This document shows positions 1 to 64,000 of a stretch of 64,000 nucleotides of DNA, one piece after another. The position numbers and the translations under genes are program-made. The stretch covers positions 2,637 through 66,636 of IMG/VR virus record IMGVR_UViG_3300033141_004448, one strand, 5' to 3'. Position 1 is the first letter of the stretch, and every line of letters starts with the position of its first letter. Under the pieces are notes generated by a model. That model had not been told where the DNA came from, ran no database searches, and saw only the letters and a program-made list of their open reading frames with translations. Source of the stretch: a virus.

Positions 1-562
1 CATCCCACGTCATTGTTAATTTAGGTATGGAATACCACCTACGCTCACCCGTAACTTTATTTACGGCGTGTATCCACAACTTATTAACTTTCAACCCGTG
101 ATGCCTCGCAAGTAGTGCATAAATTGATACTTGATTCTTATGATGAAACTTTGGCATTCCCGCAAAAGTAGAACATGTCTTGATATCAATGATGTCGCCC
201 TTCACGTACAAGTCAATGTGTCCAGAAATAGTAAAATTGTCAATTTTTGCTTCCACGCCCACTTCGACCTGCTCAGGTCTGTATGCACGTTGAATTTCAT
301 TATGCGTTCCATTGCCGATCATGAAAATCGTCATTAGATCCATTGGCACGTAAATGTCCATTGTCTTGATCAGTATGTCTGACGCCTCACAACCCATTGC
401 AATTCTACTTGCACGGACGCGCGTTTTATCGCTTTCGTGTTGCAATTCCTTTATCATTAGTAGCCGTTCTTCAACGGATGGACAATTGAATGAGTTGCAC
501 GATAAGCACTCTTTCCATTGCACGTGTTTCTTACTACCGGGACAAATTGTTCCAATGATCAT
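1..562 (-). CDS. Cas4/RecB-like PD-(D/E)xK exonuclease (runs off the window edge; absent from the ORF track)
   Basis: Hand translation from ATG at 562 after GAGGTG: MIIGTICPGSKK...GNGTHNEIQ...EVGVEAKIDNFTISGHIDLYVKGDIIDIKT...HKNQVSIYA; RecB-family motifs (GxxxH, E, D, DxK, QxxxY); no stop before position 1. Confidence 0.8.
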   Translation of the reverse strand, partial: MIIGTICPGSKKHVQWKECLSCNSFNCPSVEERLLMIKELQHESDKTRVRASRIAMGCEASDILIKTMDIYVPMDLMTIFMIGNGTHNEIQRAYRPEQVEVGVEAKIDNFTISGHIDLYVKGDIIDIKTCSTFAGMPKFHHKNQVSIYALLARHHGLKVNKLWIHAVNKVTGERRWYSIPKLTMTWD

Positions 563-573
563 TTCAATACACC

Positions 574-978
574 TCAATATGCGGGATGGAACATCGTTCC
601 TTTTAGCGTTGATTTCTTTAAGTTATCAAGTATGCGTTCCAAGAATAGAATGGCATAATCGGGTTCAAAATACCTAATATCGTGGTTTACATTCCACAAA
701 CTAGGAACTGGTAACAATGTCAGTTCATGCTTGCAATGTGGGCATTCAATATACGGAAGAATAGGTGCGTTACTATTGTATGCATTTTCCGAGTTATCTA
801 TACCAATTTTGTCAAACATAATTTCTAATTCAAGTGCGTTAATAACCCAATCATTACCTTCTATGTTCTCTCTACTGACAATTGGTTTATGACACATCGG
901 GCAACAAAAACCGAGCTGATTAGAACTTGTCGCGTGATTATACGCTTCGCAAGTTGGGCATTTCTCATCTTCGGGCAT
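574..978 (-). CDS. Cys-rich (zinc-ribbon) hypothetical protein
   Basis: Three CxxC pairs (CPTC, CPMC, CPHC); overlaps the GT4 stop. Confidence 0.6.
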   Translation of the reverse strand: MPEDEKCPTCEAYNHATSSNQLGFCCPMCHKPIVSRENIEGNDWVINALELEIMFDKIGIDNSENAYNSNAPILPYIECPHCKHELTLLPVPSLWNVNHDIRYFEPDYAILFLERILDNLKKSTLKGTMFHPAY

Positions 979-1960
979 TAAATTTCACCTCTAATTTCTC
1001 ATTGAATGTATTTGCCCACTTTAATGCATTCCATTTTTCCATGATTATATTTCGGTTATACTTAAGTAGATCTGATAACGGCACTTTACCCGCAATAAAA
1101 TTAATATTTGACACGAGATTATTTGCGTCTTTGTATTTTAACACGGAAAAACTATCCTCCTTTTTTGAATTAACAGATAATATTGGGTAAATTCCTCCAG
1201 CACAATATTCGAGTATCTTCAATTGTCGATTATTTTTACTTTGCGGCGACAAACAGGCAACGCCAACGTTCATTAATTTGAGATATTTTGGTAATTCATT
1301 TCTATTCTTTCCACCCAAATATATAGATCTACCGCGTGAATTATCACACCTTGCTTTCACTTCGTTACTCAACACGCCGCTACCGATTATATATCCCGTT
1401 ATATTCTTTTCACATAGCCTCATTGCTTTGATAAACGTGAATGGGTCTTCCACATGATTTAACGTTGCAAGTAATACAACATTAATTTCTTCAGACCATT
1501 CTGTTTTTAAATGGTATTCATAGCACTCCGTATATCGTTCTGGATTAATACAATGAGGAATGACGTTATCACGAATGCCATTTAATTCCGGCAAATCGTG
1601 ATTTTCAATCGTCCAGAAAGCGTGATCTTTAACTTTTCGTGCAAGTTCAATGTTAAAAGGCAACGTGTGGTATCGTGTCATGAACGGAATGTTTAGTTCC
1701 GCACACGCTTGCGATTCACGGTCGCCGAGGCACAAACAAAAATCAAACTGCAAAGTTTCCCAAATTTGCTTTAATTTAAATTTTAGGCGTGAATGATCAT
1801 AATCGAACTTATGAATATCTTTACCTTCAATGCGTGTGGAATTATTTACCCGTGCACAAAGAAATGTTAATTCGTGGTCGCGTTCGAGGAGATCACAATT
1901 TGTCGTCCATGCTCCTGACATGCCAGGAATTAGGTCGTATGACACTACTAAGATCTTAAT
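965..1960 (-). CDS. Glycosyltransferase, GT-B/GT4-like
   Basis: C-terminal GSG...KILEYCAGG motif; in-frame extension to ATT at 1960 gives the canonical (M)KILVVSYD first strand after GGGGTG; track start is 1945. Confidence 0.8.
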   Translation of the reverse strand: MKILVVSYDLIPGMSGAWTTNCDLLERDHELTFLCARVNNSTRIEGKDIHKFDYDHSRLKFKLKQIWETLQFDFCLCLGDRESQACAELNIPFMTRYHTLPFNIELARKVKDHAFWTIENHDLPELNGIRDNVIPHCINPERYTECYEYHLKTEWSEEINVVLLATLNHVEDPFTFIKAMRLCEKNITGYIIGSGVLSNEVKARCDNSRGRSIYLGGKNRNELPKYLKLMNVGVACLSPQSKNNRQLKILEYCAGGIYPILSVNSKKEDSFSVLKYKDANNLVSNINFIAGKVPLSDLLKYNRNIIMEKWNALKWANTFNEKLEVKFNARR

Positions 1961-1963
1961 TTT

Positions 1964-2263
1964 TTACCACCCCATAGTTATGAATGCTACAACGTAACAA
2001 ATTATCACGACTAAAAAAAACAACCCCGATATTACATACGGCGCAACATCAGAAAAACTAATTTCAGGAACTTTATCTTCATCGTCATATTTGATTCTGA
2101 TTTTGTATTCAATTTCGTCAAGTTCGTATTCATCATCAAAACCGCAATTAATGCAATACCTATCTTTAATTTCGTGCCCGCAAAGCTTGCATTTTTTTAT
2201 TTCGATTTCTGTTGTTAGCTCCATTTTTGGTCGCGTGTATCCCGTTGTATGATAATATATCAC
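1964..2263 (-). CDS. Zinc-ribbon protein with C-terminal transmembrane helix
   Basis: CKLC...CINC and hydrophobic C-terminus. Confidence 0.6.
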   Translation of the reverse strand: MIYYHTTGYTRPKMELTTEIEIKKCKLCGHEIKDRYCINCGFDDEYELDEIEYKIRIKYDDEDKVPEISFSDVAPYVISGLFFLVVIICYVVAFITMGW

Positions 2264-2931
2264 TTATCTTCACCTTGCTGATCACGTTCAAGTGTATGAC
2301 CAACTTTAATGCAATCATCTGACGCTTCCGTGTCGTTACCATCGTAAGTTACACGCACGTATTCACGAATGAATCCATCACGTAATTCATTTGCATTTAC
2401 ACCAGTATCAACGTCTTCCTGCGTGTAACGGGGTGTTATTCCACGTGCTTCGTTTAAATCTATATTATTCATCACATCACGGTAATAATTTCCAAAAGAA
2501 AATATCCTACCATGCCTTCTCGGAAAATTAAAATCAACAAACACCATTCCAGAAACCGCTCTTCTCGTATCAGGCGGGCACGGCGTGCATTCTACATCTA
2601 TATGACCATGAGATTGTGATTCCATTTTTTCTTTCAATTCGGGAAATACCTTCTCTGCACAATAGCAACAATAGAAATCCATTTTATCAATGTTATCAAG
2701 GAAATCCACGAGCTCGGTATTCGTATAATGTGATAAATTCGTGAGTATGGTAAGAGGTTCGATTTTTATATAACAACCGCTTAAGTTATCGTTCATCTTT
2801 GGATAAGAATCTATGAGTGTCTTGCACGTACGACCTTTTAATTTTTTATGTATTTCGTCAAGAAGAAACATGCGGAAATTTTGAACGATCGCTTTATCAA
2901 TTTTATCAATTTCATCAATGAAATCTGCCAT
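2260..2931 (-). CDS. Hypothetical protein
   Basis: 223-aa ORF with overlapping start/stop on both sides. Confidence 0.6.
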   Translation of the reverse strand: MADFIDEIDKIDKAIVQNFRMFLLDEIHKKLKGRTCKTLIDSYPKMNDNLSGCYIKIEPLTILTNLSHYTNTELVDFLDNIDKMDFYCCYCAEKVFPELKEKMESQSHGHIDVECTPCPPDTRRAVSGMVFVDFNFPRRHGRIFSFGNYYRDVMNNIDLNEARGITPRYTQEDVDTGVNANELRDGFIREYVRVTYDGNDTEASDDCIKVGHTLERDQQGEDK

Positions 2932-3131
2932 TACATCCCACCTTTCATTATCGGGATAACCGTGATATTCATTCCTTCACTAATTTCTTCGTCCAATCCA
3001 ATACGCCTGCTTTCACGCTTTAGCACGACAGCATATCGCTTCGGATCATAACCGTTTGCTTCGAGAAAATCCCGAACGGTTGTTTTTTGCAATACAAGCA
3101 AGTCTTGAATTGGAGATCTCGGATTAGTCAT
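2931..3131 (-). CDS. Ubiquitin-like (MoaD/ThiS/SAMP beta-grasp) protein ending GGM
   Basis: ATG at 3131 after GGAG; TVRDFLE...YAVVL...LDEEISEGMNITVIPIMKGGM matches the ThiS/MoaD/SAMP pattern. Confidence 0.75.
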   Translation of the reverse strand: MTNPRSPIQDLLVLQKTTVRDFLEANGYDPKRYAVVLKRESRRIGLDEEISEGMNITVIPIMKGGM

Positions 3132-3993
3132 TACTACCAACTCCTTTTTGTTTAATAATATAATTATTATCATTTATTAACCGTTCTATTTGTGGCGGGT
3201 GATCGCTACGAAACCTATTAAGTAATAATAGTTGTGCCCAGTTTTTCCTGAACCACAAGTAATTACTTTTTATCCATTCCCTACGGAAATCGTCATCGCC
3301 ATCATGAAACGCTTTCTTTTTTGGATTGGAAGAATCACGCGTGCACGAACCCATTAATTTACGAATGTAATTTTCTTCTGTTGCAACATGACCATAATGG
3401 TAACAGCACGCCCCATTAACTCTGGCTATTTTCCTTCGGTTTTGCCATAACGTAGTATGTCGGGTATCGCCAATGTTGTCAAGTGTTTGCGGCTGTCGGT
3501 AATGGTATTTTAGGTCATCACGCCACCGAATGAATTTTAACATTCCCGTTTCATTTACTTTGTACCAATTAAAGCCCTCTGGAATACGACCGTAAAAATT
3601 AACGAAACGGTATAACAACACGTCATGTTTATTAAACAACCCTGCACAATACTTAATCTGACTTACATCCCTTGACTTGTAAAACTCATCCGTATCGATA
3701 ATCCACATCCACGTGCAATCAAGTTCTTTACGTATGAACTCAAGGTAAGTGTTCCGTTGCTCAGCTTCGTTATCAAAATTACCCGTCAGGAGGAATACTT
3801 TATCGGATCTTTCTTGCGAGTATTCTATACAAATATTCAGTGTATTATCCGGCACTTGATTAGAAAATTCTTTTTGTGCGCCATACACGATAATGAGGTG
3901 ATCAACGTATGGAAGGATACCTTCAATCGCATATTTCACGTACGGTTCTGAGTTATAGGCAATCATGCATCCAATAATCTTCATTTTCATCAT
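3124..3993 (-). CDS. Glycosyltransferase family 2 (GT-A)
   Basis: IAYNSE N-terminus, WMWIIDTDEF DxD motif, YHYGHV. Confidence 0.85.
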   Translation of the reverse strand: MMKMKIIGCMIAYNSEPYVKYAIEGILPYVDHLIIVYGAQKEFSNQVPDNTLNICIEYSQERSDKVFLLTGNFDNEAEQRNTYLEFIRKELDCTWMWIIDTDEFYKSRDVSQIKYCAGLFNKHDVLLYRFVNFYGRIPEGFNWYKVNETGMLKFIRWRDDLKYHYRQPQTLDNIGDTRHTTLWQNRRKIARVNGACCYHYGHVATEENYIRKLMGSCTRDSSNPKKKAFHDGDDDFRREWIKSNYLWFRKNWAQLLLLNRFRSDHPPQIERLINDNNYIIKQKGVGSND

Positions 3994-4210
3994 CCTCCTC
4001 TTCTACGTTTGTTTCACAATAAGGATTTTGGCAATAATATACATTTTCAAGTTTAGTACATACACCAATAAGATTAGAATTTTCTTTTCGTTCTTCATCA
4101 ATATCAAAACACTGACCTTTCACTAATACATTTCCATTCGTCTGGATCGTTATAACATAACGTGATTCGAGTGGGCTTCCACATTTTTTACACGGTACCA
4201 TTTTCATCAT
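3953..4210 (-). CDS. Small zinc-ribbon protein
   Basis: CKKCG...CQNPYC. Confidence 0.5.
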   Translation of the reverse strand: MMKMVPCKKCGSPLESRYVITIQTNGNVLVKGQCFDIDEERKENSNLIGVCTKLENVYYCQNPYCETNVEEEDDENEDYWMHDCL

Positions 4211-4241
4211 ACCTCCTCATACCAATCGCAATCAATCATAT

Positions 4242-5141
4242 TCATTTCCGTTCTTCCTTCCTGTATTTCCGCTTATATACATCATCTAAACTAACCATCA
4301 TTTGAAAAATATTCACGCAATTTATTATCTCGAAACCGCATTTATCACCAAAGCTCATTGAAGCAACAGGATGTGCTATTACAGGATCAGTTCCCGTACA
4401 CTTTTCCTCTGACCATTTTGCGAATGCACGAAGATCCTTCGGAAGGCACTTACCACCGAGAGGAAACTTACTTTTTGACAAATATTTCCAGTGATCTTTT
4501 CCGATACGAGGATTGTCTGCGAATATTTCCATTACATTAGCACTATTACATATCTCTTGCATTTGATGTGCAAATAGACATTTCATGGCATAATAGCAAT
4601 TGGTAAAATATTTAATAAATTCAGCTTCAATCGGTTCAACGTCTAATAACTGTTCATTTTTCCAGATTAAATTAAATAAGTCGTGTATCTTGTACACGTA
4701 TTCATCCGATGGAAAAGATTCACCAATTATAGGTTTGCGTCTAGGTTTAATTATATCAGCTATTGCCGTTTTTTCATCCAAAAATTCGGGCATGCAACAA
4801 ATATACCAATCGTTATATTCTGCAATGTAATTATCAGTCGTAAGCGGTAGTACCGTAGATTTTATCACTATGATTTGGTCATCACGTTCTTTCGGGTGTA
4901 GCCATTCCATTACTTCGTCAAGTTCGGATAAGTCTTGCGTGCCGTCTTCTCTTGTAGGCGTGGGAACGCAAATAAACACGAAATCACAATTTTTACGAAT
5001 GTCATCACGCGTGGATTGTAATGATTTATACGCCACGTTATTATACTTATCATAAAGTAAGATATTAACGTCATTCACCTGACCGAACGCTTTTGCAAGT
5101 GCTTGACCAACCGTGCCCAAACCGATTATCCCGATTATCAT
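4242..5141 (-). CDS. UDP-glucose/GDP-mannose dehydrogenase family (short form)
   Basis: GIIGLGTVG Rossmann motif, FICVPTP, KSTVLP, PEFL, AEFIKY, catalytic GGKCLPKD; C-terminal domain appears absent. Confidence 0.9.
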   Translation of the reverse strand: MIIGIIGLGTVGQALAKAFGQVNDVNILLYDKYNNVAYKSLQSTRDDIRKNCDFVFICVPTPTREDGTQDLSELDEVMEWLHPKERDDQIIVIKSTVLPLTTDNYIAEYNDWYICCMPEFLDEKTAIADIIKPRRKPIIGESFPSDEYVYKIHDLFNLIWKNEQLLDVEPIEAEFIKYFTNCYYAMKCLFAHQMQEICNSANVMEIFADNPRIGKDHWKYLSKSKFPLGGKCLPKDLRAFAKWSEEKCTGTDPVIAHPVASMSFGDKCGFEIINCVNIFQMMVSLDDVYKRKYRKEERK

Positions 5142-5383
5142 TTCAATTCACCAATCTCATTTTTTCGTTCTAATATCTCACGTAAAGATTTTATTTTTCC
5201 TTCTTTTCGTTGTTTAATAAACCATAATAAATCTTTAATAAAATTATAATGGTAATCGCATAGATACATACCGTATTCTTTATGCTTTACTTTTCGTTCG
5301 CAAACTTCACCATAAGCAAATACTTCGGCAGATCTAGCAAATGGTATTTTTCTAAACTCGCAACGAAGTTTAACTTTTGTCAT
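5138..5383 (-). CDS. Small hypothetical protein
   Basis: Co-oriented ORF with C...C...CDYH motif. Confidence 0.5.
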   Translation of the reverse strand: MTKVKLRCEFRKIPFARSAEVFAYGEVCERKVKHKEYGMYLCDYHYNFIKDLLWFIKQRKEGKIKSLREILERKNEIGELK

Positions 5384-5384
5384 T

Positions 5385-5765
5385 TTAATCCTCCGTTAAT
5401 AACTTCAGTAGCTTTTCTCTTGCACGGAACTCATTGCCATCACACAAATAAGTGAATGATTTCATCCACGCATTCCATATCCCGCGAAAAACACTGAGGT
5501 TTTTGCTACCCACTTCGAGTGCAACAACATTACAGATTTCATTCAATGTCATATCTATATCTTTCTCCATGATATAATCATTAAAATCACGATGTAACGA
5601 AAATCTCTTTATTCCCACAACGTGAATATTAGTTTTTGGGAATAAGTCTATTTTTACTGCTATAGAGTCTGCGAAATCTTCATACCACACGTCATATATG
5701 ATATTAAGTTTCTTACTTAATTTATCTTTTATTTTTTGTGCAAATTCATGAATATTTTTCTTCAA
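5385..5765 (-). CDS. Hypothetical protein
   Basis: 126-aa ORF in the operon, GGAGG upstream. Confidence 0.55.
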   Translation of the reverse strand: MKKNIHEFAQKIKDKLSKKLNIIYDVWYEDFADSIAVKIDLFPKTNIHVVGIKRFSLHRDFNDYIMEKDIDMTLNEICNVVALEVGSKNLSVFRGIWNAWMKSFTYLCDGNEFRAREKLLKLLTED

Positions 5766-6687
5766 GTTTCATTCCTCCTTTTTTATATTTTGATATTTTA
5801 TTATACGGCAATACATAATAACCCTTAAACATTCGTTTTATTTCTTTCACGGGCGAATGTAAAAAACCGTGCACGTTACCCAATTGTTTAATAAGATAAT
5901 AATGTTCGGTTTCATAACAACCAAAGCCTTTTTTGAAGTTCCACGTCCCGTCATTTATCTTTGCACTTGAGTGCATGTTGAATACCGATATATCCTGCAT
6001 TTTTGCAATATTAAGTTCTTCATTCAACAAAAATGTATTGCCGTCAAGGTAAAAGTATTTTGAGTCAAATGCAGAACGGTAATAATCAACGTGATATTCG
6101 TTCTTCAGAAATATTGCACCGCCTATCATCATATTCTTATAAAACACGCAAGATAAATACGAATTATCAAGTTCAAGTAACTTGCGAAAATAATCATACT
6201 CTATAACTTGCGATTTTTGCTCAAGAGAACGCTTGACGTGGATCTTGTACCATTCACTGAGATATTCATTACCCGTTTTCACGGAAAGAACTTTTTTCTT
6301 GTTTATTTTTCTGATTTTGAATTTCACGTCCGACCTATAATTATCCATCACGTTACCAACCGAGCGTAAATTCACGTATTGTATCGGGTTCACGATTGTC
6401 GTGTCAAATAAATTAAAAAGCTTGCTTTTCATATTCTTCAAGAATAATGGTGCGGTTACATACGTGAAAATATCAACGTCAAATCCTCTTAGCATATTAA
6501 ATATTTTCATGATTTCGTCTGGTAACGTAGGAGCGTAGCTTGAATATCCTGGCTGGCAGTTTGCAACATTACCGTATTTTGTTTTACGAATGAATATCGG
6601 TAACCCGTTCATGCGTATGAATTTATCTTTGTTGTAATACGATTGCAAGAAGTCAGAGTATTCTTCGGATTGTTGAACCATTATCAT
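5746..6687 (-). CDS. FemAB-like GNAT (aminoacyl/acyl transferase)
   Basis: MIGGAIFL...YYRSA...GNTFLL...FKKGFG pattern typical of FemAB-like proteins. Confidence 0.8.
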   Translation of the reverse strand: MIMVQQSEEYSDFLQSYYNKDKFIRMNGLPIFIRKTKYGNVANCQPGYSSYAPTLPDEIMKIFNMLRGFDVDIFTYVTAPLFLKNMKSKLFNLFDTTIVNPIQYVNLRSVGNVMDNYRSDVKFKIRKINKKKVLSVKTGNEYLSEWYKIHVKRSLEQKSQVIEYDYFRKLLELDNSYLSCVFYKNMMIGGAIFLKNEYHVDYYRSAFDSKYFYLDGNTFLLNEELNIAKMQDISVFNMHSSAKINDGTWNFKKGFGCYETEHYYLIKQLGNVHGFLHSPVKEIKRMFKGYYVLPYNKISKYKKGGMKLEEKYS

Positions 6688-6980
6688 TCTTCCACTTCCG
6701 AGAGATATTTTCGAATTCTATCCATTTCGTCATACCACCATTTCGGAATGGTTAATTTCTTTTCTTCTATTATTTTTTTTCGTTCGAGCAAGTAACCTAT
6801 GCGTGCCAAAATAATTTTTTCTTTTGGTACATCAACTCGTGTGAATATACTAACAGAATAATCTTCATCATATTCGCCACTTTCTATAACTTCTTTAATA
6901 GCTTCATCTAATGAGTCAAAGTCTTCACTATATTCTTCATACGGATCGCCTTTCATAAAAATCACGGTATATTTTTTCAC
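6684..6980 (-). CDS. Hypothetical protein
   Basis: Coupled 98-aa ORF. Confidence 0.55.
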   Translation of the reverse strand: MKKYTVIFMKGDPYEEYSEDFDSLDEAIKEVIESGEYDEDYSVSIFTRVDVPKEKIILARIGYLLERKKIIEEKKLTIPKWWYDEMDRIRKYLSEVEE

Positions 6981-7879
6981 TTTATCGCCTCCATGAATTG
7001 ATCTACTCGGTAACCAATCGTGTGTTTTTTTACCAGCTCATACTCCATTTTCCAATTGTCTGGACAATCCAATATCCGTTTTATCAGCAATAACAACCCT
7101 TCTTTATCGTATGTTACTTCAGTTCCGAATAATTCGGCAGGGTACACGTCTGAAGCTAATATATTCCCGCTACCAATCACTTCAAAAAATCGTAGCGTGG
7201 CAATCTTCACGTCAGGGTGATTTACGTGTAATGTTACTCTTGCACGGTTAATCAATTTATTTAATTCTTCCCTGAACACTTCATTACCGAGTGAAGAAGA
7301 GAACACTTTAATGTCTATGCCATTCGAGGTGAGATATTTTAAGGTTTCAATACGATTCGGATACAACGAACCGTACCACAACACGTCAATGTCTTTCGCA
7401 ATATCGAGTTTCTTCACGTATGGCAAGACACAACATGGATTAAACGCAATGCCATTTTCGTATTTTTCCGCTTTGTCGGGATCTGTCGTGAGGTAATAAT
7501 CAAAAAACGGTTGCCAATGCAAGAAATAATCAGTTCCCGCGTGGTCATCACCACACACGCCGATTATTTTAACGCCGAGTTTTCGAATATCATTCAAAAC
7601 GGCAGGGTGGACATTTTTATCACCCCACCATAGATAGTAGTCAATATCATTATTCTCGCAAAAATCTATTATTTTATCATAGTATGACCAATATTTTTTC
7701 CGTGTATGTGGAAAAACAATATCGTGGAGTAAATGTTCCCAATCATACCCGATCTTTATATCAAGTATCTTTCTCGTGTCAAATACTGTAACTTCGTGCC
7801 CACGCCTTCGCAGTTCTTCGACATACGTTTTTTCCATTGGTATTTTTCCAGAATAATTTCCCGTAAATAAGAATTTCAT
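6977..7879 (-). CDS. CgeB/YkvP-like glycosyltransferase (GT-B)
   Basis: RRGHEV, DVLWYGSLYPNR, LRFFEVIGSG, HTIGYRV. Confidence 0.85.
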   Translation of the reverse strand: MKFLFTGNYSGKIPMEKTYVEELRRRGHEVTVFDTRKILDIKIGYDWEHLLHDIVFPHTRKKYWSYYDKIIDFCENNDIDYYLWWGDKNVHPAVLNDIRKLGVKIIGVCGDDHAGTDYFLHWQPFFDYYLTTDPDKAEKYENGIAFNPCCVLPYVKKLDIAKDIDVLWYGSLYPNRIETLKYLTSNGIDIKVFSSSLGNEVFREELNKLINRARVTLHVNHPDVKIATLRFFEVIGSGNILASDVYPAELFGTEVTYDKEGLLLLIKRILDCPDNWKMEYELVKKHTIGYRVDQFMEAIK

Positions 7880-8094
7880 TTGTCCATCTCCTTTAGCATG
7901 AAAAGTATTCCGTTAAGTGCCTTTTCAATGGATGATATTCTATTTTCAATCGTTGTTAATCTATCAAATTTTGGATTATCACGGTACTGACAGTTATCTA
8001 TTCCTGGCACGAGGCAAATTGGCTTAAGTTCACCTTGTGCAATGCACGTTGAATTTTTTTCATTATAATATTTACATAATTTTATTTCGTTCAT
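7876..8094 (-). CDS. Small Cys-containing hypothetical protein
   Basis: Coupled ORF with four Cys. Confidence 0.5.
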   Translation of the reverse strand: MNEIKLCKYYNEKNSTCIAQGELKPICLVPGIDNCQYRDNPKFDRLTTIENRISSIEKALNGILFMLKEMDK

Positions 8095-8456
8095 TTCATA
8101 TCCTCCAGCATTTTCTGCAGTTTTTCGAGAATCTCATTATATAAGCGTAACGATTTTTCACGCGAAGCAAGCCGTGCACGACTCCACAGATCTTCACCAG
8201 ACATACCACAGATTCCAGCAGTTACGAGTGGACAAAAGGGTTTTTTGTTAAACGGGCTTTCAAGGTCTCGCTTTCTGCAGGCGTAGTGCTTGCAGAACTG
8301 GCATATCTGCAAGTGTAAGTCGTGTGCTTCTGCAGGAGAAAAATGCTCGAATGCGTATATCACTTCCTCGTACTTGTAAATGGTTTTTTCAAGGCAGAAC
8401 TTCAGCACTTCATTTCCTTCGCTCATTTTACATCTTCCTTTTCGAATGCTTCGCAA
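8091..8456 (-). CDS. Cys-rich hypothetical protein
   Basis: CQFC..C...CPL...C; the second Met (MSEG) is the more likely start. Confidence 0.5.
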   Translation of the reverse strand: MRSIRKGRCKMSEGNEVLKFCLEKTIYKYEEVIYAFEHFSPAEAHDLHLQICQFCKHYACRKRDLESPFNKKPFCPLVTAGICGMSGEDLWSRARLASREKSLRLYNEILEKLQKMLEDMK

Positions 8457-8773
8457 AGCGTTGCTATCAGCTCCGCGTTTTTGTTAGGAAAGAGGTGGAA
8501 AAGCCCACTCTCATATAGCTTACGATTGTAATAACACATTTTCTTGTGAATGCAGTCGTGGCAAACTTTACCCTGTTTTGTGATAAAATCTCTTGTATTG
8601 AATAGATTCTCCGCTATGTAATTATCTATGAATTTCTGATCATCCGTGAGTAAATCGTATGGTTTGTTAGCCTCGTGATTAAAAGAGGAAGGATCGATCT
8701 GCTCAATTGCCTCCAGATACCACTCGTGTAATTTCCGAGCAAGCTTTTCAACCTTACCTTCATTCGTCATCAT
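8423..8773 (-). CDS. Hypothetical protein
   Basis: GGAGG RBS; LARKLHEWY...PYDLLTDDQK; C-terminal CxxCxH. Confidence 0.55.
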   Translation of the reverse strand: MMTNEGKVEKLARKLHEWYLEAIEQIDPSSFNHEANKPYDLLTDDQKFIDNYIAENLFNTRDFITKQGKVCHDCIHKKMCYYNRKLYESGLFHLFPNKNAELIATLCEAFEKEDVK

Positions 8774-8919
8774 TCAACCCTCCTAAAAAATTCACACGTT
8801 GTTGCATCATCATATTCATACGTTTCGCAATCACAACAATTGCACCATCCGACATCCAATGGTGGATCTTCAGCAATCATATAGTGCTCGCAATTTTCAC
8901 AATAATTATTTTCGCTCAT
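8770..8919 (-). CDS. 49-aa Cys-rich microprotein
   Basis: Hand translation MSENNYCENCEHY...GWCNCCDC...DATTCEFFRRVE; resembles 11564..11689. Confidence 0.55.
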   Translation of the reverse strand: MSENNYCENCEHYMIAEDPPLDVGWCNCCDCETYEYDDATTCEFFRRVE

Positions 8920-9077
8920 TTTACTACCTATTCTTTCTTAATCCATTTTACTTTATAAGCACAAACGTGTATATCCAAACACACACCTCTCTTTTGTTTT
9001 TTCAAAAAAGATGTGAATTCTTCTTCCGACTCTAATTTAAATATATCATTTCCTTTTACTATAAAAAATATCATTTA

Positions 9078-9914
9078 TTACCGCCTCCATTCTCTTTTAT
9101 CAATTATATCTAATATCTGTTCCACGCGATATTTGTAATCCAATTCTTCGGTATTCACGCGTGAAATATCCTGATTTGTAATTATATCTTCTTTTGAATG
9201 ACCGCAAGCAAGTATGTCATACACGCGACCCTGAATCATTTTTCGCTTGACCATGTCTTCATTATGCAGGGCGAATATTTGCCCTGCCTGAGTATAAACT
9301 TTTCGCGTGTCCTCATACGGAATGTATCTACCCATTATCCTGATATTATCACGAACGAAGTCATTCCACCCGTTACCATAAACGTGAATGCCATTCTTGC
9401 CACGAAAATGTTCACTCACGATCTCATATTTCCGCTTATCGTAATTTCCCACGTAAAGATACTTACAACCATAATCTCCTGAGAAATCCGGTCTGAATGT
9501 TTCCGTGTCGGTAGCACACTCAACATGATATGAATTTGGCAGGTCAGAGTTCGGTTCTATCGTGAGGTAAGCGTCATAATGATATTGATAATTTTCGTCC
9601 CAAAAACGCTTCATATTGATCGGTGAAGAAACAATCCAAAATATCTTATGTAAAACGTTTTCCTTGACGATTTCCTTCACAAACCTATCCAAATTTTCGT
9701 TGTTACAATTAGTAATCAATATATCATAATACTTGAACTTGATATTGTTACAATTAAACAAGTCATAAAGGTATGCTTTATATCCCATTCGCTTTAATGA
9801 CGATTGAAATTGAAGAAGTTCAATCGATTCACCCCAACATTCATTTTTATTAATATATTTCGGGCATATAAGTGCTACTTTTAACTTATTTCCTTGAATT
9901 GATATATTCCACAC
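9078..9914 (-). CDS. CgeB-like glycosyltransferase
   Basis: KVALICPKY N-terminus, CATDTETFRP, YVGN, VYGNGW, RVYDILACG; start codon uncertain (overlaps endonuclease 3' end). Confidence 0.8.
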   Translation of the reverse strand: MWNISIQGNKLKVALICPKYINKNECWGESIELLQFQSSLKRMGYKAYLYDLFNCNNIKFKYYDILITNCNNENLDRFVKEIVKENVLHKIFWIVSSPINMKRFWDENYQYHYDAYLTIEPNSDLPNSYHVECATDTETFRPDFSGDYGCKYLYVGNYDKRKYEIVSEHFRGKNGIHVYGNGWNDFVRDNIRIMGRYIPYEDTRKVYTQAGQIFALHNEDMVKRKMIQGRVYDILACGHSKEDIITNQDISRVNTEELDYKYRVEQILDIIDKREWRR

Positions 9915-10554
9915 ACTCCACTAATTTTCGTTGCTTTCGTTTTATCACGAATCCTATATTATTATAATACTTTTCAATCGAATCTTTTTTATCAAGTCTT
10001 AATACCCACATCTCTTTTCCACTTTTGAGTGTATTTCTGAATGATAAACTCGAATCAATTTCAAAATACTGTAATAATAACCGTTGAGCAAATTCTAACC
10101 ATTTTTTATGCGTGCTTTGTAATCTAAGTTTTAATATAATAAATTTATGACCTTTGTTATTCACTCCTCTGTATATTCCACAGTAACCATCAGAATCAAA
10201 CCATGATTGAAGAAAATGTTTTGGATATTTTTCACATAAATACATCAATCTTTCTTCTGTTTGTGATTTAAACCAATTATAAAATGGAGTATTTTTTATC
10301 TCAAATTTATATAACCATTGTTCACATTTTCTTCTCGGCTTTGTTCGACCTATATACAATTCTCTGTAATTGTGAAAAACTTTTAAAACATTCCTACCAA
10401 ACTCCTCGACAAATTCTTTATCTACCGCCGTTAAACGTAATACTCCATTTACTCTATTTCCTCTTTTTATTCCATAACATCCTCCATCACCAACAATAAA
10501 ATTACTTAAAATATATGACAGTTCTGGTGATGATTTAATTACAATATTTTTCAT
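9886..10554 (-). mobile_element. Free-standing LAGLIDADG homing endonuclease 1
   Basis: Two LAGLIDADG helices: YILSNFIVGDG and FLQSWFDSDG; no intein splicing motifs. Confidence 0.9.
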
Positions 10555-10558
10555 AGTA

Positions 10559-10657
10559 TCACTTCATTATCCCATACAGTTCTTTTTGTATAAAAATACA
10601 TTCCCACCATATTTCATTTGGAGTGAAATATTTTGGTGAGATTAACGCAAACTTCAT
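10559..10657 (-). pseudogene. Orphaned N-terminal stub of the CgeB-like glycosyltransferase
   Basis: MKFALISPKYFTPNEIWWECI(FIQKELYGIMK*) aligns with LKVALICPKYINKNECWGESI of 9078..9914 (12/21 identical). Confidence 0.75.
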
Positions 10658-10658
10658 T

Positions 10659-11552
10659 TTAACATTTCACGCCCCATATCAATGACTCTAACTCGTCTTT
10701 TATCCTGTTTTTACACACGCTAAAATCATACTTTGGCTTAATTGCTATTGATCTTACTACCAAATCGTTTTCATGTGAATGAATTACCTCTGCAATTCCC
10801 AATGCACCGCAAGCTATACGAAAAGAGCGAGAACCAATTTCCCACATTGAATTATAATAATACTTGCAATTTGCGATTTCACGCAACCACGAATGCCAAT
10901 GCATTTCTTTGACTTCATTCTCGAACAATCCTTCGACTCTTCCGTTGTAACGCTCACACATTGTGGCAAGCGTTTTAAGCTTGTATTTTTCTTTGAATAG
11001 CCAGCTTAAAATACCGTTATACACCTTTGATACCGAACCGATCACGAGCAATTCATACTCGCGTTTGTCAAACGGAATTAAGAAATTATCTTTTACCCAT
11101 TTCACAGGATATGGTGTATAAAAAGTCTTCACGTTATCGTGAATCATGCTGTAGGTATTCATAGCGCGTTCGTCTTCGTGAACATAAACCATATCCACGT
11201 ACTCTTTCACGGCTTTAAAGTGATCAACTTGTCCTTGTGGCGACATTCGGAATATCATTGATATATCGTCTTCCTGCAACATTACTATCTTTGCTTTCGG
11301 AAAAAAACTCTTGACTTTTTTAAATACTTTCACGTGAAAGTTTTCTGGACCTTTACATTGCTGAACGAAGACAATATCAATATCGCCCATATCATGAAAT
11401 AATATTGGCTTCATAAACTCATTCAAGTTAATATAATACACGTCATTCGGAAATAGATCACCGAGTGCACCCCAATTATAGTATTTTGGCGGGTTTGTTT
11501 CGTGCCGCCACCAACCGTAATCGTTTAATGCCGAAATTAATATCATTTTCAT
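10659..11552 (-). CDS. Putative glycosyltransferase (GT-B-like, divergent)
   Basis: MKMILIS start, Rossmann-like segments, RIACGALGI at the donor-binding position; island context. Confidence 0.55.
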   Translation of the reverse strand: MKMILISALNDYGWWRHETNPPKYYNWGALGDLFPNDVYYINLNEFMKPILFHDMGDIDIVFVQQCKGPENFHVKVFKKVKSFFPKAKIVMLQEDDISMIFRMSPQGQVDHFKAVKEYVDMVYVHEDERAMNTYSMIHDNVKTFYTPYPVKWVKDNFLIPFDKREYELLVIGSVSKVYNGILSWLFKEKYKLKTLATMCERYNGRVEGLFENEVKEMHWHSWLREIANCKYYYNSMWEIGSRSFRIACGALGIAEVIHSHENDLVVRSIAIKPKYDFSVCKNRIKDELESLIWGVKC

Positions 11553-11563
11553 TTTATCAACTC

Positions 11564-11689
11564 CTATATATCAATTTCTTCGAAATCACTACAGGCAACT
11601 GCATCACATTGACACTCCACTTGATGATACTCACAAAAACCAATATCCTCTTCGAGGTAACGCCAATAAAAACACTCATTACACTTCAT
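11564..11689 (-). CDS. 41-aa Cys-rich microprotein
   Basis: Hand translation MKCNECFYWRYLEEDIGFCEYHQVECQCDAVACSDFEEIDI*. Confidence 0.55.
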   Translation of the reverse strand: MKCNECFYWRYLEEDIGFCEYHQVECQCDAVACSDFEEIDI

Positions 11690-11819
11690 TTTTTTTAACC
11701 GCACGTAGTATTAATTCAAATATTCTTCTCGGAAATTTTAGTATTCGTAATTTCCACGCAATGTCTGACCACATTTCGAATGGTACCGACAAAAACCTTC
11801 TCAAGCCAGAAAAATTTTT
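11679..11819 (-). pseudogene. Displaced duplicate C-terminus of the radical SAM gene
   Basis: Start-less frame KNFSGLRRFLSVPFEMWSDIAWKLRILKFPRRIFELILRAVKKNEV* aligns with KNFRGLKRLLSLPFELWANVGWKFRIFRFPKKYFEYVLQLVKR (23/43 identical). Confidence 0.85.
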
Positions 11820-12469
11820 CGATTAAACTCCCTCTCCAGAATCCTCTGTTTTCGAATGATCGTAAATCCAACTTTTTTATAAAAATTATATTTGTCTTCC
11901 TTTTTTGATATACGCAACTCATATACTCTTTTATAGTGTTCTCTTTTCTTTTTACGTTCATATATTTTTGTATCTATACCAAAATACTTAGAAAGTAGAT
12001 ATTGTGCGAAATCTATCCATTCTTTATTAGTATTAATTAGTATCAGACTGAAATATTTACCTATTGAATTACGGTTTTTCCTACGATAATTATATATTCC
12101 AACACTTCCATCAGAATTAAACCACGATATAAGAAATTCACGTGGATATTTTTCGCATAAGCACATTAATTCTTTAGTAGTTTTTGATTTAAACCATTTA
12201 TGAAATGCTTGACTATAAAAAATTACAAGATAATTTTCTTTTCTATTTTTTGTCCCACGTGGTACTGTAATAATAGGAGGATTATTACTCTTACCAAACG
12301 TTCGTAAGACATTCTGCATATGGAATCTAAATTCCTCTGTAAATTCTTTGTCTATACTTTGCATCCTTATCATAAATTGAGATGGTTTAACAACATACAC
12401 ATTACCATCTCCAACAATTAAATTACTTAATATATAAGACAACGAAGGCGAACACTCTGGTTCAATCAT
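11801..12469 (-). mobile_element. Free-standing LAGLIDADG homing endonuclease 2
   Basis: YILSNLIVGDG and FLISWFNSDG; paralog of 9886..10554 (both 222 aa; shared LCEKYP and RKQR). Confidence 0.9.
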
Positions 12470-13692
12470 TTTTTATAACTCCTTTTTACTAATTGTAATA
12501 CATATTCGAAGTATTTTTTAGGAAAACGAAAAATACGAAACTTCCATCCAACGTTTGCCCACAGTTCGAATGGTAATGACAATAGACGTTTTAAACCTCT
12601 AAAATTTTTTCTTATATTATCTTTTCTGAATTTCAAACCACATAACCAATATAAACTATGCTTTGCAATATCGAAATTTACGTGCTCGGGAAACATTCTC
12701 TGGAGTTCAGACGGATAACTTGCATAAGTGTACATACTAAATCTTGCCTGAGGAATCCATGATTTTGTAATATCAATGAATGTCATTAAGTCTAATAAAT
12801 CTTCACGCGTTTCGGTAGGCAGTCCTACCATGAAAGAGAACATTGGAGATACATTAGGAAATTTTTTGAATACGAATTCTAACTTAAAGTAGTTTAAAAC
12901 CGTTGATTTAAACTTGCAATTGAGTAATTCTCTTAACCGCTCACTTGTTGTTTCCAATCCGATTTCGATTGACACGCAACCGCAATCACTCATTTCTTTT
13001 ATAGTTTTATAATTGATTTTATTAACGTCCATGTTACAATGCCATTTCATCTTGCATGACTTTAATTCTTCTCCAATTCTTTTATCCCACTTGAAATTAG
13101 GATCGCCGATAGATACAAAATCGTGACCAGCATTTTTTATTGTCCATATTTCTTTTATTACACGATTGACAGGAACTGGAGTCCACTTGCCATTCACGGT
13201 ACAAAAACGGCATTTATTATTACAGCCGAAACTCGTGAAAAGTAACGGTTTAAATATCTTATAGAAGCGTTTCGTTTTTTCGGTAACGGGATCTTGCATA
13301 TCGAATCTTTCATTTATGAAATGCACGTCATAACTTAATGATTTATAATAAAACGATTCGAGTTTTTCTTTGCCTTTATTTATTGCCTTGTACCCTCCAA
13401 CATAAAAATTCATAATCCCTAATTTTTCACGAAGATAACCCATTAATAACTCGCAATGTTCCCATTGCGTGCCTTCCATTGAAGAAAACATTACATGTTT
13501 TGCCTTACCCGCAAGTTCTATTAGCGTATAATAAGAATCACACCGTTCGTCCCAATACTCGACATTATACCCTTCTGCTTCATATCGTGCTCCTACTTTC
13601 ATTATGGAAAGCGGAATGTATTGGTCGCCAGAATGCTCGTCAATCTTTGGATAAATAAGTAAATAATCTATTTCATTCATAACATTTTGCAT
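12466..13692 (-). CDS. Radical SAM protein with B12-binding-like N-terminal domain
   Basis: TSFGCNNKCRFC (CxxxCxxC), IGLET, FMVGLPTET; N-terminal LLIYP...PLSIM. Confidence 0.85.
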   Translation of the reverse strand: MQNVMNEIDYLLIYPKIDEHSGDQYIPLSIMKVGARYEAEGYNVEYWDERCDSYYTLIELAGKAKHVMFSSMEGTQWEHCELLMGYLREKLGIMNFYVGGYKAINKGKEKLESFYYKSLSYDVHFINERFDMQDPVTEKTKRFYKIFKPLLFTSFGCNNKCRFCTVNGKWTPVPVNRVIKEIWTIKNAGHDFVSIGDPNFKWDKRIGEELKSCKMKWHCNMDVNKINYKTIKEMSDCGCVSIEIGLETTSERLRELLNCKFKSTVLNYFKLEFVFKKFPNVSPMFSFMVGLPTETREDLLDLMTFIDITKSWIPQARFSMYTYASYPSELQRMFPEHVNFDIAKHSLYWLCGLKFRKDNIRKNFRGLKRLLSLPFELWANVGWKFRIFRFPKKYFEYVLQLVKRSYKK

Positions 13693-14291
13693 GTATCATC
13701 ACCATTTTTGAATAATACTTCTGATATGTCAAACACGCTATATTTATAAAACCGGACATTGATATTTTTCCACACGATCTTTATGTTATGCACCTCATAG
13801 CGTAATCGCGGTGGTAATATCGTTATATCGGCATTAAAATACTCTGAAATGTTTATCACGTTTTCCGTGATGTCGTCAGAAAAATATGGCATATCCGACT
13901 GCAAGCGTACAGGCGTGTTAATATCAAGGTATAAACAAAATTGCGTGAATAACTCATTAAAAAAATCAAATAATTTTATGTGGTATTTACCGTTTATAAT
14001 TGACTTTATATCATCTCTATATTTTTTATAATACTTGAATTTATAAAACGTGTCGTCATATTTCTTCCACAATTTCCTTTGCCACGAAGAATCGCCGTTG
14101 TATATACGTATGTCTTCGAATTCAGTGAAACGATTATTAATGACAGGTATCGTTACACCATAACATTTATTATACAATTGTGGCAATTTCTCGCGATCTA
14201 ACACGACAAAAACGTCTGCTTCCTTTAATGCACGCCAAAAATGTATCGTGCCAAAAAAAGGGATGTAATCAATTAATATTTTCCTCATCAT
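13677..14291 (-). CDS. WbqC-like protein (divergent)
   Basis: YIPFFG...ADVFVVLD...TIPV...WQRK; paralog of 15174..15908. Confidence 0.7.
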   Translation of the reverse strand: MMRKILIDYIPFFGTIHFWRALKEADVFVVLDREKLPQLYNKCYGVTIPVINNRFTEFEDIRIYNGDSSWQRKLWKKYDDTFYKFKYYKKYRDDIKSIINGKYHIKLFDFFNELFTQFCLYLDINTPVRLQSDMPYFSDDITENVINISEYFNADITILPPRLRYEVHNIKIVWKNINVRFYKYSVFDISEVLFKNGDDTCKML

Positions 14292-14487
14292 TCTCTTCCT
14301 CGTAAATAAACATTCTGTCTTTTATCACCGTAAATTAACCACGCGTTTTTTGCCATGCCTTACACCCTTTACACGGTTCTTTACTCATTGGCGTATTTAC
14401 AAACACGCATTTTTTGCAATAATTTTCGTATATTTCGTGTTGCCACCTATTATATGCATGAATACAATTTCCAAACATTTTATCACC

Positions 14488-15174
14488 TCAAATATGGTAA
14501 TCGACTATTACAACATAATCATTCGGCTTTAGTTTATCGAGAAACCTCTCTTTGAATTTCATTGCCCAACTTACAACATTTTCTGTTCTTTCGTACCATT
14601 TACCATTTTTACACAACACCGAATAGGTATGAAAATACTTACTCGATTTAATTAAATCTTTTTTATACTCTTCTGAATATGGAAAGTGTGAAATTTCATA
14701 TTCAGCTACTATTTGTATTTTCTTTTGTATTCCTTCCCAATCAACCTGAAAAACATACGCACCGTCATACCCGCATAATCCACTATCACGACCCATTAAT
14801 CCTTTTTTTCCTTTTATTGCACCAAATGGAGGCTCTTTCAAAAGTAACATTCCTTGCCACCGACCGCCAATTTCATACCAGTCATACTTTGCATTTGGGT
14901 TACGCCAATAACCATAAACATTTATATTTTCGCTAAATTCATAACCATACCATTTTTCTAACCATTCTTTTGCATTCTTATATTCATACTCTTTTTGATA
15001 ATCTGAATGTTTTACCTTCCACTCTTCGAATTTACTTTCGAGTTCGTCTTTTTTAATTTCAACAACAAACTCTTTTTTCAAGCACTCATAATACGGTTTC
15101 ATCACTTTTTCGAGTTCGTCCCTTATATTTTCTGGTTTTTTAGGGAATACCACCATTAATGCATAATGTGTCAT
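14488..15174 (-). CDS. Viral hypothetical protein
   Basis: NPNAKYDWYEIGGRWQG and terminal VIVDYH, a pattern I recall from uncharacterised phage proteins. Confidence 0.65.
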   Translation of the reverse strand: MTHYALMVVFPKKPENIRDELEKVMKPYYECLKKEFVVEIKKDELESKFEEWKVKHSDYQKEYEYKNAKEWLEKWYGYEFSENINVYGYWRNPNAKYDWYEIGGRWQGMLLLKEPPFGAIKGKKGLMGRDSGLCGYDGAYVFQVDWEGIQKKIQIVAEYEISHFPYSEEYKKDLIKSSKYFHTYSVLCKNGKWYERTENVVSWAMKFKERFLDKLKPNDYVVIVDYHI

Positions 15175-15908
15175 TATATCAACTCCTTTGTTTTTTCTCC
15201 GATATTGAATAGAGCGTCAATTACGCTCATTTGTGGAATAAATGGTTCATAAACTTGCTCATACACGGGATGCTCATATTCCTGAAACGAAATCTCAATG
15301 CCTTCACGTTCGAATAAGTCCATGTCGGCATAATTCTTTCCGTCTGCACCGAATAGGAAATGATCGATCTTTAAATTGTAACACAATTGGACAATCTTAT
15401 CGCTTGCGCTACCGAATAAATATTTCAAGTCTTCCTTTTTTCGTTCCGAATATCTCCACCTGCCGCCAGACTGGACTATCACGTATGATTTAATATCCAG
15501 CCAATTTTTAATCAGGAATATCAATTTGATATTCAATTCGGATAAACGTTTATTTTCTGCACAAAGAACGCGCTTGATATACTTGTAGTATTTCTTGAAG
15601 TATTTTGCTTTGCCGTAATTCACTTCTAACGCACGTAAGATTTTCCGTTGCCAATTCTGAGTGTTATCAATTTTTATCTCATTAAATCTCATTTGTTTTC
15701 CGGTATGAATTATCGGCACGGTTATATATTGCCACCCTTTCTCCGTGCCAATGCGTATCTTATTCCTGTTATCAAACTTATTCTTATCTCCAAAGTTAGC
15801 GGGATAACAATCCATTAATACGAACACGTCCGACCGTTTCATTTTCGACCAAAACCCTAGGTATGGAAGAAAAATCGGTTGATGTGCAGACAATATTGTA
15901 TTTGCCAA
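15174..15908 (-). CDS. WbqC-like protein
   Basis: AHQPIFLPYLGF, DVFVLMD, NRNKI, TVP, NYGKA, HPVYEQ...FIPQMSVIDALFN. Confidence 0.9.
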   Translation of the reverse strand: MANTILSAHQPIFLPYLGFWSKMKRSDVFVLMDCYPANFGDKNKFDNRNKIRIGTEKGWQYITVPIIHTGKQMRFNEIKIDNTQNWQRKILRALEVNYGKAKYFKKYYKYIKRVLCAENKRLSELNIKLIFLIKNWLDIKSYVIVQSGGRWRYSERKKEDLKYLFGSASDKIVQLCYNLKIDHFLFGADGKNYADMDLFEREGIEISFQEYEHPVYEQVYEPFIPQMSVIDALFNIGEKTKELI

Positions 15909-15917
15909 TCTATCAAC

Positions 15918-16190
15918 TCATTCATTCTTCGATTTTGCTTTCAACGTTGCAATACGATTAATGGTGTAATAAAAAAGATCTGGCGTATCTTTAACAAAAT
16001 GTAATAATTGTAATACCATTTCCGGTTGATTAATCAGATTCATTTCTATTTTATTTACACCTTCATTAGTAAGCCTGTATTGTTTTATACCATTTACTTC
16101 AATATACTCCATTAATCCTTCTTCGCATAGAGAATTCAATGCTTCTTTAATTACATTTTCTTTCATTCTATCAACTCCTTTTACATGCAT
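15918..16190 (-). CDS. Winged-helix-like small protein
   Basis: ALNSLCEEGLM...YRLTNEG wing motif. Confidence 0.55.
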   Translation of the reverse strand: MHVKGVDRMKENVIKEALNSLCEEGLMEYIEVNGIKQYRLTNEGVNKIEMNLINQPEMVLQLLHFVKDTPDLFYYTINRIATLKAKSKNE

Positions 16191-16825
16191 AATTCTGTTT
16201 CGATTATATTTTTTATATCAATCACTTTACGCAACTGAACCCTGTGAATGTTCGGAAACCTCCAATACGGATCTTTACCCGCAAGATAATGAAACCTCGC
16301 GTGTTTCTTCTCCTGAAACGGTATGGATTTCAGCCACCCAAAATGATGAATTCGGTGATTATTCAATATGATCAAATTTGACGTATCAACGTTAATCGAC
16401 TCGTGCACGGTACCACGCCACGAGTAATACTTTTTATTGTATAACCTGCACTGATAATCGGGATAACAACCAGAATCAATTCTTATGTGCTCGTAATCTC
16501 CGAAATAATTATATCTCGGAAACGCATACGCCTTATCGTTTCTCAGCTCCATAAAAAATATGGAATAAAGAGTATCGGTGTTGATATACTCGTCCGCGTC
16601 GAGCATTAGAATCCAATCCGTGCTTGCATTAACCGCCATTTTGTTTCTCACGCAAGAAAAATTCTTTATTAACTTGCTTTCGTTATCTTGCGGATAAACG
16701 GTATAGAAGATCTTATTCTCACCGACCATTCTTGACCGAATGATCTTTAGCTGTCGATCCTTCCACCGAAGATACTGCTCGTCAGTACCGTCATTGCGGC
16801 TAATAACACAGATTGTTAATTCCAT
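16181..16825 (-). CDS. Glycosyltransferase family 2
   Basis: FSCVRN, DWILMLDADE, YPDYQCRLY, WRGTVHE, IHHFG. Confidence 0.85.
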   Translation of the reverse strand: MELTICVISRNDGTDEQYLRWKDRQLKIIRSRMVGENKIFYTVYPQDNESKLIKNFSCVRNKMAVNASTDWILMLDADEYINTDTLYSIFFMELRNDKAYAFPRYNYFGDYEHIRIDSGCYPDYQCRLYNKKYYSWRGTVHESINVDTSNLIILNNHRIHHFGWLKSIPFQEKKHARFHYLAGKDPYWRFPNIHRVQLRKVIDIKNIIETELCM

Positions 16826-16837
16826 TTTATCAACTCC

Positions 16838-16981
16838 TCATTCATTATCGTCAAATATTTTCCATTTTCCGTAGGTTAATCTTATCCTACATTTCGGGCA
16901 CTGTTTTGGTCGCTCTACAATCGGTCGCCACGTGTACCCACACTTTTTACAGGTTAATGGTTCGTGTTCTTTTAGTGCCAT
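16838..16981 (-). CDS. 47-aa zinc-ribbon protein
   Basis: GGTGA RBS; MALKEHEPLTCKKCGYTWRPIVERPKQCPKCR... Confidence 0.7.
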   Translation of the reverse strand: MALKEHEPLTCKKCGYTWRPIVERPKQCPKCRIRLTYGKWKIFDDNE

Positions 16982-17143
16982 GATTTTTCACCGAGTAATG
17001 TATATCACAACGTGTATATTAATATTATGATTAAGAAAATGGTATTGGAAAACGTGATGGCAGGTATTAGTTTTCACAATATATACTCTAAAAAAATTGA
17101 TAAAAAAGTACTATTTTTGAATATGAAAAAGTGTTATTTCCTA

Positions 17144-17195
17144 GTGACAGTGACAGTAGTGACAGTAATAGTGACAGTGACAGATATTCTGTCAC
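17144..17195. repeat. Five direct GTGACAG repeats plus one inverted copy in the divergent intergenic region
   Basis: Copies at 17144, 17150, 17159, 17171, 17177; inverted CTGTCAC at 17189. Confidence 0.85.
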
Positions 17196-17353
17196 GAAAA
17201 AGTACAATCTGTACTTGGTAGGCGCGACCGAGAAAACCACTTTTTGTTCTTCCTTTATAAATAAAAACAAGAAAAAATTTAAAAATAGCAAAAATGATAT
17301 GAGAAGTATGAAAAAAATTGTAACGAAAATATGAAAAATAATGATTATTAGGT

Positions 17354-17560
17354 GTGAAAAGTATGGTCAGAAAAATCCGCTTCACGATAAGTCTTGATGA
17401 AATCACGTATAATAAATTAGAATATTACCGTGTTAAGCTTCACCAGAAACGAAGCGAGGTAATAAAAAATGCAATCTACTTGTGGTTCGAAAATATTCTC
17501 ACTAATCCGATACTAAAAAAGGTGCTAACGGATGACGAAAACGAAGATAAAGAAGAATAA
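17354..17560 (+). CDS. Ribbon-helix-helix (CopG-like) regulator
   Basis: RFTISLDE...KRSEVIKNAI. Confidence 0.7.
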   Translation: MKSMVRKIRFTISLDEITYNKLEYYRVKLHQKRSEVIKNAIYLWFENILTNPILKKVLTDDENEDKEE

Positions 17561-17798
17561 AAAGAAATGGAAGTGTGTAGGTGAACGACAATATATTGTA
17601 TGTCTTCCACAATTTTATGCTGAAAAAATAGACTCACTCGTGAAAAGTTCACTTTATCCATCAGAAGACGCATTATTCATTTCAATGGTTGAATGGTGGT
17701 TGAATCAACCGTCCACGCAAAGAAAGATAGATTATGCTGAGGAGTGGCAAGCAGAAAATCAAATTGAAATTGAAGGAGAATACGAAAATTTTTCTTGA
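17532..17798 (+). CDS. RHH-like protein
   Basis: YIVCLP...KIDSLVKSSLYPS pattern. Confidence 0.5.
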   Translation: MTKTKIKKNKKKWKCVGERQYIVCLPQFYAEKIDSLVKSSLYPSEDALFISMVEWWLNQPSTQRKIDYAEEWQAENQIEIEGEYENFS

Positions 17799-17835
17799 AG
17801 AAAGATTTTTATTTTTACTTTGTTACTAACTTAGT

Positions 17836-17970
17836 ATGAAATATATCAATATCGTTTTTGAGGATAAAGAATTTGAATTTCTGAAAGAAAAAAAAGGCAA
17901 TTTATCATGGCGTGAATTTATTTTAAAGTTACTTGAGGTGGATAAAAAGAATGGAAGAAAAAAGAAATGA
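17836..17970 (+). CDS. 44-aa RHH-like protein
   Basis: Hand translation MKYINIVFEDKEFEFLKEKKGNLSWREFILKLLEVDKKNGRKKK*. Confidence 0.6.
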   Translation: MKYINIVFEDKEFEFLKEKKGNLSWREFILKLLEVDKKNGRKKK

Positions 17971-18101
17971 AAAAGAAATCGCTATTTCTATGTTAAGTAA
18001 TTTTTTTGAGAGGAATGAAATATTCAATTTTAAAATATCGGACACGAAAGAATATAATAGTGACACGAATCAACTTATTAGTTGTTTTATCATAGAAATG
18101 A

Positions 18102-18710
18102 ATGGGATCGAAAAGAAAAAATAAACTCAGTGAAAATACGTTGAGTAATTTTGATAACTTTTTGTTTATCGGGGCGCACCCTGACGATATTGTCATTAGT
18201 TGCGGTGGAATGATACAACGGTTGTTAAAGCACGGTAAAACTGTAATTGCGTTGTGCTTGACAGGTTTTAGAAACAAAGTAAGATCGAATGAATATATTA
18301 AGGGAATGAGATTATTAAGCGTAAACGATTGGTCAATATTTGAATTTAATGACAAGGAAATCAAATTGAAAGAAATTTTACCGTGCATTGAAAAATTCAT
18401 TTCTTCGTATGAAATTAATACGATATTCACGCATTGGCACGGTTGTGTTCATCAAGATCATAGGGTAGTATCGGAAGCAAGTCGTATTGCCGCAAGAAAA
18501 GGCAACGTGAATTTGATCTACTACGAAGATTACAGGCACAAACTAAGCCAGTTTGCGTGGAAGCCGAACACGTTTTTCACAATGACAGAAGAAGAGTTGG
18601 ATAAAAAAAGAAAGGCATTATACTGCCACGAATCGCAAAAAGGAACGTGGATGGAGAAGGTACTTCGCGATAATGTCGAGCGTTTTGAGATAGGATACTT
18701 GTCATTATAA
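18102..18710 (+). CDS. PIG-L/LmbE family de-N-acetylase
   Basis: GAHPDD, HQDH, HESQ motifs. Confidence 0.9.
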   Translation: MGSKRKNKLSENTLSNFDNFLFIGAHPDDIVISCGGMIQRLLKHGKTVIALCLTGFRNKVRSNEYIKGMRLLSVNDWSIFEFNDKEIKLKEILPCIEKFISSYEINTIFTHWHGCVHQDHRVVSEASRIAARKGNVNLIYYEDYRHKLSQFAWKPNTFFTMTEEELDKKRKALYCHESQKGTWMEKVLRDNVERFEIGYLSL

Positions 18711-18721
18711 TTCCTCTATGA

Positions 18722-19195
18722 TTATAATCCATGCCACTTTTTATGGCATTCGTCACAAACCGTAAGAAGATTATCGTGACTAAGTGACATTTCAGGGAAT
18801 ATTATAACACTATTTATATGATGAATGTTTCTAGCTGGTTTTTTTCCGCATATTTTACACGTATAATTATCTCGCTTTAATATTTCTATTCTACATTTTG
18901 CCCATTCTTTTGAATTGTAAAAATTATTTGCTGACTTGAATCGTTTTTCCCATTCGTTTTTGGTAAATCCCTTCGGATTGTCGTTTTTTGTCATTCTTAT
19001 ATTGTGGATGTTGCTAGCATTTAATCGTTCTTGTACATCCAGTACCTTTATGATGAGAAGTCTACGTTCATCAATCAATTCAGGTGTCATACCACTTATA
19101 TCGTAATCAATTTCGTCTAATATTTCTCTGCAATATGGTTCATCAATGTTATCTTTACAGTATTTATCTAATTCGTATATTTTATTAAATTTCAT
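18722..19195 (-). CDS. HNH endonuclease
   Basis: RDNYTCKICG...HHI...NLLTVCDECHKKWH. Confidence 0.85.
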   Translation of the reverse strand: MKFNKIYELDKYCKDNIDEPYCREILDEIDYDISGMTPELIDERRLLIIKVLDVQERLNASNIHNIRMTKNDNPKGFTKNEWEKRFKSANNFYNSKEWAKCRIEILKRDNYTCKICGKKPARNIHHINSVIIFPEMSLSHDNLLTVCDECHKKWHGL

Positions 19196-19892
19196 CTTTC
19201 CACCACAATCCTTCTCCTTGAAAATCTTTCAATACATCTTCAGCGGTTATTTTACTATCTTTTAAGTATTGTTTTAATGTTTGTGTTTTATCAAAGATGT
19301 TTATTGATGAGGAAAAAAGATCAATAAGGTTTCTTATTACACGCTCTTGAATAGCACATTTAGCTGTAAAAGAAAATACACTTCTTATAGTTATACCGTC
19401 TATAAATTGAAGACTTTTTTTTAAACCCACGTCTATTTTCTTTTCTCCTGATATAATAATTCCTTTTACGTCACATTTTTTTTCTTCTTTTATTGCAGTC
19501 ATATATTTTAGAATTTGACCTATAACATTTTTATTAGCTTGTTGTTTTATTTCAATAATCGTATAATTGTTTGACTTTCTTTCTTTAGCAAGTATGTCGA
19601 TTATACCATATTTACAACGGTATTGTTGTGCAAAGAAATTCAGTTCCTTCAACCACGGAATGTAAATCCATCTATCAATGATCCAGTTTTCTATATCTTT
19701 TTCATTTTTCCATTCAAGATTGTTAGTATTTATGTACACATTAATCACGTAAAAGAGGTCATGCAAAAAGTCAATTATTTTTTGATTCCTTTTTTGAAGT
19801 AATTCTAATATAGTTCTTTTAGGTTCCTCGAATTCTGATAAATTCGCATCATCAATTTTTCTTAAAAACACATCTGGACTAATCCATATCAT
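19185..19892 (-). CDS. NucS/EndoMS-like PD-(D/E)xK nuclease domain protein
   Basis: EKDIE...GIIDILA...IIEIK...IGQILKY. Confidence 0.75.
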   Translation of the reverse strand: MIWISPDVFLRKIDDANLSEFEEPKRTILELLQKRNQKIIDFLHDLFYVINVYINTNNLEWKNEKDIENWIIDRWIYIPWLKELNFFAQQYRCKYGIIDILAKERKSNNYTIIEIKQQANKNVIGQILKYMTAIKEEKKCDVKGIIISGEKKIDVGLKKSLQFIDGITIRSVFSFTAKCAIQERVIRNLIDLFSSSINIFDKTQTLKQYLKDSKITAEDVLKDFQGEGLWWKDEI

Positions 19893-20176
19893 TTTTTGTT
19901 TCTCCTCTTCTTTGATATACGATTCACTATTTCGAGTGTCTTAGTAACAATAGCTCTCCATCGTTTTCCTCTATCTCTTTCACAACGTATCAACATTTCT
20001 GTACAATAAGATTCATTCTCATGATCTTCACAATAAGTACGAAAATCTTCGTAGGTAATAAATTCAATTTGTTTCGAATTATCCATTGTGTTGTATGATA
20101 TTTTTCCTTTATTCTGACTCTTTTTCTTCTTTGGTTTTTCCACTAAGCTCTTTTCTAATTCCTTTAAGAAACTCAA
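19889..20176 (-). CDS. Hypothetical protein
   Basis: Coupled ORF. Confidence 0.5.
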   Translation of the reverse strand: MSFLKELEKSLVEKPKKKKSQNKGKISYNTMDNSKQIEFITYEDFRTYCEDHENESYCTEMLIRCERDRGKRWRAIVTKTLEIVNRISKKRRNKK

Positions 20177-20339
20177 TTAAAACACCACGTTTTTCTTTGG
20201 TAATTACATTAAAATCTATTTTTTTGTGGTTTAATTCAAACAATTCTAATAGGATCTTAATAGGATGATCCTTTTGTCGTGGGATTGTTATGAAGATTTG
20301 ATTATTTTTGCTAACGTAGAAATTTTTAATCAACAACAC
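20109..20339 (-). CDS. Small hypothetical protein (AbrB-like N-terminus possible)
   Basis: NNQIFITIPR motif. Confidence 0.4.
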   Translation of the reverse strand: MLLIKNFYVSKNNQIFITIPRQKDHPIKILLELFELNHKKIDFNVITKEKRGVLIEFLKGIRKELSGKTKEEKESE

Positions 20340-20498
20340 TTCCTTATTAATAAATTATCAATAGTGTATTAATATGTTATTAATATAGTTTAACTAAGTA
20401 TTTGAATCTTTCTTCTCGTGTAACAATCAAAATTCACGATTTTTCCACTCATATTTATAAACGTGTACGGCGATTTATTTTCAAATCATTTGAGGTAA

Positions 20499-23129
20499 AT
20501 GACTATGGCAAAACAAAGAAAGAAAACTGCTATGGCAACACATTCGCCAAATATCCCTACAGGGTTTGGACGGGTGAGTCGCGAGATATCGTGTTACCTA
20601 GGAGATTTTTATCAGCATTATTGCGTGGGATGGCAATTTCAAGGTGAACCCGGGATTTATACATTCATGGACGAACCGAAAGGAGGAAACTTTCTTTTAT
20701 GCCCGACTGCAGTGAACGGTAATTATAACGAATTTGGTCAAAGAACTTTCCCGTTATTCATACCATTTGCAAAACCTGATTTGTTGATAACACTTGCAGA
20801 TTGGTTTGTGTTTTCACCGGGAGCACATAACGGATACATAAATTACAATGATAATTGGTTGCCGAATTTTCTAAACAATGCAAGTGAACAATTAAAAAAG
20901 AAGATACACAACGTATGGTACTTCCCAATCGATTCAACACCGATAAATAATGCATTCATTCGGCTTCTGGAGAAAACAGAAGTGCCAGTTGTAATGTCAA
21001 AATACGGTTCAAAAGAGCTGAAGCGTTTGGGCATATATCACGAGTACATACCGCACGGCGTGAGAAAGAGTAATTTTCACATTAACTCCGAAGAAAATCG
21101 AATGTCGTCAAGGCGTGATATTGCTAATAGATTCCGCAATCACCCATTAATTAATAAATCGTTGTTGAATAAAATCGAAGATAGTTTTATTTGTTTTCCA
21201 GATCATACGCATATTTTAACATCTAACTTCACGCAACAAAAAATAGGTGATTTAGATGATTATGGTCACGTGATATCTGGAAGTGGGAATATTAGACAAT
21301 ATAAAAAGTTACAACGGAAATATGATGGTTCAATGATCACGTTTAAAGTTCAAGGTAGTTATAGAAATATTACTTGTACTAATAACCATCCGATACTTGC
21401 CGTGAAACGACAAACAATTCAATGTCGATTACCTTCACGACAAAAAAACAGATGTGTATGCCGAACTAATAAAGAATCACGCGCGGAACCATGTCGTTCG
21501 TGTAAGGATAAGTCATTTAATAACATAATTTGTGATTACTTTCCTGCACGTGAACTTAACACTGGAGACTTCATTGCGTATCCAATAGAAACAAATTTTA
21601 ATTCTAAAACTTTAATTGACCTTTCAAAAATACTAAACTTTGAGGGAGAAATTAGAGATGACAAGATCAGGGCAAGCTGGAATAAAAATTGGGTAAATAG
21701 ATATCTACCATTAAATGCTGAATTCCTAGAATTACTTGGATATTATATAGCCGAGGGTAATTGCATTAAACGAACCGGAATACAATTTACAATAAACAAA
21801 AACGAGAACGCATTTACAGAGCGAATAAGGGAACTAGTACAAACATTATTTGGACTACCGATAAGAATCTACGATCAAAAACAAAACAAGGCACGAATGA
21901 TTCGTGTCAAGGGAACTATAATCAATAAGATATTTAGCTATTTTGGTGGAGAATATGCCGACAAGAAGCTCATTTCAAAAGAAGTGATGCAACTCAACCC
22001 ACGACTTTTACTCAATTTAGTAAAAGGATTTCACCGTGGAGATGGACATTACACAAAAACGAGTTCTGGTAAAAGAAAACGTTGGGTGCTTACAACAACA
22101 TCAGAACAGCTTGCGTGGCAGTTACATACCATTTTAGAACGAAATAAGATCTTCTCTAATATTAGAAAGGAACCAAGATCAAACAGAAAAACAATATATC
22201 GTATTACAGTTTATGGTGGATACCTGACTGAAAATCTTGATACTGACACTTACAAAAGAAAATGGAACACAAAAATTTACTATGATAATTATGTCTTAAA
22301 GGAAATAAAATCCAAAGAAACTTATGAAGATAAAATCAATGTCTATAATCTCAGTGTATTCCGTGATAATAATTACCTAGCAAATAATGCAATTGTCCAT
22401 AATTGTTTTTGGGGTGGTAGAAATCAGCTTCGTAAAATGCCGCAGTCGCTTGTTGAAGTGTGCGGTAAATTTGCAAAGGACAAAGAAGACGTGTTATTCA
22501 TTTTTCACACATCACCAACACCATACGAAGTAGGTTTTACCTTACCATTTCATAATGAGCGATACGGGATAAACGATAAAGTGATCTTCACGGAGTCAAG
22601 TCAGGTGTACCACCCGTCAAATCACTTCATAAATAATATCATTAATTGCGGTGATGTATATCTTGATACAGCAGGTGGCGAAGGTTTCGGCTTCTTTAGG
22701 CTTGAGTCTGCCGCTTGCGGTCTTCCACGCGTGATGATCAATTGGACAAGCTCAGCAGAGCTAATGGGATTGAAAGAAAATGACATACCAATTAAAATTG
22801 AAGACGTGATATCTGTTAATGGTGGCGGCGAAACAGAAAATATTAAAACTGAGAGCGGAATTTTAGTGCCACCAATTACAAGGTGGACAAGCGGTGTCGG
22901 TGCAGATTTTGGCTTGATTGACGTTGATCTTGCTGTAGAAGCGTTAAATTACTTATATGACCACAGGCAAGAGTGCAAGCGAATGGGAAGAAAAGGAAAT
23001 CAATTTGCCTTTGAAAATTATAATTGGGATCAAATCCTACCAAAATGGCACGATTTAATTGAAACTATATTCGAAGAATATGAACAAATAAAACAGAAAA
23101 TGGAGCTCGTAATTGACAGTCCAACTTAA
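20499..23129 (+). CDS. GT4-like glycosyltransferase interrupted by an intein
   Basis: PTGFGRV, YFPIDS, YIPHGV, GRNQLRK, GEGFG...LESAACGLP, YNWD; extein about 472 aa. Confidence 0.9.
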   Translation: MTMAKQRKKTAMATHSPNIPTGFGRVSREISCYLGDFYQHYCVGWQFQGEPGIYTFMDEPKGGNFLLCPTAVNGNYNEFGQRTFPLFIPFAKPDLLITLADWFVFSPGAHNGYINYNDNWLPNFLNNASEQLKKKIHNVWYFPIDSTPINNAFIRLLEKTEVPVVMSKYGSKELKRLGIYHEYIPHGVRKSNFHINSEENRMSSRRDIANRFRNHPLINKSLLNKIEDSFICFPDHTHILTSNFTQQKIGDLDDYGHVISGSGNIRQYKKLQRKYDGSMITFKVQGSYRNITCTNNHPILAVKRQTIQCRLPSRQKNRCVCRTNKESRAEPCRSCKDKSFNNIICDYFPARELNTGDFIAYPIETNFNSKTLIDLSKILNFEGEIRDDKIRASWNKNWVNRYLPLNAEFLELLGYYIAEGNCIKRTGIQFTINKNENAFTERIRELVQTLFGLPIRIYDQKQNKARMIRVKGTIINKIFSYFGGEYADKKLISKEVMQLNPRLLLNLVKGFHRGDGHYTKTSSGKRKRWVLTTTSEQLAWQLHTILERNKIFSNIRKEPRSNRKTIYRITVYGGYLTENLDTDTYKRKWNTKIYYDNYVLKEIKSKETYEDKINVYNLSVFRDNNYLANNAIVHNCFWGGRNQLRKMPQSLVEVCGKFAKDKEDVLFIFHTSPTPYEVGFTLPFHNERYGINDKVIFTESSQVYHPSNHFINNIINCGDVYLDTAGGEGFGFFRLESAACGLPRVMINWTSSAELMGLKENDIPIKIEDVISVNGGGETENIKTESGILVPPITRWTSGVGADFGLIDVDLAVEALNYLYDHRQECKRMGRKGNQFAFENYNWDQILPKWHDLIETIFEEYEQIKQKMELVIDSPT
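21192..22403 (+). mobile_element. 404-aa intein with LAGLIDADG domain
   Basis: Starts CFPDHT, block B TNNHP, LLGYYIAEG and KGFHRGDG, ends VYNLSV...IVHN followed by extein Cys. Confidence 0.92.
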
Positions 23130-23586
23130 TACAGAAGAATTTCTTGACCAAATAGAAGGGCAATTTGATAGGTTAAGAAAAAACATTGAAAAGGGTAACG
23201 AACAGCTCGGTCGTGAACTTGAGCAGGACGTTATCCTGAATATCATACTAGGTTACGTGCTCGACCTAAATTGGAAATCTATATCTACTGAATACATGGA
23301 TTACAGGATAAAGCGTGGTAAAATACCCATTCCTAGCGGTCATTTACTTGACGAGCAATTAATGAATGCGGTGCAACGTAATTTTTCAACTTCGAATAAC
23401 GGTTCGGTATCATTGGTATATGTGAACGAAATGCAACCACGACCATACGAAGTATTTCAGGAATTTGGCTTCACGTCATATAAGGGAAATTGGATCGAGC
23501 CACGACCATTTTTTCAACCTGCATTAGATAAAATAATCGAAAAATTCATGTCATTTCTGAGGGAACATGTTGAGCGTTCTATCTAA
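23113..23586 (+). CDS. HK97 gp10-like neck/tail-completion protein
   Basis: QEFG...IEPRPFFQPA motif; position upstream of sheath. Confidence 0.65.
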   Translation: MTVQLNTEEFLDQIEGQFDRLRKNIEKGNEQLGRELEQDVILNIILGYVLDLNWKSISTEYMDYRIKRGKIPIPSGHLLDEQLMNAVQRNFSTSNNGSVSLVYVNEMQPRPYEVFQEFGFTSYKGNWIEPRPFFQPALDKIIEKFMSFLREHVERSI

Positions 23587-24247
23587 GTATTATGTTAAAG
23601 ACTACACGAGAATAATCCTGAATAGGATTAAGGAAAAACAGACTTTCATAAAAAGAGAGTTTGTCGGCGTGGGATTTAAAGGCATATACGAGTACAATAA
23701 AAACACGGGAAATTACGACCTCAGGCGTGATGTTAATTTTCCTGCAATTGCAGGATATCTACTAATGGATCAGGAAGAACACATGGGATTAGGATTGTGG
23801 GCAACACAAGATCATCGTGGCGTGAGGGATAACCCTCTTTTTGTCCTTGATATATGGGCAAAGAATAGAATGGAACTCGATCTTGCATACTCGATAATTC
23901 GGAGAATAATGTTTCAAGAACAATTTTACTTTCAATCTAAAGGTATTAGGGATATCTCACTGTATCGTACCACTCATAGGCAGTATGACGCGGGCGATCG
24001 TATCGTTCAGGGTGCTTCTCACGTTACGACACGGGTTCAACGGCTCGTGATGTTATACCGGTTAAAAGTTGAAAAGGTATGGGATACAACACAAGAAGGT
24101 ATTGGAACTATCGGCACGATTATCATTACCGATACAGGCGTGGGCGAAACTGTAACGTGGACAATCGGTGGCGGTTTTGCAGATCCTTTAATACTTGATT
24201 TATTTAATTTATCTGAAGATAATATATTTGATTTAGGTGTATTTTAA
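23567..24247 (+). CDS. Putative tail terminator
   Basis: Position and LDIWAKNRMELD segment. Confidence 0.5.
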   Translation: MLSVLSKYYVKDYTRIILNRIKEKQTFIKREFVGVGFKGIYEYNKNTGNYDLRRDVNFPAIAGYLLMDQEEHMGLGLWATQDHRGVRDNPLFVLDIWAKNRMELDLAYSIIRRIMFQEQFYFQSKGIRDISLYRTTHRQYDAGDRIVQGASHVTTRVQRLVMLYRLKVEKVWDTTQEGIGTIGTIIITDTGVGETVTWTIGGGFADPLILDLFNLSEDNIFDLGVF

Positions 24248-24720
24248 TGGGTTATACGGATTTATTATCGTTTTATAACGAGTCATTTCCGAAAGGAACA
24301 CCATATACTACAGGATTTACTTTGTCATCCGTAAAAACAGGAGAGTCATTTGGCGCATTTACATCAGAAACATTTTTTGTGAAGAGTATCACTTTATTTG
24401 TTGAAAGCGGCGCAACATTTACAAACTTTAGGCTAAGGTACCCGAATTTACATACAAGTGGCGTTTTTGACGAAACACGAACCGGATATGACGGTTTGCG
24501 GTATTTTTGCGGCGCATCACAAAAACTTCCCGATGGTCAGGGCAATGAGTATTATACTGGAAAGACGTATTACAAGTTTGACATTGACTTTCAAAAACCG
24601 ATACATCTTGTTAATGCCGATGGCGACTACATTCACATTGGACTTCAAGGGTTAGCCAATGGCGAAGTTGATGTACAAGCAAATGGATGGCGTGTACTAA
24701 CTACAGATGATGGTGTGTGA
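24247..24720 (+). CDS. Putative minor virion protein
   Basis: Beta-rich, TG/SG-rich, inside the tail operon. Confidence 0.5.
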   Translation: MGYTDLLSFYNESFPKGTPYTTGFTLSSVKTGESFGAFTSETFFVKSITLFVESGATFTNFRLRYPNLHTSGVFDETRTGYDGLRYFCGASQKLPDGQGNEYYTGKTYYKFDIDFQKPIHLVNADGDYIHIGLQGLANGEVDVQANGWRVLTTDDGV

Positions 24721-26636
24721 AAATGAAAGAACCGGGATTTGAATTTAACATAAAGGAAGAAGGGTTAATTGGTTTCATACCGTTTTCTTCTAATCGAATT
24801 GTAGTAATTGGTACCGCAGAACGCGGTCAGATTGCAGTAAGCAATGGAAAGGCGCAAATAAAGGCAACTGATATTCTTGCATATTCAAGTTATTCTTCTA
24901 TTGAAGAAAAATTTGGCACGTATGATGAATTTACAGGGCAAAGCGAATTAACATTAATGCGTGGCGTTGATTTATTAACGGCGGCAGGCGCAAATTGGAT
25001 TTATCCAATACGTATTGCTGACGGCAATGAAAGTGGTGGCACGCTACGTATTCGAAAATCACATAATGTTGTTGGCGCATATTCTATGGAAATAGGAAGT
25101 GCTGACACGGGAAGTTATTCACGTGATATATCAATTCGAATACGTGATACAGACGGTTCGCCATTTCAATTTTCAGAAATATTTTACCCTGACGGGACTA
25201 CAACTGGTTTTACGCTAAGGTATTACCCTTATACAGGAAACGAGCAACGTGTCGTGCCGGGCTCTACAATCCAATATGTTACAGGTGCAATCTGGACAAA
25301 AGTCGAAGTTACAGGTCTGATTGACGAGTATGGTAATTTTGTGGAAGATGGTAAAAATGCAGATTGGGCTACAGGCGAAACGTGGACTGTTCACTATGGT
25401 AATAATGCACTCGGGTACGGGTGGGAACATACTGTAGAACCTTATCTCACCGCAAATTTATCCACTGGCGGTAACCATGACGTGTCGATTCTTTGTGATA
25501 CGGGAGCTCCTTGGGGTAATAACTTATTATTCATGGACGATGCAACTGTAAATCAAGCGGGAGCACCTTGCAGAAAAGGTAAAGCGATAAAAGTCACTTA
25601 CTTCTATGATACAAAAGATCTTGAGGTAAAATGGCACGATAAAACCGAGGTATTCAATGGATTAAATAACGTCAATCATTGGATAACGCAAGTTAATAGC
25701 GGTTCAACACTCATAAAACTTTACAGTGATACTGGTACAGCACAAAAAGTTGTCGTGCAAGATTCAGGTTCTTCTACAATGCCGATCAACATGGACTGGA
25801 CAAATCTCAACAAAGGAAATGACGGAAGGGCAATAAACAGCAATGATTACCGTGCGGCTTTGGAGTTAATTTCGGAAACAAGTTGGGATTATCTTGTATT
25901 GCCAGGTTGCACTAATACAAGCATACACAATATCGTGAAGTCGAGATTAAATACTGACGAAATAAATAATTTCGAACACAAAGCGTGTTTAGGTCATGAC
26001 ACTGGTAGCACTGCTGGTGAAATTATAAGCTGGGCTGATGAAGTCAGTGATAAACTGATAAACTGTTATACGTTTGGAGAAAACGGAATACTCATGACAA
26101 ATAGATACACGGGTAAGCTCGAAACAGGAAGTGCGAGTTATGGTGCGTGTATCGTTGCGGCAAATAAGGCAAAACGGACAATTTCAACCGACATGATCGG
26201 TGTTGCGTTAGACGGTATTGAAGGTATTGACGGTGAATGGAGTAAACCACAACGTGAGATTTTCCTTGATCACGGAATTGCAACAGTAATGAAAGACGCG
26301 GGTTACCGGATTAATCGTGATATTACTTCAAGTAAGAGTTCTGCATGGTTAAAAGCAACGACCGTACAAATAGTGCATTATGCACGACAGGGATCACGGC
26401 AAGTATTACGTGATTTCAAAGGTAAGAAAAACATAAACCGCGTACGCAAACGAATGGAAATGGCGGCTGATAATTTCTACAAGACTATGCTTGCTGACGA
26501 ACATGTTACTGGATTTAAACCGACCGAAGTTACTTCGACACGCGGTGAACAGATAAGCGGTATTACAAGAGTAAAATCTGAGATACAACCCGTGTATCAC
26601 GTTGAATATATAAAATTCGATTTAGCATTAGGGTGA
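24717..26636 (+). CDS. Contractile tail sheath protein
   Basis: PGF N-terminus, IGTAERG, GNDG, C-terminal GKKN...IQPVYHVEYI. Confidence 0.88.
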   Translation: MKMKEPGFEFNIKEEGLIGFIPFSSNRIVVIGTAERGQIAVSNGKAQIKATDILAYSSYSSIEEKFGTYDEFTGQSELTLMRGVDLLTAAGANWIYPIRIADGNESGGTLRIRKSHNVVGAYSMEIGSADTGSYSRDISIRIRDTDGSPFQFSEIFYPDGTTTGFTLRYYPYTGNEQRVVPGSTIQYVTGAIWTKVEVTGLIDEYGNFVEDGKNADWATGETWTVHYGNNALGYGWEHTVEPYLTANLSTGGNHDVSILCDTGAPWGNNLLFMDDATVNQAGAPCRKGKAIKVTYFYDTKDLEVKWHDKTEVFNGLNNVNHWITQVNSGSTLIKLYSDTGTAQKVVVQDSGSSTMPINMDWTNLNKGNDGRAINSNDYRAALELISETSWDYLVLPGCTNTSIHNIVKSRLNTDEINNFEHKACLGHDTGSTAGEIISWADEVSDKLINCYTFGENGILMTNRYTGKLETGSASYGACIVAANKAKRTISTDMIGVALDGIEGIDGEWSKPQREIFLDHGIATVMKDAGYRINRDITSSKSSAWLKATTVQIVHYARQGSRQVLRDFKGKKNINRVRKRMEMAADNFYKTMLADEHVTGFKPTEVTSTRGEQISGITRVKSEIQPVYHVEYIKFDLALG

Positions 26637-26643
26637 TTAAAAA

Positions 26644-27219
26644 ATGACAGATTCACAAACAAGTTATGGAACTAGTATCGTTAAAGGATTCGTAGGAAAA
26701 AATGTAACGTGGCTAATCGGCGATGTGAAATTTGCACAAGTCGATGACGTGATGGTCGAGTACCAAAAAGACGTGCAAATAGCCCGACCGTTAGGCACGG
26801 AACGACCCGTTCTTAGATCTGGTGGAAGGTTAGTAAGATGGAATGCTCGTGGTAATCAAATTGACTCTACTTTATGGGCATTCGCAATAGGAACTGGAAT
26901 TTATGCATACTCTATCAATGACGACAGATTAATTTCTATCAGCCAAAATGGAGCGTCTGGACAGGACGTTATCTCTTCACTTTTTGAATTGACATTTCGA
27001 TACAACATTGACATAACGTGGGAAATGATCGATCCGCTAAGTAAAACAAGATTAACGTGGATACTATCGGGCGTGTTTCCCGACAGCATACGTGTCGAAA
27101 CTTCGGGAAGAGGGTACGTCAAGTGTAACATGTCTGGTTATGCGGCTGACGTGCGAATGAGCGATGAACGAAATCTTGACGATGAAACCATTGAGCAATA
27201 TATAAATGGTGGAGGATAA
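26644..27219 (+). CDS. Tail tube protein
   Basis: Follows sheath; size and beta-strand pattern. Confidence 0.7.
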   Translation: MTDSQTSYGTSIVKGFVGKNVTWLIGDVKFAQVDDVMVEYQKDVQIARPLGTERPVLRSGGRLVRWNARGNQIDSTLWAFAIGTGIYAYSINDDRLISISQNGASGQDVISSLFELTFRYNIDITWEMIDPLSKTRLTWILSGVFPDSIRVETSGRGYVKCNMSGYAADVRMSDERNLDDETIEQYINGGG

Positions 27220-27674
27220 TGGAACGCTTCAAAGATTCCAGTTATCACGAAATCGAAATCATTAATAATCTTGAGTATAAAGCAACCGTGATAAAAGCGT
27301 CAGACTATGAAAAAATAGATTACGTGGTATCAACACAAAATCTTTCACCGAAAGAAGAAGAGCAATTGCGAAATAAGCTTCTACTTACGAAAAGCATTTC
27401 ACGGAAAATCAACGGTGAGTGGAAACCAATCGGAATGGGATATTTTACGGACTTACCTTTATACGAATTCCTTGCATTACTAAATTTATTTAGCCGTGTG
27501 AATAATATCAATCCTTCGGTACTTGACTCACCAGAAGTAGATTTTCTATTTGACGTGATGCAAATGTTTCACACGCTTGATTTCCACATACTTGATAACC
27601 TCACGAAACCGCAAATTGACCTTCTGAAAGAAAAAGTAGCAAGGTGGAAGTCAGAACGTGTCGCAATCGATTAA
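27219..27674 (+). CDS. Tail assembly chaperone (probable)
   Basis: Helical protein directly after the tube gene. Confidence 0.55.
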   Translation: MERFKDSSYHEIEIINNLEYKATVIKASDYEKIDYVVSTQNLSPKEEEQLRNKLLLTKSISRKINGEWKPIGMGYFTDLPLYEFLALLNLFSRVNNINPSVLDSPEVDFLFDVMQMFHTLDFHILDNLTKPQIDLLKEKVARWKSERVAID

Positions 27675-28242
27675 CGCAAATTTAAAGGCAACGATAACAG
27701 TAGATACCGATTTTAAGAATGCATACCGTGACATAAACCGACTTACTAAGTTCATCACGCAACAAAGTATGATATGGAATCAACGGCTTAATCAAGGATT
27801 GACCATTAAAAAAACAAAAATACAAATGCCACAACCCGCGAGCCAAGCAATGCCGTATGAACCATCACCATACATTCCACGAATACAAATTCCACGACCG
27901 CCGAGTAACATTACAAAAATAATAAAAGAAATAAAAGAAAAAACAGGTCAAGAAGAGTTCCGTACCACTCGAACGCCCGGCGGAATACGAATTCGAGAAA
28001 AAGGAAAATTCGTATCAGAAGAAGCCGTAAAAGAAAGGTGGCGTGAATTATACCAACCTAGAACGCCACCTTCCGTTACACCAGTACAATCAACACGCGG
28101 TAAATCTGGTGAAGTAAATATAAATGTAAAAGTAGAAGTATCGGGTGGAGGAGCTAGCAACATTGTAACTGATATTGCCGATACCATACGTAGAAATAAT
28201 GAAGTAAAAAATGCAATACTAACTCTTGTTAGAGGAGGATGA
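27658..28242 (+). CDS. Very short tape-measure-like protein
   Basis: Occupies the TMP position; TMP-like ends (LKATITVDT; VNINVKVEVSG). Confidence 0.5.
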   Translation: MSQSINANLKATITVDTDFKNAYRDINRLTKFITQQSMIWNQRLNQGLTIKKTKIQMPQPASQAMPYEPSPYIPRIQIPRPPSNITKIIKEIKEKTGQEEFRTTRTPGGIRIREKGKFVSEEAVKERWRELYQPRTPPSVTPVQSTRGKSGEVNINVKVEVSGGGASNIVTDIADTIRRNNEVKNAILTLVRGG

Positions 28243-28843
28243 TACAATTCCATTTCAAAACACGGTAAGAAGTATAGGCGTGAGGGCAGGTCAATCATTC
28301 ACGAAATTATTTTCACCGGGTAACTTAAAATATACCTTGCAAATGATTGCGGGATTGGCAGATCTATCACAAGATATGGGAACTATACTATCTCAGGGCA
28401 CGCTAAGTGTAAATTTCACGATATATGGCGTGTTTCCATTTGGCGTGGAATTACGTGCAGGAAGTATGAGGTTCACGACAGGTCAAGTCAATCCTTCATA
28501 TACTGGCGGGATACCACCACCTACAAGAATGAGAATGGAAATTAATAATAAACTCGTGGAGTTACCAATTGTAGGTATGAACGGTAATCAGGTTCAAGAC
28601 TTAGGTCGCAATGCACCGCGTGTTATATTTGAAGGCGAATTTCATTTTCCTTGGGCACAAACCGCGGTAAATATCTTTCTTGCACAATCTGCTTACCGAA
28701 AAAGTTTGCCATTTTTTACCACGCTAATACCATGTTATAGAATGATGAAACTAAAAAGTTTCGTGACAGAACCAATTCAAGGTCGAAGGGATTTATGGTA
28801 TAGAATTGAATTGATACAAGATAAGGAGTTCGGTTTTCCGTGA
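28226..28843 (+). CDS. Baseplate hub/tube-initiator-like protein
   Basis: LPIVG...VQDLGRNAPRVIFEGEF, reminiscent of Mu-type tube initiators; position. Confidence 0.55.
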   Translation: MLEEDDTIPFQNTVRSIGVRAGQSFTKLFSPGNLKYTLQMIAGLADLSQDMGTILSQGTLSVNFTIYGVFPFGVELRAGSMRFTTGQVNPSYTGGIPPPTRMRMEINNKLVELPIVGMNGNQVQDLGRNAPRVIFEGEFHFPWAQTAVNIFLAQSAYRKSLPFFTTLIPCYRMMKLKSFVTEPIQGRRDLWYRIELIQDKEFGFP

Positions 28844-30717
28844 GTATTATCCGTGATACCAATGAGAAAATAAGAAGTTATCTTAGCGGCGAACCGTTAT
28901 ACGTGATGATAAAATCGGGCGGTCAAGAGATCGCCTCAACAAGCGGTAAATACCAGACTATAATTTCAATTGATACACATTCTGATAAAAAAGAATTATA
29001 TGACACGTGTAGGATCGTTTTAGATAATAATAGGTTACAATATAATAACATGTTCGAAATAGACTATGAGGATTTCAAAGACGATACCAAATATTTTGAT
29101 AAATTACACGAAATAAACATAATAGTTCGTACAGAAGACGGTAAAGAAGACGTGATATTTGGTGGCTTCGTTCGCAGGACAATAGCAAGGTATAACTCCA
29201 CTCAGGGTTATACATACGTTATCGATTGTGCGAGTTATGAGTGGGTACTTTCAGTCGTGAAGCTTGAAAAGGAGCTTGAAATTAAAACTGGCGAAGACCC
29301 AATGAATGCAATAAAATTACTCGTGAGTGCCGCTTTGCCAAAATATCCGATAAAAGACATGTATATTAGGACATTTCATAGTGGATGGTATAAAAATACA
29401 AGTTTTCATTTTCAAGTAGGATTATCATATTTACATGTAATACGAAAGATATGCTTCTCATTACTAAGCGTGTATTGGATAGACGCAAGAGGTAATCATC
29501 ACATTGTGAGAAGGGATGAATATTTCGATAAACCTAGTTTAGGATTGGTACCGTCATTTCCAAAATTGAAATATGGTGAAGATATAATCAGTGCAGAGTT
29601 CGAAGAAATTGACCTTAATGATTATTATGAAAAAGTTGTCGTTCACGCATACGCTCTTGCCTCAAGTTGGAGTAAAAATACAAACGTTCCACGTACAGGT
29701 GTTGCTGGTGCAAGACTCAATGATAAAAGTAAGAAACGCGTGCTACATTTATACCTTGGATTTCTTTCTTCAGACGAAATTCAAAGTTATCTTAACATAT
29801 TAGCAAAAGATATACTTAAACGTGTAAATGGAACTCCTTTTAAATTATCACTTACTATAAATGGAAAACCAAATATAAAGGCAAAAGAAACTAGGCTTGA
29901 AAATCCATTAAATTCTTTAATTTCAGTGAAAAGCAGGAATGACATAGTTTATATTTATGCACCAATGCCACTTGACATGGGTGTAACAATTCAGAATGAA
30001 ATTGATAGACCAAACGTGATAAGGCGACCGACACGAAGCAATACAATCGCAAAAATAAGTTCATTTTTCAGGCGAAGAGCTGATATAATGCAAGGATTTT
30101 ACTTCGTTAATTCTGTTTCACATAGTATTTCGGCAAGTGGGTATATCACGAAGTTAGAGCTATCGCAAAAGTACTATGAAACTAAGACGGATTTCATGCG
30201 TTTCTTGAATAAAGAAATGATGAAAATGATCGACCAAACGATTTTTGTAGGATACATACACTCTGTCAATGCAAGTAAAGATCCGCCAATAGTAAGCGTG
30301 AAATTACGAAATGATGAAATATTAAATAACGTGCGGTTATCAACGTGGAACACGTCAATAAATCAAGGCGTGTATTACATTCCTAAGGTGAATGACCGCG
30401 TGATAATAGCAAGAATTTCGGCAAGTGAATGTTATGTGATTGCTTCGATTTATACTGATGAAACTAATAATAAAAAGGAAAATGAAATAAGAATTGGCGA
30501 ACATTCTATTAAAATCGACTCCAATGGCAATCTTACATTCGGCGTGTCTGGTGGCACGGCAAAGCGCATAGCATTGGAAGATCATACTCACACTCTCACG
30601 AGTAGTCATACTCATATAGGTAATCTCGGTAATCCAACAGGTCCACCTACAAATCAAGACTCGGCACAAGAACCGACAACAGGGTTATCAAATTCAAAAA
30701 TAAAATGTGAAAAATAA
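28840..30717 (+). CDS. Fused baseplate hub plus central spike (VgrG-like architecture)
   Basis: gpD-like region (IFGGFV...V.SVSHSISASGYITKLEL), then gpV-like OB region (PKVNDRVII) and HxH tip (HTH...HTHIGNLGNPTGPP). Confidence 0.7.
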   Translation: MSIIRDTNEKIRSYLSGEPLYVMIKSGGQEIASTSGKYQTIISIDTHSDKKELYDTCRIVLDNNRLQYNNMFEIDYEDFKDDTKYFDKLHEINIIVRTEDGKEDVIFGGFVRRTIARYNSTQGYTYVIDCASYEWVLSVVKLEKELEIKTGEDPMNAIKLLVSAALPKYPIKDMYIRTFHSGWYKNTSFHFQVGLSYLHVIRKICFSLLSVYWIDARGNHHIVRRDEYFDKPSLGLVPSFPKLKYGEDIISAEFEEIDLNDYYEKVVVHAYALASSWSKNTNVPRTGVAGARLNDKSKKRVLHLYLGFLSSDEIQSYLNILAKDILKRVNGTPFKLSLTINGKPNIKAKETRLENPLNSLISVKSRNDIVYIYAPMPLDMGVTIQNEIDRPNVIRRPTRSNTIAKISSFFRRRADIMQGFYFVNSVSHSISASGYITKLELSQKYYETKTDFMRFLNKEMMKMIDQTIFVGYIHSVNASKDPPIVSVKLRNDEILNNVRLSTWNTSINQGVYYIPKVNDRVIIARISASECYVIASIYTDETNNKKENEIRIGEHSIKIDSNGNLTFGVSGGTAKRIALEDHTHTLTSSHTHIGNLGNPTGPPTNQDSAQEPTTGLSNSKIKCEK

Positions 30718-31373
30718 TGGTATCAATTGTCGATATATACGGAACTGGCAAGCGTGTTATCGTGAAGCGTGATGGCACGATAGATACTGACGTTACTGGT
30801 AGTGGTGATTTTCGCACGAGTAGCGGTAAAGAAAATCTCATTAACAGGATAATATTACGGTTAATGATCCGTAAAGGTGAGATTGAAAGCGACCCTGAAA
30901 TCGGTTCAGATTTATATCAATTATTGGGATTGCCGATTACCGCACTTACAAAGGAATGGTTTAAAATACTCACTTACGATGCAATAATACGCGATCCCGT
31001 TGTTAGAGAAGTCGAAAACATACAGGTATTCGAAGACTCAAGCATAAAAGGAATGGTAAGAATCACGGGTAGCATAATTCCTGTTACAGAATACAATCAG
31101 GTAATTGACGAAGCGCACGATTACATTGAAGGCGTGTCGTCTTATGAATTAGATCAATCACACGTCAGAGAAATTACAGAAGCAAAAGGATTTGTCGGAA
31201 ATAACTTAATTTATCTCATTAAGAATCGCGATTACATTCAACACGGCGACTCAATAGAATTTATCGGTGAGATAGTGCCTAATGGAGGATTTTTAGTGTC
31301 ATACCAATATTACGTGGTTAGCGAGTATAATGACGAACCAATCAATTTTGATATACCGTATGGAGGACAATAA
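30717..31373 (+). CDS. Baseplate wedge gp25/gpW-like protein with C-terminal extra domain
   Basis: SGKENL...RL...GE...PEIGSDL...DPVV. Confidence 0.75.
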   Translation: MVSIVDIYGTGKRVIVKRDGTIDTDVTGSGDFRTSSGKENLINRIILRLMIRKGEIESDPEIGSDLYQLLGLPITALTKEWFKILTYDAIIRDPVVREVENIQVFEDSSIKGMVRITGSIIPVTEYNQVIDEAHDYIEGVSSYELDQSHVREITEAKGFVGNNLIYLIKNRDYIQHGDSIEFIGEIVPNGGFLVSYQYYVVSEYNDEPINFDIPYGGQ

Positions 31374-33104
31374 ATGCCCGAATTTGTAAGAATTGAAAGC
31401 CCATTTGAGGATAAACCCTCACGTCAAGAGTTACGTGAGCAATTACGTGATCATGTCGTGCGTGGAATTGTAAAAGTGAAAGACGAAACTTTCACGTATA
31501 TTAGTGGAACTAATACTTATACACTTGACCATTCACCATATTCACCTACAAGTAATAACTTTGAAATTGAAGGCACTTATAACACAGAACCGCGTGTATT
31601 TATCTTTGGAACTGACTACACGATAAGCGGTCGCACGATCACGTGGAATACAAGCGAAACCGTGCCGGATAATAACACGACATTTTACGTGGATTATACG
31701 TATCAGGGAACTTTATCGGGAATACGTGATGAAGATCCTGCATCACTTGTAATGATAGAACTTGAAGCGTGTGGCAATGCATTAGACGATATCTATGACG
31801 ATCTCAAGCGAACGTATTATTCTGCATACGTTGAAACGGCAACTGGTAACGATTTAGAAAAAGTAGCAGCATTAGTCGGTGCAACAAGAACATCGGCAGG
31901 AAAATCTTCAGGAACGTTAAAATTAATATTCAGTCAAGCGGCAACTATTGTCGATCCCGTTGTAGTTCCTGCAGAAAATAGATTTTCCACGAGATCAACC
32001 ACTTCTGAAGAACCAATTTATTTCAAGACACCGACAGGTTCAACGTTTAATACAGGTCAAACGTACGGGTATATCGGCATAGAGGCACTTGTCGGTGGTA
32101 AAAACGGTAATGTCGGTAACAGCACGATAAACGTAATCGTGGACTCAATCACGAATGTTGAAAGTTGTACCAATCCTTCCGCATTAAGTGGCGGAACTGA
32201 CAAAGAAGATGACGATGATTTTCGTGATAGGATACCACTTGCAAAAGAAAGCAAAGGTAAATCAACTGCCAATGCATTAATTTTTGACTTGAATAACATA
32301 CCCGGTGTTAGCTCTGTAAAGCCAAAAAATAATTGGTTTGCAACGGCACACTCGGCATTATTTGTTACGCCAGAAACGTTTCCCGCGTCATCGTCATTAC
32401 AACAAAAAGTAGATGACGCTATTAATTCTGGTGTTGCATTCGGTTGTAAGATCACTGCTTTATATCCAAAGGTAATTAATGCGTGGATGACCGTTGATGT
32501 TGAGCGTACTTCCGCGTCAGACTCAGGTGCGTTATTTAATACTATAAGCGGTAACGCGTGGAATTATTTCGAAGGATTAGGGTTAGGCGATAGGTTCATA
32601 CAACAACAATTCACGAAAGAAATACTTTCGCCAGTCGATATCGTGAGGGTAAAATCATTTACAATATCAGAAACGGGTAACACTGATTTATATATCAACA
32701 CGGATCAAGTAATGAGAATGGGTTATCGCGTGAACACGACTGGTAATAGTTTAGGAGTGTTCAATGAAGGTGAAGTAATACCTTGCACGGGAGATTATTC
32801 TACGGGATGGGTTTCCGCAATTGGAATTGACACTATTGAAAGCGGGTTATCCGTTTTTGCAACACACGTATATAAAATCAATGCCGTGTATCTTAATGAC
32901 AGCACGTTGTGTAATGAAGGAAGCGATTACCGCTTATATTCAAGTGGTTACCCGAGCGGAGATGCTTTCTATAACACGAGTAGAATAAGTGCAATCGAAT
33001 GGTTATCTGGCGCAACAAATTATCCTCTTAGTGGTGATGATTATAGCGTGTTATATCAGTACAATGCTTTTCAAGCCAATATGACAAGTACAGGTGAGTT
33101 TTAA
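31374..33104 (+). CDS. Baseplate J-like protein
   Basis: ATGNDLE...R, GKNGNV, GGTDKEDDDDFRDR, IPGV. Confidence 0.9.
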   Translation: MPEFVRIESPFEDKPSRQELREQLRDHVVRGIVKVKDETFTYISGTNTYTLDHSPYSPTSNNFEIEGTYNTEPRVFIFGTDYTISGRTITWNTSETVPDNNTTFYVDYTYQGTLSGIRDEDPASLVMIELEACGNALDDIYDDLKRTYYSAYVETATGNDLEKVAALVGATRTSAGKSSGTLKLIFSQAATIVDPVVVPAENRFSTRSTTSEEPIYFKTPTGSTFNTGQTYGYIGIEALVGGKNGNVGNSTINVIVDSITNVESCTNPSALSGGTDKEDDDDFRDRIPLAKESKGKSTANALIFDLNNIPGVSSVKPKNNWFATAHSALFVTPETFPASSSLQQKVDDAINSGVAFGCKITALYPKVINAWMTVDVERTSASDSGALFNTISGNAWNYFEGLGLGDRFIQQQFTKEILSPVDIVRVKSFTISETGNTDLYINTDQVMRMGYRVNTTGNSLGVFNEGEVIPCTGDYSTGWVSAIGIDTIESGLSVFATHVYKINAVYLNDSTLCNEGSDYRLYSSGYPSGDAFYNTSRISAIEWLSGATNYPLSGDDYSVLYQYNAFQANMTSTGEF

Positions 33105-34961
33105 GTGGTTGATACTGGCGTTACTACAAGGACATCAGGTAGCTCACTCGTATTGGGATACCTTCCTCACGTTATTGGCAATAACAGCATGATTTCTGAT
33201 TGGCTAGAAGCGATCGGAGAATCAATCACGGAATTTACAAAAATAAGAGAACGAAAAGTAAGAAATCAACATTGGATAGATACTACTGAAGGTTCAAATT
33301 TAGATAAAATCGGATTAGGTCTTGCGAATATCAAGCGTTATGGTGATGATGATGAAAAGTATCGCTATAGAATAAAATCCGTGATGGGTTTTGACGGCGG
33401 CGGAAATCTTAATACCATGACGGGAATGGCACAAATGGAATACAACACGGGTTCGTGGTTTGCGTGGCACGTTCTCCGAAAAGGTATTGGTGATGGGTTA
33501 GAATGTAATAGGTTTGGTCGTTGTTTTGGAGAAAGTGGTCGTGCAACATTAATTGAATGGTTATATCAATCTGGTCAAACATTCGGTTCTTCTGCAGATA
33601 GGTTTAACAATAACGTTGAGCAATTTAAGGCATTAGGCGTAACGTATCAAGGTTTTGGAGAAACATTACCGTCAGATCTTGACTATGGTAATAGTGATAC
33701 TGGTGGGTGGTATTATAGTAGTACCGGAACTGAATTATATCCATTTACGGTAAGCGTGAGTTCAACGGGAATTAGTTATATTTATGGCGGTAGTTCCATC
33801 CACGTTTCGTTTATAAGTACTGGTGACGGCACGCGAATTACTAAAATAATCAATCCACCATTTAACCTTTTAGAATCAGGTCATACTACATTTAATTTTT
33901 GGGTGGCAGGGAATAACCCGAATTTAGTATTCGATAAAATAAGGTTATTCAGTTCTGTATATGTAGGAAATATCAATAATGGAACTACAGTAGTGTATGA
34001 AACTGGTCATTTCACGTCATGGACTGGTGGGACGTTTAAAAATGAAGCCAATTGGAATGATCCTGCAAGTTTTACAGTGAGTGAGGGAGCTAGTACAGAC
34101 GTTCGCGTGATACCAGAAACAGGCGACCATTTAAAAGTCGTTGAATTATATGATAATAATAACTCGGCAAGTTGTAAAATACAATTAGATTTTCCTAGCG
34201 ATAAATCAACAGGCACGGTAGAATTTTGGTACCGCATTACTGACGGCACGCAACCGTGTGATATTTGGGATTGCTACGAAGGCGGAACACGCAGATTTAT
34301 TCTCGGCGTGGACTCTAATAATTTACAATACTATGATGGCAGTTGGAATAACATAACTACAATAAACGATAATGAGTGGTACCATTTAAAAATTACATTT
34401 CGTACCGCAACTGGTACGTCATTTGATGGGTTAAATACTAACGAATGGAATTTACACGTTACAAGCGGCGGATCGTTTGGTATTAACGGTATTACTGGCG
34501 CAACTACTACAAAATATGGTGGTTTTCCGTTCAGTGCAAACGGTAATAATATAAACAAAATGATTGCAGATACACGTTCTGCGTCTTACGGTTATTCAAT
34601 GTTTTTTGATGCCGTTGATTATGATGGTAATACCGGATATTATGACGGTAGAAATAAAAACTTTGATTCTGGTTCAGTAATAAATTGGACAACTGGAATA
34701 TCATTCGGTAATGACTACCTTGATTACACGAAAGACGAAAGCGGCAACTACTTCACGGGATATTCTTTCCCGACAACATTACAAAATTTTCGGGTTGATT
34801 TATACAACTACGATAAAACATATACTGGAAGTGGATTCAATTCTACTTCAGTATCAGGCGTTAGTTTCATGTTTAAAGGAGAAACTGGTAGCTCGATTGA
34901 CCTTTATTTTGACGGGCTACATTTCGGAAAAAGATATATGAGTACGGGTTCAAATATGTAG
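33105..34961 (+). CDS. Baseplate wedge/tail protein with LamG-like lectin domain
   Basis: GSNLDKIG...DDEKYRYRI wedge motif; GTVEFW...EWYHLKITF ConA-like domain. Confidence 0.7.
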   Translation: MVDTGVTTRTSGSSLVLGYLPHVIGNNSMISDWLEAIGESITEFTKIRERKVRNQHWIDTTEGSNLDKIGLGLANIKRYGDDDEKYRYRIKSVMGFDGGGNLNTMTGMAQMEYNTGSWFAWHVLRKGIGDGLECNRFGRCFGESGRATLIEWLYQSGQTFGSSADRFNNNVEQFKALGVTYQGFGETLPSDLDYGNSDTGGWYYSSTGTELYPFTVSVSSTGISYIYGGSSIHVSFISTGDGTRITKIINPPFNLLESGHTTFNFWVAGNNPNLVFDKIRLFSSVYVGNINNGTTVVYETGHFTSWTGGTFKNEANWNDPASFTVSEGASTDVRVIPETGDHLKVVELYDNNNSASCKIQLDFPSDKSTGTVEFWYRITDGTQPCDIWDCYEGGTRRFILGVDSNNLQYYDGSWNNITTINDNEWYHLKITFRTATGTSFDGLNTNEWNLHVTSGGSFGINGITGATTTKYGGFPFSANGNNINKMIADTRSASYGYSMFFDAVDYDGNTGYYDGRNKNFDSGSVINWTTGISFGNDYLDYTKDESGNYFTGYSFPTTLQNFRVDLYNYDKTYTGSGFNSTSVSGVSFMFKGETGSSIDLYFDGLHFGKRYMSTGSNM

Positions 34962-34971
34962 GTGAATAAAA

Positions 34972-36024
34972 ATGACAACATTCGGTTCGAAAAATGTTTA
35001 TGATAGCAACGTGGATAAATCCGTCTGGAAATTATGGTCGGATGGTTCTGCATTCAATGATGTAAATGCAAACGTGTACCCGATCGACTTTGTGATCGGG
35101 ACTGGTCAAGGGTTTATTGCAGGGTATGATACGGGCGGGTTTAAAGTTACAACCGATGGTGCTACAGGATTAACGATTAATAGCGGCGTGTATTATTGCC
35201 GTACTACAAATACTACAATGGCTAATGATAATAATCGTCATACGGCAGTACGTATCTACGCTCCTAATGCCGTAACATTAGATCTTCATCCATTCAGTAG
35301 TGCATTAAGTGAAACGGGATATTCATTCGTTTACCTTGATGATGCTGGTGCTGTCTATGAAGCAACGGGAATGGATTGGAGTGGTGCAGTATCATCAGTT
35401 TCAGAAAAAGTCTTACTTGCTAAAATCATCCGTGATGGAAATAACACGGTAACACAAAGTGATATCATTGATGAACGAATTACGATACAAAAACCAATAA
35501 TTGATGAAATATTATTTAACGAGCGTGTTGATACACCAAAAAGTGAAGACGGAAGAATGTATCATAATAACAATGAATTATTCTTTTATTCATCACATCC
35601 ATCAAAAATGTGGAGGTCGTTATCTCATCAAATTATTAAATGGAAAAAAGTGTATCAGGGAAATGGTCAAAGTACAAATAGTACGTCTTATGTTGATGTT
35701 AATGGATTAACACTTACCATGACTGCACCGCGTGATTGTACTGCCATAGCATTCTTTTTTGGAGCGGCTGGTATAGAAAATGCTGTAGGTGTAAGACAAT
35801 CTGTAATAATAGTAATTGATGGTGATAATTCTGAAAATGTGGTAATACAAAAATCTGGTAGTAATAATTATTATTATCCTTTGTCTAACATACACATACG
35901 TGATGTTAGTAGTGGTAGCTTTGACGTGAAAGTCCAACATAAAACTGACAATGCATCGTATAACACATTAACCGTTGGAACATTATTTGTTTTCTTAGTT
36001 GAAAAAATTGAAGAAACAACGTGA
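34972..36024 (+). CDS. Tail fibre/receptor-binding protein (putative)
   Basis: LLAKI...IIDER fibre-base motif; C-terminal STSYVDVNGLTLT beta-sandwich. Confidence 0.65.
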   Translation: MTTFGSKNVYDSNVDKSVWKLWSDGSAFNDVNANVYPIDFVIGTGQGFIAGYDTGGFKVTTDGATGLTINSGVYYCRTTNTTMANDNNRHTAVRIYAPNAVTLDLHPFSSALSETGYSFVYLDDAGAVYEATGMDWSGAVSSVSEKVLLAKIIRDGNNTVTQSDIIDERITIQKPIIDEILFNERVDTPKSEDGRMYHNNNELFFYSSHPSKMWRSLSHQIIKWKKVYQGNGQSTNSTSYVDVNGLTLTMTAPRDCTAIAFFFGAAGIENAVGVRQSVIIVIDGDNSENVVIQKSGSNNYYYPLSNIHIRDVSSGSFDVKVQHKTDNASYNTLTVGTLFVFLVEKIEETT

Positions 36025-36034
36025 GGTAATTTAA

Positions 36035-36337
36035 ATGAATCATGTCCTTAATTATAAGAAAAATCATGCTTTAAGTGATGTACTAATTAAATTAAAAGAA
36101 TCAAATATCATAATTGATGGGAATGAAAAATGGATTAATAGTGATGGTAAAAATATTTCATTTTTTTCACGTGTGAAGTTTACCGATAAAGAAAAAAATG
36201 AAATTGACAATTTTATATCATCATATAAATACGAACCACAAAAAGAAAAGGAAGTATTAATTACTAAAATTAATAATTCAAAATCATTAGATGAATTATG
36301 TGATGTTATTAAAGAAATAGTAAATAAAATATATTAA
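36035..36337 (+). CDS. Hypothetical protein (possible fibre chaperone)
   Basis: GAGGT RBS; follows the fibre gene. Confidence 0.45.
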   Translation: MNHVLNYKKNHALSDVLIKLKESNIIIDGNEKWINSDGKNISFFSRVKFTDKEKNEIDNFISSYKYEPQKEKEVLITKINNSKSLDELCDVIKEIVNKIY

Positions 36338-36847
36338 GTGTTAAATATGTTAATGGAGATAGATAGCTTCATACACCTCGGCATACTCGTGCTCTTCGGG
36401 ATTGGCGGTGGTGTTGTCGCATACGCCATTTCATTCTTCGGTAAATACATTGGAGAACCTGAAGAAGACGAACTCACAAGGCGAAAGAAATCCATTGGTG
36501 TCGGTATATCTACTTTTATCTCGCTTTGCGTTTACTGGTATTTCACGCCCGGATTATTGATGTTCTCGTGGTCAAACATACTATTCATGTTAATGATACT
36601 CGGAACGAATACTGGTGCTGTTGAAGTGTTAAGTAAGCTATACGACTGGCTTGATATTGGTAAAGATGATGAGAAGAAACTTGAGAAACTAAAGAAATCA
36701 AGAGAAAAATTCGAGAAAATTGTTAGCGTGAACACGAAACGGATAAAAGCAATTGATGAAGAACGAAGCAAGCTCGAAGCGTCAATTGCAATGCACGAAA
36801 AGGAACTCGAAAAACTAATGTCGGGAAACATGTTGCAAGAGGAATAA
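36338..36847 (+). CDS. Multi-pass membrane protein with coiled-coil tail
   Basis: Three hydrophobic segments and a charged C-terminal coil. Confidence 0.6.
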   Translation: MLNMLMEIDSFIHLGILVLFGIGGGVVAYAISFFGKYIGEPEEDELTRRKKSIGVGISTFISLCVYWYFTPGLLMFSWSNILFMLMILGTNTGAVEVLSKLYDWLDIGKDDEKKLEKLKKSREKFEKIVSVNTKRIKAIDEERSKLEASIAMHEKELEKLMSGNMLQEE

Positions 36848-36850
36848 CCG

Positions 36851-37330
36851 ATGGATCTTCTTTCCACTTTTTTTGTAATTATAAGTGGCATCGGTACACT
36901 ACTAGGCATGGGATATACAATATACCGTTATTGGAGGGCATACACGCGGCAGGAAATACGTGAGGCAACACAAGAATGGGCAATCAATGAGTGCCGAATT
37001 GAACGCGGTAAAGTGCCAATAGTGTTTGACAGCCGTGAATCGCACGTCCTGACAATATACCATAAAGGAGAGCAATTATTTTTGCAGTCAATTCATTCGC
37101 CAAACAAGCAATTAAAGAAGGCGATTAAGCTCGGGATAACATTAATTAACGAGCAAGCGGCAATCAATCGAATGACATCAAAGCAACGAAAGCAAAAGCA
37201 AAAATTACTCAAGCAAAAACAAAAAGAACTAAACGAAATATTAAGGCAAGAAAAACGCGAGCTTCACAAAAAATACAAAAAATTGAGAAAGATAAACAAG
37301 CGTATCGAGCAACTTGAATCTAAAAAATAA
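36851..37330 (+). CDS. Membrane-anchored coiled-coil protein
   Basis: N-terminal TM helix, K/Q-rich coil. Confidence 0.6.
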   Translation: MDLLSTFFVIISGIGTLLGMGYTIYRYWRAYTRQEIREATQEWAINECRIERGKVPIVFDSRESHVLTIYHKGEQLFLQSIHSPNKQLKKAIKLGITLINEQAAINRMTSKQRKQKQKLLKQKQKELNEILRQEKRELHKKYKKLRKINKRIEQLESKK

Positions 37331-37456
37331 TTCATTAATTTATCTATTTTTTTTCACAACTAGCTTTTTAATTTTAAAATCTCATTAATTTATCACGGTC
37401 TTCACAAGATTTTTATTAGCGAATGTTAATAACCATATTAAAAAAAACGTGGTTGA

Positions 37457-38773
37457 ATGTCAAAAAAACAAAAAATTGATCGTGTAAGGCAACTAATATC
37501 TGAAGGAAAAGTGAGATTAATTGCTGTAGAGCAATCATTTGCTCATGCAAAAACTGAAGGAACTGATAATACACACGACACATTTATTTTCGGAAGCATT
37601 TCATTTTGCACTTGCCGAGGATTCATGTATCGTGGTAATTGCAATCACGTTAAAGCATTAAGAAATATTGTAAATGTACAGGAGGTAACTAAAATACCGA
37701 AATTAGCAACATTATGTCCAAACTTGAATGCATTTTTTGAAGGCGGGTTACCATTAGGCGATCTAATTTTAATTTGTGGCTTAGCCGCAGTAAACAAGAC
37801 GTTACTTGCACTTGATCTTACACTTTGTTATCAGGCGCAATATCCCGATAAAAATGCATTACTAATTTTAACGGAAGAAAGGATGGAGAATACATTAAAC
37901 GTTTTGTTAGATAATTACTCAAAGAAATATCACCTCAATATCAAGCGTGCAGAATGGTTTATTGAAGGTGATGAAAAATACGGCAAGCAGGGAACAAAGC
38001 AAGAAAACGTGGTGAAAAAATTTATCATAAAACGTAATGAGTTAAAGCCCGACATAGGTGATGAAACGGGTTATCTCATTACCGGGTACATTCCAAATCT
38101 TTATGATATAATGACGCTCATTGGAAGACCGGGAGTGTTCACGACTCCTGACACAAAGGATGAAAAGGGATACCAAAGGTGGATTGATTTACCGGGAGAA
38201 GTTTATCACGTACAAAAAACATTACTCGCACAATTCATTGAGCGGTATAATATCGGATGGATTGTTACTGACAGCATAACATTTCCTGTAAAAACAGAGT
38301 GGGTTCTTGCACAAAGCAATTATCCTTCCAGAAATCAGTTATACGGTCGGTGGCTAGGTAGATACATGCATATCTGTTCGCACTATGGCATAACAATGAT
38401 CAATATTGCTCACGGCGTGCCACCTAGTGCAATGAGTTTTACTTCTTCTGGCGAAGAGAAGGCGTGGGGTGGTCAAAATGTTCTCCATTCTCATAAGTAC
38501 GTTATTCGGCTAAAACGAATGACAAAAAAACTTGATGGCATTGACGTGCCAAATTATAACAATAAACGTCGCGTGTATATGGATAGGTGGGGTACGAAAG
38601 AAGCGAATAAGCTTGACTCAAGCGGAAAGCCGATATACGCGGTAATAGAAGTTAGAGATGATGGTTTCTTTGACGTAGGAAGTAGCATTCCGAAAAAAAC
38701 CGAAAGCAAAAAAGCGGAAGTTAAGAAACCCGCTAAAAAGAAAAAAATGAAAAAATTAAAAATGAAAAGGTGA
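37457..38773 (+). CDS. RadA/RadB-like recombinase with N-terminal SWIM zinc finger
   Basis: CTCRG...CNH SWIM; LNAFFEGGLPLG; Walker A GLAAVNKT; Walker B IVTDS; WGGQNVLH. Confidence 0.8.
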   Translation: MSKKQKIDRVRQLISEGKVRLIAVEQSFAHAKTEGTDNTHDTFIFGSISFCTCRGFMYRGNCNHVKALRNIVNVQEVTKIPKLATLCPNLNAFFEGGLPLGDLILICGLAAVNKTLLALDLTLCYQAQYPDKNALLILTEERMENTLNVLLDNYSKKYHLNIKRAEWFIEGDEKYGKQGTKQENVVKKFIIKRNELKPDIGDETGYLITGYIPNLYDIMTLIGRPGVFTTPDTKDEKGYQRWIDLPGEVYHVQKTLLAQFIERYNIGWIVTDSITFPVKTEWVLAQSNYPSRNQLYGRWLGRYMHICSHYGITMINIAHGVPPSAMSFTSSGEEKAWGGQNVLHSHKYVIRLKRMTKKLDGIDVPNYNNKRRVYMDRWGTKEANKLDSSGKPIYAVIEVRDDGFFDVGSSIPKKTESKKAEVKKPAKKKKMKKLKMKR

Positions 38774-38777
38774 TAAG

Positions 38778-40601
38778 ATGAATACAATAAAACTCAGCCC
38801 CGAAAAAATTGAACAGATAAAACAAGAGATTATCCGTCAGACAGGCGAAATTGCCGAAGAACCTTGGGATGAAGAAACGTTAAATGATGAACTTGAAAAC
38901 ATACGCAAAGATATGGAACGTATTTTGGGTTGCAAAGTAGATGATACGCTTGTTTTAAGACGTTTTAATAGCTTGTATGATGAAATCATAATAGAGGAAC
39001 TGGAGATAAAAGATAAACTCGGTGAAAGAATACCGTACTCTGATATTGACTTAGAGAATTTTCCCGATAAAGAACACGGCGGTAAACCATTCGAAAATGT
39101 TCTTCGCGGAAAATGTATTGCTGGTTGTATCGTATCAATGTTCCGTGGTACATACAAACCGTCAGATATGGACGAAAAAGCACCGATGATAAACGTTACA
39201 ATTGCCGATGAAACGGATGAATTTTTTGTTTCTGTTTTTGGCAAGAATGAATCAGTGATTAAGCAGTGGGAAAACATTCAAATTGGCGACTACGTTGAAA
39301 TTACGAATGTAAGCGTATCAGAAAGACGTGAAAAAAATGAAGACTACGATGAAGAAATGGAAGAAGATCCCGAAGATAATCCGAAATACGTGGGAACGGG
39401 CGAACCGAAGTTTAACTTTTGGTTTGCAAGCGAAAATATCGAGTCAATCGTTCAGAAAATTGACGAAAATAAATATCCCGAACTCCCGAACCACGATAAA
39501 CTATTCGGTTGCAAGACAATGCGTATTTTTACTTCCGAAGATGGCGGTCGATATGCTGTAGAGGGAACTCTAATATCCATAGATAAATACACGTCTGGAG
39601 AAAAAGGTCGCGTGATACGCGGTAGTTTTATCGTGCAAATCGGAAAAGAAAGAAAAGAAGTAATTGCTAATTTTAGTCGTTCAGCAACAAGGAGCATGCC
39701 ATTATCTAAAGACGAAATCCAAATGCGGAGAATGAAAGTCCTAGGATGGTATAATCCTGAAACTAACATCTTCAAGATAGATAGAGTGTATCACTTCATC
39801 AAGAACCTGAATGGAATGTTGAAGAAACGAAAGTTGATAAAAAAGAAGAAGACGAAAAAAGCAAAGAAAAGTAACATGAAAGAAGAACTCGATGACTTTA
39901 TCATAAAAATCATGGAAAATGAAGACGATGTTAATAGAGAATTATCAATAATGGAACTCAAAGAAGAGGGTTTAATGAAAGGGTGGAGCGATAGTGAAAT
40001 CATGGAGGGCATAGAAAAACATCCCGAATTAGAAGTAGTCGAGATGATATTAGGAACATTCAAAATAAAGGAAGATGAAAACAGTGCAGATGAAGATAGT
40101 TACGAAGAACCTGAGATTGATGAAACTGAGGAAGAAGATACTACTGAAAAAACAAGTGAAATCAATACCGATAGAATTAAAGATGCAATTATCAATGGAA
40201 TAAAAACGAACATAAACGACCCACGTGCATTGATACAATTTACTAACATGACGCAACAAATCGGGAATATCAAACTCGTTAAAGAAGCATACGATGAATT
40301 ACTTGATGATGGTATTATAGAAGAAACTGGTGAAAACGAAAAGAAAGTTTACATATCTGAGAACAAAACGAATGACCAAAAAAAAGAGCCAAACATTAAC
40401 CCTGACACGAAGATCGTGATTAATTACTTTACCGATAATCCATCGCCTCGTGGATATACATTGAATCAACTAAAGCGGGTATTCAAAGACGTGGACATAA
40501 AAACAATAATGGAAAAATACTTTACAGAACCAGTAAAAGCAGGAGATCATGAAATACGTAACATCGCACCTAATAGGTGGCGAATGATTAAACTAAAATG
40601 A
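38778..40601 (+). CDS. RPA-like OB-fold ssDNA-binding protein (putative)
   Basis: NVTIADETDE...IQIGDYVEITNV OB motif; acidic linkers; follows the recombinase. Confidence 0.65.
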   Translation: MNTIKLSPEKIEQIKQEIIRQTGEIAEEPWDEETLNDELENIRKDMERILGCKVDDTLVLRRFNSLYDEIIIEELEIKDKLGERIPYSDIDLENFPDKEHGGKPFENVLRGKCIAGCIVSMFRGTYKPSDMDEKAPMINVTIADETDEFFVSVFGKNESVIKQWENIQIGDYVEITNVSVSERREKNEDYDEEMEEDPEDNPKYVGTGEPKFNFWFASENIESIVQKIDENKYPELPNHDKLFGCKTMRIFTSEDGGRYAVEGTLISIDKYTSGEKGRVIRGSFIVQIGKERKEVIANFSRSATRSMPLSKDEIQMRRMKVLGWYNPETNIFKIDRVYHFIKNLNGMLKKRKLIKKKKTKKAKKSNMKEELDDFIIKIMENEDDVNRELSIMELKEEGLMKGWSDSEIMEGIEKHPELEVVEMILGTFKIKEDENSADEDSYEEPEIDETEEEDTTEKTSEINTDRIKDAIINGIKTNINDPRALIQFTNMTQQIGNIKLVKEAYDELLDDGIIEETGENEKKVYISENKTNDQKKEPNINPDTKIVINYFTDNPSPRGYTLNQLKRVFKDVDIKTIMEKYFTEPVKAGDHEIRNIAPNRWRMIKLK

Positions 40602-40611
40602 GGAATGTTTT

Positions 40612-41721
40612 TTGAATCATTCCACTTTTTTTTTAGATCCTACGTATAAAGATTTCATATTAGATTTCGTGAATGGCAGGAAGTGTCAATTACATTATGG
40701 AATAGACGAAAATAACAATAAAATGGCAAGCAAATTCTTCATGTTGCACGAAAAAAATTATGATAAAAAAATTTACAAAATTCATCCAAAGTATAAATGT
40801 TATCCACTCGCAATCCACTGTACTCCCGCAAGGTATATCTTCTATCCACTACGTGCGGAAGGAATGTATGCCTTAGATTACGTTCTTGATATTGACGGCG
40901 ATGGATACGAAGAAAATAAAATGATCGCAAAAATGATAATTGAATACTTTGTCGATCACGGACTAATTTCGTGGATGATGTGGAGAACACGCGGCAAGCA
41001 TGATGGAATACAACTAAAAGTTCCATTCGAATGCTTCGTTGATAAAGTGGATATTTCTTACAATGATATAGTAGAAATAAAAAAATTTTACCTGAAATTA
41101 ACGTGGATATTGAATAATATCGTAACAAAAAGTAATGCAATCGAGTTAAAAATATACAATACCACGTTTCGAGTTCCGCATACCATCAATGAAACAACAA
41201 AGAAGCACTGTAACGTGATATATGACGGAGGAGATATTGAATACCTTTCAGGTGAAGAACTGATGAAACGCGTGGATGTTATATGGAACGATCCTTTCTT
41301 TCACAAAATGATGAAGAAGCAAATTAAATTTCCACGCAAGAAAAATAAAATGCAACGAAAGATACGTGCAAGGTATAATATCAACGGTGCGGTCAAACCG
41401 AGTCAATTCCCACCTTGCTTCAAGACGGGAATATATACTATGGTAAAGAAAAACACGAATCGTGAAATGATAATTTTTGCAACGTGGTGTTTCCTTCGTA
41501 GCATTAAATGGAATAATGATTCTATTGTTGATTTTTTACTTCACTGGAAGCAGACGTGTAAAATAGACGATGAAATGAATTTTGACATTAAAGAAAAAAA
41601 TGCCAAACGTGAATTAGGCGGTATTAGTTGTGCATATATTAAAAATCAAGCAAAATTCTGCGTGGCAGATTGCGGTTGTAATATGCCGAATGATGTGATA
41701 AAATGGTCAGCAAAGAAATAG
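40612..41721 (+). CDS. Archaeo-eukaryotic primase with fused PriL-like Fe-S C-terminal domain
   Basis: YVLDIDG motif I, FRVPHTINETT motif III, then FPPC...SC...C...CGC. Confidence 0.75.
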   Translation: MNHSTFFLDPTYKDFILDFVNGRKCQLHYGIDENNNKMASKFFMLHEKNYDKKIYKIHPKYKCYPLAIHCTPARYIFYPLRAEGMYALDYVLDIDGDGYEENKMIAKMIIEYFVDHGLISWMMWRTRGKHDGIQLKVPFECFVDKVDISYNDIVEIKKFYLKLTWILNNIVTKSNAIELKIYNTTFRVPHTINETTKKHCNVIYDGGDIEYLSGEELMKRVDVIWNDPFFHKMMKKQIKFPRKKNKMQRKIRARYNINGAVKPSQFPPCFKTGIYTMVKKNTNREMIIFATWCFLRSIKWNNDSIVDFLLHWKQTCKIDDEMNFDIKEKNAKRELGGISCAYIKNQAKFCVADCGCNMPNDVIKWSAKK

Positions 41722-42005
41722 AAGAAAAAATACTCAATCGTGCAAATGCATGTAAATTAGTATATTCAAAACGTGGGTACTTTACGGTTGGTGATGTTGC
41801 ATGCTTCGATTTTAAATTAAAGGAAGTGATGGAAGTCGCACGTAAATATAAATGGCGTGAATTACGTGTGATGTGTCCTCATTGTGGAATTGAAGAGGGA
41901 TATTATTATATTAATGATAATTGGAAAAATGATCTTTTTTTAAGGTCATTTCAACATCCAGAAAAAAGTGACATGCAAAAATCAATAACGGAGTTCCTCA
42001 AATGA
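41703..42005 (+). CDS. Hypothetical protein
   Basis: CPHC; C-terminal QKSITEFL resembles a PIP box. Confidence 0.55.
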   Translation: MVSKEIEEKILNRANACKLVYSKRGYFTVGDVACFDFKLKEVMEVARKYKWRELRVMCPHCGIEEGYYYINDNWKNDLFLRSFQHPEKSDMQKSITEFLK

Positions 42006-42187
42006 ATAATATGATAAAACGTGCAATATCGGTAATTTCGGGATATTTCGTGTCATTGCCGATATTCTTTTTTGATTTAGATCCTATCACGCAATCCCTG
42101 ATTTTGATGGTATTTTTTATCTTGTATTATTATGCATTAGATAGGTTATTCGATTATATTGAAAATAAAAGAGGTGATAAAAAATGA
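42002..42187 (+). CDS. Small membrane protein
   Basis: Two hydrophobic segments. Confidence 0.5.
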   Translation: MNNMIKRAISVISGYFVSLPIFFFDLDPITQSLILMVFFILYYYALDRLFDYIENKRGDKK

Positions 42188-42501
42188 AAGGATGGCAAAT
42201 ACGTTGTGGCGCACCAGATTGTGCTGACGTGTATGATGTATATCTCAATAAAAAAGATGCTGAACGTGATATGAAAATAGTAGAAAAAAAATGTGTAGGA
42301 AAAATGAGACACTGTAAATTTAGTGTGTCAGAAGTAGAAATAATTGAAGGTAATAATAAATGAAAGATGTAATAATGCCTTGTGGCAAAAAAATAAAAAT
42401 TGAAAATAAAGATTACCAACATTATATAATATTAGGAACTGAAATATTTGGTCATCCCGAGTACTTCGATATTTGTCTTCATTTTTGTGAGGTAAACGTT
42501 A

Positions 42502-43731
42502 ATGAATGTGAATGTTGGCAAGAATAAAATTAAAGTTCTTGATTTATTTTGTGGAGCGGGTGGTTTTTCTTACGGTTTCCAACAAGCAGGATTTAAGATT
42601 GTTGCAGGAATAGATAACGATAAACGTGTAAAAGAAACATTTGAAAAAAATCATCCTGATGCCGAATTTATTCTTGCTGATATTACTGAAGTGAGTATAA
42701 AGAATTTTTTAAATGTTGATATCGTGATCGGAAGTCCGCCATGCCCCGAGTTCAGCAGGGCTAAAGCGAATCCCGACCCGAAGAAAGGGATGATTTTAGT
42801 AAATCAATTTTTAAAGTGGATTTCTTTAATTAAGCCAAAATATTGGATTGGCGAAAATGTAAGTGGGTTAATGAAATATTTAGATAACGACACGCTATCA
42901 ATGGCATTCGGAAAAAAAATAAAAAAGAAAATATTAGATTGCGTGAATTATGGAGTTCCACAATTTCGCAAAAGATTATTTTTTGGTAAATATCCCGTTC
43001 CAAAACCCACGCACGCAAAAGGAAGAACGTTTTCTTTGACAGGAAACATATTAAAAAAATGGGTAACGGTAAGAGATGCAATTGGAGATTTAATAGAATT
43101 AATTAATAATGAAATATACCTCACTGATCAAATCGGTAATAATACAAAATCACATACACCGATATATAATGCCACCACACGACCATCACGAGCCGTAACA
43201 TCAATCCCGCAACGACAAATAATGAATCTTGAAATGACCAAATCCACGCAAAAATCAATTCAGCACAAATTTGACTGTAACTTTGGAATGCAGAAAAGAT
43301 ATAACAATTTCTCACTTGATAAACCGAGTATTACGATCACGGATATGCACGGAGATAGTCCGATAATTGAAATATCAAACTTAGAGTCGCTTAAAACGCA
43401 CGACAAAGTTTATGATAGATGTTTAAATGTATTGGACAAACCTGCGAAGACCTTAATTACATTTCGTAGTACTCATCACGTTAAAATCAACGAATTAAAT
43501 TATTCATCTTATAAAATAAATGAATATCCAAAGTCGTACGTTAAATGTAGAAAGAAATATCGAAGATTGACCATCCGAGAATGTGCCAGACTGCAAAGCT
43601 TTCCCGACTCATTCATATTCTACGGTTCTAAGACCGCCTGTTATAAAATGATCGGTAATGCCGTGCCTCCGTTAATGGCATATCACCTCGCAATGGCAAT
43701 AAGGAGTGAAATGAATGAAAATACGCGATAA
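42502..43731 (+). CDS. DNA (cytosine-5) methyltransferase
   Basis: DLFCGAGG, GSPPC, ENV, QFRKR, RECARLQSFPD, GNAVPP. Confidence 0.95.
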   Translation: MNVNVGKNKIKVLDLFCGAGGFSYGFQQAGFKIVAGIDNDKRVKETFEKNHPDAEFILADITEVSIKNFLNVDIVIGSPPCPEFSRAKANPDPKKGMILVNQFLKWISLIKPKYWIGENVSGLMKYLDNDTLSMAFGKKIKKKILDCVNYGVPQFRKRLFFGKYPVPKPTHAKGRTFSLTGNILKKWVTVRDAIGDLIELINNEIYLTDQIGNNTKSHTPIYNATTRPSRAVTSIPQRQIMNLEMTKSTQKSIQHKFDCNFGMQKRYNNFSLDKPSITITDMHGDSPIIEISNLESLKTHDKVYDRCLNVLDKPAKTLITFRSTHHVKINELNYSSYKINEYPKSYVKCRKKYRRLTIRECARLQSFPDSFIFYGSKTACYKMIGNAVPPLMAYHLAMAIRSEMNENTR

Positions 43732-43819
43732 AATTTTTCAGGGACATGTTTTAGATATATTAAAAAAATTTCCTGACGAATGTATCGACTGCGTGGTTAC
43801 AAGTCCTCCTTACAAGTAA
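43715..43819 (+). pseudogene. N-terminal stub of an N4C/N6A (beta-class) DNA methyltransferase
   Basis: MKIRDKIFQGHVLDILKKFPDECIDCVVTSPPYK*; stops right after SPPY. Confidence 0.8.
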
Positions 43820-43863
43820 GGTCATTCCGATATTAGAAATGTTAGTATAATGAGCGTGATGAA

Positions 43864-46332
43864 ATGTTATATCTTCTCAACGTGGTATATGATGGGAAAT
43901 ACGGCTTCTTCACGAAAAAACGTTATTCTGCCAAATTAAAATTCTATAATGACGAAACGCAACAAATTGAAGTGCACGATGACCACACGAATCACCATCC
44001 TAATTTTATCGTTGATGAAAAACCTACATTTAAACACCACGAGTTATACCGTATCGTGCAAAAACCGAAGATAGATCGTTTGCACGATAAGCGGAGGGTA
44101 ATGTATAAAGTTTTCACGAAGACACCATTAGGCGTGCCTGAACTCTCAAAGAAGTTCAAGAAGGCATGGGAAAATAAAATAAAATATGTAAATTGTTACC
44201 TTGACGATAGAAAGTTAGTACCGTGCATGCCATATAACACGCCACGCTCTGATAATTACGTTCAACAGCAACATGATAAGGAAATTCTTAATGAAATATT
44301 TGCGGGCATAAAAGATGAGAGTGATGAATTTTTTAGGTGGCTACAACATTACCTTGACATGTATCTTACAACAGTACCTTCCGTGAGAAGGTGTGGTATG
44401 GATATCGAAGTTGCTGAAGAAGCTCCAAATAAATTTCCTAATCCACAAAAAGCAAAACAACCAGTTTTATCAACGTGTATAATCGGTTCTGACGGGAAAG
44501 TGTATAAATTCGTGAATAAAGAATTGAAAGAACCGCCAACCGATAAATGTGTTCATTACATGGAAGAATGGGAACTGATTTATAACACGTTAAAAGTTTG
44601 CGACTCATACCCAATGACGCTAACGTTTAACGGTGATGGGTTTGACGTGCGGTATTTGAGAAACAGACTAAGGCATTTGAAAAAAAATATTAACATTCCC
44701 GTTTACATAGATTCTGATCGTTTTTGTCATTTCCGTCATTCAGTTCATATAGACTTACAGCTTTTTTTACAACAGGGCGCAATCCAGAAATATGCATTTA
44801 AAGACACGTATAAAACCACGAGTCTTGAAGCGTGTAGTCAGGCATTGTTTAACGTGGGTAAAGTCAAGCACGATGGACTTGTTAGGGATCTTTCCACTGA
44901 TGAATTAATAAAGTATAACGAACGCGATGCGTGGCTGACGCTTTATCTCACGCAATTCAATAATGAGGTTCTCTTGAAGTTAATGTTTTTTGCGGCAAGA
45001 ATAAATAAATGTGATTTAATGCTCGTTACAAGAAAGACCGCAATGACGTGGCTATCCGCACGTTTCAGCTGGATACACAGGCACGATAATATACTCATAC
45101 CATTAAAAGAAGATATTGAAAAATTAAAAGGTGGAGCGAGTAAAAAAGGTAAAACTGGCGCAAAATTTTCTGGTGCAAAAGTCCTCGAACCCGTGCCAGG
45201 TGTATTTTGGAATGCAGTTCTTGTAGATTTTGTATCAATGTATGCAAGTATAATCAAAGAGTATAATATATCTTATGAAACCATAATGTGTGGGCATGAA
45301 GAATGTAAACGTAAGCTTCCGCGACTAGGCTACCAAATCTGCTCAAAGTATGACGGTATCATTGCCACCCATTTATCTTTGGATCTCGTGTTGAGAAAAA
45401 ACTACTTCAAGCCCAAAGCAAAACTTACAGGAAATCTAATGTTAAAAGCGATTGAGCAGTTTATCAAAGTTGAAGTGAACATGTCGTGGGGTATCATTGG
45501 AAATGATAAATTTGATTACTACTGCGAACCAGCCGCGGAAGGTATTACGGATACAGGACAATTCAATTTATTATCACTGAGAAAAGAAGCATTAAATCCT
45601 ACTTACGTGAACTCAATTCCGATAAGTAAATTAAGACAGCTTACCTGTAAAACGCTTTACGGACATACCGACAGTTGTATGCTTGATAATCCGCACGAAT
45701 TAATGGTAGAACACCTGAAAAACTTCTGTATTGAAAAACTTGGTCTTGAACTTGACGTGGAAGCGAAGTACCTCGTTGTATTCCTCACGTCAAGAAAAGC
45801 AAATTACATTGGAATTGAAATCACGAAGGATGGCAATAAAGCCGTGATAAAAGGTCTTGCGGGAAAGAAGTCTAACACGCCGTTATTATTTCAAAAAACG
45901 TTTAAGAAAGTAATATCATTACTTGAACAAATAGAATCAAAAAAGACGCTTCCGCTTATCACGAAACGAATAATCAAAGTAGTGAAACATACCAGAAAAA
46001 AAATAATGACAAAAAATGTCACGCCCGAAGACATATCATTTAACATATCAATGTCAAAAGAACTTAATTGTTACACGAAGAATATACCGCAACATGTTAG
46101 AGCGGCACGATTACTCAAAGAATTTGGTGAAGAAGTACATTCGGGTGATATTATCAGCTACATAAAATGCAAGAATGGTGTCGTACAACCTGTTGAATTT
46201 GCTGACGTGAAGCTAATGGATACAAAGAAGTACCGTGAGCAATTAGAGTCTATTTTTCAACCCTTATTCGAACCATTGCAAATTAATTATGCAAGCGTGA
46301 TTGAGGGAAGGAAACAATTATTAGATTTTTAA
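43864..46332 (+). CDS. polB: Family B DNA polymerase (archaeal PolB1-like)
   Basis: Exo DIEV, FNGDGFD, YNERD; DFVSMYASII, KVEVNMSWG, YGHTDS; CGHEECK insert; C-terminal PIP-like QLLDF. Confidence 0.92.
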   Translation: MLYLLNVVYDGKYGFFTKKRYSAKLKFYNDETQQIEVHDDHTNHHPNFIVDEKPTFKHHELYRIVQKPKIDRLHDKRRVMYKVFTKTPLGVPELSKKFKKAWENKIKYVNCYLDDRKLVPCMPYNTPRSDNYVQQQHDKEILNEIFAGIKDESDEFFRWLQHYLDMYLTTVPSVRRCGMDIEVAEEAPNKFPNPQKAKQPVLSTCIIGSDGKVYKFVNKELKEPPTDKCVHYMEEWELIYNTLKVCDSYPMTLTFNGDGFDVRYLRNRLRHLKKNINIPVYIDSDRFCHFRHSVHIDLQLFLQQGAIQKYAFKDTYKTTSLEACSQALFNVGKVKHDGLVRDLSTDELIKYNERDAWLTLYLTQFNNEVLLKLMFFAARINKCDLMLVTRKTAMTWLSARFSWIHRHDNILIPLKEDIEKLKGGASKKGKTGAKFSGAKVLEPVPGVFWNAVLVDFVSMYASIIKEYNISYETIMCGHEECKRKLPRLGYQICSKYDGIIATHLSLDLVLRKNYFKPKAKLTGNLMLKAIEQFIKVEVNMSWGIIGNDKFDYYCEPAAEGITDTGQFNLLSLRKEALNPTYVNSIPISKLRQLTCKTLYGHTDSCMLDNPHELMVEHLKNFCIEKLGLELDVEAKYLVVFLTSRKANYIGIEITKDGNKAVIKGLAGKKSNTPLLFQKTFKKVISLLEQIESKKTLPLITKRIIKVVKHTRKKIMTKNVTPEDISFNISMSKELNCYTKNIPQHVRAARLLKEFGEEVHSGDIISYIKCKNGVVQPVEFADVKLMDTKKYREQLESIFQPLFEPLQINYASVIEGRKQLLDF

Positions 46333-46505
46333 GGTGTATATTATAATATGGTATATCTTGATAAGTCACTCTTAGAGTATGACATAGAAATTAAAAGTAA
46401 AAAAATTAGTCACGAAAATATATTAAAAATACGAAAAAAAGAGAAAGAATCCATCAAGAAACATATCAATCACGCGGATAAAATGATGACATTTTAATAA
46501 AAATG

Positions 46506-46841
46506 TTATCTAACTCCACCAACACGATATATTCTCGGATCTTTAAGTCGTTTTGCTTTTGACTCTAACTGTTCGAGTAAATTTCGTTCTCGTTCTTCGT
46601 TTAGATCTATAACTTTAACTTTAACATTTTCTTTTATTTTCTTCGGTTTTGGCTTTGTTTGTGCACGTATCTCTTTTCGTTTCTCGGTAATGATTCTTTG
46701 TAGTTCGTTAATTTGTTCTTGTTGCTTCTCATCAACAATTTTGTTTTCACGTATTTCTTTCCGCAATCGTGCTTTCTCGGCACGAACTGCTTCGATTTCT
46801 CTTTGTAGTCGTGCGATTTCCTCTTCGGTCAAGTCATTCAC
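46506..46841 (-). CDS. Coiled-coil protein
   Basis: Charged heptad pattern; GGTGA RBS region. Confidence 0.55.
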   Translation of the reverse strand: MNDLTEEEIARLQREIEAVRAEKARLRKEIRENKIVDEKQQEQINELQRIITEKRKEIRAQTKPKPKKIKENVKVKVIDLNEERERNLLEQLESKAKRLKDPRIYRVGGVR

Positions 46842-47085
46842 CTTTTTCGGAATTAGATTTCAATTGTGCTAACTGTTCTTTTTCAAGTGCTAATATTTTC
46901 TCAATGACTTGGCGGTATGTTTCCTTTAAGTCATTGTACACGTTTTCCAAAGAAAGTTTTTTTGCCTCAATTTCTTTTAATTCCTTTACCTTTTCAGCAA
47001 GATCCTTGTACTCGGTTTCGGTAACATCGAGTTCACGTCTTATATCAAAGGCATTGACTTTTAACATGTTTAATTCTTCGTTCAT
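46834..47085 (-). CDS. Coiled-coil protein
   Basis: Heptad pattern; GAAGTGA upstream. Confidence 0.55.
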   Translation of the reverse strand: MNEELNMLKVNAFDIRRELDVTETEYKDLAEKVKELKEIEAKKLSLENVYNDLKETYRQVIEKILALEKEQLAQLKSNSEKGE

Positions 47086-47101
47086 TTTTTAATCACTTCC
47101 A

Positions 47102-48316
47102 TTAAATTGTTATATATTGTAACCAAATCTTACAACTATCACTTCCACCATTTGCAGACTGTAATTTAGCAGAAATCAATGTCCCGCCAGTGAATACAGG
47201 ACTATTAACATTATCTACAACGAGTGTTCTTCTACCACCTGCACCGTGAAAGAATGTCTGGCAAAATTCGGTATTTGAATCTCCAAATGCTAATTTCAAA
47301 CCATACAAAGTATTTGCATCACTCGGATTATCTACATACACGCCGCTAACTTTAAATGGATTAAGCGTATCAGAACCAGTAATCAAATTTGTCCATTCGC
47401 CGTCTTCGCCATTATTACTACCCGCTTGTATCGTGATACCACTTGATACGTTATTTGGTATTATTTTATAATAATAATCACTCCAATTAATACCATTTTG
47501 ATCGAAATGTACTACATTACCACCGCTTAAATTTACGTTTGACGTATTACCATAGAAACACACGCTTTCAAAACAAGTTTTATCGCCATCGTCAATCTTC
47601 ACGCCAATATTACATTCTTTTACCATACACTTTTCATAAAAAAATATATAATTATTATTAGAATCAAAACCGTGAATACCCGTTTTACATTTTAACACGT
47701 CAATTTTACCCATGTATACACTTGTTGCGCCTTGTATGCTTATTCCCGTTGAATTAGATGAATTGCCAAATATTCTTAAATCATTAATTAACACGTGGCT
47801 ACAACCACTTTCTAATTTCAATCCACAACGACCAACTACCATGTTACTCGAATCAATATAACAACTTTCAATCGTGCTACCCTTCACGCCAGATCCTGTA
47901 TAAATAATACCGTCTGAACCAGTTCCACAAATGATAGCAATATTTGATAAATTACCTATTTTCGTAAATTTCAAAATAGACGTAGCACCAGAATGGTTAT
48001 TTACGATTTTAGTTGCGTTCATTCCTACACCGCGTATTTCAACATTTGCCGAAACTAATGGATCGCCACTAATATTAATATCGAAACCGCTATTATTATC
48101 CGTTGATAGAAGCAATAAAGTCATGTCGTGATCGTTTGTAGAACATAATTGTAATGCATCGTATAAATTATTTATTGCATTATCCCATGACTTTCCATCG
48201 CCATTTGAACCATTTGGGTTCACGAATAATACATCAGTGTAAACACGCGCTTCTTTTGACGAATCGATTGCCGCTAATTCATCAACATTTGACGATAAAT
48301 TAACAGTTGTATTCAA
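47102..48316 (-). CDS. Right-handed beta-helix (pectate-lyase-like) virion protein
   Basis: FVNPNGSNGDGKSWDNA N-terminal motif and repeated GI.I strands; possible ATA start at 48352. Confidence 0.75.
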   Translation of the reverse strand: MNTTVNLSSNVDELAAIDSSKEARVYTDVLFVNPNGSNGDGKSWDNAINNLYDALQLCSTNDHDMTLLLLSTDNNSGFDINISGDPLVSANVEIRGVGMNATKIVNNHSGATSILKFTKIGNLSNIAIICGTGSDGIIYTGSGVKGSTIESCYIDSSNMVVGRCGLKLESGCSHVLINDLRIFGNSSNSTGISIQGATSVYMGKIDVLKCKTGIHGFDSNNNYIFFYEKCMVKECNIGVKIDDGDKTCFESVCFYGNTSNVNLSGGNVVHFDQNGINWSDYYYKIIPNNVSSGITIQAGSNNGEDGEWTNLITGSDTLNPFKVSGVYVDNPSDANTLYGLKLAFGDSNTEFCQTFFHGAGGRRTLVVDNVNSPVFTGGTLISAKLQSANGGSDSCKIWLQYITI

Positions 48317-48355
48317 ATGTTTCTCGCGGTCATAAACATTATCAAGTGGTATATT

Positions 48356-48757
48356 TCACACGTCCGATATAACTCCATCGAATGTAAATTTAGTATCAAC
48401 AACGGTAGAATGGCATACGAATTTGCTTCCTGCAGGGTACCATACATCTGGAAATGATATGAATGTCGAACCGCTATCAGTTTTTGGGCATTGGTAAATT
48501 ACAATATTATCCCTCGTGTCAATGCTAAACCAAAAATCTCCAGATTGCGCTAATGCACTTAAGTATGAAGTAGGAAATCCCGCTACAGTTTGTATATGAC
48601 CTACTGACGGTAATTCTTTAAAGACAATACCGGATAACGCTTCATTGCCTTCGGGTACCGTAGGTTTTACACCTAACCACCCACTTGAATAATACGTTGA
48701 GCCTGTTCCCGGAGTAACAGAATGTAATTCTCTACGAAAATTATACGAATTGCCCAT
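48356..48757 (-). CDS. Putative minor head protein
   Basis: SG/TG-rich beta protein in the head operon. Confidence 0.5.
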   Translation of the reverse strand: MGNSYNFRRELHSVTPGTGSTYYSSGWLGVKPTVPEGNEALSGIVFKELPSVGHIQTVAGFPTSYLSALAQSGDFWFSIDTRDNIVIYQCPKTDSGSTFISFPDVWYPAGSKFVCHSTVVDTKFTFDGVISDV

Positions 48758-48954
48758 TACATCACTTCCGTAATTTGATTTTCATTATCTCACCAAAGTT
48801 TTCTTTTTATTAATAGTCGTGGGATGACGTTTAGAAGAACCACTTGTAAAGTATTGTTGCTTAATTGGCTTACCTTCTTCATTTGGGTGTCGTTTAAAAT
48901 GTTTTTTTTGGAGGTCGTCATGTAATTCGACTATTTCTTTAACTACCATTTGTA

Positions 48955-49428
48955 TCACTCCATATCAATATCGTATTTTAACCATATCTTATAATATATA
49001 ATTCGATTACTTATTTTCCACGTTTCTACATTATTCACGATAAATGTAGTTCCGTCATGAATGATTTGATCATTTAAGTCAAGATTATAATCATCTGGTG
49101 AATTCATTCTATAATTTATATCTACACCGCTTGTATCCTTTGCTTTCATATAAAGCCTCGCACGACCCTGTTCGGCATATCCAACAACAGTGTGTTTTAG
49201 CCTCTGTTCACGTTGCGATAATTCATTCGGTTGAACCATTCCTTTTATTGTATAATCCGTGTAATTAAATTGCCTATTATTAGTTTGTGTGGTATCGACT
49301 TCGTCATAAACGTCATCATAACTACTATCAGGCGCACGTAATCCCGTGAAATGACGAAGCGTGATTTCTTCACCATAATCGTCTATTGCCTCATTGAAGC
49401 GATTTATCAAACTACTACTCACGGTCAA
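48955..49428 (-). CDS. Head closure protein (putative)
   Basis: Position; IKGMVQP...DQIIHDGTTFIV. Confidence 0.6.
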   Translation of the reverse strand: MTVSSSLINRFNEAIDDYGEEITLRHFTGLRAPDSSYDDVYDEVDTTQTNNRQFNYTDYTIKGMVQPNELSQREQRLKHTVVGYAEQGRARLYMKAKDTSGVDINYRMNSPDDYNLDLNDQIIHDGTTFIVNNVETWKISNRIIYYKIWLKYDIDME

Positions 49429-49889
49429 TTGATCACGCCCGCGTCTTCACCTATGTTATGTAAGGCAGGATAAATTGAATCTTCGTAATCGCCGGGGTCG
49501 TCAAGAAATGAAAATTTGTTCGTGCTTAACATTTCAAGCCGTCTATGATATCGCGATTCAAAGTAATCACGACCCGCTTGAAACACGCCTACATTCCAAT
49601 TCAATCCTTGTTCTTCTACTCTAAAATCACCTAACATCACGTTTTTACCTAGAAATGAATCTCCTACAAATAACCCAAGAACCATCACGGCAGTACCATC
49701 AGCAATACAACCACGTTGAAGCCATTTACCGCTATCATAAGAAATTCCTACATCAGCTTCAACTTCTGCTTGCGTTTCACGCCAAAATTCAGTAATCATA
49801 TTATCAGGAATGCGGCTTGTATCGCCGGTACCAAGTTTTCCTAACCTAAGCCGTACCACATAAATCTCATCTGATGTCGGATGCGACAA
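49425..49889 (-). CDS. Head-tail adaptor (putative)
   Basis: Follows MCP; VRLRLG...I..F helical pattern. Confidence 0.55.
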   Translation of the reverse strand: MSHPTSDEIYVVRLRLGKLGTGDTSRIPDNMITEFWRETQAEVEADVGISYDSGKWLQRGCIADGTAVMVLGLFVGDSFLGKNVMLGDFRVEEQGLNWNVGVFQAGRDYFESRYHRRLEMLSTNKFSFLDDPGDYEDSIYPALHNIGEDAGVIN

Positions 49890-49940
49890 TTATATTCACC
49901 GTATAAATAAATATTGTAGGATAAAAAAAAGACACCTACA

Positions 49941-51014
49941 TTACGAAGTTGCAAAGTCGTTACATATTTGTACAGCGTCAGTCCAAATGATTTTTCCTTT
50001 TAGCCTTTGCGTGGCAAGATATCCCTGTGCATCACGTTGAGTGTCATCGTACCTTCGTGCCGTAATCATACGGTTTTGTGCAATGATACCTGCAACCTTT
50101 CGGTCAAGCATGATCATGGTACCAGCTGGCATTTCAGAACTTACGAGAATGTCTAACACGCCCCAAAGGTTCATTACCTGACCACGCAGCGCGTTCTCAA
50201 CAAACTGAGAATTTGCTTGGAATCTTCCTGCCGCAGAACGCCATTCGTCTGTCTTCATTAACTCTCGCATCTGATATGGATGCATCACGATAGTATCAGC
50301 ATCCCAATCTTGCACGTTAATTTCTGTTAGCATGTTTAAAATTTGAACTAGCGTGATTGGCTGACTACCAGTATAATCTGTACCGTTATTTATCATTACA
50401 TTCTGAAGTTGTGTATTCTCAAGCTTTGCCATTGCTTCGCCTGCAAGTCTAACTTGTCGTGGAAACAATGCAACGCGAGCGTCTTCGATCATTTCAGTTG
50501 TAAGTTCGACACGCACGCCATATTTTTCTGGAGTTACCGTTTCTTCGGTAAATCGTTCCATTTGCTCTGGAATTTCGGCATACTCGCTAATGATAAATGC
50601 AGACACCGAATCTTTAGTTCCTTTTTGTAACGTATATGTAGTTCCTTTGAACGTTATCAGATCAAATAGTTGCCTACCGATTAAATGCGGAAATGCCGCT
50701 TCGTAGATTCGTTCAGCAATAACCTCGGGCACGAGATAAGAATAATTATCGTATGAGGTCGTTGCGGCTTCAGTGATTTTCACTTTCCTTCGTCTATCAT
50801 TGAATTGTTTGAGATCTTCAGAGATATACTCGTAATAACGATTGTAAAAAATCTCTGGAATGGCAACGCTAATGTATGACTCGCTATTCCATTTGATTTC
50901 ATTTTGAATTAAATCGTTTGCCTCTTGAATGGCGTATTCAAGCATGTATTCACGTTTATCCTTTGATGGTTTTAGGGCTAAAATCTGTTCTTTTATTTCT
51001 GCTATTGATGCCAT
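49941..51014 (-). CDS. HK97-fold major capsid protein
   Basis: YLVPEVIAERI, ISEYAEIP, KYGVRVELTTEMIED, IVMHP, VSSEMPAG. Confidence 0.9.
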   Translation of the reverse strand: MASIAEIKEQILALKPSKDKREYMLEYAIQEANDLIQNEIKWNSESYISVAIPEIFYNRYYEYISEDLKQFNDRRRKVKITEAATTSYDNYSYLVPEVIAERIYEAAFPHLIGRQLFDLITFKGTTYTLQKGTKDSVSAFIISEYAEIPEQMERFTEETVTPEKYGVRVELTTEMIEDARVALFPRQVRLAGEAMAKLENTQLQNVMINNGTDYTGSQPITLVQILNMLTEINVQDWDADTIVMHPYQMRELMKTDEWRSAAGRFQANSQFVENALRGQVMNLWGVLDILVSSEMPAGTMIMLDRKVAGIIAQNRMITARRYDDTQRDAQGYLATQRLKGKIIWTDAVQICNDFATS

Positions 51015-51024
51015 ATCATTTCAC

Positions 51025-51573
51025 CTACTTATTATCCATATTTAATGATTGCATTAGCAAAATTGCTACTGGTCGCATGTTAAATGGACTTGAAGTCGTT
51101 CCTGTTCCAGCAGTTGCTGGTGCTTCTGTATTATTCAGTGCAATGCCTAAAATTGAATCGCCTGTTGCAACCGTGCTCTTATGTACCGTCCCTAGTTTTT
51201 CATTCGTGCCTGCAAGTGAAGCCCTAACGCGATCGCCGCAACTTATTGCAGTATTAGTTTTACCTATAACCACACCTTTAAGTTGAACCGTAACTGCGTT
51301 TCCACTTGAAGCGGCACTCAATGCTATGCCGATAGTACTAAGACCTTCTTTTGCGTCAGCACCTGCGGCACAAACTGATGGTTTTTCACTAACGGTACGT
51401 GCCTTTGAGAAATTCCACGTAGAACCGCTCGAATATAATGCAACCGCGTCAAGGTACTGAATATCGTCTTCAGCTCTAAACGTGATATTACGCGCTTCAC
51501 CGAATACCGTACCTTCTTTTTGTGGCGTGAAACCACTTTCCCATTGCCACACTTCTGTGTTTGGTTTTACCAT
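51025..51573 (-). CDS. Capsid decoration/cement protein
   Basis: IGIALSAASSGNAVTV...G...AISCGD...LGIAL. Confidence 0.7.
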   Translation of the reverse strand: MVKPNTEVWQWESGFTPQKEGTVFGEARNITFRAEDDIQYLDAVALYSSGSTWNFSKARTVSEKPSVCAAGADAKEGLSTIGIALSAASSGNAVTVQLKGVVIGKTNTAISCGDRVRASLAGTNEKLGTVHKSTVATGDSILGIALNNTEAPATAGTGTTSSPFNMRPVAILLMQSLNMDNK

Positions 51574-51592
51574 AATTTTTCACCTACTTTTT

Positions 51593-52048
51593 TTACCAAC
51601 CTCTCGGACTGAAATAACCCAAAAACGTATCTCCGCTTGCAGAAGCAGCTTCGATCGCATAACCCACGTAGTTCACCATTCCAACAAGTTCACTTGCCTG
51701 CGCCATGCTACCACCAGTAATTTGATATGTCGAACCAGTAGGACTAAATGCCGAAACAAGCCCACTACCAGTATTTTCAACGACAAGTTTATTACCAGCT
51801 GATATTGCACCAGCCGAAGTAAATATTGCATAATTGTTCGGAGAAATGAATGAAACGCCTGAATTTTCACCAGCACACTCTTTCGTAGTAACCCCGTGTA
51901 CGTTACCAGAATTGAATGAACTGAGGTAAAGTTTTCCGTCATCACCATAACAAATAACTCTAAATGCCGGTAATGCCGAACCTGCTTTACTTACTTTTGT
52001 TAGCCTGTCTGCACCATTTAAATAACTTGAATTTGTCATTGTTATCAC
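51593..52048 (-). CDS. Second capsid decoration/cement protein
   Basis: AGAISAGNKL...VGYAIEAASASGD. Confidence 0.7.
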   Translation of the reverse strand: MITMTNSSYLNGADRLTKVSKAGSALPAFRVICYGDDGKLYLSSFNSGNVHGVTTKECAGENSGVSFISPNNYAIFTSAGAISAGNKLVVENTGSGLVSAFSPTGSTYQITGGSMAQASELVGMVNYVGYAIEAASASGDTFLGYFSPRGW

Positions 52049-52049
52049 C

Positions 52050-53333
52050 TTACTCTATTTTGGGTTCTTTCTTAAAGACGAGTTCGTTATCTATACAATA
52101 CTCGACAAAATCCTCCTTCAGTGGTTTATTAAATCCTAACGCGCGTTCAATGATACGTTTATGTTCAATTAATTTAATCGCTTTCCGTGCTTCCTCAGAT
52201 AAATTTACCTTTTTTTCTTTGACAATGTCTATGAATCCACCTTTATGTTGTGAGCTTTCTTCAACCGTGTTATCCTCTTTGTTATTATCTTTCACTTCGC
52301 CCAAAATTTTCATTCGGGTTTCAAGTTTTGATAATGACCACGTGAATAACTCCTTCTCACGTTCTGTCATTTTCTTTTCGGGATATGACTTTGGTAAGAC
52401 TTTAGTTTCAAGTACCGCTATTTCCCTTGCAATTCGTTGTCGTTCACGTTTTTCAAGTTGTTCCTTTTCTTTGCGGGTTTCTTCCGCTTTCTTTTGAAAT
52501 TCAGATTTTTGCTCTTTCAATATCTCGACTTCTTGAGAATGTTCTTCTTCCCATTTTTCCCGAGCTTTTCTGAGCAATTCCTGAACATCAACTTCAACTT
52601 TTTCGCTCATTGTTTTTTCCCTTTTTTCTTTTTTTTCTGATAATTTTTCAATAAATGTTGGAACACGTTCTTGTGCTATTTGAGCGGCGGGTACGCCTTC
52701 ACGGTTATATACTATTGCCAATCCTGTAAACTCGAAGTTATGAGGTATGATAGTACAAACTTCCTCACTGCCATTTTTTGACTTGTACTTCATGCCTTTG
52801 TAATGACTACATTCACCATAAACGCAACCACAAATCGAGCATTCTACCCATTCTGGTTGTGCCTCAATACTTACGTGATCGATATAACCCGACTCTAATG
52901 CCGCCGCAGAAGCGGGATTAATCATCGTATCTATCTCCATCACAAAATTCACCTGCTTGGACTCACCGAGAATTGAGGTAAGAACGCGTCCTATTGGAGG
53001 ACTAAAATGATCGTGATTAGCATTTACTTTTTGACCTTCGAGTGTAGTGTATGCCCTTTTAATTTCTTCTTCCGTGTAATTTACCAGATTACGACTGACT
53101 CCAGGTACAAGTGCCGTCCCTGCAAGATAGATATACCGATTATTTTCAGTTGAAATATCATCAACTCTTTCACAAAGAAGATCCTCTTCGTCAAAGTATT
53201 CTCGTTTCCATTTCAACTTTGTAGTCTTTGCACAAATAGCCCTTGCGGCACTATCCGCTTTGTCTTGGGACATTCCACGTTTGATCATTTGAGGAAGTAC
53301 TCTTTGAAAGCAACGTTGTAATTTGGCTGGCAT
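52050..53333 (-). CDS. Prohead protease with fused scaffold region
   Basis: SRNLVNY, NANH...IGRV, VSIEA, CSICG...CSH, GLAIV; charged coiled-coil C-terminus. Confidence 0.82.
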   Translation of the reverse strand: MPAKLQRCFQRVLPQMIKRGMSQDKADSAARAICAKTTKLKWKREYFDEEDLLCERVDDISTENNRYIYLAGTALVPGVSRNLVNYTEEEIKRAYTTLEGQKVNANHDHFSPPIGRVLTSILGESKQVNFVMEIDTMINPASAAALESGYIDHVSIEAQPEWVECSICGCVYGECSHYKGMKYKSKNGSEEVCTIIPHNFEFTGLAIVYNREGVPAAQIAQERVPTFIEKLSEKKEKREKTMSEKVEVDVQELLRKAREKWEEEHSQEVEILKEQKSEFQKKAEETRKEKEQLEKRERQRIAREIAVLETKVLPKSYPEKKMTEREKELFTWSLSKLETRMKILGEVKDNNKEDNTVEESSQHKGGFIDIVKEKKVNLSEEARKAIKLIEHKRIIERALGFNKPLKEDFVEYCIDNELVFKKEPKIE

Positions 53334-53334
53334 G

Positions 53335-53562
53335 TTATTTACCCGTTATGCTCTTTTTATGAGGAGAGATAGTTCCGGGATCTCTCTTTGATAGTGCACC
53401 TCTTTTTTGTGAATAGATATGATTGCCGTAGTTCTGGTTACCGTGTTGAGATTTAGTCCCATTTTGTGTACCAAGCCTACGGTCAATTGTATTTCCCTTT
53501 TCAGCACTCGTTCTACGGTCGCCCGCATTAGAGCCCTGATTAAGTAATGTTTTTGGACTCAT
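53335..53562 (-). CDS. Small basic low-complexity protein
   Basis: Coupled between portal and protease. Confidence 0.5.
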   Translation of the reverse strand: MSPKTLLNQGSNAGDRRTSAEKGNTIDRRLGTQNGTKSQHGNQNYGNHIYSQKRGALSKRDPGTISPHKKSITGK

Positions 53563-55196
53563 TGTTTTGTTACCTTACCTTTTTGTTTTGTTTTATCGGT
53601 CGGAGGATTAACTTTATTGCTGTTAAATCTCTGACCGAGTGAATTGGTAGTATTTTGTTGCTGTTGAATTGGATAAATGAACATATCACCATAATTCTTA
53701 ATTTCTTTCTTTTCGATAGGATCGTATGCTTTTATTGGTTCTGTCAAGCCAATCATTCGTCTTGCTTCATTCGGAGTTATCATTCCGATTGCTTGCATTT
53801 TTACTAAATTCTGTTCTTTTTTATCACGTTCAATTCGCTCGAAGCGATTCCATCGTATGTTAAGATTTTTTACTTTTCGTCTTCCCATACCCTTGAGATT
53901 AAGTTGTAACCTCAAAAGTGGAAGTATGATATTGGTAGTGAGCAGATTCTGCAATGTCTGGTTATGCATGTCAAATTCTTCAAGGTTCTCACGTGATTTG
54001 GCATCGGATTTACCTAGACCTAATGCAACTGCAGGAGTTCGTATTGTACCCAAAATTTCATCCCTTATCTCTTCAAAGTATGGCGTGAAATTCAATGCCA
54101 CTTTAAAGTCGCTACCCAATGTTTTTCCATCCACTCCATATGGCACACCAATATCACTTGAGGGATGTGTTTTCAAATTACTTATGAAACTCGTAATCTT
54201 TTCTTTTGGCATGCGAGGGATTGCTTCATTGCCGAAAATCCATAAAATTATAGGCGAACCATACCGATGCAACGTCTTCATTGCATCTGCCCAAACATTA
54301 AGCTTACGCTTAATAGTTTCCACGAGTGGATGTATGACTGAATAACCATAAGGATCTTCAATTGTAGCACCACGTTTCCAGTGTATGATTTCATCAGGAA
54401 AGAAATACTCCTGACGGTATGACGAAAATTCCCAATAACCAAAGACGTTACGTTGCTCGTCAGTTTCCACAAACATGTATTGTGGGTCGTTATGAAATAA
54501 CTTGATTATTTCATTATCAAATACAACCGGTTGAAGAAATTCATTTCCGTATGACAAATAATTTAGTATGGCATTTGTCATGTGTTCATGAAATTTAATT
54601 CTGCTATTCTCGGTAAAATCAATGAGTTCACGTTTTGCGTCTTTATTATTACATTCTATCTGAAATCCCGGTTGCATTGTTTTGTATGCACGTTCCTCAA
54701 TGGCGGCATTTACTATCGGTTCACGTTTTATGATTTTCTTTATCACGTCTAAATTTATCGGATGTGGTTGTAACGTGGTTATTTTCGTGCGATTAATTTT
54801 TGGTTTGTTTACAAATCGTTGAATGCTTTCATTTTGTATTAACTTAAATTTATGCTTTAATTGAATTAAATCGTAATATTCATGCTTTGAAAAATAACTG
54901 TTATAATTATCATATTCATTCTCTTTTAATTCCATTATTTCTCTCAGAAAAAACGTTTTGCTTATCCTTTCATTCAATTCAACGGTTGAGTTCTTAATCT
55001 TCTCGGAAATGAGATCCCTATTTTCTTTTATATATAACTCGAAACTCACGGATCTATCATTAAAAAATATATCACTACTGAATACATTTAGTTTCTCAAG
55101 GTAATGAGGTTCTCTTTTTTCCTCTATTATATAAAAGTCAAAATCACCATTTCGGAATGAAAGTAATTGCTGTGGTGTTAATTCTACGTCACTCAT
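53559..55196 (-). CDS. Portal protein
   Basis: YLSYGNEF, EIIHWK...YGYS, P..LG, ITPNEARRMIGL. Confidence 0.9.
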   Translation of the reverse strand: MSDVELTPQQLLSFRNGDFDFYIIEEKREPHYLEKLNVFSSDIFFNDRSVSFELYIKENRDLISEKIKNSTVELNERISKTFFLREIMELKENEYDNYNSYFSKHEYYDLIQLKHKFKLIQNESIQRFVNKPKINRTKITTLQPHPINLDVIKKIIKREPIVNAAIEERAYKTMQPGFQIECNNKDAKRELIDFTENSRIKFHEHMTNAILNYLSYGNEFLQPVVFDNEIIKLFHNDPQYMFVETDEQRNVFGYWEFSSYRQEYFFPDEIIHWKRGATIEDPYGYSVIHPLVETIKRKLNVWADAMKTLHRYGSPIILWIFGNEAIPRMPKEKITSFISNLKTHPSSDIGVPYGVDGKTLGSDFKVALNFTPYFEEIRDEILGTIRTPAVALGLGKSDAKSRENLEEFDMHNQTLQNLLTTNIILPLLRLQLNLKGMGRRKVKNLNIRWNRFERIERDKKEQNLVKMQAIGMITPNEARRMIGLTEPIKAYDPIEKKEIKNYGDMFIYPIQQQQNTTNSLGQRFNSNKVNPPTDKTKQKGKVTKQ

Positions 55197-55276
55197 TAAA
55201 GATAAAAGCTACAATAAGTATATATAAATGAATTACTAAAATTAGCATGTTACAAATTGTTACAAAGTGATCGGAA

Positions 55277-55552
55277 ATGAAATTAAAGACATTTGAATCA
55301 AAACTTTATTTTCATAATAAACATTCCGACATGCATTACCTAAAAGTTTCTACAGCACTCGCACGCGAGGAAGATTATCCATTTCGACCGAATAAAAAAA
55401 TAAAAAATGTTATCGTGGGTAAAGCACTAGTTTTTTACAACGAAGATGATGAAGAAGAATTACTCAAGCAAATAAACGATAACTCGACCCCAACATTCAA
55501 AGAATTGATAAAAAAGGAACAAAATAATGAAGATGTGTATTTCGAATGGTAG
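55277..55552 (+). CDS. AbrB-like DNA-binding protein (putative)
   Basis: YLKVSTALA..EDYPF...KIKNVIVG pattern. Confidence 0.45.
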   Translation: MKLKTFESKLYFHNKHSDMHYLKVSTALAREEDYPFRPNKKIKNVIVGKALVFYNEDDEEELLKQINDNSTPTFKELIKKEQNNEDVYFEW

Positions 55553-56169
55553 TAAATCCCGATGAAAGCTGGGACGATGCCTATCTTGCAAAAATACAAG
55601 TAATAGAAGAAAAATGGGCAAAACCTAATGGGCATGAACATATTTGTGGTCATCCTACAAGAAATGGCACGCCGTGTAAACGATTTCCTACTGATATGGG
55701 TGGAAAAATTATAAATGGAAGGTGTGCCATTCATGGCGGCTACCCAATGGTTTCTCATTCTGTCAAAGCAATAGTAACCAAAAACATAGATTTCATGTTA
55801 TGCGATAAATGTGCGATAAATCTTGAGGGAAGGTGTGAAGCATACAAGAAAAATCATACGTGTTCAATCGAAGCCGAGATATACCAAACATTGTGGCAAA
55901 ACCTCAATGCAATATACAAGTTCGATGATTTTCCGAGTCAAGTAATGCTCGACTCGATGATACGTGATTACATACGTAGGCATAGGGCGTGGCAATTAGA
56001 AAATGTCGTGGGCATTGAGTGGGCAATAAAAATTGGCGTGGCTAACTACTATGAACGTGCAACGGAAGCACTTGCAAAATGGTTCGATAGGTTAGGAATG
56101 ATTAAGAAATCTGATAAAAAAACCATTAGTAGCATGATGGCTACGCTATCAAAGGTGAGCAAGAAATAA
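55546..56169 (+). CDS. Terminase small subunit candidate (HGG-motif zinc domain)
   Basis: CGHPTRNGTPC...GRCAIHGG; directly upstream of TerL. Confidence 0.6.
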   Translation: MVVNPDESWDDAYLAKIQVIEEKWAKPNGHEHICGHPTRNGTPCKRFPTDMGGKIINGRCAIHGGYPMVSHSVKAIVTKNIDFMLCDKCAINLEGRCEAYKKNHTCSIEAEIYQTLWQNLNAIYKFDDFPSQVMLDSMIRDYIRRHRAWQLENVVGIEWAIKIGVANYYERATEALAKWFDRLGMIKKSDKKTISSMMATLSKVSKK

Positions 56170-56225
56170 CACTCGAGGAATCAAGTCCATTAGCAACATT
56201 ATCTCCGCAAGAATTCAAATATATC

Positions 56226-57881
56226 GTGGACGATCCCGTCCGTTTCGATCTTTTTTTTTACGGCGTGTGGGATTATTGGTATCAAAAAGGCGTAATACAA
56301 GATCTACATGACGCTATAGCGGCAGTATTCGGGAGGCAAACTGGAAAATCAGACATACTAGCAAGAAGGGAGAATTATAACGGTGCTACTAATCTGGAAG
56401 ATGATTTAATTTCAATTTTGGTTGCACCGGCACAACGTCAATCCGAAAATTTATACTCACGTTGTAAGAAATATCTCAATCGTAGCCCGATACTTCTTTC
56501 TGAATTAAAGGAAGGTCGGGTTCTAATGAAAGGCATTGAGTTTCTTAACGGATATACAATCGTAAACATGCCAATCGGTCAAAGTGCCGATAAAGTACGC
56601 GGTTTTTCTGTTGATGAACTCGTATTCGAAGAAGCCGCTTTCATACCGGGTGCGGCATACGATGCACTCACAGATTCACTTCTTTCTACCGCAGGAACTG
56701 AAATTCGTATCGGTACGCCAAATGGTAAAGCGAATCCACTTTACTTAGCATTCGAAAATGCATTTCGAATACACACCATTCCCGAAAGTAGATGGGAAGC
56801 ATGGGATATTACGAAAGATGACATGATAGTTAAAAAATTTGACAACGTTGATATGGATGATGCATGGTCGTGCCACCACTATCCTAGCCACGTAGGCTTG
56901 AATGTATATAAGGTATTCAAGGCTTACGCAAAAGAAGTGTGGGATATTGGAATGGAAGATAGACGCTTCAAGAAACGTCATCGCGGATGGAGGGTTATCA
57001 AAACTGAAAATAAACGGTATATCGGTCAATTGATCACTGACCATTGGGATGTCATCAGTAAATTTCCGCTCGAAAATGAATTACGCGTGCAATACACGCA
57101 AGTGAAAGACTTACTTGATAATGAACTCCATTTTATCGTGGGATTTCCGCAAATCAACGCAAAGAGATTGAAACGGCAACTTAAGCGACCACGTAATACG
57201 GTTGAACGCGAGAACCTAGCATTATTCTCTGATGATGATGGTGTTGTATTTCCATACGAATTTGTCGTTCGTGCATTCCGCAAAAATATATCGTTATGGA
57301 CACACCCACGACCAAACCTCGAATATTTTGGTGGCGTGGATATCGCAAAAGGTATTGGTGGCGATTATTCAGTCATTACAATTGTTGCATATAATAGGGA
57401 AGCAAATAAAATACAGCTCGTGTACCAGTGGAAATCGAATAAACGAAGAATCAAAGAAGTGAAGCAACGTGTGCTCGACTTACACAAAATATGGAAAATA
57501 AATAGGTGGTTCATTGACTCAAACACCATCGGCACGGAAACCGTTGAAGACCTACAGGACATGTTAGGAACGAATTACATAGATGGTATTGGATTCCAAA
57601 CTAAAGATAAGGCTGATATGGTAGCTAACATGGAAATGTTACTCGGAGATAATTCAAGCCCGTGTAATGTTTACATACCAAACGAATTAGAAGAATTAAA
57701 ACACCAATTTAAATTTTACACGAAAGAATTATCAAAAGACGGTAGTAAACTCAAGTATCACCATCCCGATTGGGAAGGTGAACACGATGATGAGCTTGAC
57801 TCTTTCATGCTTGCATGTTTATGTGCGAAGTCTGCAAAAGTAGTTGATTTTGACGTTTATTTTATCGATCCAATATGGTAA
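56226..57881 (+). CDS. terL: Terminase large subunit
   Basis: GRQTGKS Walker A, VRG, LVFEEAAF Walker B, GTPNG, GVDIA, HDDELDS; possible ATA start at 56166. Confidence 0.93.
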   Translation: MDDPVRFDLFFYGVWDYWYQKGVIQDLHDAIAAVFGRQTGKSDILARRENYNGATNLEDDLISILVAPAQRQSENLYSRCKKYLNRSPILLSELKEGRVLMKGIEFLNGYTIVNMPIGQSADKVRGFSVDELVFEEAAFIPGAAYDALTDSLLSTAGTEIRIGTPNGKANPLYLAFENAFRIHTIPESRWEAWDITKDDMIVKKFDNVDMDDAWSCHHYPSHVGLNVYKVFKAYAKEVWDIGMEDRRFKKRHRGWRVIKTENKRYIGQLITDHWDVISKFPLENELRVQYTQVKDLLDNELHFIVGFPQINAKRLKRQLKRPRNTVERENLALFSDDDGVVFPYEFVVRAFRKNISLWTHPRPNLEYFGGVDIAKGIGGDYSVITIVAYNREANKIQLVYQWKSNKRRIKEVKQRVLDLHKIWKINRWFIDSNTIGTETVEDLQDMLGTNYIDGIGFQTKDKADMVANMEMLLGDNSSPCNVYIPNELEELKHQFKFYTKELSKDGSKLKYHHPDWEGEHDDELDSFMLACLCAKSAKVVDFDVYFIDPIW

Positions 57882-57927
57882 AATATAAATATGAGTATAT
57901 GATTATCATACATAATAAAAACTCGAG

Positions 57928-58641
57928 GTGATAAAAATAAGTGTACTGATAGAATTAGACAGCAGAGAACCGAGTGAATTTCTTCATCACTTAAAGTCAG
58001 TATTTGACAAAAAAGATGTAAAAACACGTAAAAACCTTTTCAAGACCGAAATAAAAGCACTTAAAGTTGGCGACTTTATTATTAATAATACAATTGGAAT
58101 TGAACGTAAAGCCGCAAGAGATTTCATTTCTTCTATTTCTGACAAGCGATTATTTCGCCAAATCGAAGATCTCGTGAAAGCATACGGGCACCAAAATTCG
58201 TACTTACTTTTGGAGGGTTCACTCGAAAAAGAAATGCAATGGAGTAAAATATCACCCGAATCAGTATATGGAGCGTTACGATGGGTAGGTCAGCAATGTC
58301 ATGTAATTAACGTGTTAAACACGCAACAATCTGCAAGATTTCTCATTAATCTTGCAAAACAAATAATGAAAGACGACACGCCACGTTTACCACGAATGGT
58401 TATAAATAAACCACGTGAAAATGAAACTGATATAAAACGATGGCAAATAGCATTTCTACAAACATTACCGAAAATAGGTGCAACCGTTTCCACGAGCATT
58501 CTTAATGAGTATGGTTGCCCGAAAGCATTCTTTGATGATATTACTGACGGAAAAATCCCAAAATCCAGAATTAACAATAAAGAAGAAGCAATAAAAATAT
58601 GGAAATCTATTTTGACAGAAGTCGTGGAGGAAAAATTATGA
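57928..58641 (+). CDS. ERCC4/XPF (Hef-like) nuclease with HhH domain
   Basis: DSRE, VGDF, IERK...DF..SI.DKRLF.Q, LLLEG, LPKIG. Confidence 0.9.
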   Translation: MIKISVLIELDSREPSEFLHHLKSVFDKKDVKTRKNLFKTEIKALKVGDFIINNTIGIERKAARDFISSISDKRLFRQIEDLVKAYGHQNSYLLLEGSLEKEMQWSKISPESVYGALRWVGQQCHVINVLNTQQSARFLINLAKQIMKDDTPRLPRMVINKPRENETDIKRWQIAFLQTLPKIGATVSTSILNEYGCPKAFFDDITDGKIPKSRINNKEEAIKIWKSILTEVVEEKL

Positions 58642-59153
58642 GCATTGTCAGAACATGTGAATACTGTAATGAAGAATTTTATACCGAAAGTAAAAATTCA
58701 AAGCGAAAATATTGCAGTAGTAAATGCAGAAAAGAAGCACGTAAAAAGAAGTTAAGAGAAGAGAAAGAACTGGATAGTGAACCAATTCTTGATTTTAAAA
58801 TGGAAGACATTCCACCAAAAGAACATTTCACGGTAAAAACCGGAAATGAAAAACGTAAAGATAAACCGGTATCATTGTTATTTCTATGCAACCAGTGCAT
58901 TATCAAAAAATATAATCCCATAAAAAAGAAGTTGATCGTGCCAGGACACCAACTACTCGGCACGTATTACGGCAAATGCCCTTCGTGCGGAAAGGAAGTG
59001 CCATTCAATCCAGAAATGTCTGCTAACATGCGTGCATTTGTACGAATACCGCCAAAAGACGAAGCACCATTAAACGATGACGATATTCGTGCATGTAAAA
59101 AAATATACAAACACTATGCTGTTGTATCACGGAATAAGTTGTATGGAAAATGA
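58599..59153 (+). CDS. Zinc-finger protein
   Basis: CEYC...YCSSKC; CNQC...CPSC. Confidence 0.6.
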   Translation: MEIYFDRSRGGKIMSIVRTCEYCNEEFYTESKNSKRKYCSSKCRKEARKKKLREEKELDSEPILDFKMEDIPPKEHFTVKTGNEKRKDKPVSLLFLCNQCIIKKYNPIKKKLIVPGHQLLGTYYGKCPSCGKEVPFNPEMSANMRAFVRIPPKDEAPLNDDDIRACKKIYKHYAVVSRNKLYGK

Positions 59154-59704
59154 AATTAATGAATAAACAGGTATTATCAATCGACAATCATGACATACCA
59201 AAGCATTGTAGTAGGATCAATCAGATAATTTCGCTTATCACGGAAGCGGATGAAGAAAAGAATAACCGCTTCAAAATGGAGTATGAACTACTACGTGAGT
59301 CTAACGATGGTTATGTTATAATGATAAATAATCTCCGTTCTGAGATTTCTAAATTAAAAGAAACAATAAAATCATTAAAATGGGAAAACAACGAGAAACA
59401 AGAGAAAATAACAAGACTTAAGGTAAAATTACAAAAAATAAAAACTACTAAAAATCACAACGAAAAAGGATTATTAAAGAAGATTTCCGACCTGAATAAA
59501 GAAAATGATACAACGCTTTCAGAATTAAGACGAATGGTAAAACGTAATAAAGAATTCTATGATGAAACTGTAGAACTCAAGAATGCTTTGAGTTCCGAAT
59601 TTAGCATTGTAAGTTCCACGGTACGTAAAATGCTGATTGACAAGATAACATTTACCGAGTTCATGAAAAATAAAATAAAAAATAAAATTAACGAGCTGTT
59701 CTAA
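59150..59704 (+). CDS. Coiled-coil protein
   Basis: Long heptad pattern. Confidence 0.6.
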   Translation: MKLMNKQVLSIDNHDIPKHCSRINQIISLITEADEEKNNRFKMEYELLRESNDGYVIMINNLRSEISKLKETIKSLKWENNEKQEKITRLKVKLQKIKTTKNHNEKGLLKKISDLNKENDTTLSELRRMVKRNKEFYDETVELKNALSSEFSIVSSTVRKMLIDKITFTEFMKNKIKNKINELF

Positions 59705-60189
59705 TGAATGGAAAATACCACTTGTTGATAAACACGATTGGTGGAGTATTTTTGTTTTTGTATTGTGTATTTGCGTATATTTTATCTATTTTATCACCAC
59801 TCCTTGACTATATTTTTCCGATATCCAATCAATCGTGGTCAGACACACCTGGTATAATATTTTCATTCATTGCTTCATTCGCGTGGTGTGATATAGATCA
59901 GCACGTGAGTTGGCTTACCCACAGAAATTGGTTTACACACTCCATACTTATTTCCATACCGCTTTTATTCATACCATTATGGTGGTGGCAATTCACGGCA
60001 GGCGTGTTTACTTTCTTCGTGGGCTTACACTTAGTTTGCGACTGCATAAAAGATCCGAAGAAGCAGAAAGGGTACTGGAACGTGGCAATAACAAAGAAAA
60101 AACGGATGAATAGGTGGCAATCTTTATTATGGCTAGAAATAAATGGATGGGTAGGAATTATACTAGGATTGATGGTGATGTTAATATGA
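59704..60189 (+). CDS. YdjM-like membrane metal-dependent hydrolase
   Basis: H near N-terminus, CDID, HRNWFTHS, HLVCD; several TM segments. Confidence 0.75.
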   Translation: MNGKYHLLINTIGGVFLFLYCVFAYILSILSPLLDYIFPISNQSWSDTPGIIFSFIASFAWCDIDQHVSWLTHRNWFTHSILISIPLLFIPLWWWQFTAGVFTFFVGLHLVCDCIKDPKKQKGYWNVAITKKKRMNRWQSLLWLEINGWVGIILGLMVMLI

Positions 60190-60275
60190 TTTTTTTAGTG
60201 GAATTCAGAAATTAAAAATGAAAGAATTATGGGATAACGAAGAAGATAATATATGAGAAGGAGAATGTTATTATT

Positions 60276-60479
60276 ATGAAAGAAAAAAAATATAAAATAC
60301 ATCACGATAAAACGCGGAAATTACAAAAAAGAGAAGTTGGCGAAATAAAAATAAGTGATGGAAAAGTAGAATATGAAAAAATGATTAAACGACTACAAAA
60401 GATAGGTCATTTTGATGAAAATGAAAATCTTACAGAGAAGGGCAAACAATATGTATTAAAAATTCTAAAAGAAAGATGA
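60276..60479 (+). CDS. Small hypothetical protein (wHTH-like end)
   Basis: LQKIG...LTEKG. Confidence 0.45.
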   Translation: MKEKKYKIHHDKTRKLQKREVGEIKISDGKVEYEKMIKRLQKIGHFDENENLTEKGKQYVLKILKER

Positions 60480-60488
60480 GGTGATCGA

Positions 60489-60686
60489 ATGGAAGAAGCA
60501 GTAAAACGAGTAAAATGTCCATTATGCAAAAATGAATACTTTAGCAAACGTAAAGTAGGAACTATTTTAAATTTAATATATAATCATAATGATCCCGAGT
60601 TATTTGATGTTAAATTTATATGGACTTGCGAAAAATGTAAAAGGGAATGGTTATTAGAAGAAATCGCAATAGTAGATAAAAAATAA
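60489..60686 (+). CDS. Small zinc-ribbon protein
   Basis: GAGGTGAT RBS; CPLC...CEKC. Confidence 0.6.
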   Translation: MEEAVKRVKCPLCKNEYFSKRKVGTILNLIYNHNDPELFDVKFIWTCEKCKREWLLEEIAIVDKK

Positions 60687-60694
60687 AATAAAGC

Positions 60695-61072
60695 GTGAAG
60701 AATATGGTCGTAACAGAGAAAGCAACAATTTCGGCTGAAGAGTGGCGAAAACAGATAAACTATAAACGCACGGACGGGTGGCGTGTTATAGCTGAACGTG
60801 GTAATGGTAACGTTGCAATTGAGAAAGACACGCGAACGCGTGATGACAACACCTCAATGACAATGCGTGATCGACACGACAAATATCGAAGGAAAGTAAA
60901 AGTCGAAAAGGATTATACTTACCTTCACAAGCACGCAATACCAAAATCATTGACCTCCTCAGACTATGATGATATTTACAAAACTGGTCGCGATAGAAGA
61001 AAACAATATTACCCACGATTTGAAGAAGAGAAAGAAGGGAGTGGATTTACCCGTGATGGAAGCTACGATTAA
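60695..61072 (+). CDS. Hypothetical charged protein
   Basis: 125-aa co-oriented ORF. Confidence 0.5.
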   Translation: MKNMVVTEKATISAEEWRKQINYKRTDGWRVIAERGNGNVAIEKDTRTRDDNTSMTMRDRHDKYRRKVKVEKDYTYLHKHAIPKSLTSSDYDDIYKTGRDRRKQYYPRFEEEKEGSGFTRDGSYD

Positions 61073-61712
61073 TTCGTATTTTACTTCAGAAATGGAAATT
61101 GAACGTTTCACAATGCCGTTTTTTCATTCCATTTTACCGCGTTACGTTTCTCCACATTATTGTAAGAATTGTATGCTATCACAAGAAACGTCCAATTCCA
61201 CTGAAATGGTATTAGAACACGAGTTAGAAAATCGTGGTACGGATTTCGGATTTTCACCCTCGAGAATTGGTGCGGAATCGGTAACGATCTTCCTAAATTC
61301 CGCAGAGCAGAGAGAAGATAGCACGAAAAATTCAATCTTGAACGCAAAAATTCAATTCTCTAAGGTAATAATTTTTTCACTACAAAAAATCAAATTTGAT
61401 CGCGAAGTCGAGAGTCGCGGTGAAGTTTTTTTTCATTTATTTCACTTTATTTTTGATATTAACAATAGTTTTATTTTCTGGCATTTTTTTCTTCACCAAG
61501 ACCGACAATCTCGCGACCACGATAAAGTGGAAAGGCGCGGTGGAAAGATTTTATTTTTAAAGTTCCCTGAAACCAAAAATATTCCCTCATTCTCCATTAT
61601 TTTTTATCTACCTAGCCCCACAAATATAGTGGCAACGGAGTCGAAAGGAGCGTTGTGGCGTTGTTTTTTTCTTTTTCATGATTCACCTGAGAGAAAATAG
61701 AGTCGTATTTTA

Positions 61713-62177
61713 TTGCCGCAACAATCCCGACAAACCGTGATAAAACTTTATGGTAAAGAATTATTTGATAAATACGGTAAAAGCGTTCCGTTATCCGATA
61801 ATAACAACGGGAATGGTAGCAGATATTGCGTGTGGTGCGGGAATGACATTAAAGACAAAAGGAAACGGAGATATTGCAGTAATAAATGTGAAAGGCAATT
61901 TAGACTTGAGTTCGCAAGAAGATACGATTGGAATTATATACGTAGAATGGTATTAAAGCAACGCGGATATAAGTGTGAGAATTGCGGGTCAAACGAAAAA
62001 ATCGAAATACACCATATAATACCACGGTGTAAAGGCGGTAGCAATGAACTGGAAAACCTACGCGTGTTGTGCCACAAATGCCACCGCAAAGAAACCGACA
62101 AACTGCTTCGCGAACGGCTATCAAAGAGGAGGACGGCGTCCGCGTTCGCGAGCGATTTACTATCTTTTTTGTTGTAA
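61713..62177 (+). CDS. HNH endonuclease with N-terminal zinc finger
   Basis: CVWC...YCSNKC; CENC...HHIIP..GGSNELENLRVLCHKCH. Confidence 0.85.
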   Translation: MPQQSRQTVIKLYGKELFDKYGKSVPLSDNNNGNGSRYCVWCGNDIKDKRKRRYCSNKCERQFRLEFARRYDWNYIRRMVLKQRGYKCENCGSNEKIEIHHIIPRCKGGSNELENLRVLCHKCHRKETDKLLRERLSKRRTASAFASDLLSFLL

Positions 62178-62405
62178 AAACATACATTATAACACGCGTG
62201 ATAATCATTCATGCAACAATAACATCCACGAATAATTATTATAATATCTATAACATCCAAAATATTCATGCCAACATATATGACATCCACCACCACCTTC
62301 CCACGCGAGAGTGATCGAGTTCTAAAAAGCATGCTTTGAAATGTAGAAGTAAAAAAAAGTTTTGGTTTGTGTGTGTATCCAGGCAGAGAAAAAAAAGAGA
62401 GAGGG

Positions 62406-62600
62406 TTATATATTCATCAATGTTTCGTGAAAGTCAATTATTTCCTGCTGAGTCTGAGCCCCTATAACAAAGGCGATTTCTGCCGCGTAATTCGTGCACC
62501 CTGCCAGATCTAGCGAAATGCTCCAATTGGCATAGAGATATTCGCCAGCACCATTCACGATTTGTTTCATTTCCCATAACGCTTTTTTCATTCTCAACAC
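62406..62600 (-). CDS. Hypothetical protein
   Basis: Coupled to 62594..62872; T-rich tract downstream. Confidence 0.4.
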   Translation of the reverse strand: MLRMKKALWEMKQIVNGAGEYLYANWSISLDLAGCTNYAAEIAFVIGAQTQQEIIDFHETLMNI

Positions 62601-62872
62601 TCCGTCATCAGTTTATAAAAATCGGTATTTTTACATTTTAGATATCCTAGGTATGAGATCGGAAACAAATTTACCCGCCACTTCGCATCAAAGTCCGCGG
62701 GTAATCTCTCAAGAGCTGCAACAAAACCACATGCGAACGTTCGCTTTGCAATGCTATTAATATCTGGTCTGCGACCATAATAAACACAAAAGATTTCATC
62801 TGAATGCTCTTCAACGTCTTTATTCCTGAACATTCTTCTGAGCCATTTTTTTTCCGATACCATAATAAACAC
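62594..62872 (-). CDS. Hypothetical protein
   Basis: AGGTG upstream of the internal Met. Confidence 0.45.
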   Translation of the reverse strand: MFIMVSEKKWLRRMFRNKDVEEHSDEIFCVYYGRRPDINSIAKRTFACGFVAALERLPADFDAKWRVNLFPISYLGYLKCKNTDFYKLMTEC

Positions 62873-63213
62873 CTATTGATATATAGTTCTCGGGAGGGTT
62901 AATAAAAACCTACTACTCCAGTGGAGATAATGAAGCAGAGAGAAGTTCTCCGCGAAATACCCTCCTGGCTTGACCGTGCAAAAATTGCTGGATCGCGATA
63001 ACCGTGACCTATATTTCCACTGTAGAATTATTATACACTCGCGAAATATTTTATGAGTTATACTTAACAGCCATACTTAACAGGCAAGCTCAAAAGAACG
63101 CAATACACGCCATTTATTCTAGCCCTGCATACAGATCTGTATTCCATATAGACGCTTATCTATATGAAAGATCGAGGGCGATGTATTATTATACTATAGC
63201 GTGAGTTATTATT

Positions 63214-63534
63214 ATGATGACAATTTTAGCAAAGCGTGATTACGATATTAATTATATTTGTGCTTTTTACAAGAGGAATTACCACAATTTTGTCATCAGT
63301 AAAGGTCTTCGCGAACCAATTTCCAGGATGAAGAGCGCGATTAATTCCATGCATGACTTGTCGCACTTCGAGAAGTTCAGCAATTCAGACATTATTCGCG
63401 TGGTAATAAAGCTTCGCGAGCAAAACAGAGAAATATTTGACGCTATCGTGAAGGAAATAATCAAAGAAAAGAAGATCAAGCTCGCGAGTAAACGTAAAGC
63501 GCGAAAGAAAAAAAAGAAAAGATTACGCATATAG
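63214..63534 (+). CDS. Hypothetical basic protein
   Basis: 106-aa ORF with Lys/Arg-rich tail. Confidence 0.45.
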   Translation: MMTILAKRDYDINYICAFYKRNYHNFVISKGLREPISRMKSAINSMHDLSHFEKFSNSDIIRVVIKLREQNREIFDAIVKEIIKEKKIKLASKRKARKKKKKRLRI

Positions 63535-64000
63535 TGTTATCCACATATTTATTAAATTATTTACAATCTCAAGTACCCTTTGATCCGATAGATTACCTCT
63601 AAAATGCTGAAGTATTTTCCAAGGGTTAGTATGTTCATTTAATACCAAAGTCCGAAGTTTTTCATCAAGTTCTTTAGTCTTCATTTTTTCACTTCCTTTC
63701 ACGGCAGGGCTGGCAACAACCCTGCCATAAAAAAAAGGGAGAGAAAGGGAATTAACAGGTGTGTTTCAACCTGTCCTTGCTATACCACCGCGAAGGACTA
63801 TAAGTCCTGTGGTATCTCGGATCATTTCTCCAAACTTGGTAATCTAGCTCGCGAAGAAAGAACGCAAGCTGACGGAGAAACAAACCAAAACCATTAAAGT
63901 TATTCAATTCCATTTTTACACATCCAAAACTTTGTTAAGCGTGTTGTATAAAACTTCGAGTGGATCAATACCTTTTTTCTCTTGTCTTAAGTACTCTTCT

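What the first reader, a model, noticed from the sequence alone, without database searches (positions are those of the whole stretch)
965..18710. Large virus-encoded glycan synthesis and tailoring island
Seen: GT4, two GT2, two CgeB-like GTs, one divergent GT, an NDP-sugar dehydrogenase, a FemAB-like GNAT, two WbqC paralogs, a B12-type radical SAM enzyme and a PIG-L de-N-acetylase. Established: WbqC occurs in O-antigen loci and is proposed to be a glycyl transferase; FemAB enzymes transfer amino acids from aa-tRNA; B12 radical SAM enzymes are often methylases. Inference: an oligosaccharide with uronic acid, de-N-acetylated then aminoacylated sugars and methylation. No flippase or oligosaccharyltransferase is visible, which fits cytoplasmic stepwise assembly on protein.
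Basis: partly seen in the sequence, partly recalled or inferred. Interest (0 to 1): 0.7.

Follow-up and report, generated by a model that had tools for sequence, protein, structure and literature searches.

The report
Archaeal-type virus glycan-building gene island
A 66.6 kb tailed virus, probably of an archaeon, gives about a third of its genome to soluble enzymes that build a sugar chain and seem to hang amino acids on it; what the chain is attached to is not known.

Summary
A seventh glycosyltransferase lies just outside the interval (20499-23129). It is split by an intein and heads the tail-gene operon.

The record is a 66.6 kb tailed virus, CheckV 98% complete, with archaeal-type replication genes.

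New here: a confident model of WbqC matches BshC, the bacillithiol cysteine ligase, best (Z 13.7), then class I aminoacyl-tRNA synthetases. WbqC lies within 200 bp of a PIG-L deacetylase in 30 of 43 viral and 23 of 80 cellular loci. The FemAB-like protein matches FemX by profile (E 1e-12). "Remove the acetyl group, then add amino acids" is therefore well supported.

Weaker points:
- The dehydrogenase lacks its UDP-binding domain.
- The radical SAM enzyme resembles a sugar dehydratase as much as a methylase.
- The target is unproven.

I favour virion proteins (about 0.4). The whole record has no membrane enzyme, TET/JBP, ThyA homologue or ParB. Host surface glycan and viral DNA remain rivals.

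This is a new variant of a known kind. The scan has noted WbqC/PIG-L cassettes in other phages before.

The parts
965..1945 (-). GT-B glycosyltransferase, GT4-like, 326 aa
   Evidence: No Pfam, PHROG, NCBIfam or PDB sequence hit. Atlas model TM 0.79-0.83 to clusters carrying glycosyltransferase families (mostly GT4/GT1), feature score 0.98.
1964..2263 (-). 99 aa zinc-ribbon protein with a C-terminal membrane helix, the only membrane-type protein in the island
   Evidence: CxxC pairs in the translation. Maximum hydropathy 2.99 over 19 residues.
2931..3173 (-). ThiS-like beta-grasp protein ending in GGM
   Evidence: PF02597, 23 bits against a cut-off of 22.5. Its part in the pathway is unknown.
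3124..3993 (-). GT-A (GT2) glycosyltransferase, 289 aa
   Evidence: PF00535, 24.0 bits against a cut-off of 23.3. DxD motif 'DTD' in the translation.
4242..5141 (-). Short UDP-glucose/GDP-mannose dehydrogenase-like protein, 299 aa, with no UDP-binding domain
   Evidence: PF03721 and PF00984 match; PF03720 does not. phrog_9148 at E 5.6e-40, covering profile positions 1-276 of 382. Aligns to AlgD residues 76-279, including the catalytic 'GGKCLPKD'. Equally short homologues occur in 21 of 43 viral WbqC loci.
5746..6687 (-). Fem-type (FemABX-like GNAT) aminoacyl transferase, 313 aa
   Evidence: 164 homologues at E<=1e-3. Profile A4 hits FemX 1xe4 at E 9.9e-13 and lipid II:glycine glycyltransferase 6snr at E 3.4e-9. 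Of the 32 alignment members, 30 carry Acetyltransf_6 and 12 carry FemAB; the viral protein itself has no Pfam hit. TIGR03019 at E 9.5e-5.
6977..7879 (-).
   Evidence: PF13524, 28.8 bits against a cut-off of 25. NF053598 at E 3.8e-6.
9078..9914 (-). Second Glyco_trans_1_2-like GT-B; weak call
   Evidence: PF13524, 20.3 bits, below the cut-off of 25, E 5.7e-4.
9886..10554 (-). Free-standing LAGLIDADG homing endonuclease
   Evidence: PF14528 at E 1.6e-9. 42.5% identical to 11801-12469.
10659..11552 (-). Divergent GT-B glycosyltransferase, 297 aa
   Evidence: No family hit. Atlas: GT-B fold, TM 0.70-0.75. Nearest clusters by features are viral, and two of them carry PF09198 in 40% and 97% of members.
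11801..12469 (-). Free-standing LAGLIDADG homing endonuclease; its start overlaps the radical SAM stop
   Evidence: PF14528 at E 2.1e-14; paralogy shown.
12466..13692 (-). Class B-type radical SAM enzyme, 408 aa
   Evidence: PF04055, 59 bits. CxxxCxxC motif 'CNNKCRFC'. Best solved relative is AprD4 6fd2, E 1.2e-9. 29% identical over its full length (E 2e-47) to L068:5181-6488, which has PF02310 B12-binding plus Radical_SAM and lies next to a WbqC gene.
13677..14291 (-). WbqC paralogue 2, divergent, 204 aa
   Evidence: PF08889, 65 bits. Lacks the HQP and NRNKIR stretches. Tree end branch 2.3 against a median of 0.41.
14488..15174 (-). 228 aa protein of unknown function; its start overlaps the WbqC1 stop by one base
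   Evidence: phrog_10079 at E 5.3e-13. Weak hit to the BshC coiled-coil domain, E 0.0042. The AF2 model is unusable, pLDDT 43.9.
15174..15908 (-). WbqC paralogue 1, 244 aa: predicted amino acid:amino-sugar ligase with a BshC / class I aaRS-like fold
   Evidence: PF08889, 198 bits. AF2 model pLDDT 89.9. VIA-align: BshC 4wbd Z 13.7 (223 residues aligned, rmsd 3.4), class I LysRS Z 11.4, MshC Z 6.1.
16181..16825 (-). Small GT-A (GT2-like) glycosyltransferase, 214 aa
   Evidence: PF00535 at 19.9 bits and PF13704 at 21 bits, both below cut-off. phrog_13126 beta-1,4-glycosyltransferase at E 3.4e-6. DxD motif 'DAD'.
18102..18710 (+). PIG-L/LmbE-family de-N-acetylase, 202 aa
   Evidence: PF02585, 68 bits. 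TIGR04001 BshB1 at E 1.2e-9. AHPDD and HQDH motifs in the translation.
20499..23129 (+). GT4-type GT-B glycosyltransferase interrupted by a LAGLIDADG intein of about 405 aa; first gene of the tail operon
   Evidence: Intein_splicing and LAGLIDADG_3. phrog_2170 glycosyltransferase at E 6.3e-18 on the C-extein. The intein runs from 'CFPDHTH' to 'IVHN' and is followed by 'CFWGGRNQ'. Intein-less homologues of 479 and 475 aa align across the junction. The next ORF, 23113-23586, is tail completion/Neck1-like.

Best explanation
The island is a working, virus-encoded pathway that runs in the cytoplasm.

Proposed route:
1. It draws on host nucleotide sugars. No nucleotidyltransferase, dehydratase or aminotransferase gene was found.
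2. The PIG-L enzyme removes the N-acetyl group from a HexNAc unit.
3. WbqC1, an ATP-using ligase of the BshC/MshC/class I aaRS type, joins an amino acid to the freed amine.
4. The Fem-type transferase may extend that amino acid from an aminoacyl-tRNA.
5. The class B radical SAM enzyme and the short dehydrogenase-like protein tailor the sugar further.
6. Up to seven soluble glycosyltransferases (five GT-B, two GT-A) assemble the chain.

Most likely the chain is put directly on virion proteins of the head or tail, as in chloroviruses, mimiviruses and some mycobacteriophages.

Shown: gene content, folds and neighbourhoods. Inferred: substrate, order of steps, which amino acid, and the target.

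Sub-claims:
- Functional glycan module: about 0.9.
- Deacetylate-then-aminoacylate chemistry: about 0.65.
- Virion proteins as the target: about 0.4.
For: Enzymes:
- WbqC1 fold: BshC Z 13.7. Only 3 of 48,161 chains reach Z>=8, and the other two are class I aaRS.

Neighbourhoods:
- A PIG-L homologue lies within 200 bp of WbqC in 30 of 43 viral and 23 of 80 cellular loci.
- A GNAT-PIG-L-WbqC-GT2 cassette sits in two Methanosarcinales loci. Two FemAB genes with WbqC, GT2 and GT4 sit in a third.
- A published GT4-WbqC-lmbE operon lies beside a ProRS paralogue and a tRNA (PMC10404621, figure legend).

The genes look functional:
- ORFs are uninterrupted and several start/stop codons overlap.
- G+C matches the rest of the virus.

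Target:
- All enzymes are soluble, and the record has no large multi-pass membrane protein.
- The whole record has no Tet_JBP, ThyA-family or ParB_N match.
- The intein-bearing GT4 is the first gene of the tail operon.
- Its intein-less homologue lies on the same 44,714 bp contig as relatives of the sheath (43%) and WbqC (55%).
- The C-extein's only PDB sequence hit at E<0.01 is chlorovirus GT B736L, E 3.5e-4.
- An Asgard head-tailed virus with a three-GT module has been read the same way (PMC13700489, passage).
Against: - There is no direct evidence for any acceptor.
- By language-model features, the divergent GT (10659-11552) lies near viral clusters that partly carry the T4 DNA beta-glucosyltransferase family.
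- Earlier notes of this scan read phage WbqC/PIG-L cassettes as DNA-directed.
- In 5 of the 7 viral loci I annotated, WbqC directly follows a DegT aminotransferase within nucleotide-sugar or nonulosonic-acid pathways. Tailoring may therefore happen on the nucleotide sugar, not on a finished chain.
- The virus lacks that aminotransferase.
- The same cassette in archaea sits in cell-surface glycan loci.
- WbqC2 may be inactive.
- The dehydrogenase lacks its UDP-binding domain.
- Four GT calls are weak or rest on structure alone (965-1945, 9078-9914, 10659-11552, 16181-16825).
Confidence: 0.42

Rival explanations
1. The enzymes rebuild the host's own surface glycan. They would change nucleotide-sugar donors or lipid-linked precursors on the inner face of the membrane, and the host flippase and oligosaccharyltransferase would export the result. 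The gain could be exclusion of other viruses or a change in receptors.
For: - Methanosarcinales loci hold the same GNAT-PIG-L-WbqC-GT2 and FemAB-WbqC-GT sets, beside PMT_2-type membrane transferases and a polysaccharide export domain.
- WbqC in phages and cells sits inside nucleotide-sugar pathways.
- The best named equivalog among the dehydrogenase's NCBIfam hits is AglM, though far below its cut-off.
- The virus carries a beta-helix-like protein typical of glycan-binding or glycan-cutting fibres (the fold is my reading of the sequence).
Against: - None of the viral enzymes has a membrane segment.
- Seven GTs is far more than I recall for phage serotype-conversion modules.
- One GT sits in the tail operon.
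- I saw no integrase among the families scanned, so I see no sign of long residence in a host.
Confidence: 0.25
2. The glycan is put on the virus's own DNA as a hypermodified base that blocks host nucleases, like the phage sugar-hypermodification clusters.
For: - Phage GT-A and GT-B enzymes derived from cell-envelope pathways do glycosylate DNA (Pyle et al., bioRxiv 10.1101/2023.12.21.572611, abstract and section 9).
- The divergent GT lies near viral clusters with PF09198 by Atlas features.
- The virus has a C5 cytosine methylase at 42502-43731.
- Earlier scan notes favour DNA for phage ParB-GT-PIG-L-WbqC cassettes.
Against: - The whole 98%-complete record has no match, even at E<=10, to Tet_JBP, Thymidylat_synt, ParB_N or T4-Gluco-transf.
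- The control for Tet_JBP and T4-Gluco-transf shows these searches have little power.
- The methylase is 24 kb from the island.
- Known DNA glycans are short. Seven GTs plus a Fem-type enzyme go beyond any described case in the papers I saw.
Confidence: 0.15
3. The core trio (GT4, PIG-L, WbqC) makes a soluble small molecule of the bacillithiol or mycothiol kind, or only an unusual nucleotide sugar, and not a polymer on a macromolecule.
For: The trio GT4 + PIG-L deacetylase + BshC/MshC-like ligase (+ GNAT) is the enzyme logic of bacillithiol and mycothiol synthesis. The fold match is; the pathway itself is recalled.
Against: - Six further GTs, a Fem-type transferase and a radical SAM enzyme are not needed for such a product.
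- WbqC is half the length of BshC and matches no BshC catalytic-domain family in Pfam.
Confidence: 0.08

Closest known systems
Bacillithiol (BshA/BshB/BshC) and mycothiol (MshA/MshB/MshC/MshD) biosynthesis
   Same: The enzyme logic is the same: a GT4 glycosyltransferase, a PIG-L/LmbE de-N-acetylase, then a class I aaRS-like ligase that joins an amino acid to the freed sugar amine, with a GNAT-fold enzyme alongside. The WbqC1 model matches BshC best (Z 13.7), and MshC at Z 6.1. PIG-L hits BshB1 and BshB2 models.
   Different: Those pathways make a small thiol. Here there are seven GTs, a Fem-type tRNA-dependent enzyme and a radical SAM enzyme. WbqC is 244 aa against 540 for BshC. It lacks the coiled-coil domain and matches no BshC catalytic-domain family by sequence. 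The amino acid is unknown.
Virus-encoded protein glycosylation in chloroviruses and mimiviruses (recalled; the PBCV-1 B736L title comes)
   Same: Many soluble virus-encoded GTs work in the cytoplasm without an oligosaccharyltransferase or flippase. The C-extein gives a weak sequence hit to PBCV-1 GT B736L (E 3.5e-4).
   Different: Those are giant viruses of eukaryotes that also encode whole nucleotide-sugar pathways. This is a 66.6 kb tailed virus with no such pathway genes, and it has amino-acid-adding enzymes.
Virion glycosylation modules of tailed viruses: mycobacteriophage Che8-type GTs (recalled; also named in scan note e1-3284004) and the Asgard virus GuangzhiV1 three-GT locus (PMC13700489, passage)
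   Same: A tailed virus carries GT genes beside or within its structural genes, read as virion or host protein modification.
   Different: Those modules have 2-5 genes. This one has about 14 glycan genes over 22 kb, including WbqC, Fem, PIG-L and a radical SAM enzyme, and an intein in one GT.
Phage DNA sugar hypermodification clusters (5mYOX/TET or ThyA homologue plus GTs; Pyle et al. bioRxiv 2023; Lee et al. NAR 2026, abstract only)
   Same: Viral GT-A and GT-B enzymes derived from envelope-glycan enzymes, with a C5 methylase in the genome.
   Different: The record has no base-preparing enzyme and no ParB, and the methylase is not nearby.
Cellular surface-glycan and nonulosonic-acid loci with WbqC (Methanosarcinales L085, L107, L111; Omnitrophota L068; Nitrosopelagicus L092)
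   Same: The cassette types are the same: GNAT-PIG-L-WbqC-GT2, FemAB with WbqC, and B12-radical SAM next to WbqC.
   Different: Cellular loci add aminotransferases, dehydratases, NeuB, nucleotidyltransferases, a full-length dehydrogenase and membrane export proteins. The virus has none of these.

Membership tests
WbqC-like family (PF08889) | Score above Pfam's gathering cut-off | tested here: met
   198 bits (15174-15908) and 65 bits (13677-14291) against a cut-off of 21.3.
WbqC-like family (PF08889) | Conserved N-terminal HQPxYLP and NRNKIR stretches | tested here: met
   Met for WbqC1. WbqC2 lacks both stretches but keeps the four invariant columns D27, F29, R48 and Y216.
BshC/MshC-type amino acid:amino-sugar ligase | Class I aaRS-like Rossmann (HUP) catalytic fold | tested here: met
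   Model pLDDT 89.9. BshC Z 13.7, class I LysRS Z 11.4, GluRS Z 8.4, MshC Z 6.1. Foldseek alone gave nothing at E<=1e-3.
BshC/MshC-type amino acid:amino-sugar ligase | Sequence membership, and BshC's C-terminal coiled-coil domain | tested here: not met
   WbqC1 and WbqC2 have no BshC-family Pfam hit at E<=0.01. At 244 aa there is no room for the coiled-coil domain. So it works like BshC but is not a member.
BshC/MshC-type amino acid:amino-sugar ligase | ATP-dependent ligation of an amino acid to a sugar amine | not testable with these tools
   Needs an enzyme assay.
PIG-L/LmbE deacetylase (PF02585) | Family score, plus the metal-binding AHPDD and HxDH motifs | tested here: met
   68 bits against a cut-off of 28.2. 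'GAHPDD' and 'HQDH' are in the translation. The motif definitions are recalled.
FemABX aminoacyl-tRNA-dependent transferases | Sequence relation to solved Fem enzymes | tested here: met
   Profile A4 (32 sequences) hits FemX at E 9.9e-13 and FmhB at E 3.4e-9.
FemABX aminoacyl-tRNA-dependent transferases | Direct match of the viral protein to Pfam FemAB | tested here: inconclusive
   The viral protein alone has 0 Pfam families. 12 of the 32 alignment members match FemAB and 30 match Acetyltransf_6. TIGR03019 scores 21.6 bits against a cut-off of 260.
UDP-glucose/GDP-mannose 6-dehydrogenase | NAD-binding and central domains with the catalytic Cys | tested here: met
   PF03721 at 69.5 bits and PF00984 at 45.5 bits. 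'GGKCLPKD' aligns with AlgD's 'GGSCLPKD'.
UDP-glucose/GDP-mannose 6-dehydrogenase | C-terminal UDP-sugar-binding domain (PF03720) | tested here: not met
   Absent. The protein ends about 50 residues after the catalytic motif. A cellular homologue, L107:5320-6603, has the domain. The four phage homologues I scanned (267-293 aa) also lack it.
Class B (B12-binding) radical SAM | CxxxCxxC motif and the radical SAM core | tested here: met
   PF04055 at 59 bits. 'CNNKCRFC' in the translation.
Class B (B12-binding) radical SAM | N-terminal B12-binding domain (PF02310) | tested here: inconclusive
   Not detected in the viral protein. Its N-terminus aligns (29% identity over the full length, E 2e-47) with a homologue in which PF02310 matches residues 20-115. 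The best solved relative, AprD4, is a dehydratase by its NCBIfam name.
Phage DNA sugar-hypermodification cluster | An enzyme that prepares the base (5mYOX/TET-JBP or a ThyA homologue) | tested here: not met
   No match at E<=10 in the whole record. The Tet_JBP search has weak controls.
Phage DNA sugar-hypermodification cluster | ParB-N partner or a T4-type DNA glucosyltransferase | tested here: not met
   No PF02195 or PF09198 match at E<=10. There is only an Atlas feature-level lead.
Virus-encoded virion glycosylation | Soluble GTs, with at least one linked to structural genes | tested here: met
   No membrane segments in the GTs. The intein-bearing GT heads the tail operon.
Virus-encoded virion glycosylation | Glycan found on virion proteins | not testable with these tools
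   Needs particles or co-expression.
Intein (in the GT at 20499-23129) | Splicing domain, Cys1, terminal HN followed by Cys+1, and an intein-less allele | tested here: met
   PF14890 at 35.8 bits, equal to its cut-off, and PF14528 at E 1.2e-11. Boundaries read. Homologues of 479 and 475 aa lack the insert.

The most novel reading that the evidence does not exclude
A tailed virus of an archaeon builds, in the cytoplasm, a peptide-bearing amino-sugar glycan on its own particle. It would use bacillithiol-like chemistry (deacetylase plus a WbqC ligase) and extend the product with a tRNA-dependent Fem transferase. That would be a glycopeptide coat made without any membrane step, from enzyme types not known in virion glycosylation. 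It would also give the WbqC family its first assigned mechanism.
Probability: 0.27. Interest if true: 0.8.

Novelty: new variant of a known kind. Interest (0 to 1): 0.58.

Why it matters
- Virus-made glycans shape host recognition and resistance to defences. For tailed viruses of archaea only small GT modules have been noted in the papers I saw.
- This island is larger, about 14 glycan genes or a third of the genome. It joins two different ways of adding amino acids to sugars.
- It offers a testable function for the uncharacterised WbqC family. The gene pair WbqC/PIG-L is widespread in viruses and cells.
- The short, UDP-domain-less dehydrogenase recurs in 21 of 43 viral WbqC loci. It may be an oxidase for sugars that are not nucleotide-linked.
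- An intein in a glycosyltransferase, with an intein-free allele in a related virus, argues that this GT is conserved and important in the lineage.

Tried and rejected
- Close relatives for synteny: the sheath alignment A3 found nothing in viral contigs or genome contigs, and only a 3.1 kb contig in metagenome contigs. The capsid found one 10.9 kb contig without the island.
- Host: TerL's best isolate hit is Halogranum tailed virus 1 at 28.7%. PolB hits are weak and bacterial. The WbqC tree (FastTree, 124 rows, all kept) pairs WbqC1 with the relative's copy (support 99) and then with a Planctomycetaceae row, so it gives no host.
- 14488-15174: the AF2 single-sequence model had pLDDT 43.9 and was not searched. 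The PDB sequence search found nothing. The same holds for 2260-2931.
- Foldseek on the WbqC model: no match at E<=1e-3. The fold came from the exhaustive VIA-align search.
- Rfam found 0 matches and there are no tRNA genes. Tandem repeats are unremarkable.
- Ser/Thr-rich tracts and N-x-S/T counts showed no clear acceptor. One beta-helix-like protein is an outlier, probably by composition.
- Sequencing runs: no RNA holder is listed. The only holder may be the source of this DNA.
- Split-gene idea for 10659-11552 and 9078-9914 around the endonuclease gene: rejected, because each has the length and matches of a whole GT-B.
- Literature: 'WbqC' occurs in 15 papers of the library. Judged by their titles and abstract openings, none addresses the enzyme's function or fold; I read passages in two of them.

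Full report
WHAT THE RECORD IS

The window is bases 2637-66636 of a 66,636 bp linear virus record that CheckV rates 98% complete. It encodes a contractile-tail virion:
- sheath, 24717-26636
- baseplate, 30717-34961
- HK97-type capsid, 49941-51014
- portal, 53559-55196
- large terminase, 56226-57881

Its replication and repair genes are of archaeal or eukaryotic type:
- family B polymerase
- a primase large-subunit-like protein (PF04104, E 5e-7)
- an ERCC4 nuclease
- a NucS-like nuclease

The best isolate match of the terminase is Halogranum tailed virus 1, at 28.7%. I call it "probably a virus of an archaeon", at about 0.75. The polymerase and a WbqC tree give no host.

CHECK OF THE OBSERVATION

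Clear matches:
- WbqC1, 198 bits, and WbqC2, 65 bits
- PIG-L, 68 bits, with AHPDD and HQDH motifs
- radical SAM, 59 bits, with CxxxCxxC
- the two N-terminal domains of a UDP-glucose/GDP-mannose dehydrogenase
- one Glyco_trans_1_2 GT, 28.8 bits
- one GT2, 24.0 bits

Weak matches:
- the second Glyco_trans_1_2, 20.3 bits, below cut-off
- the second GT2, 19.9 bits, helped by phrog_13126 at E 3.4e-6 and a DxD motif

Three ORFs have no family hit at all:
- 965-1945 has a GT-B/GT4 fold in the Atlas's own model, TM 0.79-0.83.
- 10659-11552 has a GT-B fold, TM 0.70-0.75.
- 5746-6687 has 164 homologues. A 32-sequence profile hits FemX at E 9.9e-13 and the lipid II glycine transferase at E 3.4e-9. Of the 32 members, 30 carry Acetyltransf_6 and 12 carry FemAB, but the viral protein alone has no hit.

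1. The 876 aa ORF at 20499-23129 is a GT4-type GT-B enzyme split by an intein of about 405 aa that contains a LAGLIDADG endonuclease.
- The evidence is the Intein_splicing and LAGLIDADG_3 matches and the boundaries 'CFPDHTH ... IVHN|CFWGGRNQ'.
- Intein-less homologues of 479 and 475 aa align across the junction. The insert sits right before the conserved FWGGRNQxRK motif.
- This gene starts the plus-strand tail operon. The next ORF, which is Neck1/tail-completion-like, overlaps its end.

2. Two free-standing LAGLIDADG genes, 42.5% identical to each other, sit between island genes.

3. The dehydrogenase is truncated.
- It keeps the catalytic 'GGKCLPKD' but ends about 50 residues later, with no UDP-binding domain.
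- This is not decay. Homologues occur in 21 of 43 viral WbqC loci. The four I scanned are 267-293 aa and show the N-terminal and central domains only.

4. WbqC2 is very divergent.

Counting the intein-bearing GT, the glycan-related set is seven GTs plus six tailoring enzymes spread over about 22 kb, a third of the genome. No nucleotidyltransferase, dehydratase/epimerase or aminotransferase appeared in any ORF scanned. The virus must therefore draw on host nucleotide sugars.

HOW IT MOST LIKELY WORKS

The key result is the fold of WbqC.
- The model was built from a 27-sequence alignment and has pLDDT 89.9.
- Against 48,161 representative chains, it matches BshC, the bacillithiol cysteine-adding enzyme, best: Z 13.7, 223 of 244 residues aligned, rmsd 3.4.
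- Next come class I lysyl-tRNA synthetase (Z 11.4), glutamyl-tRNA synthetases (about Z 8), pantothenate synthetase and MshC (Z 6.1).
- Foldseek alone found nothing significant.
- The tool warns that Z 7-8 is common background. Here 13.7 stands well clear and covers the whole protein.

So WbqC has the fold of adenylate-forming amino-acid ligases. That it uses ATP and an amino acid is my inference.

Gene neighbourhoods agree.
- A homologue of the viral PIG-L lies within 200 bp of WbqC in 30 of 43 viral loci and in 23 of 80 cellular loci. The 80 are the best of 333 found.
- Two Methanosarcinales loci read GNAT-PIG-L-WbqC-GT2 among GT4 genes. A third has two FemAB genes, WbqC, GT2 and GT4 (8 of the 80 loci were annotated).
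- A JBC 2023 paper shows a GT4-WbqC-lmbE operon beside a ProRS paralogue and a tRNA (PMC10404621, figure legend only).

This is the enzyme logic of bacillithiol and mycothiol synthesis: GT4, PIG-L deacetylase, aaRS-like ligase, GNAT. I recall that pathway; it comes from no call.

A Fem-type enzyme needs a free amine. The alpha-amine of a WbqC-installed residue is an obvious candidate, which is again inference. By profile, Fem-like genes accompany WbqC in 3 of 80 cellular and 0 of 43 viral loci. The combination is therefore rare.

The radical SAM enzyme is 29% identical over its full length to an Omnitrophota protein. That protein has B12-binding and radical SAM domains and sits 12 bp upstream of a WbqC gene. 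The best solved relative is AprD4, a sugar diol-dehydratase. Methylation is therefore only one option.

WHERE TAILORING HAPPENS

I annotated 7 of the 43 viral loci. In 5 of them WbqC directly follows a DegT aminotransferase, inside PseB/NeuB/CMP-transferase-type pathways. This suggests that WbqC and PIG-L often act on nucleotide sugars before transfer. The same may hold here.

THE TARGET

Points for virion proteins:
- All enzymes are soluble. The record has no large multi-pass membrane protein, so there is no flippase or oligosaccharyltransferase.
- One GT is in the tail operon. Its homologue travels with relatives of the sheath (43%) and WbqC (55%) on one 44.7 kb contig.
- Homing endonucleases and an intein persist only where related genomes share the target sites, so these genes are probably conserved in the lineage. 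This is inference.
- There is a weak hit to chlorovirus GT B736L.

Points for DNA:
- By Atlas features, 10659-11552 lies near viral clusters that partly carry the T4 beta-glucosyltransferase family.
- The virus has a C5 methylase.
- Earlier notes of this scan read phage ParB-GT-PIG-L-WbqC cassettes as DNA-directed.

Against DNA:
- The whole record has no Tet_JBP, ThyA-family, ParB_N or T4-Gluco-transf match, even at E<=10. Two of these searches have weak controls.
- Pyle et al. report that intact DNA hypermodification pathways usually cluster (section 9).

Points for host surface glycan:
- The archaeal loci with the same cassette are envelope-glycan loci.

My odds: virion proteins 0.4, host glycan or host proteins 0.25, DNA 0.15, soluble product 0.08, other 0.1.

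COMPARISON AND NOVELTY

GT modules in archaeal viruses are already in print:
- hexosyltransferases in Asgard viruses (passages)
- a general remark in a survey of archaeal viral genomes
- a locus with three GTs, a dehydratase and a methyltransferase in an Asgard head-tailed virus, read as modification of viral or host proteins

I found no description of a WbqC/PIG-L/Fem/radical-SAM set in an archaeal virus, or of WbqC's fold (searches). Supplements were not consulted.

The scan itself has noted WbqC/PIG-L cassettes and the bacillithiol analogy in several phages. I reached the fold result before reading those notes.

I class the island as a new variant of a known kind. It is larger and chemically richer than the described viral glycan modules. 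It sits in a different viral lineage and lacks the ParB partner of the phage cassettes.

Noticed in passing
window 20499-23129: An intein with a LAGLIDADG endonuclease is inserted in a glycosyltransferase, right before the conserved FWGGRNQxRK motif. A related virus contig has the intein-free allele (P0247, 479 aa).
   Followed up: yes
window 9886-10554 and 11801-12469: Two free-standing LAGLIDADG homing endonuclease paralogues (42.5% identical) are wedged between island genes. One overlaps the radical SAM stop and the other overlaps the start of a GT gene.
   Followed up: partly
window 2931-3173: A ThiS-like beta-grasp protein ends in GGM and overlaps the 3' end of the GT2 gene. It could be a sulfur carrier or a ubiquitin-like modifier. 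I saw no E1-like or JAMM partner among the families scanned.
   Followed up: no
window 47102-48316 (-): A 404 aa protein with no family hit has 14 N-x-S/T sequons (3.5 per 100 aa, against 0-1.6 in all other ORFs of 150 aa or more). Its sequence looks like a parallel beta-helix fibre or depolymerase. It lies after the head-closure genes.
   Followed up: partly
window 4242-5141; loci L005, L012, L016, L038 and 17 more: A short UDP-sugar dehydrogenase-like protein (267-299 aa in the five proteins I scanned, catalytic Cys kept, UDP-binding domain missing) recurs in 21 of 43 viral WbqC loci but in only 1 of 80 cellular loci, where it is full length.
   Followed up: partly
L068:5181-7162: In an Omnitrophota genome a B12-binding radical SAM gene, 29% identical to the viral one, lies 12 bp upstream of WbqC in a NeuB/CMP-transferase cluster. 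This points to a functional link between WbqC and the radical SAM enzyme.
   Followed up: partly
window 42502-43731: A C5 cytosine DNA methylase (PF00145, E 9e-57) lies next to the polymerase gene, so the viral DNA is probably 5mC-modified at some sites.
   Followed up: no
window 16825-18100: A stretch of about 1.3 kb has no convincing ORF. It separates the minus-strand operon from the plus-strand PIG-L unit and holds short tandem repeats (17142-17183, 17290-17345). It may be a divergent control region.
   Followed up: no
window 18722-19892: An HNH endonuclease and a NucS-like nuclease sit between PIG-L and the intein-bearing GT. A PD-(D/E)XK nuclease flanks the island on the left (window 2-577, continuing upstream).
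   Followed up: no

Follow-up and report, generated by a model that had tools for sequence, protein, structure and literature searches.

Two free-standing LAGLIDADG endonuclease genes, each between a working gene and a diverged copy of its end, in an uncultured tailed virus

The virus carries two endonuclease genes, each of which lies between a working gene and a diverged leftover copy of that gene's end. On balance, the two free-standing LAGLIDADG genes probably each arrived along with a replacement for one end of the target gene, and this would have taken place without splicing. Endonuclease 1 is located at the 3' end of a radical SAM gene, and endonuclease 2 is located at the 5' end of gene B, a mirror-image case only 1.2 kb away. 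The presence of the second case strengthens the replacement-end reading. The features of the locus are listed in Table 1; the window is the whole 64,000-nucleotide stretch of DNA that was analysed.

Table 1. Features of the locus, all of which are encoded on the minus strand; positions are those of the window.
Feature	Positions	Strand	Basis and remarks
Radical SAM gene, 408 aa	12466..13692	-	ORF; PF04055 E 8.8e-16
Attached tail (tail A), K362 to stop of radical SAM	12466..12609	-	
Endonuclease 1, LAGLIDADG, 222 aa	11801..12469	-	PF14528 E 2.1e-14
Orphan tail (tail B), 47 stop-free codons	11679..11822	-	tblastn E 3.6e-12
Small Cys-rich ORF	11564..11704	-	start GTG 11704 or ATG 11689; directly 3' of tail B
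Gene A, 297 aa	10659..11552	-	ORF; no family match
Orphan 5' fragment, 32 codons, ATG start	10559..10657	-	diverged copy of gene B N-terminus
Endonuclease 2, LAGLIDADG, 222 aa	9886..10554	-	PF14528 E 1.6e-9
Gene B, glycosyltransferase-like, 278 aa	9078..9914	-	weak PF13524 E 5.7e-4, below cut-off

Architecture of the locus

The radical SAM gene is intact and has a C-terminal tail and a stop codon of its own, and this tail is present in all three of its relatives (48-53% identity). In a tblastn comparison of the protein with the whole window, a second copy of residues 362-405 was located at 11819..11688 (52% identity over 44 aa, E 3.6e-12), while the next best match reached only E 1.3. Tail A and tail B align without gaps and are identical in 23 of 43 residues and in 86 of 135 nucleotides (64%). 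In the translation of 11679-11900, a stop codon is followed by the 47 stop-free codons of tail B, which start with S-KNFSGLRRFLSVPFEMW. Tail B has neither an ATG nor a GTG start and contains no stop or indel over its 47 codons; it overlaps the last 22 nt of the endonuclease 1 ORF in a different frame, and its 3' end overlaps the next small ORF, for which no match was obtained in Pfam or PHROG. A TTG at 11804 forms a TTGA overlap with the endonuclease 1 stop; as read by eye, about 24 nt separate this TTG from the closest GGAG-like stretch on its upstream side. A radical SAM 3' end duplicated around the endonuclease, and a start-less, stop-free tail overlapping the endonuclease stop, had both been proposed in the sequence-only reading, and both were borne out by the ORFs and the tblastn alignment.

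The last four codons of tail A (SYKK) reach past the end seen in the relatives and contain an AGGAG 9 nt before the endonuclease 1 ATG, which itself overlaps the radical SAM TGA (ATGA). The string upstream of endonuclease 1 fits the local AGGAGTTGATAAA-ATG pattern of the neighbouring genes. Nine identical nucleotides at the junction, AAAAATTTT, are common to both tails.

Endonuclease 2 is related to endonuclease 1, with 43% identity (91 of 214 residues, E 3e-45 in BLASTP). The orphan 5' fragment beside it is identical in 12 of 21 residues to residues 11-31 of gene B (E 9.2e-5) and, in an alignment read by eye, also in 12 of 21 residues to the relative P0162/P0163. Its M1 aligns with the start of P0163, and its ATG lies 1 nt past the gene A stop. 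Gene B itself is 57% identical to P0162 (269 aa) and carries a TTA at the codon aligned with the family start. The only canonical in-frame start of gene B is the GTG at 9914, inside the 3' end of endonuclease 2.

Tail B, the small ORF, gene A and the 5' fragment form one block with endonucleases 1 and 2 at its sides, and both orphans have native-looking junctions with their outer neighbours (the gene A stop plus 1 nt for the 5' fragment, the ORF overlap for tail B). Gene-end duplications were surveyed by all-against-all blastp of 1340 stop-to-stop frames of at least 25 aa. Only two short ones were identified in the 64 kb, both beside LAGLIDADG genes, namely the radical SAM tail pair (E 2.6e-14) and the gene B start pair (E 1.6e-4). 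In another assembly of the probable source run, 8800-14400 is present in one piece with 0 differences; this assembly is not independent, since it was built from the same data. That run was the only sequencing run listed as containing the stretch, no RNA run was among those listed, and its contigs gave one identical piece with no joints. A third LAGLIDADG domain of the same virus is located inside an intein, so that a single genome offers three insertion strategies for comparison.

The virus had been taken to be archaeal. An archaeal host is plausible from sequence matches, though not proven: the terminase has its best match in Halogranum tailed virus 1 (28.7% identity over 38% of the query), and the endonuclease look-alikes are mostly archaeal.

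Allele-like divergence of the tails and an intact enzyme fold

The two tails were compared with the three radical SAM relatives. Tail A is identical to them in 26, 29 and 27 of 43 residues and tail B in 26, 31 and 22 of 43, the highest value of tail B being that to P0003 (31/43). At the 24 positions that are identical across the three relatives, each tail has kept 21 residues, and all three changes are conservative. When all 46 nucleotide differences were placed on tail B in simulations of neutral decay, three or fewer changes at these positions occurred in 0 of 20000 runs; with half of the differences on tail B, the frequency was 0.0045. By the Nei-Gojobori method, dN between the tails is 0.365 and dS 1.516 (dN/dS about 0.24). 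Because 21 of the 24 sites are kept, the distances to the relatives are about equal and neutral decay does not reproduce this pattern, the two tails can be considered as alleles of different lineages. They are best read as diverged functional alleles and not as a gene end and its decayed local duplicate.

With PF14528, endonuclease 1 scores 54 bits and endonuclease 2 scores 38.4 bits (cut-off 22.5). The AlphaFold2 model of endonuclease 1 (mean pLDDT 94.5, pTM 0.90) has the predicted LAGLIDADG fold (alpha-beta-beta-alpha-beta-beta-alpha) duplicated in one chain, with the motif helices at residues 8-18 and 109-120. The acidic residues D21 and D120 are located at the ends of these two helices; D21 is invariant in 27 sequences, and D120 aligns with the family D/E in the motif FDSEG. 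A Foldseek search with the model gave 135 matches at E <= 0.001, with I-DmoI, PI-PfuI, I-OnuI and I-SceI at the top; the best was I-DmoI (5o6g_A, E 1.5e-7), and PI-PfuI (1dq3) was matched at E 4.4e-7. On the sequence level, the identity to solved LAGLIDADG enzymes is 15-18%, and a profile search of PDB sequences returned nothing at E <= 0.01. The last four residues, which are coded by tail-B-derived DNA, have a pLDDT below 50. Judged from the model, endonuclease 1 looks active: a two-domain fold like that of I-DmoI is predicted with confidence, and both acidic residues are present.

A word-based search for homologues of endonuclease 1 returned the query alone, and an exhaustive profile search gave 713 matches at E <= 0.001. 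Among the 17 of these that were inspected, the sequences above about 255 aa mostly have similar N-terminal extensions (roughly 40-110 aa), which, read by eye, look like a helix-turn-helix rather than a fused gene end. The one relative from IMG/VR (28% identity) lies within a 926-aa ORF without a flanking duplication.

Mode of insertion and its alternatives

For the insertion, the following steps are proposed. In the donor virus, endonuclease 1 would have been located just past the radical SAM stop and endonuclease 2 just before the gene B start. In an endonuclease-free recipient, the enzyme would have cut inside the target gene, about 100-140 bp from the position that the endonuclease has in the donor. 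Repair would then have used homology on the side of the gene body and would have been illegitimate on the opposite side, so that the donor gene end was copied together with the endonuclease, and the end of the recipient gene, from the cut outward, was left as the orphan. The inner borders of the orphans would approximate the cleavage sites, which are predicted near 11819-11822 and between about 10595 and 10559. We infer this offset cleavage together with an immunity of the attached allele; since nine junction nucleotides are shared by both tails, any such immunity must lie deeper in the tail.

The duplicated ends could also have been formed locally or be part of an intron. A tandem duplication of the gene end, before or together with the insertion, would have produced two copies that diverged in place, with the orphan as a pseudogene. 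The copies are adjacent and co-oriented, and 64% nucleotide identity could mean old age. However, the orphan tail has 47 intact codons and keeps the invariant residues to an extent that the decay simulations did not reproduce, with only conservative changes; tail B shares states with the relatives that are absent from tail A, and vice versa, and the 5' fragment has F11, P13 and I16 in common with P0162 but not with gene B (alignment read by eye). Such an origin is considered improbable. Still less credit can be given to an intron, either of group I or of the archaeal bulge-helix-bulge type, consisting of the endonuclease and the attached tail, in which splicing would join the gene body to tail B and both tails would be used. 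Introns are the classical carriers of LAGLIDADG genes, tail B is intact and placed for a possible in-frame homologous join, the junction sequence AAAAATTTT is self-complementary, and with relaxed settings the bulge-helix-bulge scan yielded 10 in-frame near-homologous candidates versus 5.5 expected, a number reached in 5% of shuffles. Against this, the ORF upstream already ends in a complete conserved tail with a stop, and no non-coding space is left that could accommodate a ribozyme core. No Rfam family was matched at the gathering score in the whole window, and at E <= 5 a single chance sRNA match was obtained in 9000-13800. The strict bulge-helix-bulge scan identified one candidate for endonuclease 1 (shuffle mean 0.5, equalled in 34.5% of shuffles) and none for endonuclease 2, and cofolding of the two junctions gave z = -0.49. 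With no ribozyme core matched in Rfam and no strict motif above shuffles at the borders, both intron types were rejected. An intein was rejected as well: endonuclease 1 has its own ATG and stop, its frame differs from that of tail B, a stop lies one codon before the tail B homology, and PF14528 is the only domain found.

The sequence-only reading had postulated a splicing-free cassette in which a new 3' end and the endonuclease were inserted together. Its splicing-free nature agrees with the lack of an intron signature in the Rfam search and in the strict bulge-helix-bulge scan, which remained at chance level; the junction cofold likewise gave nothing. The insertion of a new end is in line with the architecture, the allele-like tails and the mirror-image second case, while the identities to the relatives do not single out a newcomer tail (26/29/27 for tail A against 26/31/22 for tail B).

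Which of the two ends is the newcomer was approached by a search for relatives. In IMG/VR, no relative was identified with the radical SAM protein and two alignments of it, and no match was obtained with a gene B relative as query. Searches of JGI metagenomes returned three loci only (27-29% identity), those of species genomes one locus (25% identity), and nothing in the phage collection matched the radical SAM protein, endonuclease 1 or P0163. The three close radical SAM relatives (about 50% identity) are known as proteins alone, without DNA context. No relative that lacks the endonuclease was retrieved with its DNA context, and the newcomer end is therefore assigned from indirect signs. Distances among the radical SAM gene bodies and tails are star-like, so that neither tail is recognisable as native by phylogeny. 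The identity to the outgroup is 21-22/43 for tail A versus 13-18/43 for the other tails, with one position alone unique to tail A and the outgroup (read by eye), and no conclusion is drawn from these identities. Two signs of polarity were identified: the ribosome-binding site of endonuclease 1 lies within the four-codon extension of tail A, and the orphan 5' fragment has a canonical start where gene B has TTA. From these we infer that the attached ends are the newcomers and the orphans the residents. The GGAG only 1 nt upstream of the gene B GTG counts against this best explanation.

An opposite or mixed polarity is the rival to be taken most seriously, even if we hold it to be rather unlikely. 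Here, the orphans or the whole bracketed block would have been imported and the attached ends would be resident, or both copies would have become chimeric by repeated homing with co-conversion, in a 'HEG-island' history. It is consistent with the position of the orphans at the two ends of one block between two endonucleases, and phage endonuclease islands with cargo fragments have been described (PMC10055350). Tail distances do not polarise the event, and the proximity of tail B to P0003 would fit both a resident tail and an import from a P0003-like lineage. However, a donor for such an import would already need an endonuclease upstream of a truncated tail, which moves the same question one step back. 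Moreover, the ribosome-binding site of endonuclease 1 and the ATGA overlap are built into tail A, and a resident gene B should have kept its ATG, whereas gene B has no canonical start at that position and begins inside endonuclease 2.

On a further reading, the orphans would be working parts of the element and not debris, each endonuclease carrying a replacement end and a conserved-type copy of the target's end that serves as homology arm. This reading is speculative, and we would not expect it to hold. If true, the cassette could home even where the genes of two viruses share only about 50% identity, and the end of each recipient would become the new orphan at every homing, which would explain why the orphans look undecayed. 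The elements would then be self-contained gene-end-swapping cassettes producing mosaic auxiliary genes in tailed viruses, maybe those of archaea.

Replacement of a gene end by an insertion that brings its own copy would represent a solution used at both 3' and 5' gene ends within one locus, and the orphan borders provide a prediction of two LAGLIDADG target sites made from the DNA letters alone. The locus would also show, in nature and within a small space, how mosaic genes can be made by selfish nucleases without introns or inteins.

Comparison with nucleases and gene-end insertions of known systems

Free-standing endonucleases with intronless homing are exemplified by the Seg and Mob enzymes of T4. 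The single-chain two-domain LAGLIDADG fold predicted for endonuclease 1 is also present in I-DmoI, which is encoded by an archaeal intron, and in PI-PfuI, which is encoded by an intein. In contrast to both, neither an intron RNA nor an intein splicing domain was identified for endonuclease 1, and its ORF is equipped with a start and a ribosome-binding site of its own.

In prokaryotic viruses, PMC10055350 was the only relevant precedent found in the literature searched. This source describes phage 'HEG-islands', in which small ORFs beside homing endonucleases are fragments of adjacent cargo genes. As in the virus locus, free-standing endonuclease genes lie between genes and at the borders of exchanged DNA, two endonucleases bracket a gene block, and cargo fragments are present. 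The nucleases of the islands are of the HNH-3, PD-(D/E)XK and T5orf172 types, whereas those of the virus locus are LAGLIDADG enzymes; the islands concern essential genes of bacteriophages, whereas the virus locus contains apparently auxiliary cargo. In the section on these islands, the fragments are dealt with in one sentence, without junction-level anatomy. Conservation at more than 90% nucleotide identity between otherwise diverged viruses would mark the present block as such an island; no related virus genome was found in IMG/VR.

The architecture as such is known from fungal mitochondria, and phage gene fragments in endonuclease islands have already been mentioned (PMC3630166 and PMC10055350). 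Mitochondrial mORFs with a foreign C-terminus are described for atp6 of Allomyces macrogynus and for atp6, atp9, cox2 and nad3 of Glomus sp. (PMC3630166). Several differences to the virus locus are apparent. The fungal mORFs are located in an organelle, the present locus in a dsDNA tailed virus of a prokaryote; its target, a radical SAM gene that belongs to a cluster of the glycosylation type, is unlike the targets of the fungal mORFs. The attached tail of the virus has its own stop and an ATGA overlap to the endonuclease, whereas insert and ORF share the reading frame of the gene in Glomus atp6 (PMC3630166). The native end of the fungal genes is known from close relatives with 91-98% nucleotide identity (PMC3630166), whereas the relatives of the virus gene reach only about 50% and are known as proteins. 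The mirror-image case at a 5' end is a feature of the virus locus, and none was found described in the literature searched.

The order of the elements is the same in both systems if the polarity preferred here is correct, with a gene core followed by an inserted C-terminus, a LAGLIDADG (in fungi also GIY-YIG) ORF and the displaced native C-terminus (PMC3630166). No intron is involved in the fungal case, none was identified in the virus locus, and the termini are strongly diverged in both, with a nucleotide identity of 63.5% in Glomus atp6 (PMC3630166) and 64% in the virus. The combination of an endonuclease and a replacement gene end, as described for fungal mitochondria, would also occur in a tailed virus of a prokaryote.

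Duplicated gene ends beside two endonucleases

The sequence-only reading had described a LAGLIDADG endonuclease (endonuclease 1) flanked by a duplicated 3' end of a radical SAM gene, and this was confirmed by translation and by tblastn. With the radical SAM protein as query, tblastn recovered the second copy, the orphan tail, from the window with an E value of 3.6e-12 (52% identity over 44 aa; next match E 1.3). The orphan tail appears when the third relevant frame of 11679-11900 is translated. Its identity to the attached tail, the gene's own C-terminal end, gave the same count as before, 23 of 43 residues, corresponding to 86 of 135 nucleotides. The overlap with the end of endonuclease 1 also held, and comprises the final 22 nt of that ORF. 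At the other border, the ATG of endonuclease 1 overlaps the radical SAM TGA. The last four residues of endonuclease 1 are encoded by DNA derived from the orphan tail, and they are the sole low-confidence part of its structure model (pLDDT 94.5).

Coordinates of the genes, endonucleases and orphan gene ends at the two loci
Feature	Position	Strand	Description
Radical SAM gene	12466-13692	minus	408 aa; PF04055
Endonuclease 1	11801-12469	minus	LAGLIDADG ORF, 222 aa; PF14528
Orphan tail	11679-11822	minus	47 open codons after a stop; repeats radical SAM C-terminus from K362 on
Gene A	10659-11552	minus	297 aa
Orphan 5' fragment	10559-10657	minus	32-codon ORF preceding endonuclease 2; resembles gene B residues 11-31
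Endonuclease 2	9886-10554	minus	LAGLIDADG gene, 43% identical to endonuclease 1
Gene B	9078-9914	minus	glycosyltransferase-like, 278 aa; follows endonuclease 2

A second instance, absent from the sequence-only reading, is the mirror-image case at gene B, where the first 21 residues of the orphan 5' fragment are identical to the matching gene B residues at 12 positions (E 9.2e-5). In an all-against-all comparison of 1340 frames across the 64 kb, no short gene-end duplications other than these two emerged. At both loci an upstream copy ending in a stop is followed by an endonuclease and then by a downstream copy that overlaps the 3' end of the endonuclease; in the radical SAM case this downstream copy is the orphan, and in the gene B case it is the upstream one. 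The block between the two endonucleases contains the orphan tail, a small ORF, gene A and the orphan 5' fragment, with an orphan at either end. The association of endonucleases with duplicated gene ends is a real, well-defined feature. Between larger genes of the cluster lie small Cys-rich ORFs (11564-11704 and 14335-14478, minus strand) that show CxxC-type spacing and have no family match. A WbqC-like protein and a neighbour form a pair of distant paralogues (13677-14291 and 15174-15908, minus strand; 29% identity over 92 aa), and another such pair, of ~155-aa proteins, is encoded at 61701-62174 (plus) and 18725-19228 (minus), with 29% identity over 84 aa.

Origin of the copies and splicing

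The tail is present in all three radical SAM protein relatives (P0002, P0003 and P0004; 48-53% identical). Out of 43 positions, the attached tail shares 26, 29 and 27 with these proteins, and the orphan tail 26, 31 and 22, compared with the 23 shared between the tails themselves. The relatives are invariant at 24 positions, and there the attached tail and the orphan tail carry three conservative changes each. In neutral-decay simulations starting from the attached tail, 0 of 20000 runs ended with three or fewer changes at invariant sites if the orphan tail received all 46 differences, and the frequency was 0.0045 if it received half; an orphan tail free of stop codons had a simulated chance of 0.06 in the first setting and 0.16 in the second. 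The dN/dS between the tails is ~0.24, with third positions near saturation. By these identities, conserved sites, simulations and dN/dS, a decayed local duplicate is disfavoured as the origin of the copies, and the duplicated gene ends are, judged from sequence comparison, alleles. For gene B, the one relative (P0162/P0163, 57% identical overall) shares 12 of 21 residues with the 5' fragment, and three of these shared states are missing from the gene B N-terminus (both counted by eye from the alignment). Since the orphan tail has kept most of its conserved sites, as the simulations and dN/dS indicate, and the 5' fragment resembles this relative, both orphans evolved within working genes until recently. 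A public record annotates P0163 as a hypothetical protein from a metagenome-assembled bacterial genome, where it lies on a contig of 17 kb; because its relative here is viral, this contig may represent viral DNA that was binned into a bacterial genome.

An intein identity was rejected for both endonucleases, which have their own start and stop and a frame differing from that of the downstream copy. The proposal of a cassette inserted without splicing is likewise consistent with the searches for splicing signatures. No Rfam family reached the gathering score in the window, the single match obtained for 9000-13800 with the threshold relaxed to E 5 was a chance sRNA, and there is no non-coding space to hold a ribozyme. 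Cofolding of the two junctions was no better than for shuffles (z = -0.49). A strict bulge-helix-bulge scan gave one in-frame candidate for endonuclease 1, equalled by 34.5% of shuffles, and none for endonuclease 2; with a relaxed motif, endonuclease 1 was borderline (10 versus 5.5 expected, reached by 5% of shuffles) and endonuclease 2 unremarkable.

Polarity and a proposed mechanism

Close relatives with DNA context, including endonuclease-free alleles, were sought in IMG/VR, JGI metagenomes and species genomes, and none was retrieved; the four radical SAM protein bodies are mutually equidistant (48-54%). The attached tail extends four codons beyond the end of its relatives, and within these codons lies AGGAG, 9 nt 5' of the endonuclease 1 ATG. 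The string upstream of endonuclease 1 is a close variant of the AGGAGTTGATAAA-ATG pattern in neighbouring genes, and an SD-like 4-mer precedes 30 of 55 ORFs of at least 150 aa. The near-identical leader AGGAGTTGATAAA was seen before several cluster genes (starts at 11552, 15174, 16825, 12469 and 15908, minus strand; 12469 is endonuclease 1). Gene B has TTA at the start position of its relative and of the orphan fragment; its only canonical start is a GTG within the endonuclease 2 3' end (9884-9914, minus strand), with GGAG just 1 nt upstream. The outer junctions of the orphans look native: the 5' fragment ATG lies 1 nt past the gene A stop, and the orphan tail overlaps the following ORF. The tail extension bearing a ribosome-binding site, the lost gene B start and these native-looking junctions point indirectly to the attached ends as the newcomers, with the 1-nt GGAG spacing at the gene B GTG as a caveat.

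In the mechanism we propose, each endonuclease gene would have been free-standing in the donor, just outside its target gene, and the endonuclease would cut an endonuclease-free allele ~100-140 bp inside that gene. Repair would rely on homology towards the gene body and be illegitimate in the other direction, so that the donor gene end and the endonuclease are copied in and the part of the recipient gene beyond the cut remains as the orphan. The orphan borders would then predict the cleavage sites. Both tails have 9 identical nt at the border, and within this mechanism any immunity of the attached allele would have to come from differences deeper in the tail.

The virus and comparison to known systems

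The window covers bases 2637-66636 of a 66,636-bp IMG/VR virus record (completeness estimate 98%); a marine sediment metagenome is the only public run containing this stretch, and probably its source. Genes for tail sheath, baseplate J, portal, large terminase and family B DNA polymerase identify a contractile-tailed virus. Among entries of the phage collection, the terminase matches that of Halogranum tailed virus 1 best (28.7% identity, 38% query coverage), the DNA polymerase has only weak bacteriophage matches, and clusters of endonuclease look-alikes are archaeal or viral for the most part; an archaeal virus is a plausible identity. No tRNA genes were found in the window.

A third LAGLIDADG element, an intein at ~21192-22406, lies in a glycosyltransferase-like protein of 876 aa (20499-23129, plus strand) with phrog_2170 on residues 637-771. 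It carries PF14890 and its own LAGLIDADG domain (PF14528); its borders, read from the translation, are Cys after DSFI (~residue 232) and HN then Cys (~residues 636-637). No blastp similarity to endonucleases 1 and 2 was detected at E up to 1e-3. The intein brings the LAGLIDADG elements of this virus to three, and each of them lies in a glycosylation-type gene. The sole IMG/VR relative of the endonucleases (L007:2044-4821, plus strand; 28% identity), within a 926-aa ORF, is probably an intein, and no duplicated gene ends flank it.

The value of the locus lies in presenting this mode of gene-end replacement for a tailed virus, with two testable predictions of target sites. Our literature search, confined to article text, returned no junction-level account for any prokaryotic virus and no 5'-end mirror case. 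In bacteriophages, one paper notes that endonuclease-flanked islands include small genes corresponding to pieces of essential cargo, and suggests that these may act as recombination substrates (PMC10055350). In fungal mitochondria, a foreign C-terminus together with a LAGLIDADG or GIY-YIG ORF displaces the native C-terminus, as for Allomyces atp6 and Glomus atp6, atp9, cox2 and nad3, with 63.5% nucleotide identity between the Glomus atp6 copies (PMC3630166). The anatomy of these mobile endonuclease ORFs is the one found here.
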